DNA of 64,000 nt, from positions 124,001 to 188,000 of the forward strand of contig NIVC01000032.1 in assembly GCA_002269645.1 (NCBI GenBank), given 5' to 3'. A program made the position numbers and the translations under genes. Position 1 is the first letter of the stretch; each line of letters begins with the position of its first letter. This document shows, one piece after another, positions 1 through 64,000 of this stretch. The notes below the pieces were generated by a model. The model did not search any database, had not been told where the DNA came from, and saw nothing but the letters and a program-made list of their open reading frames with translations. Origin of the DNA: Macrostomum lignano. Lineage: Eukaryota.

Positions 1-649
1 TCGACTGGAATAAGAATATTCCAGGCCTTCACTGCGACCGTCAGCTGCTGTTCATTGCTCAGCATGACGTAGTGACAGCGACGGACTTGAGCGGTCGCAA
101 GGTGCATCGAATTTACCGCCCACACATCGAGGGCTTCGGTGACATCAGTGGAATCGGTGGCAACGCAGCCTCCGTGTTTGTGTCCAGTGAAAACAAAATT
201 GCTGCATTCAGCAAAGCGACTTGGCAGATGGAGACGGTCATCACGCTGTCTCAGCTTCCTTTTGCTTATTTAAACAACCTGGCGACTCACGACAACTGCA
301 TTCTGGTGATAGCAGGGAGCGCGATAAGGTGCACAGAGTGCGCATCGACACCCAGCAGCTGGTCGCCTCCTTCCCGACTCAGCGTTCCGGCCTCCAACAG
401 TTTGCCTTTTCAGAGGATGTGGCCGTCGACAGCAGAGGCCGCCTGTTCGTGAGTGAAAATGGTGGTCACTCAGTGCGAGCGGTGGCTGCAGACGACGGTT
501 CGCTGCTGTGGACTCTGGGCGGGAGAGTCAGCAGAGACGGCAGATTTTGGCATCCATGGGGTCTGGCGGTGGTGACGGGATGTCCGCGCGAGCAGCTGCT
601 GGTGGCTGACTGTTACAACAACAGACTACAGGTGTTCAGTGCATCCTAA
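1..649 (+). pseudogene. 5'-truncated (by window edge) NHL-repeat beta-propeller coding region, paralog of 2019-3722, with a 1-nt frameshift at ~312-313 (pseudogene or consensus error)
   Basis: Frame from nt 3 reads DWNKNIPGLHCDRQLLFIAQHDVV...THDNCILVI. The frame of ORF 221-649 continues RERDKVHRVRIDTQQ...DVAVDSRGRLFVSE...VADCYNNRLQVFSAS*. Both align codon by codon with the C-terminal part of the minus-strand ORF 2019-3722. GTG ATA GC AGG vs paralog GTG ACA GAC TGG shows the missing base. There is also an in-frame 9-nt deletion (GGG ACT CCG) near 516. Confidence 0.8.
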
Positions 650-2018
650 TTTTATTCACAGGCCGAATAATAATCAAACTGTAGTCTTACTGGAGTGATT
701 GGTTTATCGGAGGCCGGGTTTTCGTTTGACGTTTTCTTATGATAGAATTTTACATTTGATAAGCTTTGAATGATAATTGTTTATCATGTCAAATACGAGC
801 TTCATTCAGAATTTTCTATTTATTGAGTAGGAAGCACATAATTAATTAATCATGTGTATTAAAGTATTTACACTGGCTCATAACGCTTCTCTTTTTCTGT
901 TTTTCTTTTTCTAGAAGCTTCAGCACCAGAAAATGTGACTGGACTGTAAAAAAATGATTTTCAACAGAAACTTAAAAAACACATTTTTTGCCTTTGCAAA
1001 TTATTTTGGAAATTTCTAATCACGCTGTGCTGAATCAATCTCCAACTTTTGACCTTCAGATTCAGACTGCTAATTTATTTTTATCAGTCGCTCGCTTCTG
1101 CAGTTTTCTCCAAAAAGCCCCTCAGTTTGCGCTGCAACTTACTCTCGTACTTGATTCAAATGCAAACGAATTTTGACTAATTTATCTATTTTTCTTATGA
1201 AGCCTTTATCGTACCGTTTCTATGTTAGAACTGATGTCAAATATATCTGGTCATTTCTCTTTTAATCACCTCCCTCGACTCAAGGACCACTTTAGTACAA
1301 GAGGACATTAAACTGCAAGATCTTGCCAATTTTTAGAAAAGAACTGCAGATGAGAAACATCTTTTTTCCATCACAAAATCAATGATTCCATTTGATCTGG
1401 GGCAGTGACGATGGCTATTATTCTTTGTCGCAGGGCTAAGTTGTCGCAGGGCTAATTCCTATACTTAATTTTATCAATGTACTTTTGCACGAATGTACTT
1501 TTACGATTGGTAGCGTGACTACTTCTCTATCTACTTCTATATTGGTAGCGTCTACTTATCTTATTGGTGGCGTCTGTACATGTACTGTACTCTTTGACCT
1601 GAGCGGTCTAATAGCACTGTCTACTCTATTTACTCCTATAGTTTTCTCAGTCCTGGGCGTTCCCGGGATCAGAGGGTCACAGCCTATGCTCTTTCTCTGC
1701 CCTGATGCGATCTTCTCCTGCTATATGAAGCGTTTCCCCGGTCCTGAGGCGATTTATACACTCTGAGGTTATTGTCCTGAGGCAATTCTCGCTTTCTAGC
1801 GGTCTATTACTACTCTCAATATGAGGATTTTTACTCTTGTAAAAATCAAAAAATAAAAAAAAGCAAATAACCAAGTCATAAGCGATTTCAATATTACAAC
1901 GAACTAAGTTTGCTTATTAAAAACCAAGAGGCGGCAAACGTGTAAAAAGTAAAAACAAGTTACAAGGAATACCTTTTAATTTACTCGATTACATTTTAAA
2001 GGGGTTTTAAGTTCTTCT

Positions 2019-3722
2019 CTAAGCGCTGAACACCTGCAGTCTCCTGTTGTCACAGTCAGCAACCACCAGCTGCTCGCGCGGACCTCCCGTCACCACCGCC
2101 AGACTCAACGGCCTGCTGAATCTGCCGTCTCCGCTGCCTCTCTCGCCCGGAGTCCCCAGAGTCCACAGCAGCGACCCGTCGTCTGCAGCCACCGATCTCA
2201 CTGAGTGACCCCAATTTTCACTCATGAACAGGCGGCCTCTGCTGTCGACGGCCACATCATATGGAAAAGCAAACTGTTGGAGGCCGGAACGCTGAGTCGG
2301 GAAGGAGGCCACCAGCTGCTGGGTGTCAATGCGAACTCTGTGCACCTGATTGTGATTCCAGTCTGTCACCAGAATGCAGTTGTTGTGAGTCGCCATGTTG
2401 CGCAGATCAGCATCAGGAAGCTGAGAAAGCGTGATGACCGTCTCCATCTGCCAAGTCGCTTTGCTGAATACAGCAATTTCGTTTCCACTGGACACAAACA
2501 CGGAGGCTGCGTTGCCGCCGATTCCCCTGATGCCCCTGAAACCCCGAATTTGTGGGCGGAGTCGACGCACCGAGCGACCGCTCAAGTCCGTCACTGTCAC
2601 TGCGTCACGCTGAGCAATGAACAGCAGCTGACGGTCGCATTGAAGGCCCCAGATGTCCTTCCAATCGTCGCAATCGTCCAATCGTCTGTCGCAGTGGCAC
2701 CGCAGCTTCTGTGAGCCGTCCAAAGACAGCACCAGTAGATCTCTGACTGAAGAGCATGATGCCAGGATGCAGGGCTGAGGCAAAGCCTCGCTGCGGTCTC
2801 CCGCTGAGTCGATGCGAACCACACGGCCTGAGCGGTCACTAACGAATCCGCTGGTGTCGCTGCAGACAGCCAGCCATGCAACAGGACCATTCAGCTTCAC
2901 CTCGTGACTGAAGACCATCGGCTCTAACATTCTCTCTCTCTCAGCAGCGTCTATCTCCTCGGATGTCGCGGTCACCGCAGCTTCTCTCGACCAGTCGCCC
3001 TCTTCACTGCGTCCCGCACAAATGCCGACCAGCCGCTCGAGCTGGCCCAGAAGCCGCAGCTGCAGCTCCTCATTGTCGCTCTGTTCTCTGAGCAGGCGCT
3101 CTGACCTCTCAAAGTCGGCCTCCAAGTCTCCAAGCGATTCGTGCATGGACTGGACCAGGCGAAGCAGCTCCGCCATGTCGCCTGCAGTCTCCGCCGTGGC
3201 CACCTCCTGCTTGTAGCTGGAGACGTCCTCGAGGTCCCGCTCGCACACACGCACTGCCTCAAGCACACCTGAGAGCTGGCCCGTCACCCTGCTACGAAAC
3301 GAGTCGATGTGTTGCTGTACCAAATCGAATTTGTGATTGACCTCTTGCAGCTGCTGTTGGATGTCGAGAGCGAGACGACGCAGCGACTCAGCGTCTTGTC
3401 TTGGTCGCAGCAGCGCTGCACGGCTGGCTGCACCTGCTGCGCCTTGTGATTCTTGGGGGTCTTGTGAGACTTGTGACTCTTGTGACCCTTGTGAGACTTG
3501 TGACTCTTGTGACTCTTGTGAGTAGGCACGCAGCAGCTCTTCCACCTCCTCCTTGAGCTTGTATAGATTGGCCACATCGACACTGAGGTGTTGACTGCAC
3601 ATGTGGCAGCGGGAGAACGGAGCCACACCGACTGCAGCTTTGTCGCAGATGATGCAGAGAGGAGTTGGGGAAGCGGGAGGCGCGTCCGAACTCGAGCTGC
3701 CGCTGGAGCTCCTGCGGCTCAT
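2019..3722 (-). CDS. Single-ORF 567-aa degenerate B-box / coiled-coil / NHL-repeat protein (RING-less TRIM-NHL-like architecture)
   Basis: N-terminal C-x2-C-x12-C-x2-C-x2-H (CIICDKAAVGVAPFSRCHMCSQH); heptad-rich L/E/Q/R helical region (~aa 105-235); NHL signatures FAFPYDVAVDSRGRLFMSE, GDGRFSRPLSLAV, VVADCDNRRLQVF, ILVTDWNHNQVHRV. ATG context AACAATG; ATTAAA about 40 nt downstream of the stop (TTTAAT at 1975-1980 on plus). Confidence 0.85.
   Translation of the reverse strand: MSRRSSSGSSSSDAPPASPTPLCIICDKAAVGVAPFSRCHMCSQHLSVDVANLYKLKEEVEELLRAYSQESQESQVSQGSQESQVSQDPQESQGAAGAASRAALLRPRQDAESLRRLALDIQQQLQEVNHKFDLVQQHIDSFRSRVTGQLSGVLEAVRVCERDLEDVSSYKQEVATAETAGDMAELLRLVQSMHESLGDLEADFERSERLLREQSDNEELQLRLLGQLERLVGICAGRSEEGDWSREAAVTATSEEIDAAERERMLEPMVFSHEVKLNGPVAWLAVCSDTSGFVSDRSGRVVRIDSAGDRSEALPQPCILASCSSVRDLLVLSLDGSQKLRCHCDRRLDDCDDWKDIWGLQCDRQLLFIAQRDAVTVTDLSGRSVRRLRPQIRGFRGIRGIGGNAASVFVSSGNEIAVFSKATWQMETVITLSQLPDADLRNMATHNNCILVTDWNHNQVHRVRIDTQQLVASFPTQRSGLQQFAFPYDVAVDSRGRLFMSENWGHSVRSVAADDGSLLWTLGTPGERGSGDGRFSRPLSLAVVTGGPREQLVVADCDNRRLQVFSA
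3443..3523 (-). repeat. Coding 9-bp tandem repeat (9 units) encoding SQESQESQVSQGSQESQVSQDPQESQG
   Basis: Plus-strand units CTTGTGA(GA/CT/CC/GT/TT) and one CTTGGGGGT, in exact 9-bp register from 3443 to 3523. Confidence 0.9.
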
Positions 3723-4531
3723 TGTTGGATTGTCTGTGAAGAGCTGAAATGCAGATGAAGTTTTATTCAGACTTATGAAGACTTATTTAGAATTCCAAGT
3801 TACTGAGTGGGCCATGAGGGTAATTTGGATTTAATTTTTGATTGTAAGAGGATGAGAATGTTATGCCTGTGCTTCTCAGCTGCGCTAGCATTGTGGGTGG
3901 CTCTCCGTCCTATCTAATCGGAAGCCTTCTAGTAGCGTAGGTAGTGCCGCTGCCACCAGTTTCTTAGTGTCTCACCCGTCTCCTCATCGACGGGTGAGGT
4001 TGAGGATCCCGTCGGAACGAAATAAACAAGACAAGCGAACACAGCACTTCAGGCGGATTAGCAATTTCAGACTAATAGTCAGCAGATCCTGTCGGGCTCA
4101 GTGGGCTGGCTGGGAGGGCGATGCCAGCCTCCAAGCAGCCTCAGAGGTCAGGGTCTAGGTTTGCACAGGCAAGCCAATAGCAAGCGGGAATTAGAATAGC
4201 AGGCAGGAAATTAGAATGGACAGAATTGAAGACTCGAGACTCCTTGACAAAGCCAAGGGTTCGCATTTATAGGCAGAAATCTATTGCACCATCCCATGCA
4301 AGAACCCATTGCGCCAGATCGTGTGACGCTGCTTCTATTTTTAGCAATAGACGCGGAGGTTTGCATCAGAGAAGGCAAGGGGCCCGGATCACATGATTTC
4401 GCCATAAACATGGACCGATTGGACAGTGAGAAATTCACTGTAGTTCGGACTGTTGGAGAAACAGAGCTACTAGTGAAGCCACTAGTGACCGCCGCACAGA
4501 GAGCGAACCAAGAGCAGGCTTAAGCCAAGCT

Positions 4532-5125
4532 GCCCAGCGGCTGCAAACAAGAGCACAATGGGGCAGGGAAGACAGGCAGCCAAAGGGGAAAGCTGCGCCC
4601 AGCGGCTGCAAACAAGAGCACAAGGGGGCAGGGAAGACAGGCAGCCAAAGGGGAAAACTGCGCCCAGCGGCTGCAAACAAGAGCACAATGGGGCAGGGAA
4701 GACAGGCAGCCAAAGGGGAAAGCTGCGCCCAGCGGCTGCAAACAAGAGCACAATGGGGCAGGGAAGACAGGCAGCCAAAGGGGAAAGCTGCGCCCAGCGG
4801 CTGCAAACAAGAGCACAAGGGGGCAGGGAAGACAGGCAGCCAAAGGGGAAAGCTGCGCCCAGCGGCTGCAAACAAGAGCACAAGGGGGCAGGGAAGACAG
4901 GCAGCCAAAGGGGAAAGCTGCGCCCAGCGGCTGCAAACAAGAGCACAAGGGGGCAGGGAAGACAGGCAGCCAAAGGGGAAAGCTGCGCCCAGCGGCTGCA
5001 AACAAGAGCACAATGGGGCAGGGAAGACAGGCAGCCAAAGGGGAAAGCTGCGCCCAGCGGCTGCAAACAAGAGCACAATGGGGCAGGGAAGACAGGCAGC
5101 CAAAGGGGAAAGCTGCGCCCAGCGG
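4532..5125. repeat. 65-bp minisatellite (VNTR), 9 full copies plus 9 bp
   Basis: Unit GCCCAGCGGCTGCAAACAAGAGCACAA(T/G)GGGGCAGGGAAGACAGGCAGCCAAAGGGGAAAGCTGC starts at 4532, 4597, 4662 ... 5117. Copies differ only at the T/G site and at one G>A in copy 2. Confidence 0.95.
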
Positions 5126-5541
5126 GAGACGACAGCTCAGAGCGAGGGCGAGAGAAACTGCTGACTAAAGTGAGACACCACCATTAATCCAGTGGCTCAC
5201 TACAAGAACAAAGCAGGTTTTCAGGCATAATTATATTTTTACCTATAGCTACTTGTTAATTATAAAACTTACTAATTTACATTTGTACGCGTTCGCCGTT
5301 CACTTAACTGGCCATTTGTGTATGCCACCCGTTTTTTCAAGACAAAAATCTTTTACTACGGGTCCGGGTGAAACAAGTCTTGTTGTTTAAGCTATAACTC
5401 TGCTAAAAACCGATTCTCATTTTGTGCAGTTTTTTGCTTTATTATCATTTTGGACACCCACTGAAAGTCTGGCGAAAGTTTCAGAAAAATCTAAAAATCA
5501 GTACTTTTTACGTACCCAAAGCTCAAGAAGTCCCAATAATT

Positions 5542-6002
5542 CGCATCCTCCGAGAGGACCTGCAGCTGAGGTGGGCGTGTTGTGTTCAGTGTGGGTAACC
5601 CCACAACCTCACGGATGAGCAGAGCCAGATGCGAGTCAACTGTGCCACATAATTGCGACGGGTTCGGCTAGGAATAAAGGAGGAAAGGTACAATTTGTAC
5701 GTTGTGCAAGACGAGACATGGGTGTCCTGGGATCCTCATGGAACCAAGACTGACAACAGGACTTGGTTTGAGATTGGAGAGGCCCAGAAGCAGGTCGTGC
5801 GCCCGAATGCCATGATGAAGCGGAAGTCCCTGCTGATGGTCACGTTCATAGCCAACAAGCAATTCTCAGTCACTGCATTGTCTCAGGGAGAGACATTGGA
5901 TGCCCAGCAGATGGTGAGCTACCTCTGGTGATCCGGAAAACTGTGGCGTACTCTGCGCTCCTACCCAGTCCGACTGAGCGAGATCAGCTTGCAAATGGAC
6001 AA
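5542..6002 (+). mobile_element. Decayed mariner (DD34D) transposase, 5' surviving part
   Basis: RILREDLQL, then W-V-(+1 nt)-PHNLTDEQ (WVPHEL-type motif, 5592-5610), VVQDETW (first catalytic D at 5710), RKSLLMVTF, LQMDN (second D at 5998-6000). In-frame stops at 5650-5652 and 5929-5931. The N-terminal HTH region and left TIR are not found. Confidence 0.85.
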
Positions 6003-6120
6003 CCCGGGTAAAAATCAAGGTCTCCTAGTGCTAGTAGATATAGTAGCGTCCGGCCTAGATATTACCCGGCTGTCGACCTTACCCAGCAGACATCAAGGGT
6101 GCAAATTTGTTGCACATGTA

Positions 6121-7015
6121 TAGACATTGCCCCGAGACATCGTGTATTTACGACATGCCAAGACATTACCCGACACATCATTTATTTCCACGAGACATGC
6201 CGAGACACCATTTATTTCCTCAAGACATTACCCGAGACACCATTTATTTCATCGATACATTATCCGAGACATCATTTATTTCCACGAGACATGCCGAGAC
6301 ATCATTTATTTCCACGAGACATTACCCGAGACACCATTTATTTCCTCGAGACATTACCCAAGACACCATTTATTTCCACGAGACATGCCGAGACACTACC
6401 CGACACACCATTTATTTCCTCGAGACATTATCCGAGACATCATTTATTTCCATGAGACATGCCGAGACATCATTTATTTCCCCGAGACATGCCGAGACAT
6501 CATTTATTTCCTCAAGACATGCCGAGACATTACCCGACACACCATTTATTTCCACGAGACATGCCGAGACACCATTTATTTCCTCGAGACATTACCCGAG
6601 ACATTACCCAAGACACCATTTATTTCCTCGAGACATTACCCGAGACACCATATATTTCCTCGAGACATTACCCGAGACACCATTTATTTCCTCGAGACAT
6701 TACCAGAGACATTACCCGAGACACCATTTATTTCCTCGAGATATGCCGAGACATTACCCGACACATCAATTATTTCCTCAAGACATGCCGAGACATTACC
6801 CGAGATACCATTTATTTCCACGAGACATTACCCGACACATCATTTATTTCCTCAAGACATGCCGAGACATTACCCGAGACACCATTTATTTCCACGAGAC
6901 ATTACCCGACACACCATTTATTTCCACGAAACATGCCGAGACATTACCCGACACACCATTTATTTCCACGAGACATGCCGAGACATTACCCGAGACACCA
7001 TTTATTTCCTCAAAA
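6121..7015 (+). repeat. Modular subterminal tandem array (GAGACAT / GCCGAGACA / TACCCGAGACAC / CATTTATTTCC blocks)
   Basis: Recurrent blocks such as CGAGACATTACCCGAGACACCATTTATTTCCT and CACGAGACATGCCGAGACATCATTTATTTC; reverse-complement copies (ATGTCTCG) cluster at 7555-7715. Confidence 0.85.
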
Positions 7016-7177
7016 TATGAGGAGACGTATAAAAAGTATGTAAATGGAGGATAGACTGGACAGTAGCAAGTATTGTACGTGTATTTAATCGCTTGTCAAA
7101 AAATGAAATAACAAAGGCATAATTTCGCGATTGCACACTGCAGTAATACTGTATAATAAATGATATTAATGTACATA

Positions 7178-7510
7178 CAGTGGCCGTGGCGACCATGTGC
7201 ACGTGCCGAGAGTTTCGCGTCCCAAAAAGATTTCGTCTCTTATTCTGTACCACGCTGTAGACGAAAAAATGGCCGGTTGTAAGTTAAACACTTTCGGCCC
7301 CTCATAGTCTACTTACAACGGACCACTTCTTGTCTGCTTATTCGTCTAATTTTCATTTACAACACATGTTAGTTGGACTTCAAATACAACAAACAAATGC
7401 AACACTGCAAGCAAAAACAGCACAGTTGAATTCAACGAATCAAAGGTTTGCTTGTTTTCGCCTTTTGTGGGTCTCAATTTGCGAATTCGCGTCATTCCAC
7501 GCCACTGCTG
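7178..7510. mobile_element. Possible 333-bp hAT-like MITE nested in the 6003-7739 element
   Basis: Starts CAGTGGCCGTGGCG; the end reverse-complements to CAGCAGTGGCGTGG; flanks TGTACATA (7170-7177) and TGTATATA (7511-7518) are a 7/8 match for an 8-bp TSD. Confidence 0.35.
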
Positions 7511-7739
7511 TGTATATATATTATAATTAAAGAAAGTAGAAAGGAATCCCGGGGCAATGTCTTAGGACAATGTCTCGCCATGCCTAGTGAAAAATAATGT
7601 CTCGGGGCAATGTCTAAAAAGAGACACCCCACATGATGTCTCCCCAACATTTCTTCAGGACATCTTATCATGAAGATATCATGACGATTGGGGGGGGGGG
7701 TTGCAATGTCTCCGAAGCATCTTTCATTTTTTACTCGGG

Positions 7740-8109
7740 CAATGCTCGACTGCATGTTGCAAGACCCTTACGGGATTTCCTGCAAGAGCGCTCTGTCGTC
7801 GTGATTTGGCAAAGCCCCTACAGTCCCGATCTGAACCCATGTGACCAATTTCTGTTCCTTTGGCTGAAGAACGCACTCAGAGGCATGACCTTCAACAGCT
7901 GTCATGAGGTTAAAGATCCGCCTCGTTGCAGGTGTTGCGGAGCATCTCCGAAAGTGCCCTCCGAGACCAGGTGGATCTGTCCCTGGACCACTGCCAGCGC
8001 GTGATTGCTGCCAATGGACACAGCGTTACTGATTAGAGTTAAAATGTTTCATGTTTTTACCTGTTTGTTTGTCTAGAGGTAACTGACGACAAAACTTTCG
8101 TCCCCTTAG
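7740..8109 (+). mobile_element. Decayed mariner (DD34D) transposase, 3' part, with probable right TIR
   Basis: NARLHVARPLRDFLQERSVVVIWQSPYSPDLNPCDQFLFLWLKNALRG (YSPDLxPxD motif, third D). After a frameshift near 7918 it reads ASLQVLRSISESALRDQVDLSLDHCQRVIAANGHSVTD*, a mariner-type C-terminus. Ends GACGACAAAACTTTCGTCCCCTTAG followed by TA (8110-8111). Exactly 34 residues separate D2 and D3 after rejoining. Confidence 0.85.
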
Positions 8110-8128
8110 TAAGTTAAACTTAAAGTGA

Positions 8129-8245
8129 TCACAGCACAGCACACTGTAAGGATGGATTGGTCACAGCACAGCACAGCACACTGAAAGAATGGATTGGTCA
8201 ACAGCACAGCACACTATAAGGATGGATTGGTCACAGCACAGCACA
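8129..8245. repeat. Short 32-37 bp tandem repeat (3.5 copies) with CAGCA microsatellite core
   Basis: TCACAGCACAGCACACTGTAAGGATGGATTGG and variants at 8129, 8161, 8198, partial at 8231. Confidence 0.85.
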
Positions 8246-8905
8246 TTTGTGCCAACTATAATAAATCTAACAATGATTTCTTATTTATAAAACAAAAATA
8301 AACGTAAATAATAAAATAAATGATTATATTAAAAATTATGCTCGTCAACATTGGTGCTACAATATATTTATAAACGACTCTAATTCATTGACAATATTTT
8401 ATATTTCATTCACAATGATCAATGGGCAATAAAAGTTTCAATTTTGATAGTGTGCAGAGAAGGCACCGTTATAATTGTTGAGAGTATTGTTATTTCACTC
8501 AAGGCAATTACTTGGGCATGATCGGGTGATACAATACAAGACAATTAAATGCTTCCCTGGTGAAGCGCATTTCAATAATTCAGGGTTGTTAAAAAGTGCA
8601 TTATCTAATTTGTGTGTAAAAATACTATTTAATAAATTCCGACAGAGTTGAAACACACCAAACCAATAATTATTAGCAGTTTAACAATAATTTGATCTGT
8701 TCTTTGATTGAGCATTGTTCATTGGGATTAATAATTAACAATAATAAATTAGTGATAGTAATTACAATGCATTAGTTTATAATTTGCGAATTATTAGATC
8801 AAATAAATATTATTATTGAAATGCTATTGATCTAGGATCAAGAAAAACTGTAGACACAACGAACTGGGGACTTATAATCAGTCTATGGATTTGAAAAAGG
8901 TATTA

Positions 8906-9204
8906 TGGGATTTCAATCGCTAGATTTTAAGAACTTCAAATTTCAAACATAGGATCTTGTGGGATTTCAAACATGGGATCGTGTGGGATTTCAAACATGG
9001 GATCTTGTGGTATTTCAAAAAGAGAATCTTGGAATTTTAAATATGGGATCTTGGGATTCCAAATATAGGATCTAGGGACTTCAAATATGGGATTTTGGGA
9101 TTTCAAAATGGGATTTTTGGGACTTTAAATATAGGATCTTGTGGGAGTTCAAATATGGGATCTTGGATTTTTAAGTATGGGATCTTAAAATTTCAAAGAG
9201 GATC
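8906..9204 (+). repeat. Degenerate ~22-24 bp tandem array, inverted relative of the 11310-12200 array
   Basis: Best copies are GGGATTTCAAACATGGGATCGTGT (8961-8984) and GGGATTTCAAACATGGGATCTTGT (8985-9008). The reverse complement of the 25-bp intronic unit is GGGATTTCTAAAGATGGGATCTTCT. Confidence 0.75.
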
Positions 9205-9365
9205 AAGAAATATATGGACGACATCTAGGGATTTTAGAGCAACATGCAGTGAAATAGATGCAGATCTATGCATCAGGGGAATGATTCTTAGAATTTCGGA
9301 AGAGACAGTCATCCGCTGAGGAATATTAAAAAATACAGAATCATAAATACAGTCTGGCTTTCGAA

Positions 9366-10025
9366 TCACCAGGAGCCGCGTCGCTGATCGATCTGATCGC
9401 TGCAGGGCGACAGCAACGGCGATTTCTCGTTGTCGTCGACATTCTGTCGTCGCGTGCATTTGGTCGCCGCCGCTACCGCCGTAACCGCCTCCGCTGCCTC
9501 TCGCAGCTCCTCGTCAGTGGGCGGTGACGCCGCCGCACCTGACATCGGCGGCGGCGCCCTGGGCGGCGTCGAAGTGGCCGGCGACGCCTCACCACCGAGG
9601 TTGCCGATGTCGTTGTTGTCGTCTTCGCAGCCGACGCTGATGCCGCGGCGAAAATGTCGATCGTTGCGTCGACGCCGAGGATCCAACGTGGAGCGACGCT
9701 GACGCGTGGGCAACAGCCGGTGTCGGTAGCCTCCGACATCCGACGATGGCGTCCGACAACCGTCGACAAAAGAGCCTGCGGCTCCGGCTTGCATTGAGCG
9801 CTGCCGCTGCAGCTGCAGCAGGCTGGTGGCACGAAGGAACGACACTGAGCGACGTCGGAATGGCACCGGTTGGACAAGCGTTGCGGCGGCTGTGGCGGCG
9901 CCTGCGGCTGTCGATACGGCGGTAACGGCATCGACTGTGGCAGCGGCCGCGGCGCTGACGGCCGTGCGACGGTGCAATCGCTTCTGGTAGCGCTGGATGA
10001 GCACGAACACTAGGAATAGGGTCAT
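9366..10025 (-). CDS. SLC18B1: SLC18B1-like MFS transporter, last coding exon (end of TM12 plus ~200-aa cytosolic tail)
   Basis: Acceptor CTCAG| at 10026, phase 0, matching the upstream donor. Reads MTLFLVFVLIQRYQKRLHRR (hydrophobic helix end plus basic stop-transfer), then a low-complexity tail ending DNEKSPLLSPCSDQIDQRRGSW*; TGA at 9368-9366. Confidence 0.75.
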   Translation of the reverse strand: MTLFLVFVLIQRYQKRLHRRTAVSAAAAATVDAVTAVSTAAGAATAAATLVQPVPFRRRSVSFLRATSLLQLQRQRSMQAGAAGSFVDGCRTPSSDVGGYRHRLLPTRQRRSTLDPRRRRNDRHFRRGISVGCEDDNNDIGNLGGEASPATSTPPRAPPPMSGAAASPPTDEELREAAEAVTAVAAATKCTRRQNVDDNEKSPLLSPCSDQIDQRRGSW

Positions 10026-10710
10026 CTGAGGTCACAGGGTGAGGGTTGTAGGTTAGCGATGTGTAGGCAGGGTCATCTGAGGTCACGGGGTGAGGGTTGT
10101 AGGTTAGCGATGTGTAGGCAGGGTCATCTGAGGTCACAGGGTGAGGGTTGTAGGTTAGCGATGTGTAGGCAGGGTCATCTGAGGTCACGGGGTGAGGGTT
10201 GTAGGTTAGCGATGTGTAGGCAGGGTCATCTGAGGTCATGGGGTGAGGGTTGTAGGTTAGCGATGTGTAGGCAGGGTCATCTGAGGTCACGGGGTGAGGG
10301 TTGTAGGTTAGCGATGTGTAGGCAGAGTCATCTGAGGTCATGGGGTGAGGGTTGTAGGTTAGCGATGTGTAGGCAGGGTCATCTGAGGTCACGGGGTGAG
10401 GGTTGTAGGTTAGCGATGTGTAGGCAGGGTCATCTGAGGTCACGGGGTGAGGGTTGTAGGTTAGCGATGTGTAGGCAGGGTCATCTGAGGTCATGGGGTG
10501 AGGGTTGTAGGTTAGCGATGTGTAGGCAGGGTCATCTGAGGTCACGGGGTGAGGGTTGTAGGTTAGCGATGTGTAGGCAGGGTCATCTGAGGTCATGGGG
10601 TGAGGGTTGTAGTTAGCGATGTGTGAGCAGGGTCATCTGAGGTCACGGGGTGAGGGGGGTGTAGGTTAGCGAAGTACATGTATGAGCAAAGAAGGGTCAT
10701 CTGAGGTCAC
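10019..10710. repeat. 51-bp intronic minisatellite whose unit is the 3' splice site (12 near-perfect plus at least 2 degenerate copies)
   Basis: Plus-strand unit GGGTCATCTGAGGTCAYGGGGTGAGGGTTGTAGGTTAGCGATGTGTAGGCA starts at 10019, 10070, 10121 ... 10580; degenerate copies at 10630 and ~10694. Confidence 0.95.
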
Positions 10711-10959
10711 GGGGGAAGTAGATTAGGGTAGGTAGATTAGGGTTTTAGATTAAGGGATCCATGGACAGGGTCATCCGATCGAGGTAACATGCTTTATGTG
10801 TGCGTGCGGGAACACAAAACTACGGGTTAACTGAGGTCAAGGTGGCAAGCACACGCTCCAAGAAACAGAGAACCAAGGGGTCATCCAAGGTCACGAGAAA
10901 TTAGTCCCAGTTCGGAACAATAAAACAAAAAATAAACAACCCGTGCACAACCGCATTAC

Positions 10960-11053
10960 CGATATCAAAGAGAGGCCAGCCCCTGCGGTGGTGGCCCAGC
11001 CAAACGAGGAAATGTCAACCAGAAAGCCGCCAGCAATGGGACCGACAAATTCG
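10960..11053 (-). CDS. SLC18B1: SLC18B1-like transporter, internal exon (TM11-TM12)
   Basis: TTTTCAACAG|C GAA TTT GTC GGT CCC ... ATA TCG|GTAATG; 94 nt, phase 2 in, phase 0 out; EFVGPIAGGFLVDISSFGWATTAGAGLSLIS resembles SLC18B1 AFMGPTLGGFL...GFEWAA (recalled sequence). Not in the ORF track. Confidence 0.85.
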
Positions 11054-11173
11054 CTGTTGAAAGATTTTGAAAATCAAATTATAGTTCGATAATTACAAAA
11101 CTAATGCATAGTAGATTATCACTACTCAAAAATGAATAAGTAGCAAGCAGCGAATATGATTTATAAATCTTAC

Positions 11174-11248
11174 CCGAACGCGTAGGCCGAGCCCCACAGA
11201 CCGCCAATCGCTCCGTGAACGGACACGTCGTCTGGAAGGCCGGCTTCT
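11174..11248 (-). CDS. SLC18B1: SLC18B1-like transporter, internal 75-nt exon (loop plus TM11 start)
   Basis: AATTTTCAG|A GAA GCC GGC ... TTC GG|GTAAG; phase 2 in and out; (E)EAGLPDDVSVHGAIGGLWGSAYAF(G) resembles SLC18B1 ENGFEEGLSTLGLVSGLFSAMWSIG (recalled sequence). Not in the ORF track. Confidence 0.85.
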
Positions 11249-11309
11249 CTGAAAATTGGATAATAATAATTACAATTATTTTCCAACATTCCATCTTTAG
11301 ACATCTCAG

Positions 11310-12200
11310 TAAGATCCGATATTTAGAAATCACAAGAAGATCTCATCTTTAAAAATCCTAGATCCCATCTTCAGAAATCCCTGAAGATCCTATCTCAAGA
11401 AATCCCAGAAGATCCCATCTCAAGAAATCCCCAGAAGATCCCATCTTAGAAATCCCAGAAGATCCCATCTCAAGAAATCCCCAGAAGATCCCATCTTTAG
11501 AAATCCCAAAAGATCCTATCGTTAGAAATCCGAGAAGATCCCATCGTTAGAAATCCCAGAGAAGACGCCATCTTTAGAAATCCTAAAAGATCCCATCGTT
11601 AGAAATCCCAGAAGATCCCATCTTTAGAAATCTCAGAAGATCCCATGTTTAGAAATCCCAGAAGATCCTATCTTTAGAAATCCCAAAAGATGCCATCTTT
11701 AGAAGTCCCAAAAGATGCCATCTTTAGAAATCCGCAGAAGATCCCATCTTTAGAAATCCCAGAAGATCCCATCTTTAGAAATCCCAGAAGATCCCATCTT
11801 TAGAAATCCCAGAAGATCCCATCTTTAGAAATCCCAGAAGATCCCATCTTTAGAAATCCCAGAAGATCCCATCTTTAGAAATCCCAGAAGATCCCATCTT
11901 TAGAAATCCGCAGAAGATCCCATCTTTAGAAATCCCAGAAGATCCTATCTTTAGAAATCCGCAGAAGATCCCATCTTTAGAAATCCCAGAAGATCCTATC
12001 TTTAGAAATCCGCAGAAGATCCCATCTTTAGAAATCCCAGAAGATCCTATCTTTAGAAATCCGCAGAAGATCCCATCTTTAGAAATCCCAGAAGATCCTA
12101 TCTTTAGAAATCCCAGAGAAGACGCCATCTTTAGAAATCCTAAAAGATCCCATCGTTATAAATCCCAGCAGATGCCATGTTTAGAAATCCTGGATATCTA
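11310..12200. repeat. 25-bp intronic minisatellite with a local 25+26 bp dimer
   Basis: Unit AGAAGATCCCATCTTTAGAAATCCC is near-perfect at ~11735-11900, alternates with AGAAGATCCTATCTTTAGAAATCCGC (51-bp dimer) at ~11890-12110, and degenerates at both edges. Confidence 0.9.
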
Positions 12201-12270
12201 AAAATACCTTTCGTGAACTAACCAAACCCCATTTAGATTTCGATGACATTTCAAAGAAAGCTGCACTCAC

Positions 12271-12661
12271 TCGGCAGCATCGAGCATATACTCATAGCTC
12301 GGCACGATGCCCATAGAGTTGAACAAGCCCAGCAGAGCCAGTGACACAATAATCAGAGCCAGACTGCCAGTCGCGCTATCCGGCGCGTTATTAGTGAACA
12401 ATGGCGACGGGCCCAGCATGGCCAAGCAGGCGGTGCAGCCGGCTAAACTGGCAAGAATCAAAGGATTTAAATCGTTAATCCGCTCCGTAATCCAACCGAA
12501 TAACGGGGCGGATAAAGCGTAGGATGCGGCAGTCAGTAGGAAGACTAAACCGATGAGCTGAGGACTCAAGTTGTAGCTGCCTAAGCGAGGCTCCAGCACC
12601 GGCTCGAATATTGACCAGCCGGTTCCCAGCACTATTACTGTCCAGCACATCATGAGGATGC
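12271..12661 (-). CDS. SLC18B1: SLC18B1-like transporter, internal exon (TM7-TM10)
   Basis: CTCACCAG|GC ATC CTC ATG ... GCC GA|GTGAGT; 391 nt, phase 1 in, phase 2 out; [60 protein letters not shown]...LGPSPLF...[11 protein letters not shown] matches SLC18B1 FLDPTL...VGLVFL...SYAISSPLFG...LGP...IPTF. Confidence 0.88.
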
Positions 12662-12694
12662 CTGGTGAGGTGGGGTGGGGGAAGCTGGCTGCTG

Positions 12695-12695
12695 C

Positions 12696-12761
<66 letters not shown>

Positions 12762-12831
12762 CAGACAGACAGACAGACATAGACAGACAGACAGACACTA
12801 AGACAGGCAGACAGACAGACAACATACAACC

Positions 12832-12864
<33 letters not shown>

Positions 12865-12895
12865 CTTAGACAGACAGACAGACACTAAGACAGGC

Positions 12896-12928
<33 letters not shown>

Positions 12929-12970
12929 CTAAGACAGACAGACAGACAGACAGACAGACAACAGACAACC

Positions 12971-13003
<33 letters not shown>

Positions 13004-13102
13004 CAGAGACAGACAGACAGACAGACAGACAACAGACAGACAGACATAGACAGACAGACAGACAGACACTAAGACAGGCAGACAGACAGACAACATACAA
13101 CC

Positions 13103-13167
<65 letters not shown>

Positions 13168-13178
13168 CTAAGACAGGC

Positions 13179-13215
<37 letters not shown>

Positions 13216-13218
13216 CTA

Positions 13219-13252
<34 letters not shown>

Positions 13253-13359
13253 CAGACAACCAGACAGACAGACAGACAGACAGACAGACACTAAGACAGA
13301 CAGACAGATGGACAGACAGACACAGATAGACAGACAGACACTAAGACAGACAGACAGAC

Positions 13360-13394
<35 letters not shown>

Positions 13395-13456
13395 TAGACA
13401 GACAAATAGACAGACAGACAGACAGACAAATAGACAGACAGACAGACAGACAGACA
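12695..13456. repeat. Interrupted (GACA)n microsatellite filling an 813-bp intron
   Basis: (GACA)n with CTAA, CAACCA, CATACAAC, GATA interruptions; a ~270-bp internal duplication (CATAGAC at ~12778 and ~13045; CATACAAC at ~12823 and ~13094). Confidence 0.95.
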
Positions 13457-13474
13457 CAAAATCCGAGAGCTCAC

Positions 13475-13921
13475 CAGGCACCCTCAGCAGGGTGAAGTTG
13501 GACACCTGTCCGTGATGAGACTCTGCATCAGACGGGATGAGCGGCCAGCTGAGCGGCACAGTGAGCAGGTAGATGCCGCCCAGCACAAAGAAAGGCAGAC
13601 CGAAGCCGCCCCAGCCGTACAGAACGCCGCCAACAGCCGGTCCTAGTACGGCGCCAATGCCGCAGAAAGTCTCAGCAATGCCAAACACCTGAGACACGTT
13701 GTCGCCAAACTCTTGCGCTATGATAACAAACGCGGCGGTTGTATAGGAAGCGAAGCCCCAAGCTGTGGTTATTCGTATTGCAAAGCAATAAATAATGAAC
13801 ATGAGACCGCCGTCCCGGCTAGGCATATGATCCAAGGCGCCAAATAGTATAGTGGCGCAACCGCCTAAGAAGGCGCCAGATAGGAAGAGGAACTTCACGC
13901 CGGCAGGCTTCATCATGGCGC
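13475..13921 (-). CDS. SLC18B1: SLC18B1-like transporter, first exon visible in the window (TM3-TM6)
   Basis: CATTTTTTAG|GC GCC ATG ATG AAG ... CCT G|GTGAGC; 447 nt, phase 1 in and out; AGVKFLFLSGAFLGGCATILFGALDHMP...CFAIR...ETFCGIGAVLGPAVGGVLYGWGGFGLPFFVLG closely matches SLC18B1 IGAKFMFVAG...TILFGVLD...ETFSGLGLILGPPVGGFLY...YEVPF (recalled sequence). TM1-2 and the start codon are not in the window. Confidence 0.9.
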
Positions 13922-14102
13922 CTAAAAAATGAGATTCAGTATGAATTTTGTTTGCTTTTTTAAAATTAAGGTAGCAATTTACTTGTACTGTTTTTTACTG
14001 TTAGTAGTTCAGTGAAAAATAGATTTTTTTAAATATACTCAAGTCCTTTGAAACTTTACAATAACAATCCGGCCCGTTCTTAAGGTTTATGTCTTTTCTC
14101 AG

Positions 14103-17100
14103 CTCTCTGGGGAGATGCTATCTGGGGATGCTTGCTATCTGGGGAGATGCTATCTGGGGATGCTTGCTATCTGGGGAGATGCTATCTGGGGATGCTTGCT
14201 ATCTGGGGAGATGCTATCTGGGGATGCTTGCTATCTGGGGAGATGCTATCTGGGGATGCTTGCTATCTGGGGAGATGCTATCTGGGGATGCTTGCTATCT
14301 GGGGAGATGCTTGCTATCTGGGGAGATGCTATCTGGGGATGCTTGCTATCTGGGGAGATGCTATCTGGGGATGCTTGCTATCTGGGGATGCTTGCTATCT
14401 GGGGAGATGCTATCTGGGGATGCTTGCTATCTGGGGAGATGCTATCTGGGGATGCTTGCTATCTGGGGAGATGCTATCTGGGGATGCTTGCTATCTGGGG
14501 AGATGCTATCTGGGGATGCTTGCTATCTGGGGAGATGCTATCTGGGGATGCTTGCTATCTGGGGAGATGCTATCTGGGGATACTTGCTATCTGGGGTAAT
14601 GCTATCTGGGGATACTTGCTATCTGGGGAGATGCTATCGGGGGATGCTTGCTATCTGGGGATGCTTGCTATCTGGGGATGCTTGCTATCTGGGGAGATGC
14701 TTGCTATCTGGGTGGATGCTTGCTATCTGGGGAGATGCTTGCTATCTGGGGGGATGCTTGCTATCTGGGGGATGCTTGCTATCTGGGGGGATGCTTGCTA
14801 TCTGGGGGGATGCTTGCTATCTGAGGGGATGCTTGCTATCTGGGGAGATGCTTGCTATCTGGGTGGATGCTTGCTATCTGGGGAGATGCTTGCTATCTGG
14901 GTGGATGCTTGCTATCTGGGGAGATGCTTGCTATCTGGGTGGATGCTTGCTATCTGGGGAGATGCTTGCTATCTGGGTGGATGCTTGGATTGCTTGCTAT
15001 CTGGGGGATGCTTGCTATCTGGGGAGATGCTTGCTATCTGGGGATGCTTGCTCTCTGGGAGATGCTTGGATTGCTTGCTATCTGGGGAGATGCTTGGATT
15101 GCTTGCTATCTGGGGAGATGCTTGCTATCTGGGGATGCTTGCTATCTGGGTGGATGCTTGGATTGCTTGCTATCTGGGGATGCTTGCTATCTGGGGATGC
15201 TTGCTATCTGGGGATGCTTGCTATCTGGGGATGCTTGCTATCTGGGGATGCTTGCTATCTGGGGATGCTTGCTATCTGGGTGGATGCTTGGATTGCTTGC
15301 TATCTGGGGATGCTTGCTATCTGGGGAGATGCTTGCTATCTGGGGAGATGCTTGCTATCTGGGTGAATGCTTGGATTGCTTGCTATCTGGGGATGCTTGC
15401 TATCTGGGGATGCTTGCTATCTGGGGAGATGCTTGCTATCTGGGGAGATGCTTGCTATCTGGGGAGATGCTTGCTATCTGGGGAGATGCTTGCTATCTGG
15501 GGATGCTTGCTATCTGGGTGGATGCTTGCTATCTGGGGAGATGCTTGCTATCTGGGTGGATGCTTGCTATCTGGGGGGATGCTTGCTATCTGGGGAGATG
15601 CTTGCTATCTGGGTGGATGCTTGCTATCTGGGGAGATGCTTGCTATCTGGGTGGATGCTTGCTATCTGGGGAGATGCTTGCTATCTGGGTGGATGCTTGG
15701 ATTGCTTGCTATCTGGGGGGATGCTTGCTATCTGGGGAGATGCTTGCTATCTGGGGATGCTTGCTCTCTGGGGAGATGCTTGGATTGCTTGCTATCTGGG
15801 GAGATGCTTGGATTGCTTGCTATCTGGGGAGATGCTTGCTATCTGGGGATGCTTGCTATCTGGGTGGATGCTTGGATTGCTTGCTATCTGGGGATGCTTG
15901 CTATCTGGGGATGCTTGCTATCTGGGGATGCTTGCTATCTGGGGATGCTTGCTATCTGGGGATGCTTGCTATCTGGGGATGCTTGCTATCTGGGGATGCT
16001 TGCTATCTGGGGATGCTTGCTATCTGGGGATGCTTGCTATCTGGGGATGCTTGCTATCTGGGTGGATGCTTGGATTGCTTGCTATCTGGGGATGCTTGCT
16101 ATCTGGGGATGCTTGCTATCTGGGGAGATGCTTGCTATCTGGGGAGATGCTTGCTATCTGGGTGGATGCTTGGATTGCTTGCTATCTGGGGATGCTTGCT
16201 ATCTGGGGATGCTTGCTATCTGGGGAGATGCTTGCTATCTGGGGAGATGCTTGCTATCTGGGGAGATGCTTGCTATCTGGGGATACTTGCTATCTGGGTG
16301 GATGCTTGCTATCTGGGGAGATGCTTGCTATCTGGGTGGATGCTTGCTATCTGGGGGGATGCTTGCTATCTGGGGGGATGCTTGCTATCTGGGTGGATGC
16401 TTGGATTGCTTGCTATCTGGGGGATGCTTGCTATCTGGGGAGATGCTTGCTATCTGGGGATGCTTGCTATCTGGGGAGATGCTTGCTATCTGGGGATGCT
16501 TGCTATCTGGGTGGATGCTTGCTATCTGGGGAGATGCTTGCTATCTGGGTGGATGCTTGCTATCTGGGGGGATGCTTGCTATCTGGGGGGATGCTTGCTA
16601 TCTCGGAAGAGGCTTGCTATCTGGGGATGCTTGCTATCTGGGGAGATGCTTGCTATCTGGGGAGATGCTTGCTATCTGGGTGGATGCTTGCTATCTGGGG
16701 GGATGCTTGCTATCTAGGGGGATGCTTCCTATCTCGGGAGATGCTTGCTATCTGGGGATGCTTGCTATCTGGGGAGATGCTTGCTATCTGGGTGGATGCT
16801 TGCTATCTGGGGAGATGCTTGCTATCTGGGGATGCTTGCTATCTGGGGGATGCTTGCTATCTGGGGAGATGCTTGCTATCTGGGGATGCTTGCTATCTGG
16901 GTGGATGCTTGCTATCTGGGGAGATGCTTGCTATCTGGGGGGATGCTTGCTATCTGGGGGATGCTTGCTATCTGGGGGGATGCTTGCTATCTCGGGAGAT
17001 GCTTGCTATCTGGGGATGCTTGCTATCTGGGGAGATGCTTGCTATCTGGGGATGCTTGCTATCTGGGGATGCTTGCTATCTGGGGAGATGCTTGCTATCT

Positions 17101-20100
17101 GGGGGATGCTTGCTATCTGGGGGGGTGCTTGCTATCTGGGGAGATGCTTGCTATCTGGGTGGATGCTTGCCATCTGGGGAGATGCTTGCTATCTGGGTGG
17201 ATGCTTGCTATCTGGGTGGATGCTTGCTATCTGGGGAGATGCTTGCTATCTGGGGGGATGCTTGCTATCTGGGGGGATGCTTGCTATCTGGGGGGATGCT
17301 TGCTATCTGGGGGGATGCTTGCTATCTGGGAAGATGCTTGCTATCTGGGTGGATGCTTGCTATCTGGGGAGATGCTTGCTATCTGGGTGGATGCTTGCTA
17401 TCTGGGGAGATGCTTGCTATCTGGGTGGATGCTTGGATTGCTTGCTATCTGGGGGGATGCTTGCTATCTGGGGAGATGCTTGCTATCTGGGGATGCTTGC
17501 TCTCTGGGGAGATGCTTGGATTGCTTGCTATCTGGGGAGATGCTTGCTATCTGTGGATGCTTGCTATCTGGGTGGATGCTTGGATTGCTTGCTATCTGGG
17601 GATGCTTGCTATCTGGGGATGCTTGCTATCTGGGGATGCTTGCTATCTGGGGATGCTTGCTATCTGGGGATGCTTGCTATCTGGGGATGCTTGCTATCTG
17701 GGGATGCTTGCTATCTGGGTGGATGCTTGGATTGCTTGCTATCTGGGGATGCTTGCTATCTGGGGATGCTTGCTATCTGGGGAGATGCTTGCTATCTGGG
17801 GAGATGCTTGCTATCTGGGTGGATGCTTGGATTGCTTGCTATCTGGGGATGCTTGCTATCTGGGGATGCTTGCTATCTGGGGAGATGCTTCCTATCTGGG
17901 GAGATGCTTGCTATCTGGGGAGATGCTTGCTATCTGGGGATGCTTGCTATCTGGGGATGCTTGCTATCTGGGGAGATGCTTGCTATCTGGGGAGATGCTT
18001 GCTATCTGGGGAGATGCTTGCTATCTGGGTGGATGCTTGCCATCTGGGGAGATGCTTGCTATCTGGGTGGATGCTTGCTATCTGGGTGGATGCTTGCTAT
18101 CTGGGGTGATGCTTGCTATCTGGGTGGATGCTTGCTATCTGGGGTGATGCTTGCTATCTAGGGGGATGCTTGCTATCTCGGGAGATGCTTGCTATCTGGG
18201 GATGCTTGCTATCTGGGGAGATGCTTGCTATCTGGGTGGATGCTTGCTATCTGGGGAGATGCTTGCTATCTGGGGATGCTTGCTATCTGGGGGGATGCTT
18301 GCTATCTGGGGAAATGCTTGCTATCTGGGGGGATGCTTGCTATCTGGGGGGATGCTTGCTATCTGGGTGGATGCTTGGATTGCTTGCTATCTGGGGGGAT
18401 GCTTGCTATCTGGGGAGATGCTTGCTATCTGGGGATGCTTGCTATCTGGGGAGATGCTTGCTATCTGGGGATGCTTGCTATCTGGGTGGATGCTTGCTAT
18501 CTGGGGAGATGCTTGCTATCTGGGTGGATGCTTGCTATCTGGGGGGATGCTTGCTATCTGGGGGGATGCTTGCTATCTCGGGAGATGCTTGCTATCTGGG
18601 GATGCTTGCTATCTGGGGAGATGCTTGCTATCTGGGGAGATGCTTGCTATCTGGGTGGATGCTTGCTATCTGGGGGGATGCTTGCTATCTGGGGAGATGC
18701 TTGCTATCTCGGGAGATGCTTGCTATCTGGGGATGCTTGCTATCTGGGGAGATGCTTGCTATCTGGGTGGATGCTTGCTATCTGGGGAGATGCTTGCTAT
18801 CTGGGGATGCTTGCTATCTGGGGGGATGCTTGCTATCTGGGGAGATGCTTGCTATCTGGGGATGCTTGCTATCTGGGTGGATGCTTGCTATCTGGGGAGA
18901 TGCTTGCTATCTGGGGGATGCTTGCTATCTGGGGGGATGCTTGCTATCTGGGGGGATGCTTGCTATCTCGGGAGATGCTTGCTATCTGGGGATGCTTGCT
19001 ATCTGGGGAGATGCTTGCTATCTGGGGATGCTTGCTATCTGGGGATGCTTGCTATCTGGGGAGATGCTTGCTATCTGGGGGGGTGCTTGCTATCTGGGGA
19101 GATGCTTGCTATCTGGGTGGATGCTTGCTATCTGGGGAGATGCTTGCTATCTGGGTGGATGCTTGCTATCTGGGTGGATGCTTGCTATCTGGGGAGATGC
19201 TTGCTATCTGGGGGGATGCTTGCTATCTGGGGGATGCTTGCTATCTGGGGGGATGCTTGCTATCTGGGGGATGCTTGCTATCTGGGAGATGCTTGCTATC
19301 TGGGTGGATGCTTGCTATCTGGGGAGATGCTTGCTATCTGGGTGGATGCTTGCTATCTGGGGAGATGCTTGCTATCTGGGTGGATGCTTGGATTGCTTGC
19401 TATCTGGGGGGATGCTTGCTATCTGGGGAGATGCTTGCTATCTGGGGATGCTTGCTCTCTGGGGAGATGCTTGGATTGCTTGCTATCTGGGGAGATGCTT
19501 GCTATCTGTGGATGCTTGCTATCTGGGTGGATGCTTGGATTGCTTGCTATCTGGGGATGCTTGCTATCTGGGGATGCTTGCTATCTGGGGATGCTTGCTA
19601 TCTGGGGATGCTTGCTATCTGGGGATGCTTGCTATCTGGGGATGCTTGCTATCTGGGGATGCTTGCTATCTGGGTGGATGCTTGGATTGCTTGCTATCTG
19701 GGGATGCTTGCTATCTGGGGATGCTTGCTATCTGGGGATGCTTGCTATCTGGGGAGATGCTTGCTATCTGGGGAGATGCTTGCTATCTGGGTGGATGCTT
19801 GGATTGCTTGCTATCTGGGGATGCTTGCTATCTGGGGATGCTTGCTATCTGGGGAGATGCTTCCTATCTGGGGAGATGCTTGCTATCTGGGGAGATGCTT
19901 GCTATCTGGGGATGCTTGCTATCTGGGGATGCTTGCTATCTGGGGAGATGCTTGCTATCTGGGGAGATGCTTGCTATCTGGGGAGATGCTTGCTATCTGG
20001 GTGGATGCTTGCTATCTGGGGAGATGCTTGCTATCTGGGTGGATGCTTGCTATCTGGGTGGATGCTTGCTATCTGGGGTGATGCTTGCTATCTGGGTGGA

Positions 20101-23100
20101 TGCTTGCTATCTGGGGATGCTTGCTATCTGGGGGATGCTTGCTATCTGGGAGATGCTTGCTATCTGGGGATGCTTGCTATCTGGGGAGATGCTTGCTATC
20201 TGGGGGATGCTTGCTATCTGGGGAGATGCTTGCTATCTGGGGATGCTTGCTATCTGGGGGATGCTTGCTATCTGGGGAGATGCTTGCTATCTGGGGGATG
20301 CTTGCTATCTGGGGGATGCTTGCTATCTGGGTGGATGCTTGGATTGCTTGCTATCTGGGGGGATGCTTGCTATCTGGGAGATGCTTGCTATCTGGGGATG
20401 CTTGCTATCTGGGGAGATGCTTGCTATCTGGGGATGCTTGCTATCTGGGTGGATGCTTGCTATCTGGGGAGATGCTTGCTATCTGGGTGGATGCTTGCTA
20501 TCTGGGGGATGCTTGCTATCTGGGGGATGCTTGCTATCTGGGAGATGCTTGCTATCTGGGGATGCTTGCTATCTGGGGAGATGCTTGCTATCTGGGGAGA
20601 TGCTTGCTATCTGGGTGGATGCTTGCTATCTGGGGGATGCTTGCTATCTGGGGATGCTTGCTATCTCGGGAGATGCTTGCTATCTGGGGATGCTTGCTAT
20701 CTGGGGAGATGCTTGCTATCTGGGTGGATGCTTGCTATCTGGGGAGATGCTTGCTATCTGGGGATGCTTGCTATCTGGGGGATGCTTGCTATCTGGGGAG
20801 ATGCTTGCTATCTGGGGATGCTTGCTATCTGGGGATGCTTGCTATCTGGGGAGATGCTTGCTATCTGGGGGATGCTTGCTATCTGGGGGATGCTTGCTAT
20901 CTGGGGGATGCTTGCTATCTGGGAGATGCTTGCTATCTGGGGATGCTTGCTATCTGGGGATGCTTGCTATCTGGGGATGCTTGCTATCTGGGGATGCTTG
21001 CTATCTGGGGAGATGCTTGCTATCTGGGGGATGCTTGCTATCTGGGGGGTGCTTGCTATCTGGGGAGATGCTTGCTATCTGGGTGGATGCTTGCTATCTG
21101 GGGAGATGCTTGCTATCTGGGGGATGCTTGCTATCTGGGGGATGCTTGCTATCTGGGGAGATGCTTGCTATCTGGGGGATGCTTGCTATCTGGGGGATGC
21201 TTGCTATCTGGGGGATGCTTGCTATCTGGGGGATGCTTGCTATCTGGGAGATGCTTGCTATCTGGGGGATGCTTGCTATCTGGGGAGATGCTTGCTATCT
21301 GGGGGATGCTTGCTATCTGGGGAGATGCTTGCTATCTGGGTGGATGCTTGGATTGCTTGCTATCTGGGGGATGCTTGCTATCTGGGGAGATGCTTGCTAT
21401 CTGGGGATGCTTGCTATCTGGGGGATGCTTGCTATCTGGGGGATGCTTGCTATCTGGGAGATGCTTGCTATCTGGGGATGCTTGCTATCTGGGGAGATGC
21501 TTGCTATCTGGGGATGCTTGCTATCTGGGGATGCTTGCTATCTGGGGAGATGCTTGCTATCTGGGGGATGCTTGCTATCTGGGGGATGCTTGCTATCTGG
21601 GGGATGCTTGCTATCTGGGATGCTTGCTATCTGGGTGGATGCTTGCTATCTGGGGGATGCTTGCTATCTGGGGGATGCTTGCTATCTGGGGATGCTTGCT
21701 ATCTGGGAGATGCTTGCTATCTGGGGATGCTTGCTATCTGGGGAGATGCTTGCTATCTGGGAGATGCTTGCTATCTGGGGATGCTTGCTATCTGGGGAGA
21801 TGCTTGCTATCTGGGGATGCTTGCTATCTGGGGATGCTTGCTATCTGGGGAGATGCTTGCTATCTGGGGATGCTTGCTATCTGGGTGGATGCTTGCTATC
21901 TGGGGGATGCTTGCTATCTGGGGGATGCTTGCTATCTGGGAGATGCTTGCTATCTGGGGGATGCTTGCTATCTGGGAGATGCTTGCTATCTGGGGGATGC
22001 TTGCTATCTGGGGGATGCTTGCTATCTGGGGGATGCTTGCTATCTGGGAGATGCTTGCTATCTGGGGGATGCTTGCTATCTGGGGAGATGCTTGCTATCT
22101 GGGGAGATGCTTGCTATCTGGGGGATGCTTGCTATCTGGGGGATGCTTGCTATCTGGGGGATGCTTGCTATCTGGGAGATGCTTGCTATCTGGGGATGCT
22201 TGCTATCTGGGGAGATGCTTGCTATCTGGGGATGCTTGCTATCTGGGGGGATGCTTGCTATCTCGGGAGATGCTTGCTATCTGGGAATGCTTGCTATCTG
22301 GGGAGATGCTTGCTATCTGGGGGATGCTTGCTATCTGGGGGGATGCTTGCTATCTGGGGGGATGCTTGCTATCTGGGGGGATGCTTGCTATCTGGGGAGA
22401 TGCTTGCTATCTGGGGATGCTTGCTATCTGGGGAGATGCTTGGATTGCTTGCTATCTGGGGAGATGCTTGGATTGCTTGCTATCTGGGGAGATGCTTGCT
22501 ATCTGGGATGCTTGCTATCTGGGGATGCTTGCTATCTGGGGATGCTTGCTATCTGGGGATGCTTGCTATCTGGGGATGCTTGCTATCTGGGGATGCTTGC
22601 TATCTGGGGATGCTTGCTATCTGGGTGGATGCTTGGATTGCTTGCTATCTGGGGATGCTTGCTATCTGGGGATGCTTGCTATCTGGGGAGATGCTTGCTA
22701 TCTGGGGAGATGCTTGCTATCTGGGTGGATGCTTGGATTGCTTGCTATCTGGGGATGCTTGCTATCTGGGGATGCTTGCTATCTGGGGAGATGCTTGCTA
22801 TCTGGGGAGATGCTTGCTATCTGGGGAGATGCTTGCTATCTGGGGATGCTTGCTATCTGGGGATGCTTGCTATCTGGGGAGATGCTTGCTATCTGGGGAG
22901 ATGCTTGCTATCTGGGGAGATGCTTGCTATCTGGGGATGCTTGCTATCTGGGGGATGCTTGCTATCTGGGGAGATGCTTGCTATCTGGGGATGCTTGCTA
23001 TCTGGGGGATGCTTGCTATCTGGGGGATGCTTGCTATCTGGGTGGATGCTTGGATTGCTTGCTATCTGGGGGATGCTTGCTATCTGGGGAGATGCTTGCT

Positions 23101-26100
23101 ATCTGGGGATGCTTGCTATCTGGGGAGATGCTTGCTATCTGGGGATGCTTGCTATCTGGGTGATGCTTGCTATCTGGGGAGATGCTTGCTATCTGGGGGA
23201 TGCTTGCTATCTGGGGGATGCTTGCTATCTGGGGGATGCTTGCTATCTGGGAGATGCTTGCTATCTGGGGATGCTTGCTATCTGGGGAGATGCTTGCTAT
23301 CTGGGGAGATGCTTGCTATCTGGGGGATGCTTGCTATCTGGGGGATGCTTGCTATCTGGGGATGCTTGCTATCTGGGAGATGCTTGCTATCTGGGGATGC
23401 TTGCTATCTGGGGAGATGCTTGCTATCTGGGTGGATGCTTGCTATCTGGGGAGATGCTTGCTATCTGGGGATGCTTGCTATCTGGGGGATGCTTGCTATC
23501 TGGGGAGATGCTTGCTATCTGGGGATGCTTGCTATCTGGGTGGATGCTTGCTATCTGGGGAGATGCTTGCTATCTGGGGGATGCTTGCTATCTGGGGATG
23601 CTTGCTATCTGGGGGATGCTTGCTATCTGGGAGATGCTTGCTATCTGGGGATGCTTGCTATCTGGGGAGATGCTTGCTATCTGGGGATGCTTGCTATCTG
23701 GGGATGCTTGCTATCTGGGATGCTTGCTATCTGGGGGATGCTTGCTATCTGGGGATGCTTGCTATCTGGGGAGATGCTTGCTATCTGGGGATGCTTGCTA
23801 TCTGGGGAGATGCTTGCTATCTGGGGATGCTTGCTATCTGGGGATGCTTGCTATCTGGGGGATGCTTGCTATCTGGGGGATGCTTGCTATCTGGGGGATG
23901 CTTGCTATCTGGGGGATGCTTGCTATCTGGGGGATGCTTGCTATCTGGGATGCTTGCTATCTGGGGATGCTTGCTATCTGGGGAGATGCTTGCTATCTGG
24001 GGATGCTTGCTATCTGGGGGATGCTTGCTATCTGGGGAGATGCTTGCTATCTGGGGATGCTTGCTATCTGGGGGATGCTTGCTATCTGGGGAGATGCTTG
24101 CTATCTGGGGATGCTTGCTATCTGGGGGATGCTTGCTATCTGGGGGATGCTTGCTATCTGGGGATGCTTGCTATCTGGGGATGCTTGCTATCTGGGGAGA
24201 TGCTTGCTATCTGGGGATGCTTGCTATCTGGGGATGCTTGCTATCTGGGGAGATGCTTGCTATCTGGGGATGCTTGCTATCTGGGGGATGCTTGCTATCT
24301 GGGGGATGCTTGCTATCTGGGGATGCTTGCTATCTGGGGGATGCTTGCTATCTGGGGGATGCTTGCTATCTGGGGGATGCTTGCTATCTGGGGGATGCTT
24401 GCTATCTGGGAGATGCTTGCTATCTGGGGATGCTTGCTATCTGGGGAGATGCTTGCTATCTGGGAGATGCTTGCTATCTGGGGATGCTTGCTATCTGGGG
24501 ATGCTTGCTATCTGGGGATGCTTGCTATCTGGGGATGCTTGCTATCTGGGGAGATGCTTGCTATCTGGGGATGCTTGCTATCTGGGGGATGCTTGCTATC
24601 TGGGGGATGCTTGCTATCTGGGGATGCTTGCTATCTGGGAGATGCTTGCTATCTGGGGGATGCTTGCTATCTGGGGAGATGCTTGCTATCTGGGGGATGC
24701 TTGCTATCTGGGGGATGCTTGCTATCTGGGGGATGCTTGCTATCTGGGAGATGCTTGCTATCTGGGGGATGCTTGCTATCTGGGGAGATGCTTGCTATCT
24801 GGGGAGATGCTTGCTATCTGGGGGATGCTTGCTATCTGGGGGATGCTTGCTATCTGGGGATGCTTGCTATCTGGGAGATGCTTGCTATCTGGGGATGCTT
24901 GCTATCTGGGGAGATGCTTGCTATCTGGGGATGCTTGCTATCTGGGGATGCTTGCTATCTGGGAGATGCTTGCTATCTGGGGATGCTTGCTATCTGGGGA
25001 TGCTTGCTATCTGGGGGATGCTTGCTATCTGGGGGATGCTTGCTATCTGGGGATGCTTGCTATCTGGGGATGCTTGCTATCTGGGGAGATGCTTGCTATC
25101 TGGGGATGCTTGCTATCTGGGGAGATGCTTGGATTGCTTGCTATCTGGGGATGCTTGCTTGCTATCTGGGGAGATGCTTGCTATCTGGGGATGCTTGCTA
25201 TCTGGGTGGATGCTTGGATTGCTTGCTATCTGGGGGATGCTTGCTATCTGGGGAGATGCTTGCTATCTGGGGATGCTTGCTATCTGGGGAGATGCTTGCT
25301 ATCTGGGGATGCTTGCTATCTGGGGAGATGCTTGCTATCTGGGGATGCTTGCTATCTGGGGAGATGCTTGCTATCTGGGGATGCTTGCTATCTGGGGAGA
25401 TGCTTGCTATCTGGGGAGATGCTTGCTATCTGGGGGATGCTTGCTATCTGGGGAGATGCTTGCTATCTGGGGATGCTTGCTATCTGGGGAGATGCTTGCT
25501 ATCTGGGTGGATGCTTGCTATCTGGGGGATGCTTGCTATCTGGGGGATGCTTGCTATCTGGGAGATGCTTGCTATCTGGGTGGATGCTTGCTATCTGGGG
25601 AGATGCTTGCTATCTGGGGATGCTTGCTATCTGGGGGATGCTTGCTATCTGGGGGATGCTTGCTATCTGGGGATGCTTGCTATCTGGGAGATGCTTGCTA
25701 TCTGGGGATGCTTGCTATCTGGGGAGATGCTTGCTATCTGGGGATGCTTGCTATCTGGGGGATGCTTGCTATCTGGGAGATGCTTGCTATCTGGGGATGC
25801 TTGCTATCTGGGGAGATGCTTGCTATCTGGGGGATGCTTGCTATCTGGGGGGATGCTTGCTATCTGGGGATGCTTGCTATCTGGGGGATGCTTGCTATCT
25901 GGGAGATGCTTGCTATCTGGGGGATGCTTGCTATCTGGGGAGATGCTTGCTATCTGGGGGATGCTTGCTATCTGGGGAGATGCTTGCTATCTGGGGGATG
26001 CTTGGATGCTTGCTATCTGGGGGATGCTTGCTATCTGGGGAGATGCTTGCTATCTGGGTGGATGCTTGCTATCTGGGGAGATGCTTGGATTGCTTGCTAT

Positions 26101-29100
26101 CTGGGGAGATGCTTGGATTGCTTGCTATCTGGGGAGATGCTTGCTATCTGGGGATGCTTGCTATCTGGGGGATGCTTGGATTGCTTGCTATCTGGGGGAT
26201 GCTTGCTATCTGGGGAGATGCTTGCTATCTGGGGATGCTTGCTATCTGGGGAGATGCTTGCTATCTGGGGATGCTTGCTATCTGGGGAGATGCTTGCTAT
26301 CTGGGGATGCTTGCTATCTGGGGGGATGCTTGCTATCTGGGGGATGCTTGCTATCTGGGGGATGCTTGCTATCTGGGGATGCTTGCTATCTGGGGAGATG
26401 CTTGCTATCTGGGGGATGCTTGCTATCTGGGGATGCTTGCTATCTGGGGGATGCTTGCTATCTGGGGAGATGCTTGCTATCTGGGTGGATGCTTGGATTG
26501 CTTGCTATCTGGGGGATGCTTGCTATCTGGGGAGATGCTTGCTATCTGGGGATGCTTGCTATCTGGGGAGATGCTTGGATTGCTTGCTATCTGGGGAGAT
26601 GCTTGGATGCTTGCTATCTGGGGAGATGCTTGCTATCTGGGGATGCTTGCTATCTGGGTGGATGCTTGGATTGCTTGCTATCTGGGGATGCTTGCTATCT
26701 GGGGATGCTTGCTATCTGGGGATGCTTGCTATCTGGGGATGCTTGCTATCTGGGGATGCTTGCTATCTGGGTGGATGCTTGGATTGCTTGCTATCTGGGG
26801 ATGCTTGCTATCTGGGGATGCTTGCTATCTGGGGAGATGCTTGCTATCTGGGGAGATGCTTGCTATCTGGGTGGATGCTTGGATTGCTTGCTATCTGGGG
26901 ATGCTTGCTATCTGGGGATGCTTGCTATCTGGGGAGATGCTTGCTATCTGGGGAGATGCTTGCTATCTGGGGAGATGCTTGCTATCTGGGGAGATGCTTG
27001 CTATCTGGGGATGCTTGCTATCTGGGGATGCTTGCTATCTGGGGAGATGCTTGCTATCTGGGGGGATGCTTGCTATCTGGGGGGATGCTTGCTATCTGGG
27101 GAGATGCTTGCTATCTGGGTGGATGCTTGCTATCTGGGGAGATGCTTGCTATCTGGGTGGATGCTTGCTATCTGGGGAGATGCTTGCTATCTGGGTGGAT
27201 GCTTGGATTGCTTGCTATCTGGGGGATGCTTGCTATCTGGGGAGATGCTTGCTATCTGGGGATGCTTGCTCTCTGGGGAGATGCTTGGATTGCTTGCTAT
27301 CTGGGGAGATGCTTGGATTGCTTGCTATCTGGGGAGATGCTTGCTATCTGGGGATGCTTGCTATCTGGGTGGATGCTTGGATTGCTTGCTATCTGGGGAT
27401 GCTTGCTATCTGGGGATGCTTGCTATCTGGGGATGCTTGCTATCTGGGGATGCTTGCTATCTGGGGATGCTTGCTATCTGGGGATGCTTGCTATCTGGGG
27501 ATGCTTGCTATCTGGGTGGATGCTTGGATTGCTTGCTATCTGGGGATGCTTGCTATCTGGGTGGATGCTTGGATTGCTTGCTATCTGGGGATGCTTGCTA
27601 TCTGGGGATGCTTGCTATCTGGGGAGATGCTTGCTATCTGGGGGATGCTTGCTATCTGGGAGATGCTTGCTATCTGGGGGATGCTTGCTATCTGGGGAGA
27701 TGCTTGCTATCTGGGGAGATGCTTGCTATCTGGGGGATGCTTGCTATCTGGGGATGCTTGCTATCTGGGGGATGCTTGCTATCTGGGAGATGCTTGCTAT
27801 CTGGGGATGCTTGCTATCTGGGGAGATGCTTGCTATCTGGGGATGCTTGCTATCTGGGGGATGCTTGCTATCTGGGGATGCTTGCTATCTGGGGATGCTT
27901 GCTATCTGGGGAGATGCTTGCTATCTGGGGGATGCTTGCTATCTGGGGGATGCTTGCTATCTGGGGGATGCTTGCTATCTGGGGGATGCTTGCTATCTGG
28001 GGAGATGCTTGCTATCTGGGGATGCTTGCTATCTGGGGAGATGCTTGCTATCTGGGTGGATGCTTGGATTGCTTGCTATCTGGGGGATGCTTGCTATCTG
28101 GGGAGATGCTTGCTATCTGGGGATGCTTGCTATCTGGGGAGATGCTTGGATTGCTTGCTATCTGGGGAGATGCTTGGATTGCTTGCTATCTGGGGAGATG
28201 CTTGCTATCTGGGGATGCTTGCTATCTGGGTGGATGCTTGGATTGCTTGCTATCTGGGGGATGCTTGCTATCTGGGGAGATGCTTGCTATCTGGGGATGC
28301 TTGCTATCTGGGGAGATGCTTGCTATCTGGGGATGCTTGCTATCTGGGGAGATGCTTGCTATCTGGGGATGCTTGCTATCTGGGGGATGCTTGCTATCTG
28401 GGGGATGCTTGCTATCTGGGGGATGCTTGCTATCTGGGGGATGCTTGCTATCTGGGGAGATGCTTGCTATCTGGGGGATGCTTGCTATCTGGGGAGATGC
28501 TTGCTATCTGGGGGATGCTTGCTATCTGGGGAGATGCTTGCTATCTGGGTGGATGCTTGGATTGCTTGCTATCTGGGGGGATGCTTGCTATCTGGGGAGA
28601 TGCTTGCTATCTGGGGAGATGCTTGCTATCTGGGTGGATGCTTGCTATCTGGGGAGATGCTTGCTATCTGGGTGGATGCTTGGATTGCTTGCTATCTGGG
28701 GGATGCTTGCTATCTGGGGAGATGCTTGCTATCTGGGGATGCTTGCTCTCTGGGGAGATGCTTGGATTGCTTGCTATCTGGGGAGATGCTTGGATTGCTT
28801 GCTATCTGGGGAGATGCTTGCTATCTGGGGATGCTTGCTATCTGGGGGATGCTTGGATTGCTTGCTATCTGGGGATGCTTGCTATCTGGGGATGCTTGCT
28901 ATCTGGGGATGCTTGCTATCTGGGGATGCTTGCTATCTGGGGATGCTTGCTATCTGGGTGGATGCTTGGATTGCTTGCTATCTGAAGATGCTTGCTATCT
29001 GGGGATGCTTGCTATCTGGGGAGATGCTTGCTATCTGGGGATGCTTGCTATCTGGGGATGCTTGCTATCTGGGGAGATGCTTGCTATCTGGGGATGCTTG

Positions 29101-32100
29101 CTATCTGGGGAGATGCTTGCTATCTGGGGATGCTTGCTATCTGGGGATGCTTGCTATCTGGGGAGATGCTTGCTATATGGGGAGATGCTTGCTATCTGGG
29201 GGATGCTTGCTATCTGGGGAGATGCTTGCTATCTGGGTGGATGCTTGCTATCTGGGGAGATGCTTGCTATCTGGGTGGATGCTTGCTATCTGGGGGATGC
29301 TTGCTATCTGGGGGATGCTTGCTATCTGGGAGATGCTTGCTATCTGGGGGATGCTTGCTATCTGGGGAGATGCTTGCTATCTGGGGAGATGCTTGCTATC
29401 TGGGGGATGCTTGCTATCTGGGGATGCTTGCTATCTGGGGATGCTTGCTATCTGGGGAGATGCTTGCTATCTGGGGATGCTTGCTATCTGGGGATGCTTG
29501 CTATCTGGGGAGATGCTTGCTATCTGGGGGATGCTTGCTATCTGGGGGATGCTTGCTATCTGGGGATGCTTGCTATCTGGGAGATGCTTGCTATCTGGGG
29601 ATGCTTGCTATCTGGGGGATGCTTGCTATCTGGGGGATGCTTGCTATCTGGGGGATGCTTGCTATCTGGGGATGCTTGCTATCTGGGGATGCTTGCTATC
29701 TGGGGAGATGCTTGCTATCTGGGGATGCTTGCTATCTGGGGATGCTTGCTATCTGGGGAGATGCTTGCTATCTGGGGATGCTTGCTATCTGGGGATGCTT
29801 GCTATCTGGGGAGATGCTTGCTATCTGGGGATGCTTGCTATCTGGGGGATGCTTGCTATCTGGGGGATGCTTGCTATCTGGGGATGCTTGCTATCTGGGA
29901 GATGCTTGCTATCTGGGGATGCTTGCTATCTGGGGAGATGCTTGCTATCTGGGGGATGCTTGCTATCTGGGGGATGCTTGCTATCTGGGGATGCTTGCTA
30001 TCTGGGAGATGCTTGCTATCTGGGGGATGCTTGCTATCTGGGGATGCTTGCTATCTGGGGAGATGCTTGCTATCTGGGGGATGCTTGCTATCTGGGGATG
30101 CTTGCTATCTGGGGGATGCTTGCTATCTGGGGAGATGCTTGCTATCTGGGGATGCTTGCTATCTGGGGAGATGCTTGCTATCTGGGGATGCTTGCTATCT
30201 GGGGGATGCTTGCTATCTGGGATGCTTGCTATCTGGGGATGCTTGCTATCTGGGGAGATGCTTGCTATCTGGGGGATGCTTGCTATCTGGGGGATGCTTG
30301 CTATCTGGGGGATGCTTGCTATCTGGGGGATGCTTGCTATCTGGGGAGATGCTTGCTATCTGGGGGATGCTTGCTATCTGGGGAGATGCTTGCTTGCTAT
30401 CTGGGGAGATGCTTGGGTGCTTGCTATCTGGGGAGATGCTTGCTATCTGGGGATGCTTGCTATCTGGGTGGATGCTTGGATTGCTTGCTATCTGGGGATG
30501 CTTGCTATCTGGGGAGATGCTTGCTATCTGGGGATGCTTGCTATCTGGGGAGATGCTTGCTATCTGGGGATGCTTGCTATCTGGGGAGATGCTTGCTATC
30601 TGGGGATGCTTGCTATCTGGGGAGATGCTTGCTATCTGGGGATGCTTGCTATCTGGGGAGATGCTTGCTATCTGGGGAGATGCTTGCTATCTGGGGATGC
30701 TTGCTATCTGGGGAGATGCTTGCTATCTGGGGGATGCTTGCTATCTGGGGAGATGCTTGCTATCTGGGGGATGCTTGCTATCTGGGGGATGCTTGCTATC
30801 TGGGGGATGCTTGCTATCTGGGAGATGCTTGCTATCTGGGGGATGCTTGCTATCTGGGGAGATGCTTGCTATCTGGGGAGATGCTTGCTATCTGGGGGAT
30901 GCTTGCTATCTGGGGATGCTTGCTATCTGGGGGATGCTTGCTATCTCGGGAGATGCTTGCTATCTGGGGATGCTTGCTATCTGGGGAGATGCTTGCTATC
31001 TGGGGATGCTTGCTATCTGGGGGGATGCTTGCTATCTCGGGAGATGCTTGCTATCTGGGGATGCTTGCTATCTGGGGAGATGCTTGCTATCTGGGGATGC
31101 TTGCTATCTGGGGGATGCTTGCTATCTGGGGGATGCTTGCTATCTGGGGGATGCTTGCTATCTGGGGAGATGCTTGCTATCTGGGGATGCTTGCTATCTG
31201 GGGAGATGCTTGCTATCTGGGGGATGCTTGCTATCTGGGGAGATGCTTGCTATCTGGGTGGATGCTTGGATTGCTTGCTATCTGGGGGGATGCTTGCTAT
31301 CTGGGGAGATGCTTGCTATCTGGGGATGCTTGCTCTCTGGGGAGATGCTTGGATTGCTTGCTATCTGGGGAGATGCTTGGATTGCTTGCTATCTGGGGAG
31401 ATGCTTGCTATCTGGGGATGCTTGCTATCTGGGTGGATGCTTGGATTGCTTGCTATCTGGGGGGATGCTTGCTATCTGGGGAGATGCTTGCTATCTGGGG
31501 ATGCTTGCTATCTGGGGAGATGCTTGCTATCTGGGGATGCTTGCTATCTGGGGAGATGCTTGCTATCTGGGGATGCTTGCTATCTGGGGGGATGCTTGCT
31601 ATCTGGGGGGATGCTTGCTATCTGGGGGATGCTTGCTATCTGGGGATGCTTGCTATCTGGGGAGATGCTTGCTATCTGGGTGGATGCTTGCTATCTGGGG
31701 AGATGCTTGCTATCTGGGTGGATGCTTGCTATCTGGGGAGATGCTTGCTATCTGGGTGGATGCTTGGATTGCTTGCTATCTGGGGGATGCTTGCTATCTG
31801 GGGAGATGCTTGCTATCTGGGGATGCTTGCTCTCTGGGAGATGCTTGGATTGCTTGCTATCTGGGGAGATGCTTGGATTGCTTGCTATCTGGGGAGATGC
31901 TTGCTATCTGGGGATGCTTGCTATCTGGGTGGATGCTTGGATTGCTTGCTATCTGGGGATGCTTGCTATCTGGGGATGCTTGCTATCTGGGGATGCTTGC
32001 TATCTGGGGATGCTTGCTATCTGGGGATGCTTGCTATCTGGGTGGATGCTTGGATTGCTTGCTATCTGGGGATGCTTGCTATCTGGGGATGCTTGCTATC

Positions 32101-35100
32101 TGGGGAGATGCTTGCTATCTGGGGAGATGCTTGCTATCTGGGTGGATGCTTGGATTGCTTGCTATCTGGGGATGCTTGCTATCTGGGGATGCTTGCTATC
32201 TGGGGAGATGCTTGCTATCTGGGGAGATGCTTGCTATCTGGGGAGATGCTTGCTATCTGGGGAGATGCTTGCTATCTGGGGATGCTTGCTATCTGGGTGG
32301 ATGCTTGCTATCTGGGGAGATGCTTGCTATCTGGGTGGATGCTTGCTATCTGGGGGGATGCTTGCTATCTGGGGAGATGCTTGCTATCTGGGGGATGCTT
32401 GCTATCTGGGGATGCTTGCTATCTGGGTGGATGCTTGCTATCTGGGGAGATGCTTGCTATCTGGGTGGATGCTTGGATTGCTTGCTATCTGGGGGATGCT
32501 TGCTATCTGGGGAGATGCTTGCTATCTGGGTGGATGCTTGCTATCTGGGGAGATGCTTGGATTGCTTGCTATCTGGGGAGATGCTTGGATTGCTTGCTAT
32601 CTGGGGAGATGCTTGCTATCTGGGGATGCTTGCTATCTGGGTGGATGCTTGGATTGCTTGCTATCTGGGGATGCTTGCTATCTGGGGATGCTTGCTATCT
32701 GGGGATGCTTGCTATCTGGGGATGCTTGCTATCTGGGGATGCTTGCTATCTGGGGATGCTTGCTATCTGGGGATGCTTGCTATCTGGGTGGATGCTTGGA
32801 TGCTTGCTATCTGGGGATGCTTGCTATCTGGGTGGATGCTTGGATTGCTTGCTATCTGGGGATGCTTGCTATCTGGGGATGCTTGCTATCTGGGGAGATG
32901 CTTGCTATCTGGGGGATGCTTGCTATCTGGGAGATGCTTGCTATCTGGGGATGCTTGCTATCTGGGGATGCTTGCTATCTGGGGAGATGCTTGCTATCTG
33001 GGGGATGCTTGCTATCTGGGGGATGCTTGCTATCTGGGGGATGCTTGCTATCTGGGAGATGCTTGCTATCTGGGGATGCTTGCTATCTGGGGAGATGCTT
33101 GCTATCTGGGGATGCTTGCTATCTGGGGGATGCTTGCTATCTGGGGATGCTTGCTATCTGGGGATGCTTGCTATCTGGGGAGATGCTTGCTATCTGGGGG
33201 ATGCTTGCTATCTGGGGATGCTTGCTATCTGGGGATGCTTGCTATCTGGGGGATGCTTGCTATCTGGGGATGCTTGCTATCTGGGTGGATGCTTGCTATC
33301 TGGGGAGATGCTTGCTATCTGGGTGGATGCTTGGATGCTTGCTATCTGGGGATGCTTGCTATCTGGGGAGATGCTTGCTATCTGGGGATGCTTGCTATCT
33401 GGGGAGATGCTTGGATTGCTTGCTATCTGGGGAGATGCTTGGATTGCTTGCTATCTGGGGAGATGCTTGCTATCTGGGGATGCTTGCTATCTGGGTGGAT
33501 GCTTGGATTGCTTGCTATCTGGGGATGCTTGCTATCTGGGGAGATGCTTGCTATCTGGGGATGCTTGCTATCTGGGGAGATGCTTGCTATCTGGGGATGC
33601 TTGCTATCTGGGGGATGCTTGCTATCTGGGGATGCTTGCTATCTGGGGATGCTTGCTATCTGGGGGATGCTTGCTATCTGGGGGATGCTTGCTATCTGGG
33701 GGATGCTTGCTATCTGGGGAGATGCTTGCTATCTGGGTGGATGCTTGCTATCTGGGGAGATGCTTGCTATCTGGGGGATGCTTGCTATCTGGGGAGATGC
33801 TTGCTATCTGGGGATGCTTGGATGCTTGCTATCTGGGGGATGCTTGCTATCTGGGGAGATGCTTGCTATCTGGGGATGCTTGCTATCTGGGGGGATGCTT
33901 GCTATCTGGGGAGATGCTTGCTATCTGGGTGGATGCTTGCTATCTGGGGAGATGCTTGCTATCTGGGTGGATGCTTGCTATCTGGGGATGCTTGCTATCT
34001 GGGGGATGCTTGCTATCTGGGGGATGCTTGCTATCTGGGGGATGCTTGCTATCTGGGAGATGCTTGCTATCTGGGGGATGCTTGCTATCTGGGGAGATGC
34101 TTGCTATCTGGGGATGCTTGCTATCTGGGGATGCTTGCTATCTGGGGGATGCTTGCTATCTGGGGGATGCTTGCTATCTGGGGATGCTTGCTATCTGGGG
34201 ATGCTTGCTATCTGGGGAGATGCTTGCTATCTGGGGATGCTTGCTATCTGGGGATGCTTGCTATCTGGGGATGCTTGCTATCTGGGGATGCTTGCTATCT
34301 GGGGAGATGCTTGCTATCTGGGGGATGCTTGCTATCTGGGGGATGCTTGCTATCTGGGGGATGCTTGCTATCTGGGGGATGCTTGCTATCTGGGGAGATG
34401 CTTGCTATCTGGGTGGATGCTTGCTATCTGGGGAGATGCTTGCTATCTGGGGGATGCTTGCTATCTGGGGAGATGCTTGCTATCTGGGTGGATGCTTGGA
34501 TTGCTTGCTATCTGGGGGATGCTTGCTATCTGGGGAGATGCTTGCTATCTGGGGATGCTTGCTCTGGGGAGATGCTTGGATTGCTTGCTATCTGGGGAGA
34601 TGCTTGGATTGCTTGCTATCTGGGGAGATGCTTGCTATCTGGGGATGCTTGCTATCTGGGTGGATGCTTGGATTGCTTGCTATCTGGGGGATGCTTGCTA
34701 TCTGGGGAGATGCTTGCTATCTGGGGATGCTTGCTATCTGGGGAGATGCTTGCTATCTGGGGATGCTTGCTATCTGGGGAGATGCTTGCTATCTGGGGAT
34801 GCTTGCTATCTGGGGGATGCTTGCTATCTGGGGGATGCTTGCTATCTGGGGGATGCTTGCTATCTGGGGGATGCTTGCTATCTGGGGAGATGCTTGCTAT
34901 CTGGGGGATGCTTGCTATCTGGGGAGATGCTTGCTATCTGGGTGGATGCTTGCTATCTGGGGAGATGCTTGCTATCTGGGTGGATGCTTGGATTGCTTGC
35001 TATCTGGGGGATGCTTGCTATCTGGGGAGATGCTTGCTATCTGGGGATGCTTGCTCTCTGGGGAGATGCTTGGATTGCTTGCTATCTGGGGAGATGCTTG

Positions 35101-38100
35101 GATTGCTTGCTATCTGGGGAGATGCTTGCTATCTGGGGATGCTTGCTATCTGGGTGGATGCTTGGATTGCTTGCTATCTGGGGATGCTTGCTATCTGGGG
35201 ATGCTTGCTATCTGGGGATGCTTGCTATCTGGGGATGCTTGCTATCTGGGGATGCTTGCTATCTGGGGGATGCTTGGATTGCTTGCTATCTGGGGATGCT
35301 TGCTATCTGGGGATGCTTGCTATCTGGGGAGATGCTTGCTATCTGGGGAGATGCTTGCTATCTGGGTGGATGCTTGGATTGCTTGCTATCTGGGGATGCT
35401 TGCTATCTGGGGATGCTTGCTATCTGGGGAGATGCTTGCTATCTGGGGAGATGCTTGCTATCTGGGGAGATGCTTGCTATCTGGGGAGATGCTTGCTATC
35501 TGGGGATGCTTGCTATCTGGGGGATGCTTGCTATCTGGGGAGATGCTTGCTATCTGGGGGATGCTTGCTATCTGGGGGATGCTTGCTATCTGGGGGGATG
35601 CTTGCTATCTGGGGGATGCTTGCTATCTGGGGAGATGCTTGCTATCTGGGTGGATGCTTGCTATCTGGGGAGATGCTTGCTATCTGGGTGGATGCTTGGA
35701 TTGCTTGCTATCTGGGGGGATGCTTGCTATCTGGGGAGATGCTTGCTATCTGGGGATGCTTGCTCTCTGGGAGATGCTTGGATTGCTTGCTATCTGGGGA
35801 GATGCTTGGATTGCTTGCTATCTGGGGAGATGCTTGCTATCTGGGGATGCTTGCTATCTGGGTGGATGCTTGGATTGCTTGCTATCTGGGGATGCTTGCT
35901 ATCTGGGGATGCTTGCTATCTGGGGATGCTTGCTATCTGGGGATGCTTGCTATCTGGGGATGCTTGCTATCTGGGGATGCTTGCTATCTGGGGATGCTTG
36001 CTATCTGGGTGGATGCTTGGATTGCTTGCTATCTGGGGATGCTTGCTATCTGGGTGGATGCTTGGATTGCTTGCTATCTGGGGATGCTTGCTATCTGGGG
36101 ATGCTTGCTATCTGGGGAGATGCTTGCTATCTGGGGGATGCTTGCTATCTGGGGATGCTTGCTATCTGGGTGGATGCTTGCTATCTGGGGAGATGCTTGC
36201 TATCTGGGGAGATGCTTGCTATCTGGGGATGCTTGCTATCTGGGGGATGCTTGCTATCTGGGGGATGCTTGCTATCTGGGAGATGCTTGCTATCTGGGGA
36301 TGCTTGCTATCTGGGGAGATGCTTGCTATCTGGGGATGCTTGCTATCTGGGGGATGCTTGCTATCTGGGGATGCTTGCTATCTGGGGATGCTTGCTATCT
36401 GGGGAGATGCTTGCTATCTGGGGGATGCTTGCTATCTGGGGGATGCTTGCTATCTGGGGGGATGCTTGCTATCTGGGGGGATGCTTGCTATCTGGGGAGA
36501 TGCTTGCTATCTGGGTGGATGCTTGCTATCTGGGGAGATGCTTGCTATCTGGGTGGATGCTTGGATTGCTTGCTATCTGGGGGATGCTTGCTATCTGGGG
36601 AGATGCTTGCTATCTGGGGATGCTTGCTATCTGGGGAGATGCTTGGATTGCTTGCTATCTGGGGAGATGCTTGGATTGCTTGCTATCTGGGGAGATGCTT
36701 GCTATCTGGGGATGCTTGCTATCTGGGTGGATGCTTGGATTGCTTGCTATCTGGGGGGATGCTTGCTATCTGGGGAGATGCTTGCTATCTGGGGATGCTT
36801 GCTATCTGGGGAGATGCTTGCTATCTGGGGATGCTTGCTATCTGGGGAGATGCTTGCTATCTGGGGATGCTTGCTATCTGGGGGATGCTTGCTATCTGGG
36901 GGATGCTTGCTATCTGGGGGATGCTTGCTATCTGGGGGATGCTTGCTATCTGGGGAGATGCTTGCTATCTGGGGGATGCTTGCTATCTGGGGAGATGCTT
37001 GCTATCTGGGTGGATGCTTGCTATCTGGGGAGATGCTTGCTATCTGGGTGGATGCTTGGATTGCTTGCTATCTGGGGGGATGCTTGCTATCTGGGGAGAT
37101 GCTTGCTATCTGGGGAGATGCTTGCTATCTGGGTGGATGCTTGCTATCTGGGGAGATGCTTGCTATCTGGGTGGATGCTTGGATTGCTTGCTATCTGGGG
37201 GATGCTTGCTATCTGGGGAGATGCTTGCTATCTGGGGATGCTTGCTATCTGGGGAGATGCTTGGATTGCTTGCTATCTGGGGAGATGCTTGGATTGCTTG
37301 CTATCTGGGGAGATGCTTGCTATCTGGGGATGCTTGCTATCTGGGTGGATGCTTGGATTGCTTGCTATCTGGGGATGCTTGCTATCTGGGGATGCTTGCT
37401 ATCTGGGGATGCTTGCTATCTGGGGATGCTTGCTATCTGGGGATGCTTGCTATCTGGGTGATGCTGGATGCTTGCTATCTGGATGCTTGCTATCTGGGGA
37501 TGCTTGCTATCTGGGGAGATGCTTGCTATCTGGGGATGCTTGCTATCTGGGGATGCTTGCTATCTGGGGAGATGCTTGCTATCTGGGGATGCTTGCTATC
37601 TGGGGAGATGCTTGCTATCTGGGGATGCTTGCTATCTGGGGATGCTTGCTATCTGGGGAGATGCTTGCTATCTGGGGAGATGCTTGCTATCTGGGTGGAT
37701 GCTTGCTATCTGGGGAGATGCTTGCTATCTGGGTGGATGCTTGCTATCTGGGGAGATGCTTGCTATCTGGGGGATGCTTGCTATCTGGGGGATGCTTGCT
37801 ATCTGGGGAGATGCTTGCTATCTGGGGATGCTTGCTATCTGGGGAGATGCTTGCTATCTGGGGAGATGCTTGCTATCTGGGGGATGCTTGCTATCTGGGG
37901 ATGCTTGCTATCTGGGGATGCTTGCTATCTCGGGAGATGCTTGCTATCTGGGGATGCTTGCTATCTGGGGAGATGCTTGCTATCTGGGGATGCTTGCTAT
38001 CTGGGGGATGCTTGCTATCTGGGAGATGCTTGCTATCTGGGGATGCTTGCTATCTGGGGAGATGCTTGCTATCTGGGGATGCTTGCTATCTGGGGGATGC

Positions 38101-41100
38101 TTGCTATCTGGGGGATGCTTGCTATCTGGGGATGCTTGCTATCTGGGGAGATGCTTGCTATCTGGGGGATGCTTGCTATCTGGGGAGATGCTTGCTATCT
38201 GGGGATGCTTGCTATCTGGGGAGATGCTTGCTATCTGGGTGGATGCTTGGATTGCTTGCTATCTGGGGGGATGCTTGCTATCTGGGGAGATGCTTGCTAT
38301 CTGGGGATGCTTGCTATCTGGGTAGATGCTTGGATTGCTTGCTATCTGGGGAATGCTTGGATGCTTGCTATCTGGGGAGATGCTTGCTATCTGGGGATGC
38401 TTGCTATCTGGGTGGATGCTTGGATTGCTTGCTATCTGGGGGATGCTTGCTATCTGGGGAGATGCTTGCTATCTGGGGATGCTTGCTATCTGGGGAGATG
38501 CTTGCTATCTGGGGATGCTTGCTATCTGGGGAGATGCTTGCTATCTGGGGATGCTTGCTATCTGGGGGATGCTTGCTATCTGGGGGATGCTTGCTATCTG
38601 GGGGATGCTTGCTATCTGGGGGATGCTTGCTATCTGGGGAGATGCTTGCTATCTGGGGGATGCTTGCTATCTGGGGAGATGCTTGCTATCTGGGTGGATG
38701 CTTGCTATCTGGGGAGATGCTTGCTATCTGGGATGCTTGGATTGCTTGCTATCTGGGGGGATGCTTGCTATCTGGGGAGATGCTTGCTATCTGGGGATGC
38801 TTGCTCTCTGGGGAGATGCTTGGATTGCTTGCTATCTGGGGGGATGCTTGCTATCTGGGGAGATGCTTGCTATCTGGGGATGCTTGCTATCTGGGTGGAT
38901 GCTTGGATTGCTTGCTATCTGGGGATGCTTGCTATCTGGGGATGCTTGCTATCTGGGGATGCTTGCTATCTGGGGATGCTTGCTATCTGGGGATGCTTGC
39001 TATCTGGGTGGATGCTTGGATTGCTTGCTATCTGGGGATGCTTGCTATCTGGGGATGCTTGCTATCTGGGGAGATGCTTGCTATCTGGGGAGATGCTTGC
39101 TATCTGGGTGGATGCTTGGATTGCTTGCTATCTGGGGATGCTTGCTATCTGGGGATGCTTGCTATCTGGGGAGATGCTTGCTATCTGGGGAGATGCTTGC
39201 TATCTGGGGAGATGCTTGCTATCTGGGGAGATGCTTGCTATCTGGGGATGCTTGCTATCTGGGTGGATGCTTGCTATCTGGGGAGATGCTTGCTATCTGG
39301 GGGATGCTTGCTATCTGGGGGATGCTTGCTATCTGGGGAGATGCTTGCTATCTGGGGGATGCTTGCTATCTGGGGAGATGCTTGCTATCTGGGTGGATGC
39401 TTGCTATCTGGGGAGATGCTTGCTATCTGGGGATGCTTGGATTGCTTGCTATCTGGGGGATGCTTGCTATCTGGGGAGATGCTTGCTATCTGGGGATGCT
39501 TGCTATCTGGGGAGATGCTTGGATTGCTTGCTATCTGGGGATGCTTGGATGCTTGCTATCTGGGGAGATGCTTGCTATCTGGGGATGCTTGCTATCTGGG
39601 GGATGCTTGGATTGCTTGCTATCTGGGGATGCTTGCTATCTGGGGATGCTTGCTATCTGGGGATGCTTGCTATCTGGGGATGCTTGCTATCTGGGGATGC
39701 TTGCTATCTGGGGATGCTTGCTATCTGGGGATGCTTGCTATCTGGGGGATGCTTGGATTGCTTGCTATCTGGGGATGCTTGCTATCTGGGGATGCTTGGA
39801 TTGCTTGCTATCTGGGGATGCTTGCTATCTGGGGATGCTTGCTATCTGGGGAGATGCTTGCTATCTGGGGGATGCTTGCTATCTGGGAGATGCTTGCTAT
39901 CTGGGGGATGCTTGCTATCTGGGGGATGCTTGCTATCTGGGGAGATGCTTGCTATCTGGGGATGCTTGCTATCTGGGGGATGCTTGCTATCTGGGGGATG
40001 CTTGCTATCTGGGAGATGCTTGCTATCTGGGGATGCTTGCTATCTGGGGAGATGCTTGCTATCTGGGAGATGCTTGCTATCTGGGGGATGCTTGCTATCT
40101 GGGAGATGCTTGCTATCTGGGGATGCTTGCTATCTGGGGAGATGCTTGCTATCTGGGGATGCTTGCTATCTGGGGAGATGCTTGCTATCTGGGGGATGCT
40201 TGCTATCTGGGGAGATGCTTGCTATCTGGGTGGATGCTTGGATTGCTTGCTATCTGGGGGATGCTTGCTATCTGGGGAGATGCTTGCTATCTGGGGATGC
40301 TTGCTATCTGGGGAGATGCTTGGATTGCTTGCTATCTGGGGAGATGCTTGGATTGCTTGCTATCTGGGGAGATGCTTGCTATCTGGGGATGCTTGCTATC
40401 TGGGTGGATGCTTGGATTGCTTGCTATCTGGGGGATGCTTGCTATCTGGGGAGATGCTTGCTATCTGGGGATGCTTGCTATCTGGGGAGATGCTTGCTAT
40501 CTGGGGATGCTTGCTATCTGGGGAGATGCTTGCTATCTGGGGATGCTTGCTATCTGGGGGATGCTTGCTATCTGGGGGATGCTTGCTATCTGGGGGATGC
40601 TTGCTATCTGGGGGATGCTTGCTATCTGGGGAGATGCTTGCTATCTGGGTGGATGCTTGCTATCTGGGGAGATGCTTGCTATCTGGGTGGATGCTTGCTA
40701 TCTGGGGAGATGCTTGCTATCTGGGTGGATGCTTGGATTGCTTGCTATCTGGGGGATGCTTGCTATCTGGGAGATGCTTGCTATCTGGGGATGCTTGCTC
40801 TCTGGGGAGATGCTTGGATTGCTTGCTATCTGGGGATGCTTGGATTGCTTGCTATCTGGGGAGATGCTTGCTATCTGGGGATGCTTGCTATCTGGGTGGA
40901 TGCTTGGATTGCTTGCTATCTGGGGATGCTTGCTATCTGGGGATGCTTGCTATCTGGGGATGCTTGCTATCTGGGGATGCTTGCTATCTGGGGATGCTTG
41001 CTATCTGGGTGGATGCTTGGATTGCTTGCTATCTGGGGATGCTTGCTATCTGGGGATGCTTGCTATCTGGGGAGATGCTTGCTATCTGGGGAGATGCTTG

Positions 41101-44100
41101 CTATCTGGGTGGATGCTTGGATGCTTGCTATCTGGGGATGCTTGCTATCTGGGATGCTTGCTATCTGGGGAGATGCTTGCTATCTGGGGAGATGCTTGCT
41201 ATCTGGGGATGCTTGCTATCTGGGGATGCTTGCTATCTGGGGAGATGCTTGCTATCTGGGGGATGCTTGCTATCTGGGGGATGCTTGCTATCTGGGGAGA
41301 TGCTTGCTATCTGGGGGGATGCTTGCTATCTGGGGAGATGCTTGCTATCTGGGTGGATGCTTGCTATCTGGGGAGATGCTTGCTATCTGGGTGGATGCTT
41401 GGATTGCTTGCTATCTGGGGGATGCTTGCTATCTGGGGAGATGCTTGCTATCTGGGGATGCTTGCTCTCTGGGGAGATGCTTGGATTGCTTGCTATCTGG
41501 GGAGATGCTTGGATTGCTTGCTATCTGGGGAGATGCTTGCTATCTGGGGATGCTTGCTATCTGGGTGGATGCTTGGATTGCTTGCTATCTGGGGATGCTT
41601 GCTATCTGGGGATGCTTGCTATCTGGGGATGCTTGCTATCTGGGGATGCTTGCTATCTGGGGATGCTTGCTATCTGGGGATGCTTGCTATCTGGGGATGC
41701 TTGCTATCTGGGTGGATGCTTGGATTGCTTGCTATCTGGGGATGCTTGCTATCTGGGTGGATGCTTGGATTGCTTGCTATCTGGGGATGCTTGCTATCTG
41801 GGGATGCTTGCTATCTGGGGAGATGCTTGCTATCTGGGGAGATGCTTGCTATCTGGGTGGATGCTTGGATTGCTTGCTATCTGGGGATGCTTGCTATCTG
41901 GGGATGCTTGCTATCTGGGGAGATGCTTGCTATCTGGGGAGATGCTTGCTATCTGGGGAGATGCTTGCTATCTGGGGAGATGCTTGCTATCTGGGGATGC
42001 TTGCTATCTGGGGGATGCTTGCTATCTGGGGAGATGCTTGCTATCTGGGTGGATGCTTGCTATCTGGGGGATGCTTGCTATCTGGGGGATGCTTGCTATC
42101 TGGGGGATGCTTGGATTGCTTGCTATCTGGGGGATGCTTGCTATCTGGGGAGATGCTTGCTATCTGGGGATGCTTGCTATCTGGGGAGATGCTTGCTATC
42201 TGGGGATGCTTGCTATCTGGGTGGATGCTTGCTATCTGGGGATGCTTGCTATCTGGGGGATGCTTGCTATCTGGGGGATGCTTGCTATCTGGGGGATGCT
42301 TGCTATCTGGGAGATGCTTGCTATCTGGGGATGCTTGCTATCTGGGGAGATGCTTGCTATCTGGGGAGATGCTTGCTATCTGGGGGATGCTTGCTATCTG
42401 GGGGATGCTTGCTATCTGGGGGATGCTTGCTATCTGGGAGATGCTTGCTATCTGGGGATGCTTGCTATCTGGGAGATGCTTGCTATCTGGGGATGCTTGC
42501 TATCTGGGGAGATGCTTGCTATCTGGGGATGCTTGCTATCTGGGGGATGCTTGCTATCTGGGGAGATGCTTGCTATCTGGGGATGCTTGCTATCTGGGGG
42601 ATGCTTGCTATCTGGGGAGATGCTTGCTATCTGGGGGATGCTTGCTATCTGGGGATGCTTGCTATCTGGGGGATGCTTGCTATCTGGGAGATGCTTGCTA
42701 TCTGGGGATGCTTGCTATCTGGGGAGATGCTTGCTATCTGGGGATGCTTGCTATCTGGGGATGCTTGCTATCTGGGGAGATGCTTGCTATCTGGGGGATG
42801 CTTGCTATCTGGGGATGCTTGCTATCTGGGGAGATGCTTGCTATCTGGGGGATGCTTGCTATCTGGGGATGCTTGCTATCTGGGGATGCTTGCTATCTGG
42901 GGGATGCTTGCTATCTGGGGATGCTTGCTATCTGGGGGATGCTTGCTATCTGGGGGATGCTTGCTATCTGGGGGATGCTTGCTATCTGGGGATGCTTGCT
43001 ATCTGGGGATGCTTGCTATCTGGGGGATGCTTGCTATCTGGGAGATGCTTGCTATCTGGGGATGCTTGCTATCTGGGTGGATGCTTGCTATCTGGGGATG
43101 CTTGCTATCTGGGGGATGCTTGCTATCTGGGGGGATGCTTGCTATCTGGGGAGATGCTTGGATTGCTTGCTATCTGGGGAGATGCTTGGATTGCTTGCTA
43201 TCTGGGGAGATGCTTGCTATCTGGGATGCTTGCTATCTGGGTGGATGCTTGGATTGCTTGCTATCTGGGGGGATGCTTGCTATCTGGGGAGATGCTTGCT
43301 ATCTGGGGATGCTTGCTATCTGGGGAGATGCTTGCTATCTGGGGATGCTTGCTATCTGGGGAGATGCTTGCTATCTGGGGATGCTTGCTATCTGGGGGAT
43401 GCTTGCTATCTGGGGGATGCTTGCTATCTGGGGGATGCTTGCTATCTGGGGGATGCTTGCTATCTGGGGAGATGCTTGCTATCTGGGTGGATGCTTGCTA
43501 TCTGGGGAGATGCTTGCTATCTGGGGATGCTTGCTATCTGGGGAGATGCTTGCTATCTGGGTGGATGCTTGGATTGCTTGCTATCTGGGGGATGCTTGCT
43601 ATCTGGAGAGATGCTTGCTATCTGGGGATGCTTGCTCTCTGGGGAGATGCTTGGATTGCTTGCTATCTGGGGATGCTTGGATTGCTTGCTATCTGGGGAG
43701 ATGCTTGCTATCTGGGATGCTTGCTATCTGGGTGGATGCTTGGATTGCTTGCTATCTGGGGATGCTTGCTATCTGGGGATGCTTGCTATCTGGGGATGCT
43801 TGCTATCTGGGGATGCTTGCTATCTGGGGATGCTTGCTATCTGGGGGATGCTTGGATTGCTTGCTATCTGGGGATGCTTGCTATCTGGGGATGCTTGCTA
43901 TCTGGGGAGATGCTTGCTATCTGGGGAGATGCTTGCTATCTGGGTGGATGCTTGGATTGCTTGCTATCTGGGGATGCTTGCTATCTGGGGATGCTTGCTA
44001 TCTGGGGAGATGCTTGCTATCTGGGGAGATGCTTGCTATCTGGGGAGATGCTTGCTATCTGGGGAGATGCTTGCTATCTGGGGATGCTTGCTATCTGGGT

Positions 44101-47100
44101 GGATGCTTGCTATCTGGGATGCTTGCTATCTGGGTGGATGCTTGCTATCTGGGGATGCTTGCTATCTGGGGAGATGCTTGCTATCTGGGGATGCTTGCTA
44201 TCTGGGGAGATGCTTGCTATCTGGGTGGATGCTTGCTATCTGGGGAGATGCTTGCTATCTGGGTGGATGCTTGGATTGCTTGCTATCTGGGGGATGCTTG
44301 CTATCTGGGGAGATGCTTGCTATCTGGGGATGCTTGCTCTCTGGGGATGCTTGGATTGCTTGCTATCTGGGGATGCTTGGATGCTTGCTATCTGGGGAGA
44401 TGCTTGCTATCTGGGGATGCTTGCTATCTGGGTGGATGCTTGGATTGCTTGCTATCTGGGGATGCTTGCTATCTGGGGATGCTTGCTATCTGGGGATGCT
44501 TGCTATCTGGGGATGCTTGCTATCTGGGGATGCTTGCTATCTGGGGATGCTTGCTATCTGGGGATGCTTGCTATCTGGGTGGATGCTTGCTTGCTATCTG
44601 GGGATGCTTGCTATCTGGTGGATGCTTGGATTGCTTGCTATCTGGGATGCTTGCTATCTGGGGATGCTTGCTATCTGGGGAGATGCTTGCTATCTGGGGA
44701 GATGCTTGCTATCTGGGGGATGCTTGGATTGCTTGCTATCTGGGATGCTTGCTATCTGGGGATGCTTGCTATCTGGGGAGATGCTTGCTATCTGGGGATG
44801 CTTGCTATCTGGGGGGATGCTTGCTATCTGGGGAGATGCTTGCTATCTGGGGATGCTTGCTATCTGGGGATGCTTGCTATCTGGGGAGATGCTTGCTATC
44901 TGGGGATGCTTGCTATCTGGGGGATGCTTGCTATCTGGGGGATGCTTGCTATCTGGGGGATGCTTGGATTGCTTGCTATCTGGGGGATGCTTGCTATCTG
45001 GGGAGATGCTTGCTATCTGGGGATGCTTGCTATCTGGGGAGATGCTTGCTATCTGGGGATGCTTGCTATCTGGGTGGATGCTTGCTATCTGGGGAGATGC
45101 TTGCTATCTGGGTGGATGCTTGCTATCTGGGGGGATGCTTGCTATCTGGGGGGATGCTTGCTATCTCGGGAGATGCTTGCTATCTGGGGATGCTTGCTAT
45201 CTGGGGAGATGCTTGCTATCTGGGGAGATGCTTGCTATCTGGGGGATGCTTGCTATCTGGGGGATGCTTGCTATCTGGGGATGCTTGCTATCTCGGGAGA
45301 TGCTTGCTATCTGGGGATGCTTGCTATCTGGGGAGATGCTTGCTATCTGGGGGATGCTTGCTATCTGGGGATGCTTGCTATCTGGGGGATGCTTGCTATC
45401 TGGGGATGCTTGCTATCTGGGGAGATGCTTGCTATCTGGGGATGCTTGCTATCTGGGTGGATGCTTGCTATCTGGGGAGATGCTTGCTATCTGGGGGGAT
45501 GCTTGCTATCTGGGGATGCTTGCTATCTGGGGGGATGCTTGCTATCTCGGGAGATGCTTGCTATCTGGGGATGCTTGCTATCTGGGGAGATGCTTGCTAT
45601 CTGGGATGCTTGCTATCTGGGGATGCTTGCTATCTGGGAGATGCTTGCTATCTGGGGATGCTTGCTATCTGGGGGATGCTTGCTATCTGGGGATGCTTGC
45701 TATCTGGGTGGATGCTTGCCATCTGGGGATGCTTGCTATCTGGGTGGATGCTTGCTATCTGGGGATGCTTGCTATCTGGGTGATGCTTGCTATCTGGGGG
45801 ATGCTTGCTATCTGGGGGGATGCTTGCTATCTGGGGGATGCTTGCTATCTGGGGATGCTTGCTATCTGGGGATGCTTGCTATCTGGGGGGATGCTTGCTA
45901 TCTGGGAGATGCTTGCTATCTGGGGATGCTTGCTATCTGGGTGGATGCTTGGATTGCTTGCTATCTGGGATGCTTGCTATCTGGGGATGCTTGCTATCTG
46001 GGGATGCTTGCTATCTGGGGAGATGCTTGCTATCTGGGGAGATGCTTGCTATCTGGGGATGCTTGCTATCTGGGGATGCTTGCTATCTGGGTGGATGCTT
46101 GCTATCTGGGGAGATGCTTGCTATCTGGGGGATGCTTGCTATCTGGGGATGCTTGCTATCTGGGGAGATGCTTGCTATCTGGGTGGATGCTTGCTATCTG
46201 GGGAGATGCTTGCTATCTGGGGATGCTTGCTATCTGGGGATGCTTGCTATCTGGGTGGATGCTTGGATTGCTTGCTATCTGGGGGGATGCTTGCTATCTG
46301 GGGAGATGCTTGCTATCTGGGGATGCTTGCTATCTGGGGAGATGCTTGCTTGCTATCTGGGGAGATGCTTGGATTGCTATCTGGGAGATGCTTGCTATCT
46401 GGGGATGCTTGCTATCTGGGTGGATGCTTGCTTGCTATCTGGGGATGCTTGCTATCTGGGGGATGCTTGCTATCTGGGGATGCTTGCTATCTGGGGAGAT
46501 GCTTGCTATCTGGGGATGCTTGCTATCTGGGAGATGCTTGCTATCTGGGGAGATGCTTGCTATCTGGGGAGATGCTTGCTATCTGGGGATGCTTGCTATC
46601 TGGGGGATGCTTGCTATCTGGGGGATGCTTGCTATCTGGGGATGCTTGCTATCTGGGGATGGATGCTTGCTATCTGGGAGATGCTTGCTTGCTATCTGGG
46701 GAGATGCTTGCTATCTGGGGATGCTTGCTATCTGGGTGGAGCTTGGATTGCTTGCTATCTGGGGATGCTTGCTATCTGGGGATGCTTGCTATCTGGGGGA
46801 TGCTTGCTATCTGGGGATGCTTGCTATCTGGGGATGCTTGCTATCTGGGAGATGCTTGGATTGCTTGCTATCTGGGGAGATGCTTGCTATCTGGGGATGC
46901 TTGCTATCTGGGAGATGCTTGCTATCTGGGGATGCTTGCTATCTGGGGATGCTTGGATGCTTGCTATCTGGGGATGCTTGCTATCTGGGGATGCTTGCTA
47001 TCTGGGGATGCTTGCTATCTGGGATGATGCTTGCTATCTGGGGATGCTTGCTATCTGGGGATGCTTGCTATCTGGGGATGCTTGCTATCTGGGTGGATGC

Positions 47101-50100
47101 TTGCTATCTGGGATGATGCTTGCTATCTGGGGATGCTTGCTATCTGGGGGATGCTTGCTATCTGGGGATGCTTGCTATCTGGGATGCTTGCTATCTGGGG
47201 AGATGCTTGCTATCTGGGGATGCTTGCTATCTGGGGAGATGCTTGCTATCTGGGGATGCTTGATGCTTGCTATCTGGGGATGCTTGCTATCTGGGGAGAT
47301 GCTTGCTATCTGGGATGCTTGCTATCTGGGGATGCTTGATCTGCTTGCTATCTGGGGGATGCTTGCTATCTGGGCTATCTGGGTGGATGCTTGCTATCTG
47401 GGAGATGCTTGCTATCTGGGTGGATGCTTGGATTGCTTGCTATCTGGGGGATGCTTGCTATCTGGGGAGATGCTTGCTATCTGGGGATGCTTGCTATCTG
47501 GGGATGCTTGCTATCTGGGTGGATGCTTGCTATCTGGGGGATGCTTGCTATCTGGGGGATGCTTGCTATCTGGGAGATGCTTGCTATCTGGGGATGCTTG
47601 CTATCTGGGTGGATGCTTGGATTGCTTGCTATCTGGGGATGCTTGCTATCTGGGGATGCTTGCTATCTGGGGATGCTTGCTATCTGGGGATGCTTGCTAT
47701 CTGGGGATGCTTGCTATCTGGGATGCTTGCTATCTGGGGATGCTTGCTATCTGGGTGGATGCTTGATGCTTGCTATCTGGGGATGCTTGCTATCTGGGGG
47801 GATGCTTGCTATCTGGGGATGCTTGCTATCTGGGGATGCTTGCTATCTGGGATGCTTGCTATCTGGGGATGCTTGCTATCTGGGGATGCTTGCTATCTGG
47901 GGATGCTTGCTATCTGGGAGATGCTTGCTATCTGGGGAGATGCTTGCTATCTGGGGATGCTTGCTATCTGGGGGATGCTTGCTATCTGGGGGATGCTTGC
48001 TATCTGGGATGCTTGCTATCTGGGGATGCTTGCTATCTGGGGAGATGCTTGCTATCTGGGGATGCTTGCTATCTGGGGATGCTTGCTATCTGGGATGCTT
48101 GCTATGCTTGGGATGCTTGCTATCTGGGGATGCTTGCTATCTGGGGATGCTTGCTATCTGGGGATGCTTGCTATCTGGGGGATGCTTGCTTGCTATCTGG
48201 GGGATGCTTGCTATCTGGGAGATGCTTGCTATCTGGGGGATGCTTGCTATCTGGGGAGATGCTTGCTATCTGGGTGGATGCTTGGATTGCTTGCTATCTG
48301 GGGGATGCTTGCTATCTGGGGAGATGCTTGCTATCTGGGGATGCTTGCTATCTGGGGAGATGCTTGATTGCTTGCTATCTGGGGAGATGCTTGCTATTGG
48401 ATTGCTTGCTATCTGGGGAGATGCTTGCTATCTGGGGATGCTTGCTATCTGGGGGATGCTTGGATTGCTTGCTATCTGGGGGATGCTTGCTATCTGGGGA
48501 GATGCTTGCTATCTGGGGATGCTTGCTATCTGGGGAGATGCTTGCTATCTGGGGATGCTTGCTATCTGGGGAGATGCTTGCTATCTGGGGATGCTTGCTA
48601 TCTGGGGATGCTTGCTATCTGGGGATGCTTGCTATCTGGGGGGATGCTTGCTATCTGGGGGGATGCTTGCTATCTGGGGAGATGCTTGCTATCTGGGGAT
48701 GCTTGCTATCTGGGGAGATGCTTGCTATCTGGGGATGCTTGCTATCTGGGGATGCTTGCTATCTGGGTGGATGCTTGATTGCTTGCTATCTGGGGATGCT
48801 TGCTATCTGGGGATGCTTGCTATCTGGGATGCTTGCTATCTGGGGATGCTTGCTATCTGGGGAGATGCTTGCTATCTGGGTGGCTTGGATGCTTGCTATC
48901 TGGGGATGCTTGCTATCTGGGGATGCTTGCTATCTGGGGATGCTTGCTATCTGGGGAGATGGATGCTTGCTATCTGGGATGCTTGCTATCTGGGGAGATG
49001 CTTGCTATCTGGGGATGCTTGCTATCTGGGGATGCTTGCTATCTGGGGATGCTTGCTATCTGGGGATGCTTGGATTGCTTGCTATCTGGTTGGAGATGCT
49101 TGCTATCTGAGATGCTTGCTATCTGGGGATGCTTGCTATCTGGGGAGATGCTTGCTATCTGGGGATGCTTGCTATCTGGGGATGCTTGCTATCTGGGATG
49201 CTTGCTATCTGGGGATGCTTGCTATCTGGGGATGCTTGCTATCTGGGGAGATGCTTGCTATCTGGGGAGATGCTTGCTATCTGGGGAGATGCTTGCTATC
49301 TGGGGAGATGCTTGCTATCTGGGTGGATGCTTGCTATCTGGGGATGCTTGCTATCTGGGTAGGATGCTTGCTATCTGGGGAGATGCTTGCTATCTGGGGG
49401 GATGCTTGCTATCTGGGGGATGCTTGCTATCTGGGGATGCTTGCTATCTGGGGAGATGCTTGCTATCTGGGGAGATGCTTGCTATCTGGGGAGATGCTTG
49501 CTATCTGGGGAGATGCTTGCTATCTGGGGGATGCTTGCTATCTGGGGAGATGCTTGCTATCTGGGGGGGGGGATGCTTGCTATCTGGGGAGATGCTTGCT
49601 ATCTGGGGATGCTTGCTATCTGGGGATGCTTGCTATCTGGGGAGATGCTTGCTATCTGGGGATGCTTGCTATCTGGGGAGATGCTTGCTATCTGGGGGCT
49701 ATGCTTGGGGATGCTTGCTATCTGGGGGATGCTTGCTATCTGGGGGGATGCTTGCTATCTGGGGATGCTTGCTATCGGGGATGCTTGCTATCTGGGGAGA
49801 TGCTTGCTATCTGGGGGATGCTTGCTATCTGGGGATGCTTGCTATCTGGGTGGATGCTTGGATTGCTTGCTATCTGGGGATGCTTGCTATCTGGGGAGAT
49901 GCTTGCTATCTGGGGATGCTTGCTATCTGGGGAGATGCTTGCTATCTGGGAGATGCTTGCTTGCTATCTGGGAGATGCTTGCTATCTGGGGATGCTTGCT
50001 ATCTGGGGGATGCTTGCTATCTGGGGGATGCTTGCTATCTGCGGGAGATGCTTGCTATCTGGGGATGCTTGCTATCTGGGGAGATGCTTGCTATCTGGGG

Positions 50101-53100
50101 ATGCTTGCTATCTGGGGAGATGCTTGCTATCTGGGGATGCTTGCTATCTGGGGAGATGCTTGCTATCTGGGGGATGCTTGCTATCTCGCGGGATGCTTGC
50201 TATCTGGGGATGCTTGCTATCTGGGGAGATGCTTGCTATCTGGGGATGCTTGCTATCTGGGGAGATGCTTGCTATCTGGGGGATGCTTGCTATCTGGGGA
50301 GATGCTTGCTATCTGGGAGGATGCTTGCTATTCTGGGTGGATTGCTTGCTATCTGGGGATGCTTGCTATCTGGGGATGCTTGCTATCTGGGGGGATGCTT
50401 GCTATCTGGGGATGGATGCTTGCTATCTGGGGATGCTTGCTATCTGGGGATGCTTGGATTGCTGCTATCTGGGGATGCTTGCTATTGGGGATGCTTGCTA
50501 TCTGGGGAGATGCTTGCTATCTGGGGATGCTTGCTATCTGGGGGTGCTTGGATTGCTTGCTATCTGGGGATGCTTGCTATCTGGGGATGCTTGCTATCTG
50601 GGGATGCTTGCTATCTGGGGATGCTTGCTATCTGGGGAGATGCTTGCTATCTGGGGATGCTTGCTATCTGGGGATGCTTGCTATCTGGGGATGCTTGCTA
50701 TCTGGGGTGCTTGCTATCTGGGGAGATGCTTGCTATCTGGGGAGATGCTTGCTATCTGGGGAGATGCTTGCTATCTGGGGAGATGCTTGCTATCTGGGGA
50801 GATGCTTGCTATCTGGGTGGATGCTTGCTATCTGGGGAGATGCTTGCTATCTGGGGAGATGCTTGCTATCTGGGGATGCTTGCTATCTGGGGAGATGCTT
50901 GCTATCTGGGGATGCTTGCTATCTGGGGGATGCTTGCTATCTGGGGAGATGCTTGCTTGCTATCTGGGTGAGATTGCTTGCTATCTGGGGATGCTTGCTA
51001 TCTGGGTGATGCTTGGATTGCTTGCTATCTGGGGATGCTTGCTATCTGGGGAGATGCTTGCTATCTGGGGATGCTTGCTATCTGGGATGCTTGCTATCTG
51101 GGTGATGCTTGCTATCTGATGCTTGCTATCTGGGGGGATGCTTGCTATCTGGGGAGATGCTTGCTATCTGGGGATGCTTGCTATCTGGGAGATGCTTGGA
51201 TTGCTTGCTATCTGGGGATGCTGCTATCTGGGGATGCTTGCTATCTGGGGATGCTTGCTATCTGGGGATGCTTGCTATCTGGGTGGATGCTTGGATTGCT
51301 TGCTATCTGGGGATGCTTGCTATCTGGGTGATGCTTGCTATCTGGGGATGCTTGCTATCTGGGGATGCTTGCTATCTGGGGATGCTTGCTATCTGGGGAT
51401 GCTTGCTATCTGGGGATGCTTGCTATCTGGGGATGCTTGCTATCTGGGATGCTTGCTATCTGGGTGGATGCTTGGGATGCTTGCTATCTGGAGATGCTTG
51501 CTATCTGGGGATGCTTGCTATCTGGGGAGATGCTTGCTATCTGGGGGATGCTTGCTATCTGGGGAGATGCTTGCTATCTGGGTGGATGCTTGCTATCTGG
51601 GGAGATGCTTGCTATCTGGGGATGCTTGCTATGGGTGGATGCTTGCTATCTGGGGGATGCTTGCTATCTGGGGGATGCTTGCTATCTGGGGATGCTTGCT
51701 ATCTGGGGATGCTTGCTATCTGGGAGATGCTTGCTATCTGGGGATGCTTGCTATCTGGGGGATGCTTGCTATCTGGGAGATGCTTGCTATCTGGGGATGC
51801 TTGCTATCTGGGGATGCTTGCTATCTGGGGGATGCTTGCTATCTGGGGAGATGCTTGCTATCTGGGGATGCTTGCTATCTGGGGAGATGCTTGCTATCTG
51901 GGTGGATGCTTGCTATCTGGGGATGCTTGCTATCTGGGGAGATGCTTGCTATCTGGGGATGCTTGCTCTCTGGGGAGATGCTTGGATTGCTTGCTATCTG
52001 GGGAGATGCTTGGATTGCTTGCTATCTGGGGAGATGCTTGCTATCTGGGGATGCTTGCTATCTGGGGATGCTTGGATTGCTTGCTATCTGGGGGATGCTT
52101 GCTATCTGGGGAGATGCTTGCTATCTGGGGATGCTTGCTATCTGGGGAGATGCTTGCTATCTGGGGATGCTTGCTATCTGGGGAGATGCTTGCTATCTGG
52201 GGATGCTTGCTATCTGGGGGGATGCTTGCTATCTGGGGGGATGCTTGCTATCTGGGGGATGCTTGCTATCTGGGGGATGCTTGCTATCTGGGGAGATGCT
52301 TGCTATCTGGGTGGATGCTTGCTATCTGGGGAGATGCTTGCTATCTGGGTGGATGCTTGCTATCTGGGGAGATGCTTGCTATCTGGGTGGATGCTTGGAT
52401 TGCTTGCTATCTGGGGGGATGCTTGCTATCTGGAGAGATGCTTGCTATCTGGGGATGCTTGCTCTCTGGGGAGATGCTTGGATTGCTTGCTATCTGGGGA
52501 GATGCTTGGATTGCTTGCTATCTGGGGAGATGCTTGCTATCTGGGGATGCTTGCTATCTGGGTGGATGCTTGGATTGCTTGCTATCTGGGGATGCTTGCT
52601 ATCTGGGGATGCTTGCTATCTGGGGATGCTTGCTATCTGGGGATGCTTGCTATCTGGGGATGCTTGCTATCTGGGTGGATGCTTGGATTGCTTGCTATCT
52701 GGGGATGCTTGCTATCTGGGGATGCTTGCTATCTGGGGAGATGCTTGCTATCTGGGGAGATGCTTGCTATCTGGGTGGATGCTTGGCATTGCTTGCTATC
52801 TGGGGATGCTTGCTATCTGGGGATGCTTGCTATCTGGGGAGATGCTTGCTATCTGGGGAGATGCTTGCTATCTGGGGAGATGCTTGCTATCTGGGGAGAT
52901 GCTTGCTATCTGGGGATGCTTGCTATCTGGGTGGATGCTTGCTATCTGGGGAGATGCTTGCTATCTGGGTGGATGCTTGCTATCTGGGGGGATGCTTGCT
53001 ATCTGGGGAGATGCTTGCTATCTGGGTGGATGCTTGCTATCTGGGGAGATGCTTGCTATCTGGGGGATGCTTGCTATCTGGGGAGATGCTTGCTATCTGG

Positions 53101-56100
53101 GTGGATGCTTGGATTGCTTGCTATCTGGGGGATGCTTGCTATCTGGGGAGATGCTTGCTATCTGGGGATGCTTGCTCTCTGGGGAGATGCTTGGATTGCT
53201 TGCTATCTGGGGAGATGCTTGGATGCTTGCTATCTGGGGAGATGCTTGCTATCTGGGGATGCTTGCTATCTGGGTGGATGCTTGGATTGCTTGCTATCTG
53301 GGGATGCTTGCTATCTGGGGATGCTTGCTATCTGGGGATGCTTGCTATCTGGGGATGCTTGCTATCTGGGGATGGATTGCTATCTGGGGATGCTTGCTAT
53401 CTGGGGATGCTTGCTATCTGGGTGGATGCTTGGATTGCTTGCTATCTGGGGATGCTTGCTATCTGGGTGGATGCTTGGATTGCTTGCTATCTGGGGATGC
53501 TTGCTATCTGGGGATGTTGCTATCTGGGGAGATGCTTGCTATCTGGGAGATGCTTGCTATCTGGGTGGGATGCTTGGATTGCTTGCTATCTGGGGATGCT
53601 TGCTATCTGGGATGCTTGCTATCTGGGGAGATGCTTGCTATCTGGGGAGATGCTTGCTATCTGGGGGATGCTTGCTATCTGGGGAGATGCTTGCTATCTG
53701 GGGATGCTTGCTATCTGGGTGGATGCTTGCTATCTGGGTGGATGCTTGCTATCTGGGTGGATGCTTGCTATCTGGGGGATGCTTGCTATCTGGGGGATGC
53801 TTGCTATCTGGGGGATGCTTGGATTGCTTGCTATCTGGGGGGATGCTTGCTATCTGGGGAGATGCTTGCTATCTGGGGATGCTTGCTATCTGGGGAGATG
53901 CTTGCTATCTGGGGATGCTTGCTATCTGGGTGGATGCTTGCTATCTGGGGAGATGCTTGCTATCTGGGTGGATGCTTGCTATCTGGGGGGATGCTTGCTA
54001 TCTGGGGGATGCTTGCTATCTCGGGGGATGCTTGCTATCTGGGGATGCTTGCTATCTGGGGAGATGCTTGCTATCTGGGAGATGCTTGCTATCTGGGTGA
54101 TGCTTGCTATCTGGGGAGATGCTTGCTATCTGGGGGATGCTTGCTATCTGGGGGGATGCTTGCTATCTGGGGATGCTTGCTATCTGGGGAGATGCTTGCT
54201 ATCTGGGTGGATGCTTGCTATCTGGGGAGATGCTTGCTATCTGGGGATGCTTGCTATCTGGGGATGCTTGCTATCTGGGCTGGAGATGCTTGCTATCTGG
54301 GGATGCTTGCTATCTGGGTGGATGCTTGCTATCTGGGGAGATGCTTGCTATCTGGGGGATGCTTGCTATCTGGGGGGATGCTTGCTATCTGGGGAGATGC
54401 TTGCTATCTCGGGAGATGCTTGCTATCTGGGGATGCTTGCTATCTGGGGAGATGCTTGCTATCTGGGGATGCTTGCTATATGGGGATGCTTGCTATCTGG
54501 GGAGATGCTTGCTATCTGGGGGGATGCTTGCTATCTGGGGGGGGGGTGCTTGCTATCTGGGGAGATGCTTGCTATCTGGGTGGATGCTTGCCATCTGGGG
54601 AGATGCTTGCTATCTGGGTGGATGCTTGCTATCTGGGTGGATGCTTGCTATCTGGGGTGATGCTTGCTATCTGGGGGGATGCTTGCTATCTGGGGGATGC
54701 TTGCTATCTGGGAGATGCTTGCTATCTGGGTGGATGCTTGCTATCTGGGGAGATGCTTGCTATCTGGGTGGATGCTTGCTATCTGGGGATGCTTGCTATC
54801 TGGGTGGATGCTTGGATTGCTTGCTATCTGGGGGATGCTTGCTATCTGGGGAGATGCTTGCTATCTGGGGATGCTTGCTCTCTGGGAGATGCTTGGATTG
54901 CTTGCTATCTGGGGAGATGCTTGGATTGCTTGCTATCTGGGGAGATGCTTGCTATCTGGGGATGCTTGCTATCTGGGTGGATGCTTGGATTGCTTGCTAT
55001 CTGGGGGATGCTTGCTATCTGGGGAGATGCTTGCTATCTGGGGATGCTTGCTATCTGGGGAGATGCTTGCTATCTGGGGATGCTTGCTATCTGGGGAGAT
55101 GCTTGCTATCTGGGGATGCTTGCTATCTGGGGGATGCTTGCTATCTGGGGGATGCTTGCTATCTGGGGGATGCTTGCTATCTGGGGGATGCTTGCTATCT
55201 GGGGAGATGCTTGCTATCTGGGTGGATGCTTGCTATCTGGGGAGATGCTTGCTATCTGGGTGGATGCTTGCTATCTGGGGAGATGCTTGCTATCTGGGTG
55301 GATGCTTGGATTGCTTGCTATCTGGGGGATGCTTGCTATCTGGGGAGATGCTTGCTATCTGGGGATGCTTGCTCTCTGGGGAGATGCTTGGATTGCTTGC
55401 TATCTGGGGAGATGCTTGGATTGCTTGCTATCTGGGGAGATGCTTGCTATCTGGGGATGCTTGCTATCTGGGGAGATGCTTGGATTGCTTGCTATCTGGG
55501 GATGCTTGCTATCTGGGGATGCTTGCTATCTGGGGATGCTTGCTATCTGGGGATGCTTGCTATCTGGGGATGCTTGCTATCTGGGTGGATGCTTGGATTG
55601 CTTGCTATCTGGGGATGCTTGCTATCTGGGGATGCTTGCTATCTGGGGAGATGCTTGCTATCTGGGAGATGCTTGCTATCTGGGTGGATGCTTGGATGCT
55701 TGCTATCTGGGGATGCTTGCTATCTGGGGATGCTTGCTATCTGGGGAGATGCTTGCTATCTGGGGAGATGCTTGCTATCTGGGGAGATGCTTGCTATCTG
55801 GGGAGATGCTTGCTATCTGGGGATGCTTGCTATCTGGGTGGATGCTTGCTATCTGGGGAGATGCTTGCTATCTGGGTGGATGCTTGCTATCTGGGGGGAT
55901 GCTTGCTATCTGGGGAGATGCTTGCTATCTGGGTGGATGCTTGCTATCTGGGGAGATGCTTGCTATCTGGGTGGATGCTTGCTATCTGGGGAGATGCTTG
56001 CTATCTGGGTGGATGCTTGGATTGCTTGCTATCTGGGGGGATGCTTGCTATCTGGGGAGATGCTTGCTATCTGGGGATGCTTGCTATCTGGGGAGATGCT

Positions 56101-59100
56101 TGGATTGCTTGCTATCTGGGGAGATGCTTGGATTGCTTGCTATCTGGGGAGATGCTTGCTATCTGGGGATGCTTGCTATCTGGGTGGATGCTTGGATTGC
56201 TTGCTATCTGGGGATGCTTGCTATCTGGGGATGCTTGCTATCTGGGGATGCTTGCTATCTGGGGATGCTTGCTATCTGGGGATGCTTGCTATCTGGGGAT
56301 GCTTGCTATCTGGGGATGCTTGCTATCTGGGTGGATGCTTGGATTGCTTGCTATCTGGGGATGCTTGCTATCTGGGTGGATGCTTGGATTGCTTGCTATC
56401 TGGGGATGCTTGCTATCTGGGGATGCTTGCTATCTGGGGAGATGCTTGCTATCTGGGGGGATGCTTGCTATCTCGGGAGATGCTTGCTATCTGGGTGGAT
56501 GCTTGCTATCTGGGGAGATGCTTGCTATCTGGGGAGATGCTTGCTAGCTGGGTGGATGCTTGCTATCTGGGGGGATGCTTGCTATCTGGGGGGATGCTTG
56601 CTATCTCGGGAGATGCTTGCTATCTGGGGATGCTTGCTATCTGGGGAGATGCTTGCTATCTGGGATGCTTGCTATCTGGGGGATGCTTGCTATCTGGGAG
56701 ATGCTTGCTATCTGGGGATGCTTGCTATCTGGGGAGATGCTTGCTATCTGGGGGATGCTTGCTATCTGGGGAGATGCTTGCTATCTGGGTGGATGCTTGC
56801 TATCTGGGGAGATGCTTGCTATCTGGGTGGATGCTTGGATGCTTGCTATCTGGGGGATGCTTGCTATCTGGGGAGATGCTTGCTATCTGGGGATGCTTGC
56901 TCTCTGGGGAGATGCTTGGATTGCTTGCTATCTGGGGAGATGCTTGGATTGCTTGCTATCTGGGGAGATGCTTGCTATCTGGGGATGCTTGCTATCTGGG
57001 TGGATGCTTGGATTGCTTGCTATCTGGGGGGATGCTTGCTATCTGGGGAGATGCTTGCTATCTGGGGATGCTTGCTATCTGGGGAGATGCTTGCTATCTG
57101 GGGATGCTTGCTATCTGGGGAGATGCTTGCTATCTGGGGATGCTTGCTATCTGGGGGGATGCTTGCTATCTGGGGGGATGCTTGCTATCTGGGGGGATGC
57201 TTGCTATCTGGGGGGATGCTTGCTATCTGGGGAGATGCTTGCTATCTGGGGGGATGCTTGCTATCTGGGGAGATGCTTGCTATCTGGGTGGATGCTTGCT
57301 ATCTGGGGAGATGCTTGCTATCTGGGTGGATGCTTGGATTGCTTGCTATCTGGGGGATGCTTGCTATCTGGGAGATGCTTGCTATCTGGGGATGCTTGCT
57401 CTCTGGGGAGATGCTTGGATTGCTTGCTATCTGGGGAGATGCTTGGATTGCTTGCTATCTGGGGAGATGCTTGCTATCTGGGGATGCTTGCTATCTGGGT
57501 GGATGCTTGGATTGCTTGCTATCTGGGGATGCTTGCTATCTGGGGATGCTTGCTATCTGGGGATGCTTGCTATCTGGGGATGCTTGCTATCTGGGGATGC
57601 TTGCTATCTGGGTGGATGCTTGGATTGCTTGCTATCTGGGGATGCTTGCTATCTGGGGATGCTTGCTATCTGGGGAGATGCTTGCTATCTGGGGAGATGC
57701 TTGCTATCTGGGTGGATGCTTGGATTGCTTGCTATCTGGGGATGCTTGCTATCTGGGGATGCTTGCTATCTGGGAGATGCTTGCTATCTGGGGAGATGCT
57801 TGCTATCTGGGAGATGCTTGCTATCTGGGGAGATGCTTGCTATCTGGGGATGCTTGCTATCTGGGTGGATGCTTGCTATCTGGGGAGATGCTTGCTATCT
57901 GGGTGGATGCTTGCTATCTGGGGGGATGCTTGCTATCTGGGGAGATGCTTGCTATCTGGGTGGATGCTTGCTATCTGGGGAGATGCTTGCTATCTGGGTG
58001 GATGCTTGCTATCTGGGGAGATGCTTGCTATCTGGGTGGATGCTTGGATTGCTTGCTATCTGGGGGGATGCTTGCTATCTGGGGAGATGCTTGCTATCTG
58101 GGGATGCTTGCTCTCTGGGGAGATGCTTGGATTGCTTGCTATCTGGGGAGATGCTTGGATTGCTTGCTATCTGGGGAGATGCTTGCTATCTGGGGATGCT
58201 TGCTATCTGGGTGGATGCTTGGATTGCTTGCTATCTGGGGATGCTTGCTATCTGGGGATGCTTGCTATCTGGGGATGCTTGCTATCTGGGGATGCTTGCT
58301 ATCTGGGGATGCTTGCTATCTGGGGATGCTTGCTATCTGGGGATGCTTGCTATCTGGGTGGATGCTTGGATTGCTTGCTATCTGGGGATGCTTGCTATCT
58401 GGGTGGATGCTTGGATTGCTTGCTATCTGGGGATGCTTGCTATCTGGGGATGTTTGCTATCTGGGGAGATGCTTGCTATCTGGGGAGATGCTTGCTATCT
58501 GGGTGGATGCTTGGATTGCTTGCTATCTGGGGATGCTTGCTATCTGGGGATGCTTGCTATCTGGGGAGATGCTTGCTATCTGGGGAGATGCTTGCTATCT
58601 GGGGAGATGCTTGCTATCTGGGGAGATGCTTGCTATCTGGGGATGCTTGCTATCTGGGTGGATGCTTGCTATCTGGGGAGATGCTTGCTATCTGGGTGGA
58701 TGCTTGCTATCTGGGGGGATGCTTGCTATCTGGGGGGATGCTTGCTATCTGGGTGGATGCTTGGATTGCTTGCTATCTGGGGGGATGCTTGCTATCTGGG
58801 GAGATGCTTGCTATCTGGGGATGCTTGCTATCTGGGGAGATGCTTGCTATCTGGGGATGCTTGCTATCTGGGTGGATGCTTGCTATCTGGGGAGATGCTT
58901 GCTATCTGGGTGGATGCTTGCTATCTGGGGGGATGCTTGCTATCTGGGGGGATGCTTGCTATCTCGGGAGATGCTTGCTATCTGGGGATGCTTGCTATCT
59001 GGGGAGATGCTTGCTATCTGGGGAGATGCTTGCTATCTGGGTGGATGCTTGCTATCTGGGGGGATGCTTGCTATCTGGGGATGCTTGCTATCTGGGAGAT

Positions 59101-62100
59101 GCTTGCTATCTGGGGATGCTTGCTATCTGGGGAGATGCTTGCTATCTGGGTGGATGCTTGCTATCTGGGGAGATGCTTGCTATCTGGGGATGCTTGCTAT
59201 CTGGGGGGATGCTTGCTATCTGGGGAGATGCTTGCTATCTGGGGATGCTTGCTATCTGGGTGGATGCTTGCTATCTGGGGAGATGCTTGCTATCTGGGGG
59301 GATGCTTGCTATCTGGGGGGATGCTTGCTATCTGGGGGGATGCTTGCTATCTCGGGAGATGCTTGCTATCTGGGGATGCTTGCTATCTGGGGAGATGCTT
59401 GCTATCTGGGGATGCTTGCTATATGGGGATGCTTGCTATCTGGGGAGATGCTTGCTATCTGGGGGGATGCTTGCTATCTGGGGGGGTGCTTGCTATCTGG
59501 GGAGATGCTTGCTATCTGGTGGATGCTTGCCATCTGGGGAGATGCTTGCTATCTGGGTGGATGCTTGCTATCTGGGTGGATGCTTGCTATCTGGGGTGAT
59601 GCTTGCTATCTGGGGGGATGCTTGCTATCTGGGGGATGCTTGCTATCTGGGGGGATGCTTGCTATCTGGGTATGCTTGCTATCTGGGGATGCTTGCTATC
59701 TGGGGGGATGCTTGCTATCTCGGGAGATGCTTGCTATCTGGGGATGCTTGCTATCTGGGTGGATGCTTGCTATCTGGGGAGATGCTTGCTATCTGGGTGG
59801 ATGCTTGCTATCTGGGGGGATGCTTGCTATCTGGGGAGATGCTTGGATTGCTTGCTATCTGGGGAGATGCTTGGATTGCTTGCTATCTGGGGAGATGCTT
59901 GCTATCTGGGGATGCTTGCTATCTGGGTGGATGCTTGGATTGCTTGCTATCTGGGGGGATGCTTGCTATCTGGGGAGATGCTTGCTATCTGGGGATGCTT
60001 GCTATCTGGGGAGATGCTTGCTATCTGGGGATGCTTGCTATCTGGGGAGATGCTTGCTATCTGGGGATGCTTGCTATCTGGGGGGATGCTTGCTATCTGG
60101 GGGGATGCTTGCTATCTGGGGGATGCTTGCTATCTGGGGGGATGCTTGCTATCTGGGGAGATGCTTGCTATCTGGGTGGATGCTTGCTATCTGGGGAGAT
60201 GCTTGCTATCTGGGTGGATGCTTGCTATCTGGGGAGATGCTTGCTATCTGGGTGGATGCTTGGATTGCTTGCTATCTGGGGGGATGCTTGCTATCTGGAG
60301 AGATGCTTGCTATCTGGGGATGCTTGCTCTCTGGGGAGATGCTTGGATTGCTTGCTATCTGGGGAGATGCTTGGATTGCTTGCTATCTGGGGAGATGCTT
60401 GCTATCTGGGGATGCTTGCTATCTGGGTGGATGCTTGGATTGCTTGCTATCTGGGGATGCTTGCTATCTGGGGATGCTTGCTATCTGGGGATGCTTGCTA
60501 TCTGGGGATGCTTGCTATCTGGGGATGCTTGCTATCTGGGTGGATGCTTGGATTGCTTGCTATCTGGGGATGCTTGCTATCTGGGGATGCTTGCTATCTG
60601 GGGAGATGCTTGCTATCTGGGGAGATGCTTGCTATCTGGGTGGATGCTTGGATTGCTTGCTATCTGGGGATGCTTGCTATCTGGGGATGCTTGCTATCTG
60701 GGGAGATGCTTGCTATCTGGGGAGATGCTTGCTATCTGGGGAGATGCTTGCTATCTGGGGAGATGCTTGCTATCTGGGGATGCTTGCTATCTGGGTGGAT
60801 GCTTGCTATCTGGGGAGATGCTTGCTATCTGGGTGGATGCTTGCTATCTGGGGGGATGCTTGCTATCTGGGGAGATGCTTGCTATCTGGGTGGATGCTTG
60901 CTATCTGGGGAGATGCTTGCTATCTGGGTGGATGCTTGCTATCTGGGGAGATGCTTGCTATCTGGGTGGATGCTTGGATTGCTTGCTATCTGGGGGATGC
61001 TTGCTATCTGGGGAGATGCTTGCTATCTGGGGATGCTTGCTCTCTGGGGAGATGCTTGGATTGCTTGCTATCTGGGGAGATGCTTGGATTGCTTGCTATC
61101 TGGGGAGATGCTTGCTATCTGGGGATGCTTGCTATCTGGGTGGATGCTTGGATTGCTTGCTATCTGGGGATGCTTGCTATCTGGGGATGCTTGCTATCTG
61201 GGGATGCTTGCTATCTGGGGATGCTTGCTATCTGGGGATGCTTGCTATCTGGGGATGCTTGCTATCTGGGGATGCTTGCTATCTGGGTGGATGCTTGGAT
61301 TGCTTGCTATCTGGGATGCTTGCTATCTGGGTGGATGCTTGGATTGCTTGCTATCTGGGGATGCTTGCTATCTGGGGATGCTTGCTATCTGGGGAGATGC
61401 TTGCTATCTGGGGAGATGCTTGCTATCTGGGTGGATGCTTGGATTGCTTGCTATCTGGGGATGCTTGCTATCTGGGGATGCTTGCTATCTGGGGAGATGC
61501 TTGCTATCTGGGGAGATGCTTGCTATCTGGGGAGATGCTTGCTATCTGGGGAGATGCTTGCTATCTGGGGATGCTTGCTATCTGGGTGGATGCTTGCTAT
61601 CTGGGGAGATGCTTGCTATCTGGGTGGATGCTTGCTATCTGGGGGGATGCTTGCTCTCTGGGGGGATGCTTGCTATCTGGGTGGATGCTTGGATTGCTTG
61701 CTATCTGGGGGGATGCTTGCTATCTGGGGAGATGCTTGCTATCTGGGGATGCTTGCTATCTGGGGAGATGCTTGCTATCTGGGGATGCTTGCTATCTGGG
61801 TGGATGCTTGCTATCTGGGGAGATGCTTGCTATCTGGGTGGATGCTTGCTATCTGGGGGATGCTTGCTATCTGGGGGGATGCTTGCTATCTCGGGAGATG
61901 CTTGCTATCTGGGGATGCTTGCTATCTGGGGAGATGCTTGCTATCTGGGGAGATGCTTGCTATCTGGGTGGATGCTTGCTATCTGGGGGGATGCTTGCTA
62001 TCTAGGGGGATGCTTGCTATCTCGGGAGATGCTTGCTATCTGGGGATGCTTGCTATCTGGGGAGATGCTTGCTATCTGGGTGGATGCTTGCTATCTGGGG

Positions 62101-64000
62101 AGATGCTTGCTATCTGGGGATGCTTGCTATCTGGGGGGATGCTTGCTATCTGGGGAGATGCTTGCTATCTGGGGATGCTTGCTATCTGGGTGGATGCTTG
62201 CTATCTGGGGAGATGCTTGCTATCTGGGGGGATGCTTGCTATCTGGGGGATGCTTGCTATCTGGGGGATGCTTGCTATCTCGGGAGATGCTTGCTATCTG
62301 GGGATGCTTGCTATCTGGGGAGATGCTTGCTATCTGGGGATGCTTGCTATATGGGGATGCTTGCTATCTGGGGAGATGCTTGCTATCTGGGGGATGCTTG
62401 CTATCTGGGGGGGGGGGGTGCTTGCTATCTGGGGAGATGCTTGCTATCTGGGTGGATGCTTGCCATCTGGGGAGATGCTTGCTATCTGGGTGGATGCTTG
62501 CTATCTGGGTGGATGCTTGCTATCTGGGGTGATGCTTGCTATCTGGGGGGATGCTTGCTATCTGGGGGGATGCTTGCTATCTGGGGGGATGCTTGCTATC
62601 TGGGTATGCTTGCTATCTGGGGATGCTTGCTATCTGGGGGGATGCTTGCTATCTCGGGAGATGCTTGCTATCTGGGGATGCTTGCTATCTGGGTGGATGC
62701 TTGGATTGCTTGCTATCTGGGGATGCTTGCTATCTGGGGATGCTTGCTATCTGGGGAGATGCTTGCTATCTGGGGAGATGCTTGCTATCTGGGGAGATGC
62801 TTGCTATCTGGGGAGATGCTTGCTATCTGGGGATGCTTGCTATCTGGGTGGATGCTTGCTATCTGGGGAGATGCTTGCTATCTGGGTGGATGCTTGGATT
62901 GCTTGCTATCTGGGGGGATGCTTGCTATCTGGGGAGATGCTTGCTATCTGGGGATGCTTGCTCTCTGGGGAGATGCTTGGATTGCTTGCTATCTGGGGAG
63001 ATGCTTGGATTGCTTGCTATCTGGGGAGATGCTTGCTATCTGGGGATGCTTGCTATCTGGGTGGATGCTTGGATTGCTTGCTATCTGGGGATGCTTGCTA
63101 TCTGGGGATGCTTGCTATCTGGGGATGCTTGCTATCTGGGGATGCTTGCTATCTGGGGATGCTTGCTATCTGGGGATGCTTGCTATCTGGGGATGCTTGC
63201 TATCTGGGTGGATGCTTGGATTGCTTGCTATCTGGGGATGCTTGCTATCTGGGTGGATGCTTGGATTGCTTGCTATCTGGGGATGCTTGCTATCTGGGGA
63301 TGCTTGCTATCTGGGGAGATGCTTGCTATCTGGGGAGATGCTTGCTATCTGGGTGGATGCTTGGATTGCTTGCTATCTGGGGATGCTTGCTATCTGGGGA
63401 TGCTTGCTATCTGGGGAGATGCTTGCTATCTGGGAGATGCTTGCTATCTGGGGAGATGCTTGCTATCTGGGGAGATGCTTGCTATCTGGGGATGCTTGCT
63501 ATCTGGGTGGATGCTTGCTATCTGGGGAGATGCTTGCTATCTGGGTGGATGCTTGCTATCTGGGGGGATGCTTGCTATCTGGGGGGATGCTTGCTATCTG
63601 GGTGGATGCTTGGATTGCTTGCTATCTGGGGGGATGCTTGCTATCTGGGGAGATGCTTGCTATCTGGGGATGCTTGCTATCTGGGGAGATGCTTGCTATC
63701 TGGGGATGCTTGCTATCTGGGTGGATGCTTGCTATCTGGGGAGATGCTTGCTATCTGGGTGGATGCTTGCTATCTGGGGGGATGCTTGCTATCTGGGGGG
63801 ATGCTTGCTATCTCGGGAGATGCTTGCTATCTGGGGATGCTTGCTATCTGGGGAGATGCTTGCTATCTGGGGAGATGCTTGCTATCTGGGTGGATGCTTG
63901 CTATCTGGGGGATGCTTGCTATCTAGGGGATGCTTGCTATCTCGGGAGATGCTTGCTATCTGGGGATGCTTGCTATCTGGGGAGATGCTTGCTATCTGGG
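14103..64000. repeat. Giant G-rich satellite array (~50 kb, continues past the window end), core ATGCTTGCTATCTGGGG with 17/18/19-bp and 26-28-bp variants and kb-scale higher-order repeats
   Basis: Uninterrupted head-to-tail monomers: core plus nothing, AG, G or GG; core with GGGTGG ending; extended form ATGCTTGGATTGCTTGCTATCTGGGG. Roughly 2,700 monomers (length divided by ~18.5 bp, an estimate). No unique sequence seen inside. Confidence 0.98.

Follow-up and report, generated by a model that had tools for sequence, protein, structure and literature searches.

Two convergent gene copies in a 64,000-nucleotide stretch of Macrostomum lignano DNA—the window, meaning the whole stretch analyzed—differ by clusters of substitutions set in a conserved framework, and the question they raise is what keeps these clusters variable. 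The copies lie where they were originally predicted, copy 1 at 1–649 on the plus strand and copy 2 from position 2019 upward on the minus strand. One intact, intronless open reading frame of 567 amino acids makes up copy 2 (2019–3722, minus strand); copy 1 ends in a TAA stop codon at 647–649. The two loci carry the following features.

1–649, plus strand: copy 1, a family member represented by its 3' part (last five propeller units) and truncated by the window edge.
650–1050, plus strand: 3' flank of copy 1 (3'UTR-like), homologous to the 3' flanks of M. lignano paralogs.
2019–3722, minus strand: copy 2, with its stop codon at 2019–2021.
2022–2915, minus strand: NHL-type β-propeller, residues 270–567 (AF2, Foldseek, Pfam NHL).
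3015–3596, minus strand: long helical (coiled-coil-like) region, residues 43–236, near-identical among paralogs.
3444–3521, minus strand: (S)QESQ repeat tract, residues 68–93, with a repeat number that differs between aligned paralogs.
3588–3656, minus strand: N-terminal zinc motif, residues 23–45 (CIICDKAAVGVAPFSRCHMCSQH), with the ligands Cys23, Cys26, Cys42, and His45.
3744–3749, minus strand: TTTCAG, a splice-acceptor-like motif ~21 nt upstream of the copy 2 ATG.

The predicted architecture features a short N-terminal CCCH zinc motif, a coiled-coil-like helical region of ~190 amino acids, and a C-terminal NHL-type propeller. The N-terminal part had been taken for a B-box, which is not borne out: Pfam zf-B_box (PF00643) has no match at E ≤ 10 in the whole protein or in three N-termini. 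UniRef names relatives "B box-type domain-containing"; in the alignment only four zinc ligands are conserved across the superfamily (C-x2/4-C...C-x2-H), and the motif is possibly a degenerate half B-box or B-box remnant. Pfam detects no RING family in copy 2 at E ≤ 1, and the zinc motif is preceded by just 22 residues. UniRef labels two proteins of a divergent subfamily "RING-type domain-containing"; Pfam finds nothing in P0166, the member of this subfamily scanned, or in the cluster representative P0021. Because RING is absent, the proteins have no obvious effector activity. Nor does Pfam find a B30.2/SPRY domain in copy 2. The AF2 monomer model places helices at residues 43–79, 95–168, 177–213, and 218–236 with a pLDDT below 50.

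The assignment of the C-terminal domain to the NHL type stands. Pfam NHL (PF01436) matches one repeat at residues 535–565 with 24.1 bits against a cut-off of 20; a PDB profile search matches Thin (1e-23) and TRIM71 (2.5e-23) as well as TRIM3, TRIM2, and Brat, with E values from 1e-23 to 4e-5 over the TRIM-NHL relatives; and the top Foldseek matches are all TRIM-NHL domains, namely those of Thin, TRIM71, TRIM2, and TRIM3 (TM 0.72–0.81). The AF2 model of the propeller has a pLDDT of 93.1 and a pTM of 0.91, and its N-terminal strand 270–276 closes the last blade. The Foldseek alignments run ~40 columns longer than the six-bladed NHL targets, and DSSP assigns 26 strands of at least three residues, one 2-residue bridge, and one irregular segment in both AF2 models. 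The modeling suggests seven a-b-c-d propeller units rather than the canonical six blades; a seven-unit NHL-type propeller would, if confirmed, be of structural interest.

The prediction of an expanded, intronless family holds: tblastn finds ~20 copies in eight fetched M. lignano loci, often in tandem—one 54-kb locus carries eight—rather than one or two members, and at least eight further divergent M. lignano subfamilies share the architecture; the family coding sequence is free of introns. All full-length matches to copy 2 are M. lignano proteins, the best being P0001–P0006 at 77–84% identity, and the close relatives of the window copies are likewise all M. lignano proteins, at 72–84%. Ten paralogs keep intact open reading frames of 539–567 amino acids, and roughly one in three copies of the sampled loci carries a frameshift or is present only as a fragment. 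Tandem duplication and frequent loss of genes shape this large multigene family, which appears restricted to Macrostomum. No earlier description of it was found in the literature.

Positions 24–642 of copy 1 match nucleotides 1075–1700 of the copy 2 coding sequence with 86.6% identity (blastn). Followed by tblastn, copy 1 is read in frame +3 and then in frame +2; nucleotide alignment with copy 2 identifies the "x" of the predicted VIxRERDK as a true 1-bp deletion near 312/313, within a hypervariable patch. Copy 1 also contains one +3-nt and one -9-nt in-frame indel. Its private framework-codon changes (four non-synonymous, six synonymous) are similar to those of intact copies, and the frameshift is therefore either recent or an assembly error. 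Downstream, its 3' flank is 70–84% identical over 100–420 nt to the post-stop sequence of the L001–L007 copies (blastn). TTTCAG is common to the three upstream sequences compared (W2, L1a, and L5a) and lies in the sole shared part of the 5' flank; the upstream 400 nt of paralogs are otherwise ~46% identical, that is, not alignable.

The clusters first read from the two copies—NKNIPGL/KDIWGL, AQHDV/AQRDA, EGFGDISGI/RGFRGIRGI, SSENK/SSGNE, PFAYLNNL/PDADLRNM, FSED/FPYD, ENGG/ENWG, FWHPWGL/FSRPLSL, and DCYNNR/DCDNRR—are all recovered in the nucleotide alignment, and the 27-codon block VHRV...QFAF indeed carries four synonymous, third-position differences and no replacement. When 21 hypervariable codons are defined from nine M. 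lignano paralogs only, with the window copies left out, copies 1 and 2 differ at 17 of these 21 codons and at 29 of 190 others (Fisher p=1.2e-9), so that the clustering between the window copies is far beyond chance. For this pair, dN is 0.77 at the 21 hypervariable codons as compared with a dS of 0.154 elsewhere, and synonymous-only differences do not occur at these codons.

Site models of the kind called for in the original prediction were run on the 10 intact paralogs, with our own codon-model code rather than PAML, naive empirical Bayes posteriors, and NJ trees. They are overwhelmingly positive for the propeller: 2dlnL is 281.5 for M1a/M2a, 301.0 for M7/M8, and 280.2 for M8a/M8, with omega2 = 9.7 on 11% of codons, and 25 sites reach a posterior above 0.9. 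Some 25 codons evolve under very strong diversifying selection (omega ~10). The coiled coil, used as a control, gives no positive selection (2dlnL 4.5, p=0.1). The M0 omega of the propeller is 1.0, and dN/dS is not uniformly near 1: it is 0.32 at framework codons as opposed to ~9.7 in the selected class. Tyr, Trp, Arg, Lys, and Asn are overrepresented at the selected positions, as is usual for binding interfaces.

These data bear on neutral decay, by which the copies would be pseudogenes or relaxed duplicates with random changes and the clustering an impression gained from two sequences only. The frameshift in copy 1, the third of sampled copies that are disrupted, and a gene-wide dN/dS of ~0.8 would fit, but decay is largely refuted by the ten intact reading frames, by the constrained framework (with an omega of 0.11 for the constrained class of M2a), and by the recurrence of the variable positions at the same codons in independent paralogs; copy 1 has no excess of private framework replacements either (4N:6S). 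Decay is hardly credible as an account of the family.

By definition, the top face of an NHL propeller is formed by the d-a and b-c loops (PMC4015489). Faces were assigned here by strand order in the predicted model—a topological assignment, not one measured from coordinates—and the variable stretches of copy 2 are distributed as follows.

2043–2054, minus strand: loop b7-c7, the DxxNxR loop, residues 557–560 (CDNR), hypervariable; residues 557, 558, and 560 have a posterior P(omega>1) of 0.96–1.0.
2112–2117, minus strand: loop d6-a7, residues 536–537 (the xx of FxxPxG), hypervariable by site model.
2211–2216, minus strand: loop b6-c6, residues 503–504, hypervariable by site model.
2259–2267, minus strand: loop d5-a6, residues 486–488, hypervariable by site model (sites 486 and 488).
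2355–2366, minus strand: loop b5-c5, residues 453–456, hypervariable; the equivalent patch holds the copy 1 frameshift.
2406–2414, minus strand: loop d4-a5, residues 437–439, hypervariable by site model (sites 437 and 439).
2526–2528, minus strand: site 399, d3-a4 loop (GFGDIxGIG), hypervariable, with seven residues among 10 paralogs.
2571–2573, minus strand: site 384, c3-d3 loop at the bottom edge, selected.
2607–2609, minus strand: site 372, b3-c3 loop (IAQxDAV), hypervariable by site model.
2649–2657, minus strand: stretch 356–358 directly before strand a3 (DWKxxIxGL), hypervariable by site model.
2742–2753, minus strand: a2-b2 loop, residues 324–327, hypervariable; a bottom loop by strand order.
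2799–2801, minus strand: site 308, c1-d1 loop, selected; bottom by strand order.
2877–2885, minus strand: stretch 280–282, d7-a1 loop, hypervariable by site model (sites 280 and 282).

In the predicted fold, about four-fifths of the selected codons fall in d-a and b-c loops: 19 of 24 sites map to the top half (p=0.013), as do 15 of 16 in units 3–7, the best-defined five (p=0.0017). Selection confined to one face, as had been proposed, thus describes most sites rather than all; five of the 24 (308, 324, 325, 327, and 384) occupy a-b or c-d loops, bottom loops by strand order, in the first three units.

Gene conversion is active in the family, and signs of conversion or recombination extend over the coding sequence: p is 0.006–0.008 in the PHI test, and ~50% of the informative pairs of sites are incompatible by the four-gamete test. 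The coil half is almost identical between copies (98.2% nucleotide identity over alignment columns 101–240, dS 0.023), as opposed to 88% and a dS of 0.146 in the propeller, and the flanks, with 46% (5') and 62% (3') identity, are far more diverged than synonymous sites. Site models assume a single tree, an assumption that recombination breaks, and the fitted omega values are therefore approximate; the omega of ~10 may be measured against a synonymous divergence lowered by conversion. The selection signal survives when the propeller is split into thirds with a tree of their own (2dlnL 51, 73, and 141). At hypervariable codons dS is 0.38 as compared with 0.11, that is, ~3-fold higher, and hence local hypermutation or an older ancestry of the patches may contribute to the signal.

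Taken to its limit, this leads to a reading in which conversion erases synonymous divergence from the framework while old, unconstrained patches (omega ~1) escape it, so that the omega far above 1 is illusory. The recombination tests, the gradient in divergence from coil to propeller to flanks (38–54% different), and the raised dS in the patches all agree with it. However, the patches are only 1–4 codons long with just 10–35 conserved framework codons between them; ordinary conversion tracts would overwrite such short patches, and their persistence therefore needs selection for diversity. The 17 of 21 cross-validated codons with replacements, against none with synonymous-only changes, and the bias of selected residues toward Tyr, Trp, and Arg instead of a random composition speak against it as well, and we consider this artefact improbable.

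The raised dS would equally suit a local germline or somatic process that hits the loop-coding patches, with selection acting as a mere filter. Several nucleotide changes per patch beside near-identical DNA (copy 1 309–328 compared with copy 2) and a 1-bp deletion within such a patch point the same way. Against this, the patches coincide with structural loops and not with any sequence feature, the changes are overwhelmingly amino acid-changing, and an unsystematic look at the patch flanks revealed no repeat, template, or motif; to our knowledge, no animal mechanism of targeted mutagenesis exists for such genes. Targeted mutagenesis is very improbable.

The reading we prefer, with a probability of roughly 0.7, is that the family is a recognition repertoire built from a constant scaffold and a diversified propeller face and shaped by gene conversion and tandem turnover. 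Given diversifying selection on the propeller loops and a constant scaffold, each paralog would present a different binding surface, and the paralogs together a recognition repertoire of differing specificities. If it behaves as in TRIM proteins, the helical region may dimerize and so display two propellers. The proteins would act by target binding and not through a RING E3 activity, for example by sequestering the target, by repressing translation as Brat and TRIM71 do, or by recruiting a partner. The most likely targets would be fast-evolving or diverse molecules, such as viral proteins or RNAs or those of transposable elements or other parasites.

A repertoire of this kind might instead serve an internal function—regulation of host mRNAs, conflict over reproduction or gamete recognition, or allorecognition. 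Macrostomum is an outcrossing hermaphrodite, and among the nearest relatives with solved structures TRIM71, Brat, and Mei-P26 control germline and stem-cell fate as RNA-binding regulators, employing the same propeller face. NHL RNA-binding surfaces are, in addition, reported as rapidly evolving (PMC5908797). Yet host-mRNA regulators are normally conserved, and birth-and-death turnover combined with an omega of ~10 typically points to conflict; the polar N-terminus without evident signal peptide argues against secreted reproductive proteins; and the selected positions, 25 in number, carry a net charge of -2 to +6 depending on the paralog instead of being uniformly basic as in RNA-binding NHL domains. 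An internal role is fairly unlikely. The immune-type role is drawn by analogy, and its most specific form is possible rather than probable: a germline-encoded intracellular repertoire of NHL propellers, maybe seven-bladed, in which conversion keeps the dimerizing scaffold uniform and shuffles loop variants among dozens of paralogs, and in which viruses or transposable elements drive the top-face loops through an arms race. Macrostomum is amenable to RNAi and transgenesis, which makes the function of the family directly testable, and the gene offers a clean natural case in which gene conversion and diversifying selection work on neighboring parts of the same coding unit.

Nematode MATH-BTB and F-box substrate adaptors, the expansions of which were reportedly described by Thomas in Genome Research in 2006, have been proposed to target pathogen proteins. 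Their folds are unrelated, and their link to cullin ligases is not seen in the Macrostomum family. Both families are large and clustered, turn over by birth and death, and contain many pseudogenes, and both feature site-specific positive selection in the substrate-binding domain next to a conserved scaffold or adaptor part.

NHL propellers are familiar from a few developmental regulators, in which they serve as conserved modules that bind RNA or protein. The TRIM-NHL proteins (Thin/TRIM32, TRIM71/LIN-41, TRIM2, TRIM3, Brat, and Mei-P26) are the closest solved relatives of the propeller by profile and fold. They share its closure by an N-terminal outermost strand and a helical region before it, and the loops that vary in Macrostomum correspond to the FxxPxG and DxxNxR loops of the TRIM-NHL face that binds RNA or protein (PMC4015489, PMC5908797). 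In contrast, the Macrostomum family lacks RING and any B-box or filamin domain that Pfam can detect, its model contains seven four-strand units instead of six blades, it comprises dozens of fast-turning-over copies instead of 3–5 conserved genes, and its predicted binding face, which is not uniformly basic, evolves under strong positive selection.

Variable B30.2/SPRY loops mark the immune-type TRIM expansions of primate TRIM5alpha/TRIM22 and fish finTRIM (PMC2657112). In these the recognition domain is B30.2 and not an NHL-type propeller, and RING is absent only from the Macrostomum family; antiviral activity or induction by infection marks TRIM5alpha and finTRIM and is conjectural for the Macrostomum family. 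Shared by both are the combination of a zinc motif and a coiled coil, predicted in Macrostomum, with a C-terminal recognition domain, the lineage-specific, clustered multigene expansion in tandem, and a conserved N-terminal half next to a recognition domain whose surface loops attract most of the positive selection. The short list of diversified animal recognition domains holds LRR, Ig, B30.2, MATH, and fibrinogen-related domains. A hypervariable NHL face across dozens of paralogs would lengthen this list by a further scaffold, and an arms-race repertoire, if true, would give flatworms a counterpart of TRIM5/finTRIM-type restriction factors built on a different fold.

Two paralogous genes lie tail to tail at the start of this window of eukaryotic DNA, separated by a 1.37-kb spacer.

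1-649, plus strand: copy 1, the 3′ part of a paralog, truncated by the window edge, with its TAA stop at 647-649
2019-3722, minus strand: copy 2, a single intact ORF of 567 aa

The two copies are 86.6% identical over nt 1075-1700 of the copy 2 CDS (blastn). Copy 1 can be followed by tblastn only via two frames, +3 then +2, because a single base is absent near 312/313, within the patch that reads TDWNHNQ in copy 2 in the nucleotide alignment. It also carries in-frame indels of +3 nt and −9 nt. The same alignment contains all the clusters of differences named in the original prediction and the 27-codon VHRV...QFAF block, in which, as claimed there, four differences are synonymous and none changes a residue. 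At otherwise invariant codons, copy 1 has four private replacements and six private synonymous changes; since this is no worse than in intact copies, its frameshift either arose recently or is an assembly error. Among the paralogs, the (S)QESQ tract near the N-terminus (window 3444-3521, minus strand) is longest in copy 2; it ranges from approximately 1 to 6 units across them, as seen in the same region of the fetched M. lignano loci L001-L006. The family's final Ser is missing in copy 2, whose 3′ flank shows no homology to that of the family.

Four tandem arrays occur within 10 kb upstream of copy 2.

4532-5125: 65-nt unit, 9 copies, 98% identity
6161-7020: 32/42-nt units
10018-10672: 51-nt unit, 12.8 copies
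11291-12190: 25-nt unit, 35 copies

A remnant ORF at 7633-8004 (plus strand) resembles the DDE_3 transposase family below the cut-off (Pfam E 1.8e-4, 21.8 bits vs 28.6), which suggests that a transposon inserted here long ago, between the gene pair and the satellite; the nearby ORF 5653-5931 has no Pfam match. Two exon-like ORFs at 12267-13916 (minus strand) belong to a Major Facilitator Superfamily transporter (Pfam MFS_1, 8e-12 and 1e-9), with a (CAGA)n microsatellite at 12695-13456 lying between them and extending into each. From 14116 to 64000, approximately 50 kb and running past the window end, the DNA is a single minisatellite of 17-19-nt units (TGCTATCTGGGG(A)GATGCT); matches are approximately 84%, and the strand bias is strong and constant (GC skew +0.38, AT skew −0.46).

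In copy 2, a single NHL repeat exceeds the Pfam threshold, and no other domain is detected. The family profile matches solved NHL domains, namely those of Thin/TRIM32 (1e-23), TRIM71 (2.5e-23), TRIM3 and TRIM2 (1e-16 to 1e-13), and Brat (4e-5). The B-box of the original prediction is not detected: Pfam finds none even at E≤10 on three isolated N-termini, nor a RING under the same relaxed threshold. Because only four zinc ligands, C-x2/4-C...C-x2-H, are conserved in the superfamily alignment, Pfam finds no B-box and UniRef labels the relatives ‘B box-type’, the N-terminal element is best called a CCCH zinc motif that may be half a B-box. In two intact M. lignano copies (locus L004, 30444-32093 and 42611-44269) this motif reads FSLSHMC instead of FSRCHMC; the lost Cys is probably no ligand, since it is not conserved across the superfamily. 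Residues 43-236 are predicted as helix with low confidence (AF2). The N-terminus is polar, and no signal peptide is evident on inspection of the sequence.

All full-length database relatives of copy 2 are proteins of M. lignano, a free-living flatworm, with 72-84% identity; no record identical to the copy 2 protein was found. The family is expanded, as had been supposed: tblastn finds approximately 20 copies in eight fetched M. lignano loci, several of them frameshifted or fragmentary, and a single 54-kb stretch holds eight copies arranged head-to-tail. Searching 1.8 billion representative proteins by profile, with a look-up of their names, adds eight more divergent subfamilies of equal length and architecture, all from M. 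lignano, and two environmental-metagenome clusters. The proteins of these clusters, P0022 and P0028, lie on JGI metagenome contigs of 1.6-2 kb and share the family propeller at 38-43% identity, characteristic motifs included. The family thus has relatives beyond the M. lignano genome sequence, other small flatworms being their presumed source. Near-identical copies occur on different contigs—L006 19460-21085 matches the protein P0010, and L006 12652-14226 matches L007 15160-16854—and fit duplicated (homeologous) M. lignano segments. For the annotated protein P0004, the gene model is chimeric and takes in several copies over 34 kb. Literature searches, M. lignano gene identifiers included, brought up nothing on this family.

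The propeller was modeled by AlphaFold on its own with 18 diverse family members, yielding a pLDDT of 93.1 and a pTM of 0.91 with five models in agreement. This run replaced an earlier one on the full-length protein and nine close paralogs, which was poor beyond the propeller and had one of five models confident. The canonical NHL domain has six blades. The model of the family features a regular strand pattern of seven a-b-c-d units, with a-strands starting at residues 281, 318, 359, 400, 440, 487, and 538. In Foldseek, TRIM-NHL domains rank first (TM 0.72-0.81, rmsd 3.3-4.0 Å), seven-bladed WD40 proteins rank well below them (TM ~0.6), and the alignments to canonical NHL domains exceed their targets by approximately 40 columns, the length of one unit. 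Predicted strand pattern and alignment length strongly suggest a seven-bladed propeller. Profile–profile comparison of the seven putative units by hhalign is too weak to prove them homologous repeats, with probabilities of 0.3-37%; even two canonical NHL units reach just 17%. An N-terminal strand, 270-276, closes the last unit in the model, and in solved NHL domains the last unit is likewise completed by an N-terminal strand (PMC5908797; PMC9634614). Copy 2 alone has approximately six extra residues, the RLDDCD stretch (residues 346-355; window 2658-2685, minus strand), in the c2-a3 segment, where the model is least confident.

Selection was assessed on ten intact close paralogs, codon-aligned, with site models in the author's own Goldman–Yang implementation.

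Divergence among the ten paralogs and propeller log likelihoods
Coiled coil: dN 0.016, dS 0.023
Propeller: dN 0.122, dS 0.146
Propeller columns with at most 2 residues: dN 0.035, dS 0.110
32 propeller columns with 4 or more residues: dN 0.85, dS 0.38
Propeller lnL: M1a −3939.7; M2a −3799.0
Propeller lnL: M7 −3950.2; M8 −3799.7; M8a −3939.8

Site models of the kind proposed with the original prediction support diversifying selection, with 2ΔlnL of 281 (M1a/M2a), 301 (M7/M8), and 280 (M8a/M8). The fit assigns an omega of approximately 9.7 to 11% of propeller codons, with 25 sites at a posterior >0.9—a value resting on synonymous divergence that is possibly too low, since coding identity is much higher than flank identity. 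Because recombination is present (PHI p 0.006-0.008; half of the informative site pairs fail the four-gamete test), the test was redone on thirds of the propeller, each with its own tree, giving 2ΔlnL of 51, 73, and 141. The coiled coil alone, as negative control, is not significant (2ΔlnL 4.5); the N-terminal half is unsuited to this role, its 2ΔlnL of 70.5 coming from residues 4-5 and the gap-rich linker 258-264. A tree-free test, with hypervariable codons set from nine M. lignano copies only and the window copies excluded, has copy 1 and copy 2 differing at 17 of 21 hypervariable codons vs 29 of 190 others (p=1.2e-9); at the 21 codons dN is 0.77 vs a dS of 0.154 elsewhere. Tyr (17-fold), Trp, Arg, Lys, Asn, and Cys are overrepresented at the selected positions, whose net charge lies between −2 and +6 depending on the paralog.

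Nucleotide identity among paralogs differs by region.

Coiled coil: 98.2%
Propeller: 88%
3′ flank (400 nt): ~62%
5′ flank (400 nt): ~46%

The 5′ flank is unalignable except for approximately 30 nt with a TTTCAG acceptor. This pattern fits gene conversion or a coding unit that spread very recently. Conversion does not remove the need for selection: the variable codons form patches of 1-4 codons that are 10-35 conserved codons apart, and ordinary conversion tracts would wipe out such short patches unless diversity were favored. A transposon-borne or retroposed origin was also considered, since the flanks do not align, and was not adopted; the upstream splice-acceptor motif and 3′ flank common to copies and the head-to-tail arrays argue against it, and no transposon features were seen adjoining the family genes.

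The top surface of an NHL propeller is by definition formed by the d-a and b-c loops and binds RNA in Brat (PMC4015489). Strand order places 19 of 24 selected residues on the top half (p=0.013), and 15 of 16 in the five best-defined units (p=0.0017). In the canonical repeats these residues occupy the x positions of FxxPxG and DxxNxR, twice in each blade, as originally described. The claim that variation is confined to one face holds for most sites and fails for residues 308, 324, 325, 327, and 384, which lie in a-b or c-d loops of units 1-3.

Both copies belong to a large Macrostomum family with birth-and-death turnover, in which the zinc-motif and helical scaffold is constant and the ligand-binding face of the NHL-type propeller is under strong diversifying selection. 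The family may constitute a repertoire of binding specificities against targets that are diverse or evolve fast. The likeliest target class would be viruses or transposable elements, as the comparison with TRIM5alpha, finTRIM, and the MATH-BTB and F-box expansions of nematodes suggests by analogy.

Follow-up and report, generated by a model that had tools for sequence, protein, structure and literature searches.

A satellite array of at least 49.9 kb upstream of an SLC18B1-like transporter gene in Macrostomum lignano: a possible giant intron

Can the coding exons of a transporter gene be parted by tens of kilobases of satellite DNA? The question is raised by a 64,000-nucleotide stretch of the Macrostomum lignano genome (assembly GCA_002269645.1, contig NIVC01000032.1, positions 124,001 to 188,000; hereafter the window), in which the minus-strand coding sequence of a transporter gene breaks off at a splice acceptor that 194 bp of spacer separate from a satellite array. 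An earlier note had taken this array for an apparent giant intron of at least 50 kb within an intact SLC18B1 gene. Satellite-DNA-containing gigantic introns are known from the Drosophila Y-loop genes kl-3, kl-5 and ks-1/ORY, and for kl-3 and kl-5 it has been shown that transcription passes through the satellite and that Blanks and Heph are required (PMC6508621). The average intron of M. lignano measures 1.1-1.4 kb (PMC5730564), against 49.9 kb of uninterrupted satellite at this locus if the interval is an intron.

Coding part of the transporter gene

The visible gene occupies positions 13921-10891 of the minus strand in four exons with canonical GT-AG junctions and an uninterrupted frame of 357 codons, and its exons encode TM3-TM12 of an MFS transporter and the stop codon. 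The features of the locus are as follows (a slash marks an exon boundary).

14116..64000, plus strand: satellite array, 49,885 bp, continuing past the window end (TRF, monomer census, anchor spacing and skew)
14116..14620, plus strand: array edge zone, with 13 copies of a 15-bp variant, TATCTGGGGAGATGC, alternating with the 17-mer as a 32-bp dimer (monomer map)
14045..14108, plus strand: dispersed element, 64 bp, directly adjoining the array, 123 bp upstream of the acceptor
13922..14115, minus strand: spacer, 194 bp, unique, 70.1% A+T, ending with a polypyrimidine tract and the acceptor AG
13475..13921, minus strand: exon A, 447 nt; phase-1 acceptor ttttttag/GC, donor G/gtgagc
12662..13474, minus strand: intron A-B, 813 bp, of which 762 bp are a microsatellite, (CAGA)n on the plus strand and (TCTG)n in gene sense (TRF row 12695-13456)
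12271..12661, minus strand: exon B, 391 nt; acceptor caccag/GC, donor GA/gtgagt; encodes GILMMCW...YMLDAA
11249..12270, minus strand: intron B-C, 1022 bp, of which 900 bp are about 36 copies of a 25-bp unit (TRF row 11291-12190)
11174..11248, minus strand: exon C, 75 nt; product EEAGLPDDVSVHGAIGGLWGSAYAF
10891..11053, minus strand: exon D, coding part; product GEFVGPIAGGFLVD...RTGTNFS and stop, TM11-12, with the TGA stop at 10893-10891

The acceptor of exon B was placed by means of the sequence of the M. lignano protein model A0A1I8H9H4. The third intron, between exons C and D, measures 120 bp, and the earlier statement that the other introns are about 1 kb or less holds for all three (813, 1022 and 120 bp). 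The two long ones consist of tandem repeat over 88-94% of their length by TRF. Of the window's non-satellite 14 kb, 28.5% is tandem repeat; simple and tandem repeats account for 15% of the M. lignano genome (PMC5730564). The transporter gene is adjoined by NHL/B-box genes, a family with many dispersed paralogues.

On the minus strand, the acceptor of exon A (13922/13921) reads ...ctcattttttag/GCGCCATGATGAAG. Its frame is completed by a single base of an upstream exon (x/GC), which makes the acceptor phase 1, as had been read before. The product of exon A, (G/S)AMMKPAGVKF...LLRVP, corresponds to TM3-TM6. The exon starts in the TM2-TM3 loop, which agrees with the earlier placement at about TM3, and the PF07690 (MFS_1) match of the window protein (112.9 bits vs a gathering cutoff of 33.4, E 2e-32) covers profile positions 62-329 of 347 only. 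The best matches outside Macrostomum were SLC18B1 or SLC18B1-like proteins of Hydra and Branchiostoma, with 33-38% identity at approximately 83-98% query coverage, and matches P0002-P0008 and P0010 carried these names at E values of 1e-21 to 3e-35. Alignments to the Hydra and Branchiostoma SLC18B1 open at the motif G-K-x-M-x-x-x-G-V-K-F, and glycine-rich motifs are conserved with the SLC18B1 homologues. Profile and nearest annotated matches support the SLC18B1-like type proposed earlier, an assignment by nearest match rather than by tree. SLC18B1 is a vesicular polyamine transporter; the window encodes TM3-TM12 only, and polyamine transport is putative here.

No disabling mutation was found in the retained coding part, in which 357 codons run without stop or frameshift and 4 of 4 junctions are canonical. 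The description of the gene as intact applies to the visible TM3-TM12 part; it is not established for the whole gene, the sole model of which has no TM2.

Upstream exons and the protein model A0A1I8H9H4

The only available M. lignano model, A0A1I8H9H4 (match P0001), is 98.5-99.3% identical to the window over exons A and B. Its residues 78-226 correspond to exon A at 99% identity, and the window copy and the model differ at 2 of 277 residues, one an exchange between A and S and the other between N and D. In the model, AMMKPAG is preceded by a 77-residue N-terminus with TM1, and a Ser codon is split as A/GC exactly at 13921. Because the model joins a TM1 exon to this acceptor, 5' exons exist in the species. 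These alignments support the use of acceptor 13921 in cis in the related gene model, and they likewise support exon A as an internal exon. In a six-sequence alignment (A1), which included A0A1I8H9H4 and left out the window protein, 32 of 32 invariant columns fell where the model matches window exons A and B. The earlier note had placed the start codon and the TM1-2 exons outside the window, and tblastn with the TM1-bearing N-terminus of A0A1I8H9H4 accordingly gave no match anywhere in the 64 kb.

Compared with five homologues, A0A1I8H9H4 is without exactly 22 residues, which correspond to TM2. This gap fits a skipped 66-nt exon of phase 1-1, and a TM2 exon with a final G would restore a conserved Gly (G/GC). 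Gene predictors commonly overlook small exons when the surrounding intron is very long or badly assembled, and the gap may point to a long interval, or one that is hard to assemble, at the A0A1I8H9H4 locus. In Hydra, TM2 is encoded by a separate 96-nt exon between introns of 16 kb and 5 kb, which offers a precedent by analogy for a separate TM2 exon. The Hydra intron lies 2-3 codons from the M. lignano position and is phase 0 rather than phase 1. Searches of the indexed assemblies, Mlig_3_7 among them, recovered neither the A0A1I8H9H4 locus nor the window locus. The GenBank annotation of Mlig_3_7, which is based on the transcriptome, holds no protein for the transporter gene and so gives no sign of its expression.

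The satellite array and its junction with the gene

The 194-bp spacer matches the AT-rich non-coding stretch of about 180 bp described earlier. It carries stop codons in all three sense frames and hence no TM2 exon, and it may close the putative intron at its 3' end or else belong to an outron or promoter region. Beyond it, satellite runs without interruption from 14116 to 64000, as the earlier note had it; at the window end the array is still homogeneous, and its length is at least 49.9 kb. TRF scored it at 62192, with a period of 19 and approximately 2,830 copies, and the monomer census counted 2,579 units. On the plus strand, the commonest are TATCTGGGGATGCTTGC (17 bp, 801 copies) and TATCTGGGGAGATGCTTGC (19 bp, 655 copies), followed by an 18-bp form (345 copies) and 28-bp variants; read in gene sense (minus strand), the unit is GCAAGCATCCCCAGATA. 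The CCCCAGATAGCAAGCAT of the earlier note corresponds to the commonest unit, TATCTGGGGATGCTTGC, after reverse complementation and rotation. Higher-order repeats of approximately 1.9-2.0 kb have copies that are 92-97% identical, and no exact repeat in the array is as long as 800 bp. Anchor motifs are spaced 45 bp apart at most, so that no exon is hidden within the array. GC skew is constant along the array (+0.36 to +0.39), which places it in a single orientation.

The sense strand of the array contains 3 GT, against approximately 1047 expected from base composition, and 8140 AG. No poly(A) signal AATAAA or ATTAAA was found on the sense strand over its 49.9 kb. A low-GT, poly(A)-free sense strand is compatible with an intron and is no evidence of selection.

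At the gene-proximal edge, the 15-bp variant TATCTGGGGAGATGC is confined to the first approximately 500 bp of the array, where 32 bp is the commonest nearest-neighbour offset. A second copy of the 64-bp dispersed element was found in NIVC01000200.1 of Mlig_3_7 (87.5% identity across the 64 bp by blastn, with no mismatch in the last 23 bp), where a different tandem array starts at the same base. The terminal 23-mer of the element is unique in the window, with 0 occurrences expected by chance. Since a monomer variant is restricted to the edge, and the array starts at the exact end of the element as at NIVC01000200.1, the junction between gene and satellite looks biological rather than mis-joined.

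Readings of the locus and their consequences

We consider the likeliest reading, with a probability of about 0.45, to be that the satellite sits inside the intron before exon A, with the 5' exons in cis on the far side of the array. A TM1 exon and a putative 66-nt TM2 exon would then lie past the array on the same strand, and exon A would be preceded by an intron of at least 50 kb. The array would probably have expanded in place, growing in tandem from the point where a small dispersed element ends, much as local tandem repeats have filled the two other long introns of the gene. If this copy is expressed, RNA polymerase II would read the array as C-rich RNA with almost no GU, hence with neither cryptic 5' splice sites nor sites for recursive splicing, and free of poly(A) signals, and the upstream donor would be joined to acceptor 13921 in a single step. 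Growth in place, transcription of the array and its splicing-out are what we would infer for such a gene. That the intron actually works, being transcribed through at least 50 kb of satellite and spliced in cis in one step, is a narrower claim that we regard as rather doubtful. In favour of a giant intron are the open visible coding part, the tandem repeats that fill the neighbouring introns and the natural junction. Counting against it, A0A1I8H9H4, with its 2 different residues in 277, may come from another, short-intron copy; the acceptor at 13921 is TAG, where the gene's three others are CAG and CAG is enriched in the species; and the Hydra intron is near, not at, the M. lignano position. 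What stands of the earlier proposal is thus an internal exon, an acceptor used in cis in a related model and a natural junction, the upstream exons lying outside the window.

Two points had been left unweighed in the earlier note, namely highly similar duplicated blocks and spliced-leader (SL) trans-splicing. The M. lignano genome holds 180 Mb of non-repetitive blocks duplicated at at least 95% identity and has undergone a recent chromosome-scale duplication, and the DV1 line carries additional large chromosomes (PMC5730564). The window copy could be a recent segmental or whole-chromosome duplicate that was broken upstream of exon A, for example by satellite exchange, and became a young pseudogene abutting a satellite block, with a complete working copy (A0A1I8H9H4) elsewhere. 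We hold this to be unlikely, yet a serious competitor. It would suit the two amino-acid differences between A0A1I8H9H4 and the window copy, the missing protein in the Mlig_3_7 annotation and the dispersed paralogues of the NHL/B-box neighbours, which suggest a region prone to duplication; a homogeneous array of at least 50 kb also suits a large heterochromatic block. Four exons without stop, frameshift or splice-site defect speak against it, but a young copy need have no such defects: given the duplicated blocks, a young 5'-truncated copy would look equally intact, and the open frame is no proof of function. Truncation also needs a rearrangement, whereas array growth within the intron needs none and matches the gene's other introns. 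Diverged edge variants and a start at the element end would be expected of an array born on site, and the TM2 gap suggests that the A0A1I8H9H4 locus is itself abnormal or poorly assembled in the same intron.

An assembly artefact, whether a mis-join within the satellite or an over-expanded or chimeric array, would make the 50-kb distance or the linkage unreal. Mis-joins are classic in long arrays of short units, and the window ends inside the array with its far side unanchored; repeats also fragmented earlier M. lignano assemblies (PMC5730564). We nevertheless judge an artefact improbable. The edge-specific variants and the start at the element end, as at an independent locus, mark the junction as natural, and the array is uniform in orientation. 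With higher-order copies that differ by 3-8% and exact repeats below 800 bp, long reads can resolve the array, and accurate reads of 15-20 kb could be placed uniquely. Equally improbable is that exon A comes first in practice, with transcription from the spacer or the array, the 35-nt spliced leader added at 13921 and translation from the ATG at 13916 into 356 residues without TM1-2, an arrangement that may coexist with a giant intron or a truncated duplicate. Approximately 30-39% of M. lignano genes are trans-spliced according to two published estimates (PMC5730564, PMC8629364), and an acceptor without an upstream cis donor suffices (PMC8629364, PMC5730564). As at SL outron acceptors, no donor lies within at least 50 kb upstream of 13921 on the sense strand; with 3 GT per 49.9 kb, a transcript begun in the array would be a donor-free outron, and an ATG-ATG pair follows the acceptor at a distance of 5 nt. 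Unlike such acceptors, however, the junction TTTTTTAG/GC does not fit the motif [T/C]TNCAG, which is enriched but not required in M. lignano trans-splicing (PMC8629364), the exon is a mid-domain exon of phase 1, and A0A1I8H9H4 uses acceptor 13921 in cis. An AUG carried by the spliced leader would start an upstream frame of 3 codons (MAP and stop) that overlaps the ATG. The exon begins midway through the conserved TM2-TM3 loop motif, and its Met residues stand opposite internal positions of homologues. No MFS protein without TM1-2 is known to be a working transporter.

Read as a giant intron, the locus would resemble the Drosophila Y-loop genes in that a short-repeat array parts the coding exons, the other introns are of normal size, and transcription and splicing in one orientation are needed. 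The Drosophila introns, however, reach megabases and are built of 5-bp-type simple satellites, (AATAT)n and (AAGAC)n among them, in Y-linked, spermatocyte-specific dyneins, whereas the array here is of at least 50 kb, with 17-19-bp units and an approximately 2-kb higher-order structure, beside the gene of a small membrane transporter in a hermaphrodite without a Y. The neighbouring introns, 88-94% repeat, suggest that the giant array may be an extreme outcome of the process that fills ordinary introns, but it is approximately 50-60 times larger and its higher-order structure makes it a satellite rather than a micro- or minisatellite.

The 64-bp element, with its end starting different arrays at two loci, is a hint on how arrays are seeded in M. 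lignano. Should the window copy prove to be a truncated duplicate, the locus would be one more sign that tandem-repeat growth and duplication shape this repeat-rich genome. If the giant intron is real, it would be, in the literature searched, the first satellite-filled one beyond the Drosophila Y fertility genes, to which documented cases are almost wholly confined; of the 16 papers there that use the term "intron gigantism", only a few do not concern Drosophila or dystrophin. The phenomenon would then have no necessary link with Y degeneration or with programmes specific to spermatocytes. The locus would serve as a tractable, transgenic model in which to learn how polymerase and spliceosome handle tens of kilobases of satellite and, as the SL machinery should compete for the far acceptor, as a natural test of how cis-splicing prevails over trans-splicing at long distance.

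The transporter gene and its neighbours

A continuous frame of 357 codons was read on the minus strand across four exons, with canonical GT-AG junctions throughout and a TGA end. Exon boundaries were compared with P0001 (UniProt A0A1I8H9H4), the closest Macrostomum lignano protein model.

13921-13475, minus strand, exon A
12661-12271, minus strand, exon B (acceptor caccag/GC at 12661, fixed by P0001)
11248-11174, minus strand, exon C
11053-10891, minus strand, exon D

The motif ctgcag at ~12690 was ruled out as the exon B acceptor by the sequence of P0001. Over exons A and B the window gene is 98.5-99.3% identical to P0001, with 2 of 277 residues differing (Ala vs Ser in LTA(A/S)SYAL and Asn vs Asp in ERI(N/D)DL). 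The next-best protein matches are from Hydra and Branchiostoma, are named SLC18B1 or SLC18B1-like, and show 33-38% identity. An MFS_1 (Pfam) match was obtained (E 2e-32), starting only at profile position 62 of 347. These similarities identify the gene as an SLC18B1-like MFS transporter and place the window in M. lignano or a very close relative.

The earlier note had described a phase-1 acceptor near TM3, an AT-rich non-coding stretch followed by pure satellite to the window end, and other introns of about 1 kb or less; all of its statements about the sequence proved correct. Exon A begins within the TM2-TM3 loop motif at the phase-1 acceptor ttttttag/GC. The spacer between this acceptor and the array (14116-64000) is 194 bp long, has an A+T content of 70% and is interrupted by stops in every sense frame. 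The remaining introns of the gene measure 813, 1022 and 120 bp, and two of them contain tandem repeats.

12695-13456, (CAGA)n, filling 762 of 813 bp
11291-12190, 25-bp unit x36, filling 900 of 1022 bp

Long spurious reading frames arise from the (CAGA)n tract on both strands. Approximately 220 bp downstream of the stop codon, a 51-bp unit is repeated 12.8 times at 96% identity (10018-10672); this repeat probably lies in or beside the transporter 3' UTR and gives rise to false open frames as long as 335 residues. Tandem repeats make up 28.5% of positions 1-14115, in six separate arrays of unrelated units. The other features of this part of the window are as follows.

1 to ~750, plus strand, partial NHL paralogue facing the 567-residue gene, cut by the window start
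2019-3722, minus strand, intronless NHL-repeat gene (B-box type), 567 residues
4532-5125, minisatellite, 65-bp unit x9.1, 98% identity
5650-8004, DDE transposase remnants
6161-7020, complex 32/42-bp tandem array between ORF 5653-5928 and the DDE_3 match

The 65-bp-unit minisatellite looks very young. The DDE_3 match (7633-8001, plus strand) is weak and below the Pfam cutoff (E 1.8e-4), and ORF 5653-5928 upstream of it gave no Pfam match. The NHL/B-box family has many M. lignano members with 77-84% protein identity, on at least three scaffolds of assembly Mlig_3_7, commonly as pairs or clusters; none of the annotated members is close to the window copy (best 77-84% identical). Six Mlig_3_7 loci reached through this gene (L002-L007, ~130 kb) lacked both SLC18B1 exons and the satellite, and had the NHL gene alone in common with the window.

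The satellite array and its junction with the gene

The right-hand side of the window, 14116-64000, is a single unbroken tandem array of 49,885 bases (period 19, ~2,830 copies, score 62,192; Tandem Repeats Finder). GC skew is +0.36 to +0.39 across all 2-kb bins, and the constancy of this skew indicates a single orientation. Cutting at a fixed anchor yielded 2,579 monomers.

TATCTGGGGATGCTTGC, main form, 801 copies
TATCTGGGGAGATGCTTGC, main form, 655 copies
18-mer, 345 copies, in addition to 28-bp variants

The widest anchor-to-anchor gap is 45 bp, which leaves no room for a concealed exon. Recurring monomer types form a higher-order pattern of ~1.9-2.0 kb. One 1,990-bp copy of this pattern is 92-97% identical to the others, and all exact repeats are shorter than 800 bp, which means that the array does not consist of identical stacked copies. 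The pattern is common to the left (16-20 kb) and right (58-64 kb) parts of the array. Positions 45000-52000 are more diverged, with up to 28% unique 40-mers and many unclassified monomers; most other bins have 0-7%, and the array edge 10%. Literature searches with the satellite unit returned chance primer matches only and no paper mentioning this satellite, and those on M. lignano satellite DNA or chromosome-scale assembly returned nothing relevant. An Rfam scan of positions 1-16000 matched zero families.

Three points argue for a biological junction between gene and satellite rather than a mis-join. The first ~500 bp of the array is a 15-mer/17-mer dimer whose 15-mer is confined to this zone, the pattern expected where the edge of an array is old and poorly homogenised. 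Directly adjoining the array is a 64-bp dispersed element, CCTTTGAAACTTTAC...TTTATGTCTTTTCTCAGCTCTCT (14045-14108, plus strand), with a second copy on Mlig_3_7 scaffold NIVC01000200.1 (locus L004, 6142-6205, minus strand) that is 87.5% identical overall and identical in the last 23 bp; at the same base of that copy a different array starts, (CTCTCCT)n-like and ~190 bp long. Owing to its internal divergence, the satellite array can also be resolved with accurate long reads. This evidence leaves room for error deeper in the array.

The last bases of the element, GCTCTCT and then GGGG, resemble the satellite unit GCTATCTGGGG, and the satellite array may therefore have been seeded there; at two unrelated loci a tandem array starts exactly where the element ends, and this end may seed such arrays. 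Before the L004 copy of the element stands CAGCTCTGGGGG, a sequence similar to the element-end/array junction of the window.

Exons encoding TM1 and TM2

The N-terminus of P0001 comprises 77 residues (NLDIKVEDADQ...SEAESKGVS) including TM1 (RKRKLLLVSLCLGELCSNVMLSIMAPFFPSEAESKGVS); its junction with AMMKPAG is a Ser codon, necessarily split A/GC exactly at the 13921 acceptor. The acceptor is therefore used in cis by an independent gene model, and a TM1 exon exists. This exon had zero matches across the whole window. A protein database search with the 77 residues found no TM1/TM2 fragments, using a word index that missed P0001 itself too, and an exact protein-match lookup of loci for P0001 and the 567-residue NHL gene found neither on record.

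When aligned with five homologues, P0001 shows a gap of exactly 22 residues in place of TM2, and has Ser at the exon-junction residue where every homologue has Gly. The gap would match a 66-nt phase 1-1 exon, and a final G in this exon would make the split codon GGC, restoring the Gly of the homologues. We infer that there is a small TM2 exon, which the P0001 model missed or skipped, and that at the P0001 locus, too, the stretch upstream of exon A may be long or poorly assembled. P0001 is partial at both ends and stops precisely where exon B ends, just before the 25-bp-repeat intron. Concealment of the TM2 exon in the 194-bp spacer was rejected on the stops in every frame, and concealment in the array because no non-satellite stretch exceeds 45 bp. 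TM2 is a separate 96-nt exon in Hydra, an architecture similar to the putative M. lignano layout; the Hydra intron is in phase 0 and lies 2-3 codons off the M. lignano position, and was thus rejected as proof of an ancient common intron position.

The giant-intron reading and its alternatives

The simplest history, one without rearrangement, would be growth of the array within the intron upstream of exon A, paralleled by the 762- and 900-bp arrays filling the next two introns. On that history the 5' exons would be found in cis on the far side of the array, a placement to which we assign a probability of roughly 0.45. Simple and tandem repeats account for 15% of M. lignano DNA, and introns average 1.1-1.4 kb (PMC5730564). 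Expression of this copy would mean that the array is read as C-rich RNA, (GCAAGCAUCCCCAGAUA)n. The sense strand of the 49.9-kb array contains 3 GU, 8,140 AG and 0 AAUAAA or AUUAAA, and therefore offers no cryptic donors, recursive sites or premature polyadenylation signals; intron removal would have to happen in one step. The scarcity of sense-strand GT was rejected as evidence of selection for intron compatibility, being expected from unit composition (by estimate, a 17-nt unit of such composition lacks GT by chance in ~70% of cases).

The earlier note had proposed a satellite-filled intron of at least 50 kb inside an intact SLC18B1 gene. Cis use of the acceptor and the presence of a TM1 exon in the species support this in part, and a working giant intron in the full sense is a less probable reading. 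A young 5'-truncated duplicate is a serious, somewhat less probable alternative: 180 Mb of M. lignano blocks are duplicated at ≥95% identity and there has been a recent chromosome-scale duplication (PMC5730564), P0001 and the window copy are not identical, the transcriptome-based Mlig_3_7 annotation has no protein for this gene, and an open frame is little proof in a young copy. Exon A could instead be a first exon by SL trans-splicing, for which an acceptor without an upstream donor is enough and which affects ~30-39% of M. lignano genes in two published estimates (PMC5730564, PMC8629364). However, the 13921 junction departs from the enriched [T/C]TNCAG motif (PMC8629364), the spliced-leader AUG would open an upstream MAP-stop frame, and the product would be without TM1-2; we consider this improbable, and it is compatible with the other readings. 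An assembly error within the array has a similarly low probability.

The closest known system is that of Drosophila kl-3, kl-5 and ks-1, with satellite-containing gigantic introns in which transcription crosses megabases of simple satellite and for which Blanks and Heph are needed (PMC6508621). In the literature searched, the term "intron gigantism" occurs in 16 papers, all but a few of them on Drosophila or dystrophin. Such introns are defined by flanking exons on either side, by being transcribed across the satellite and by dedicated factors; the likeness of the M. lignano locus is architectural only. With the giant-intron reading, this SLC18B1-like gene would be a plausible further case of a satellite-filled giant intron.
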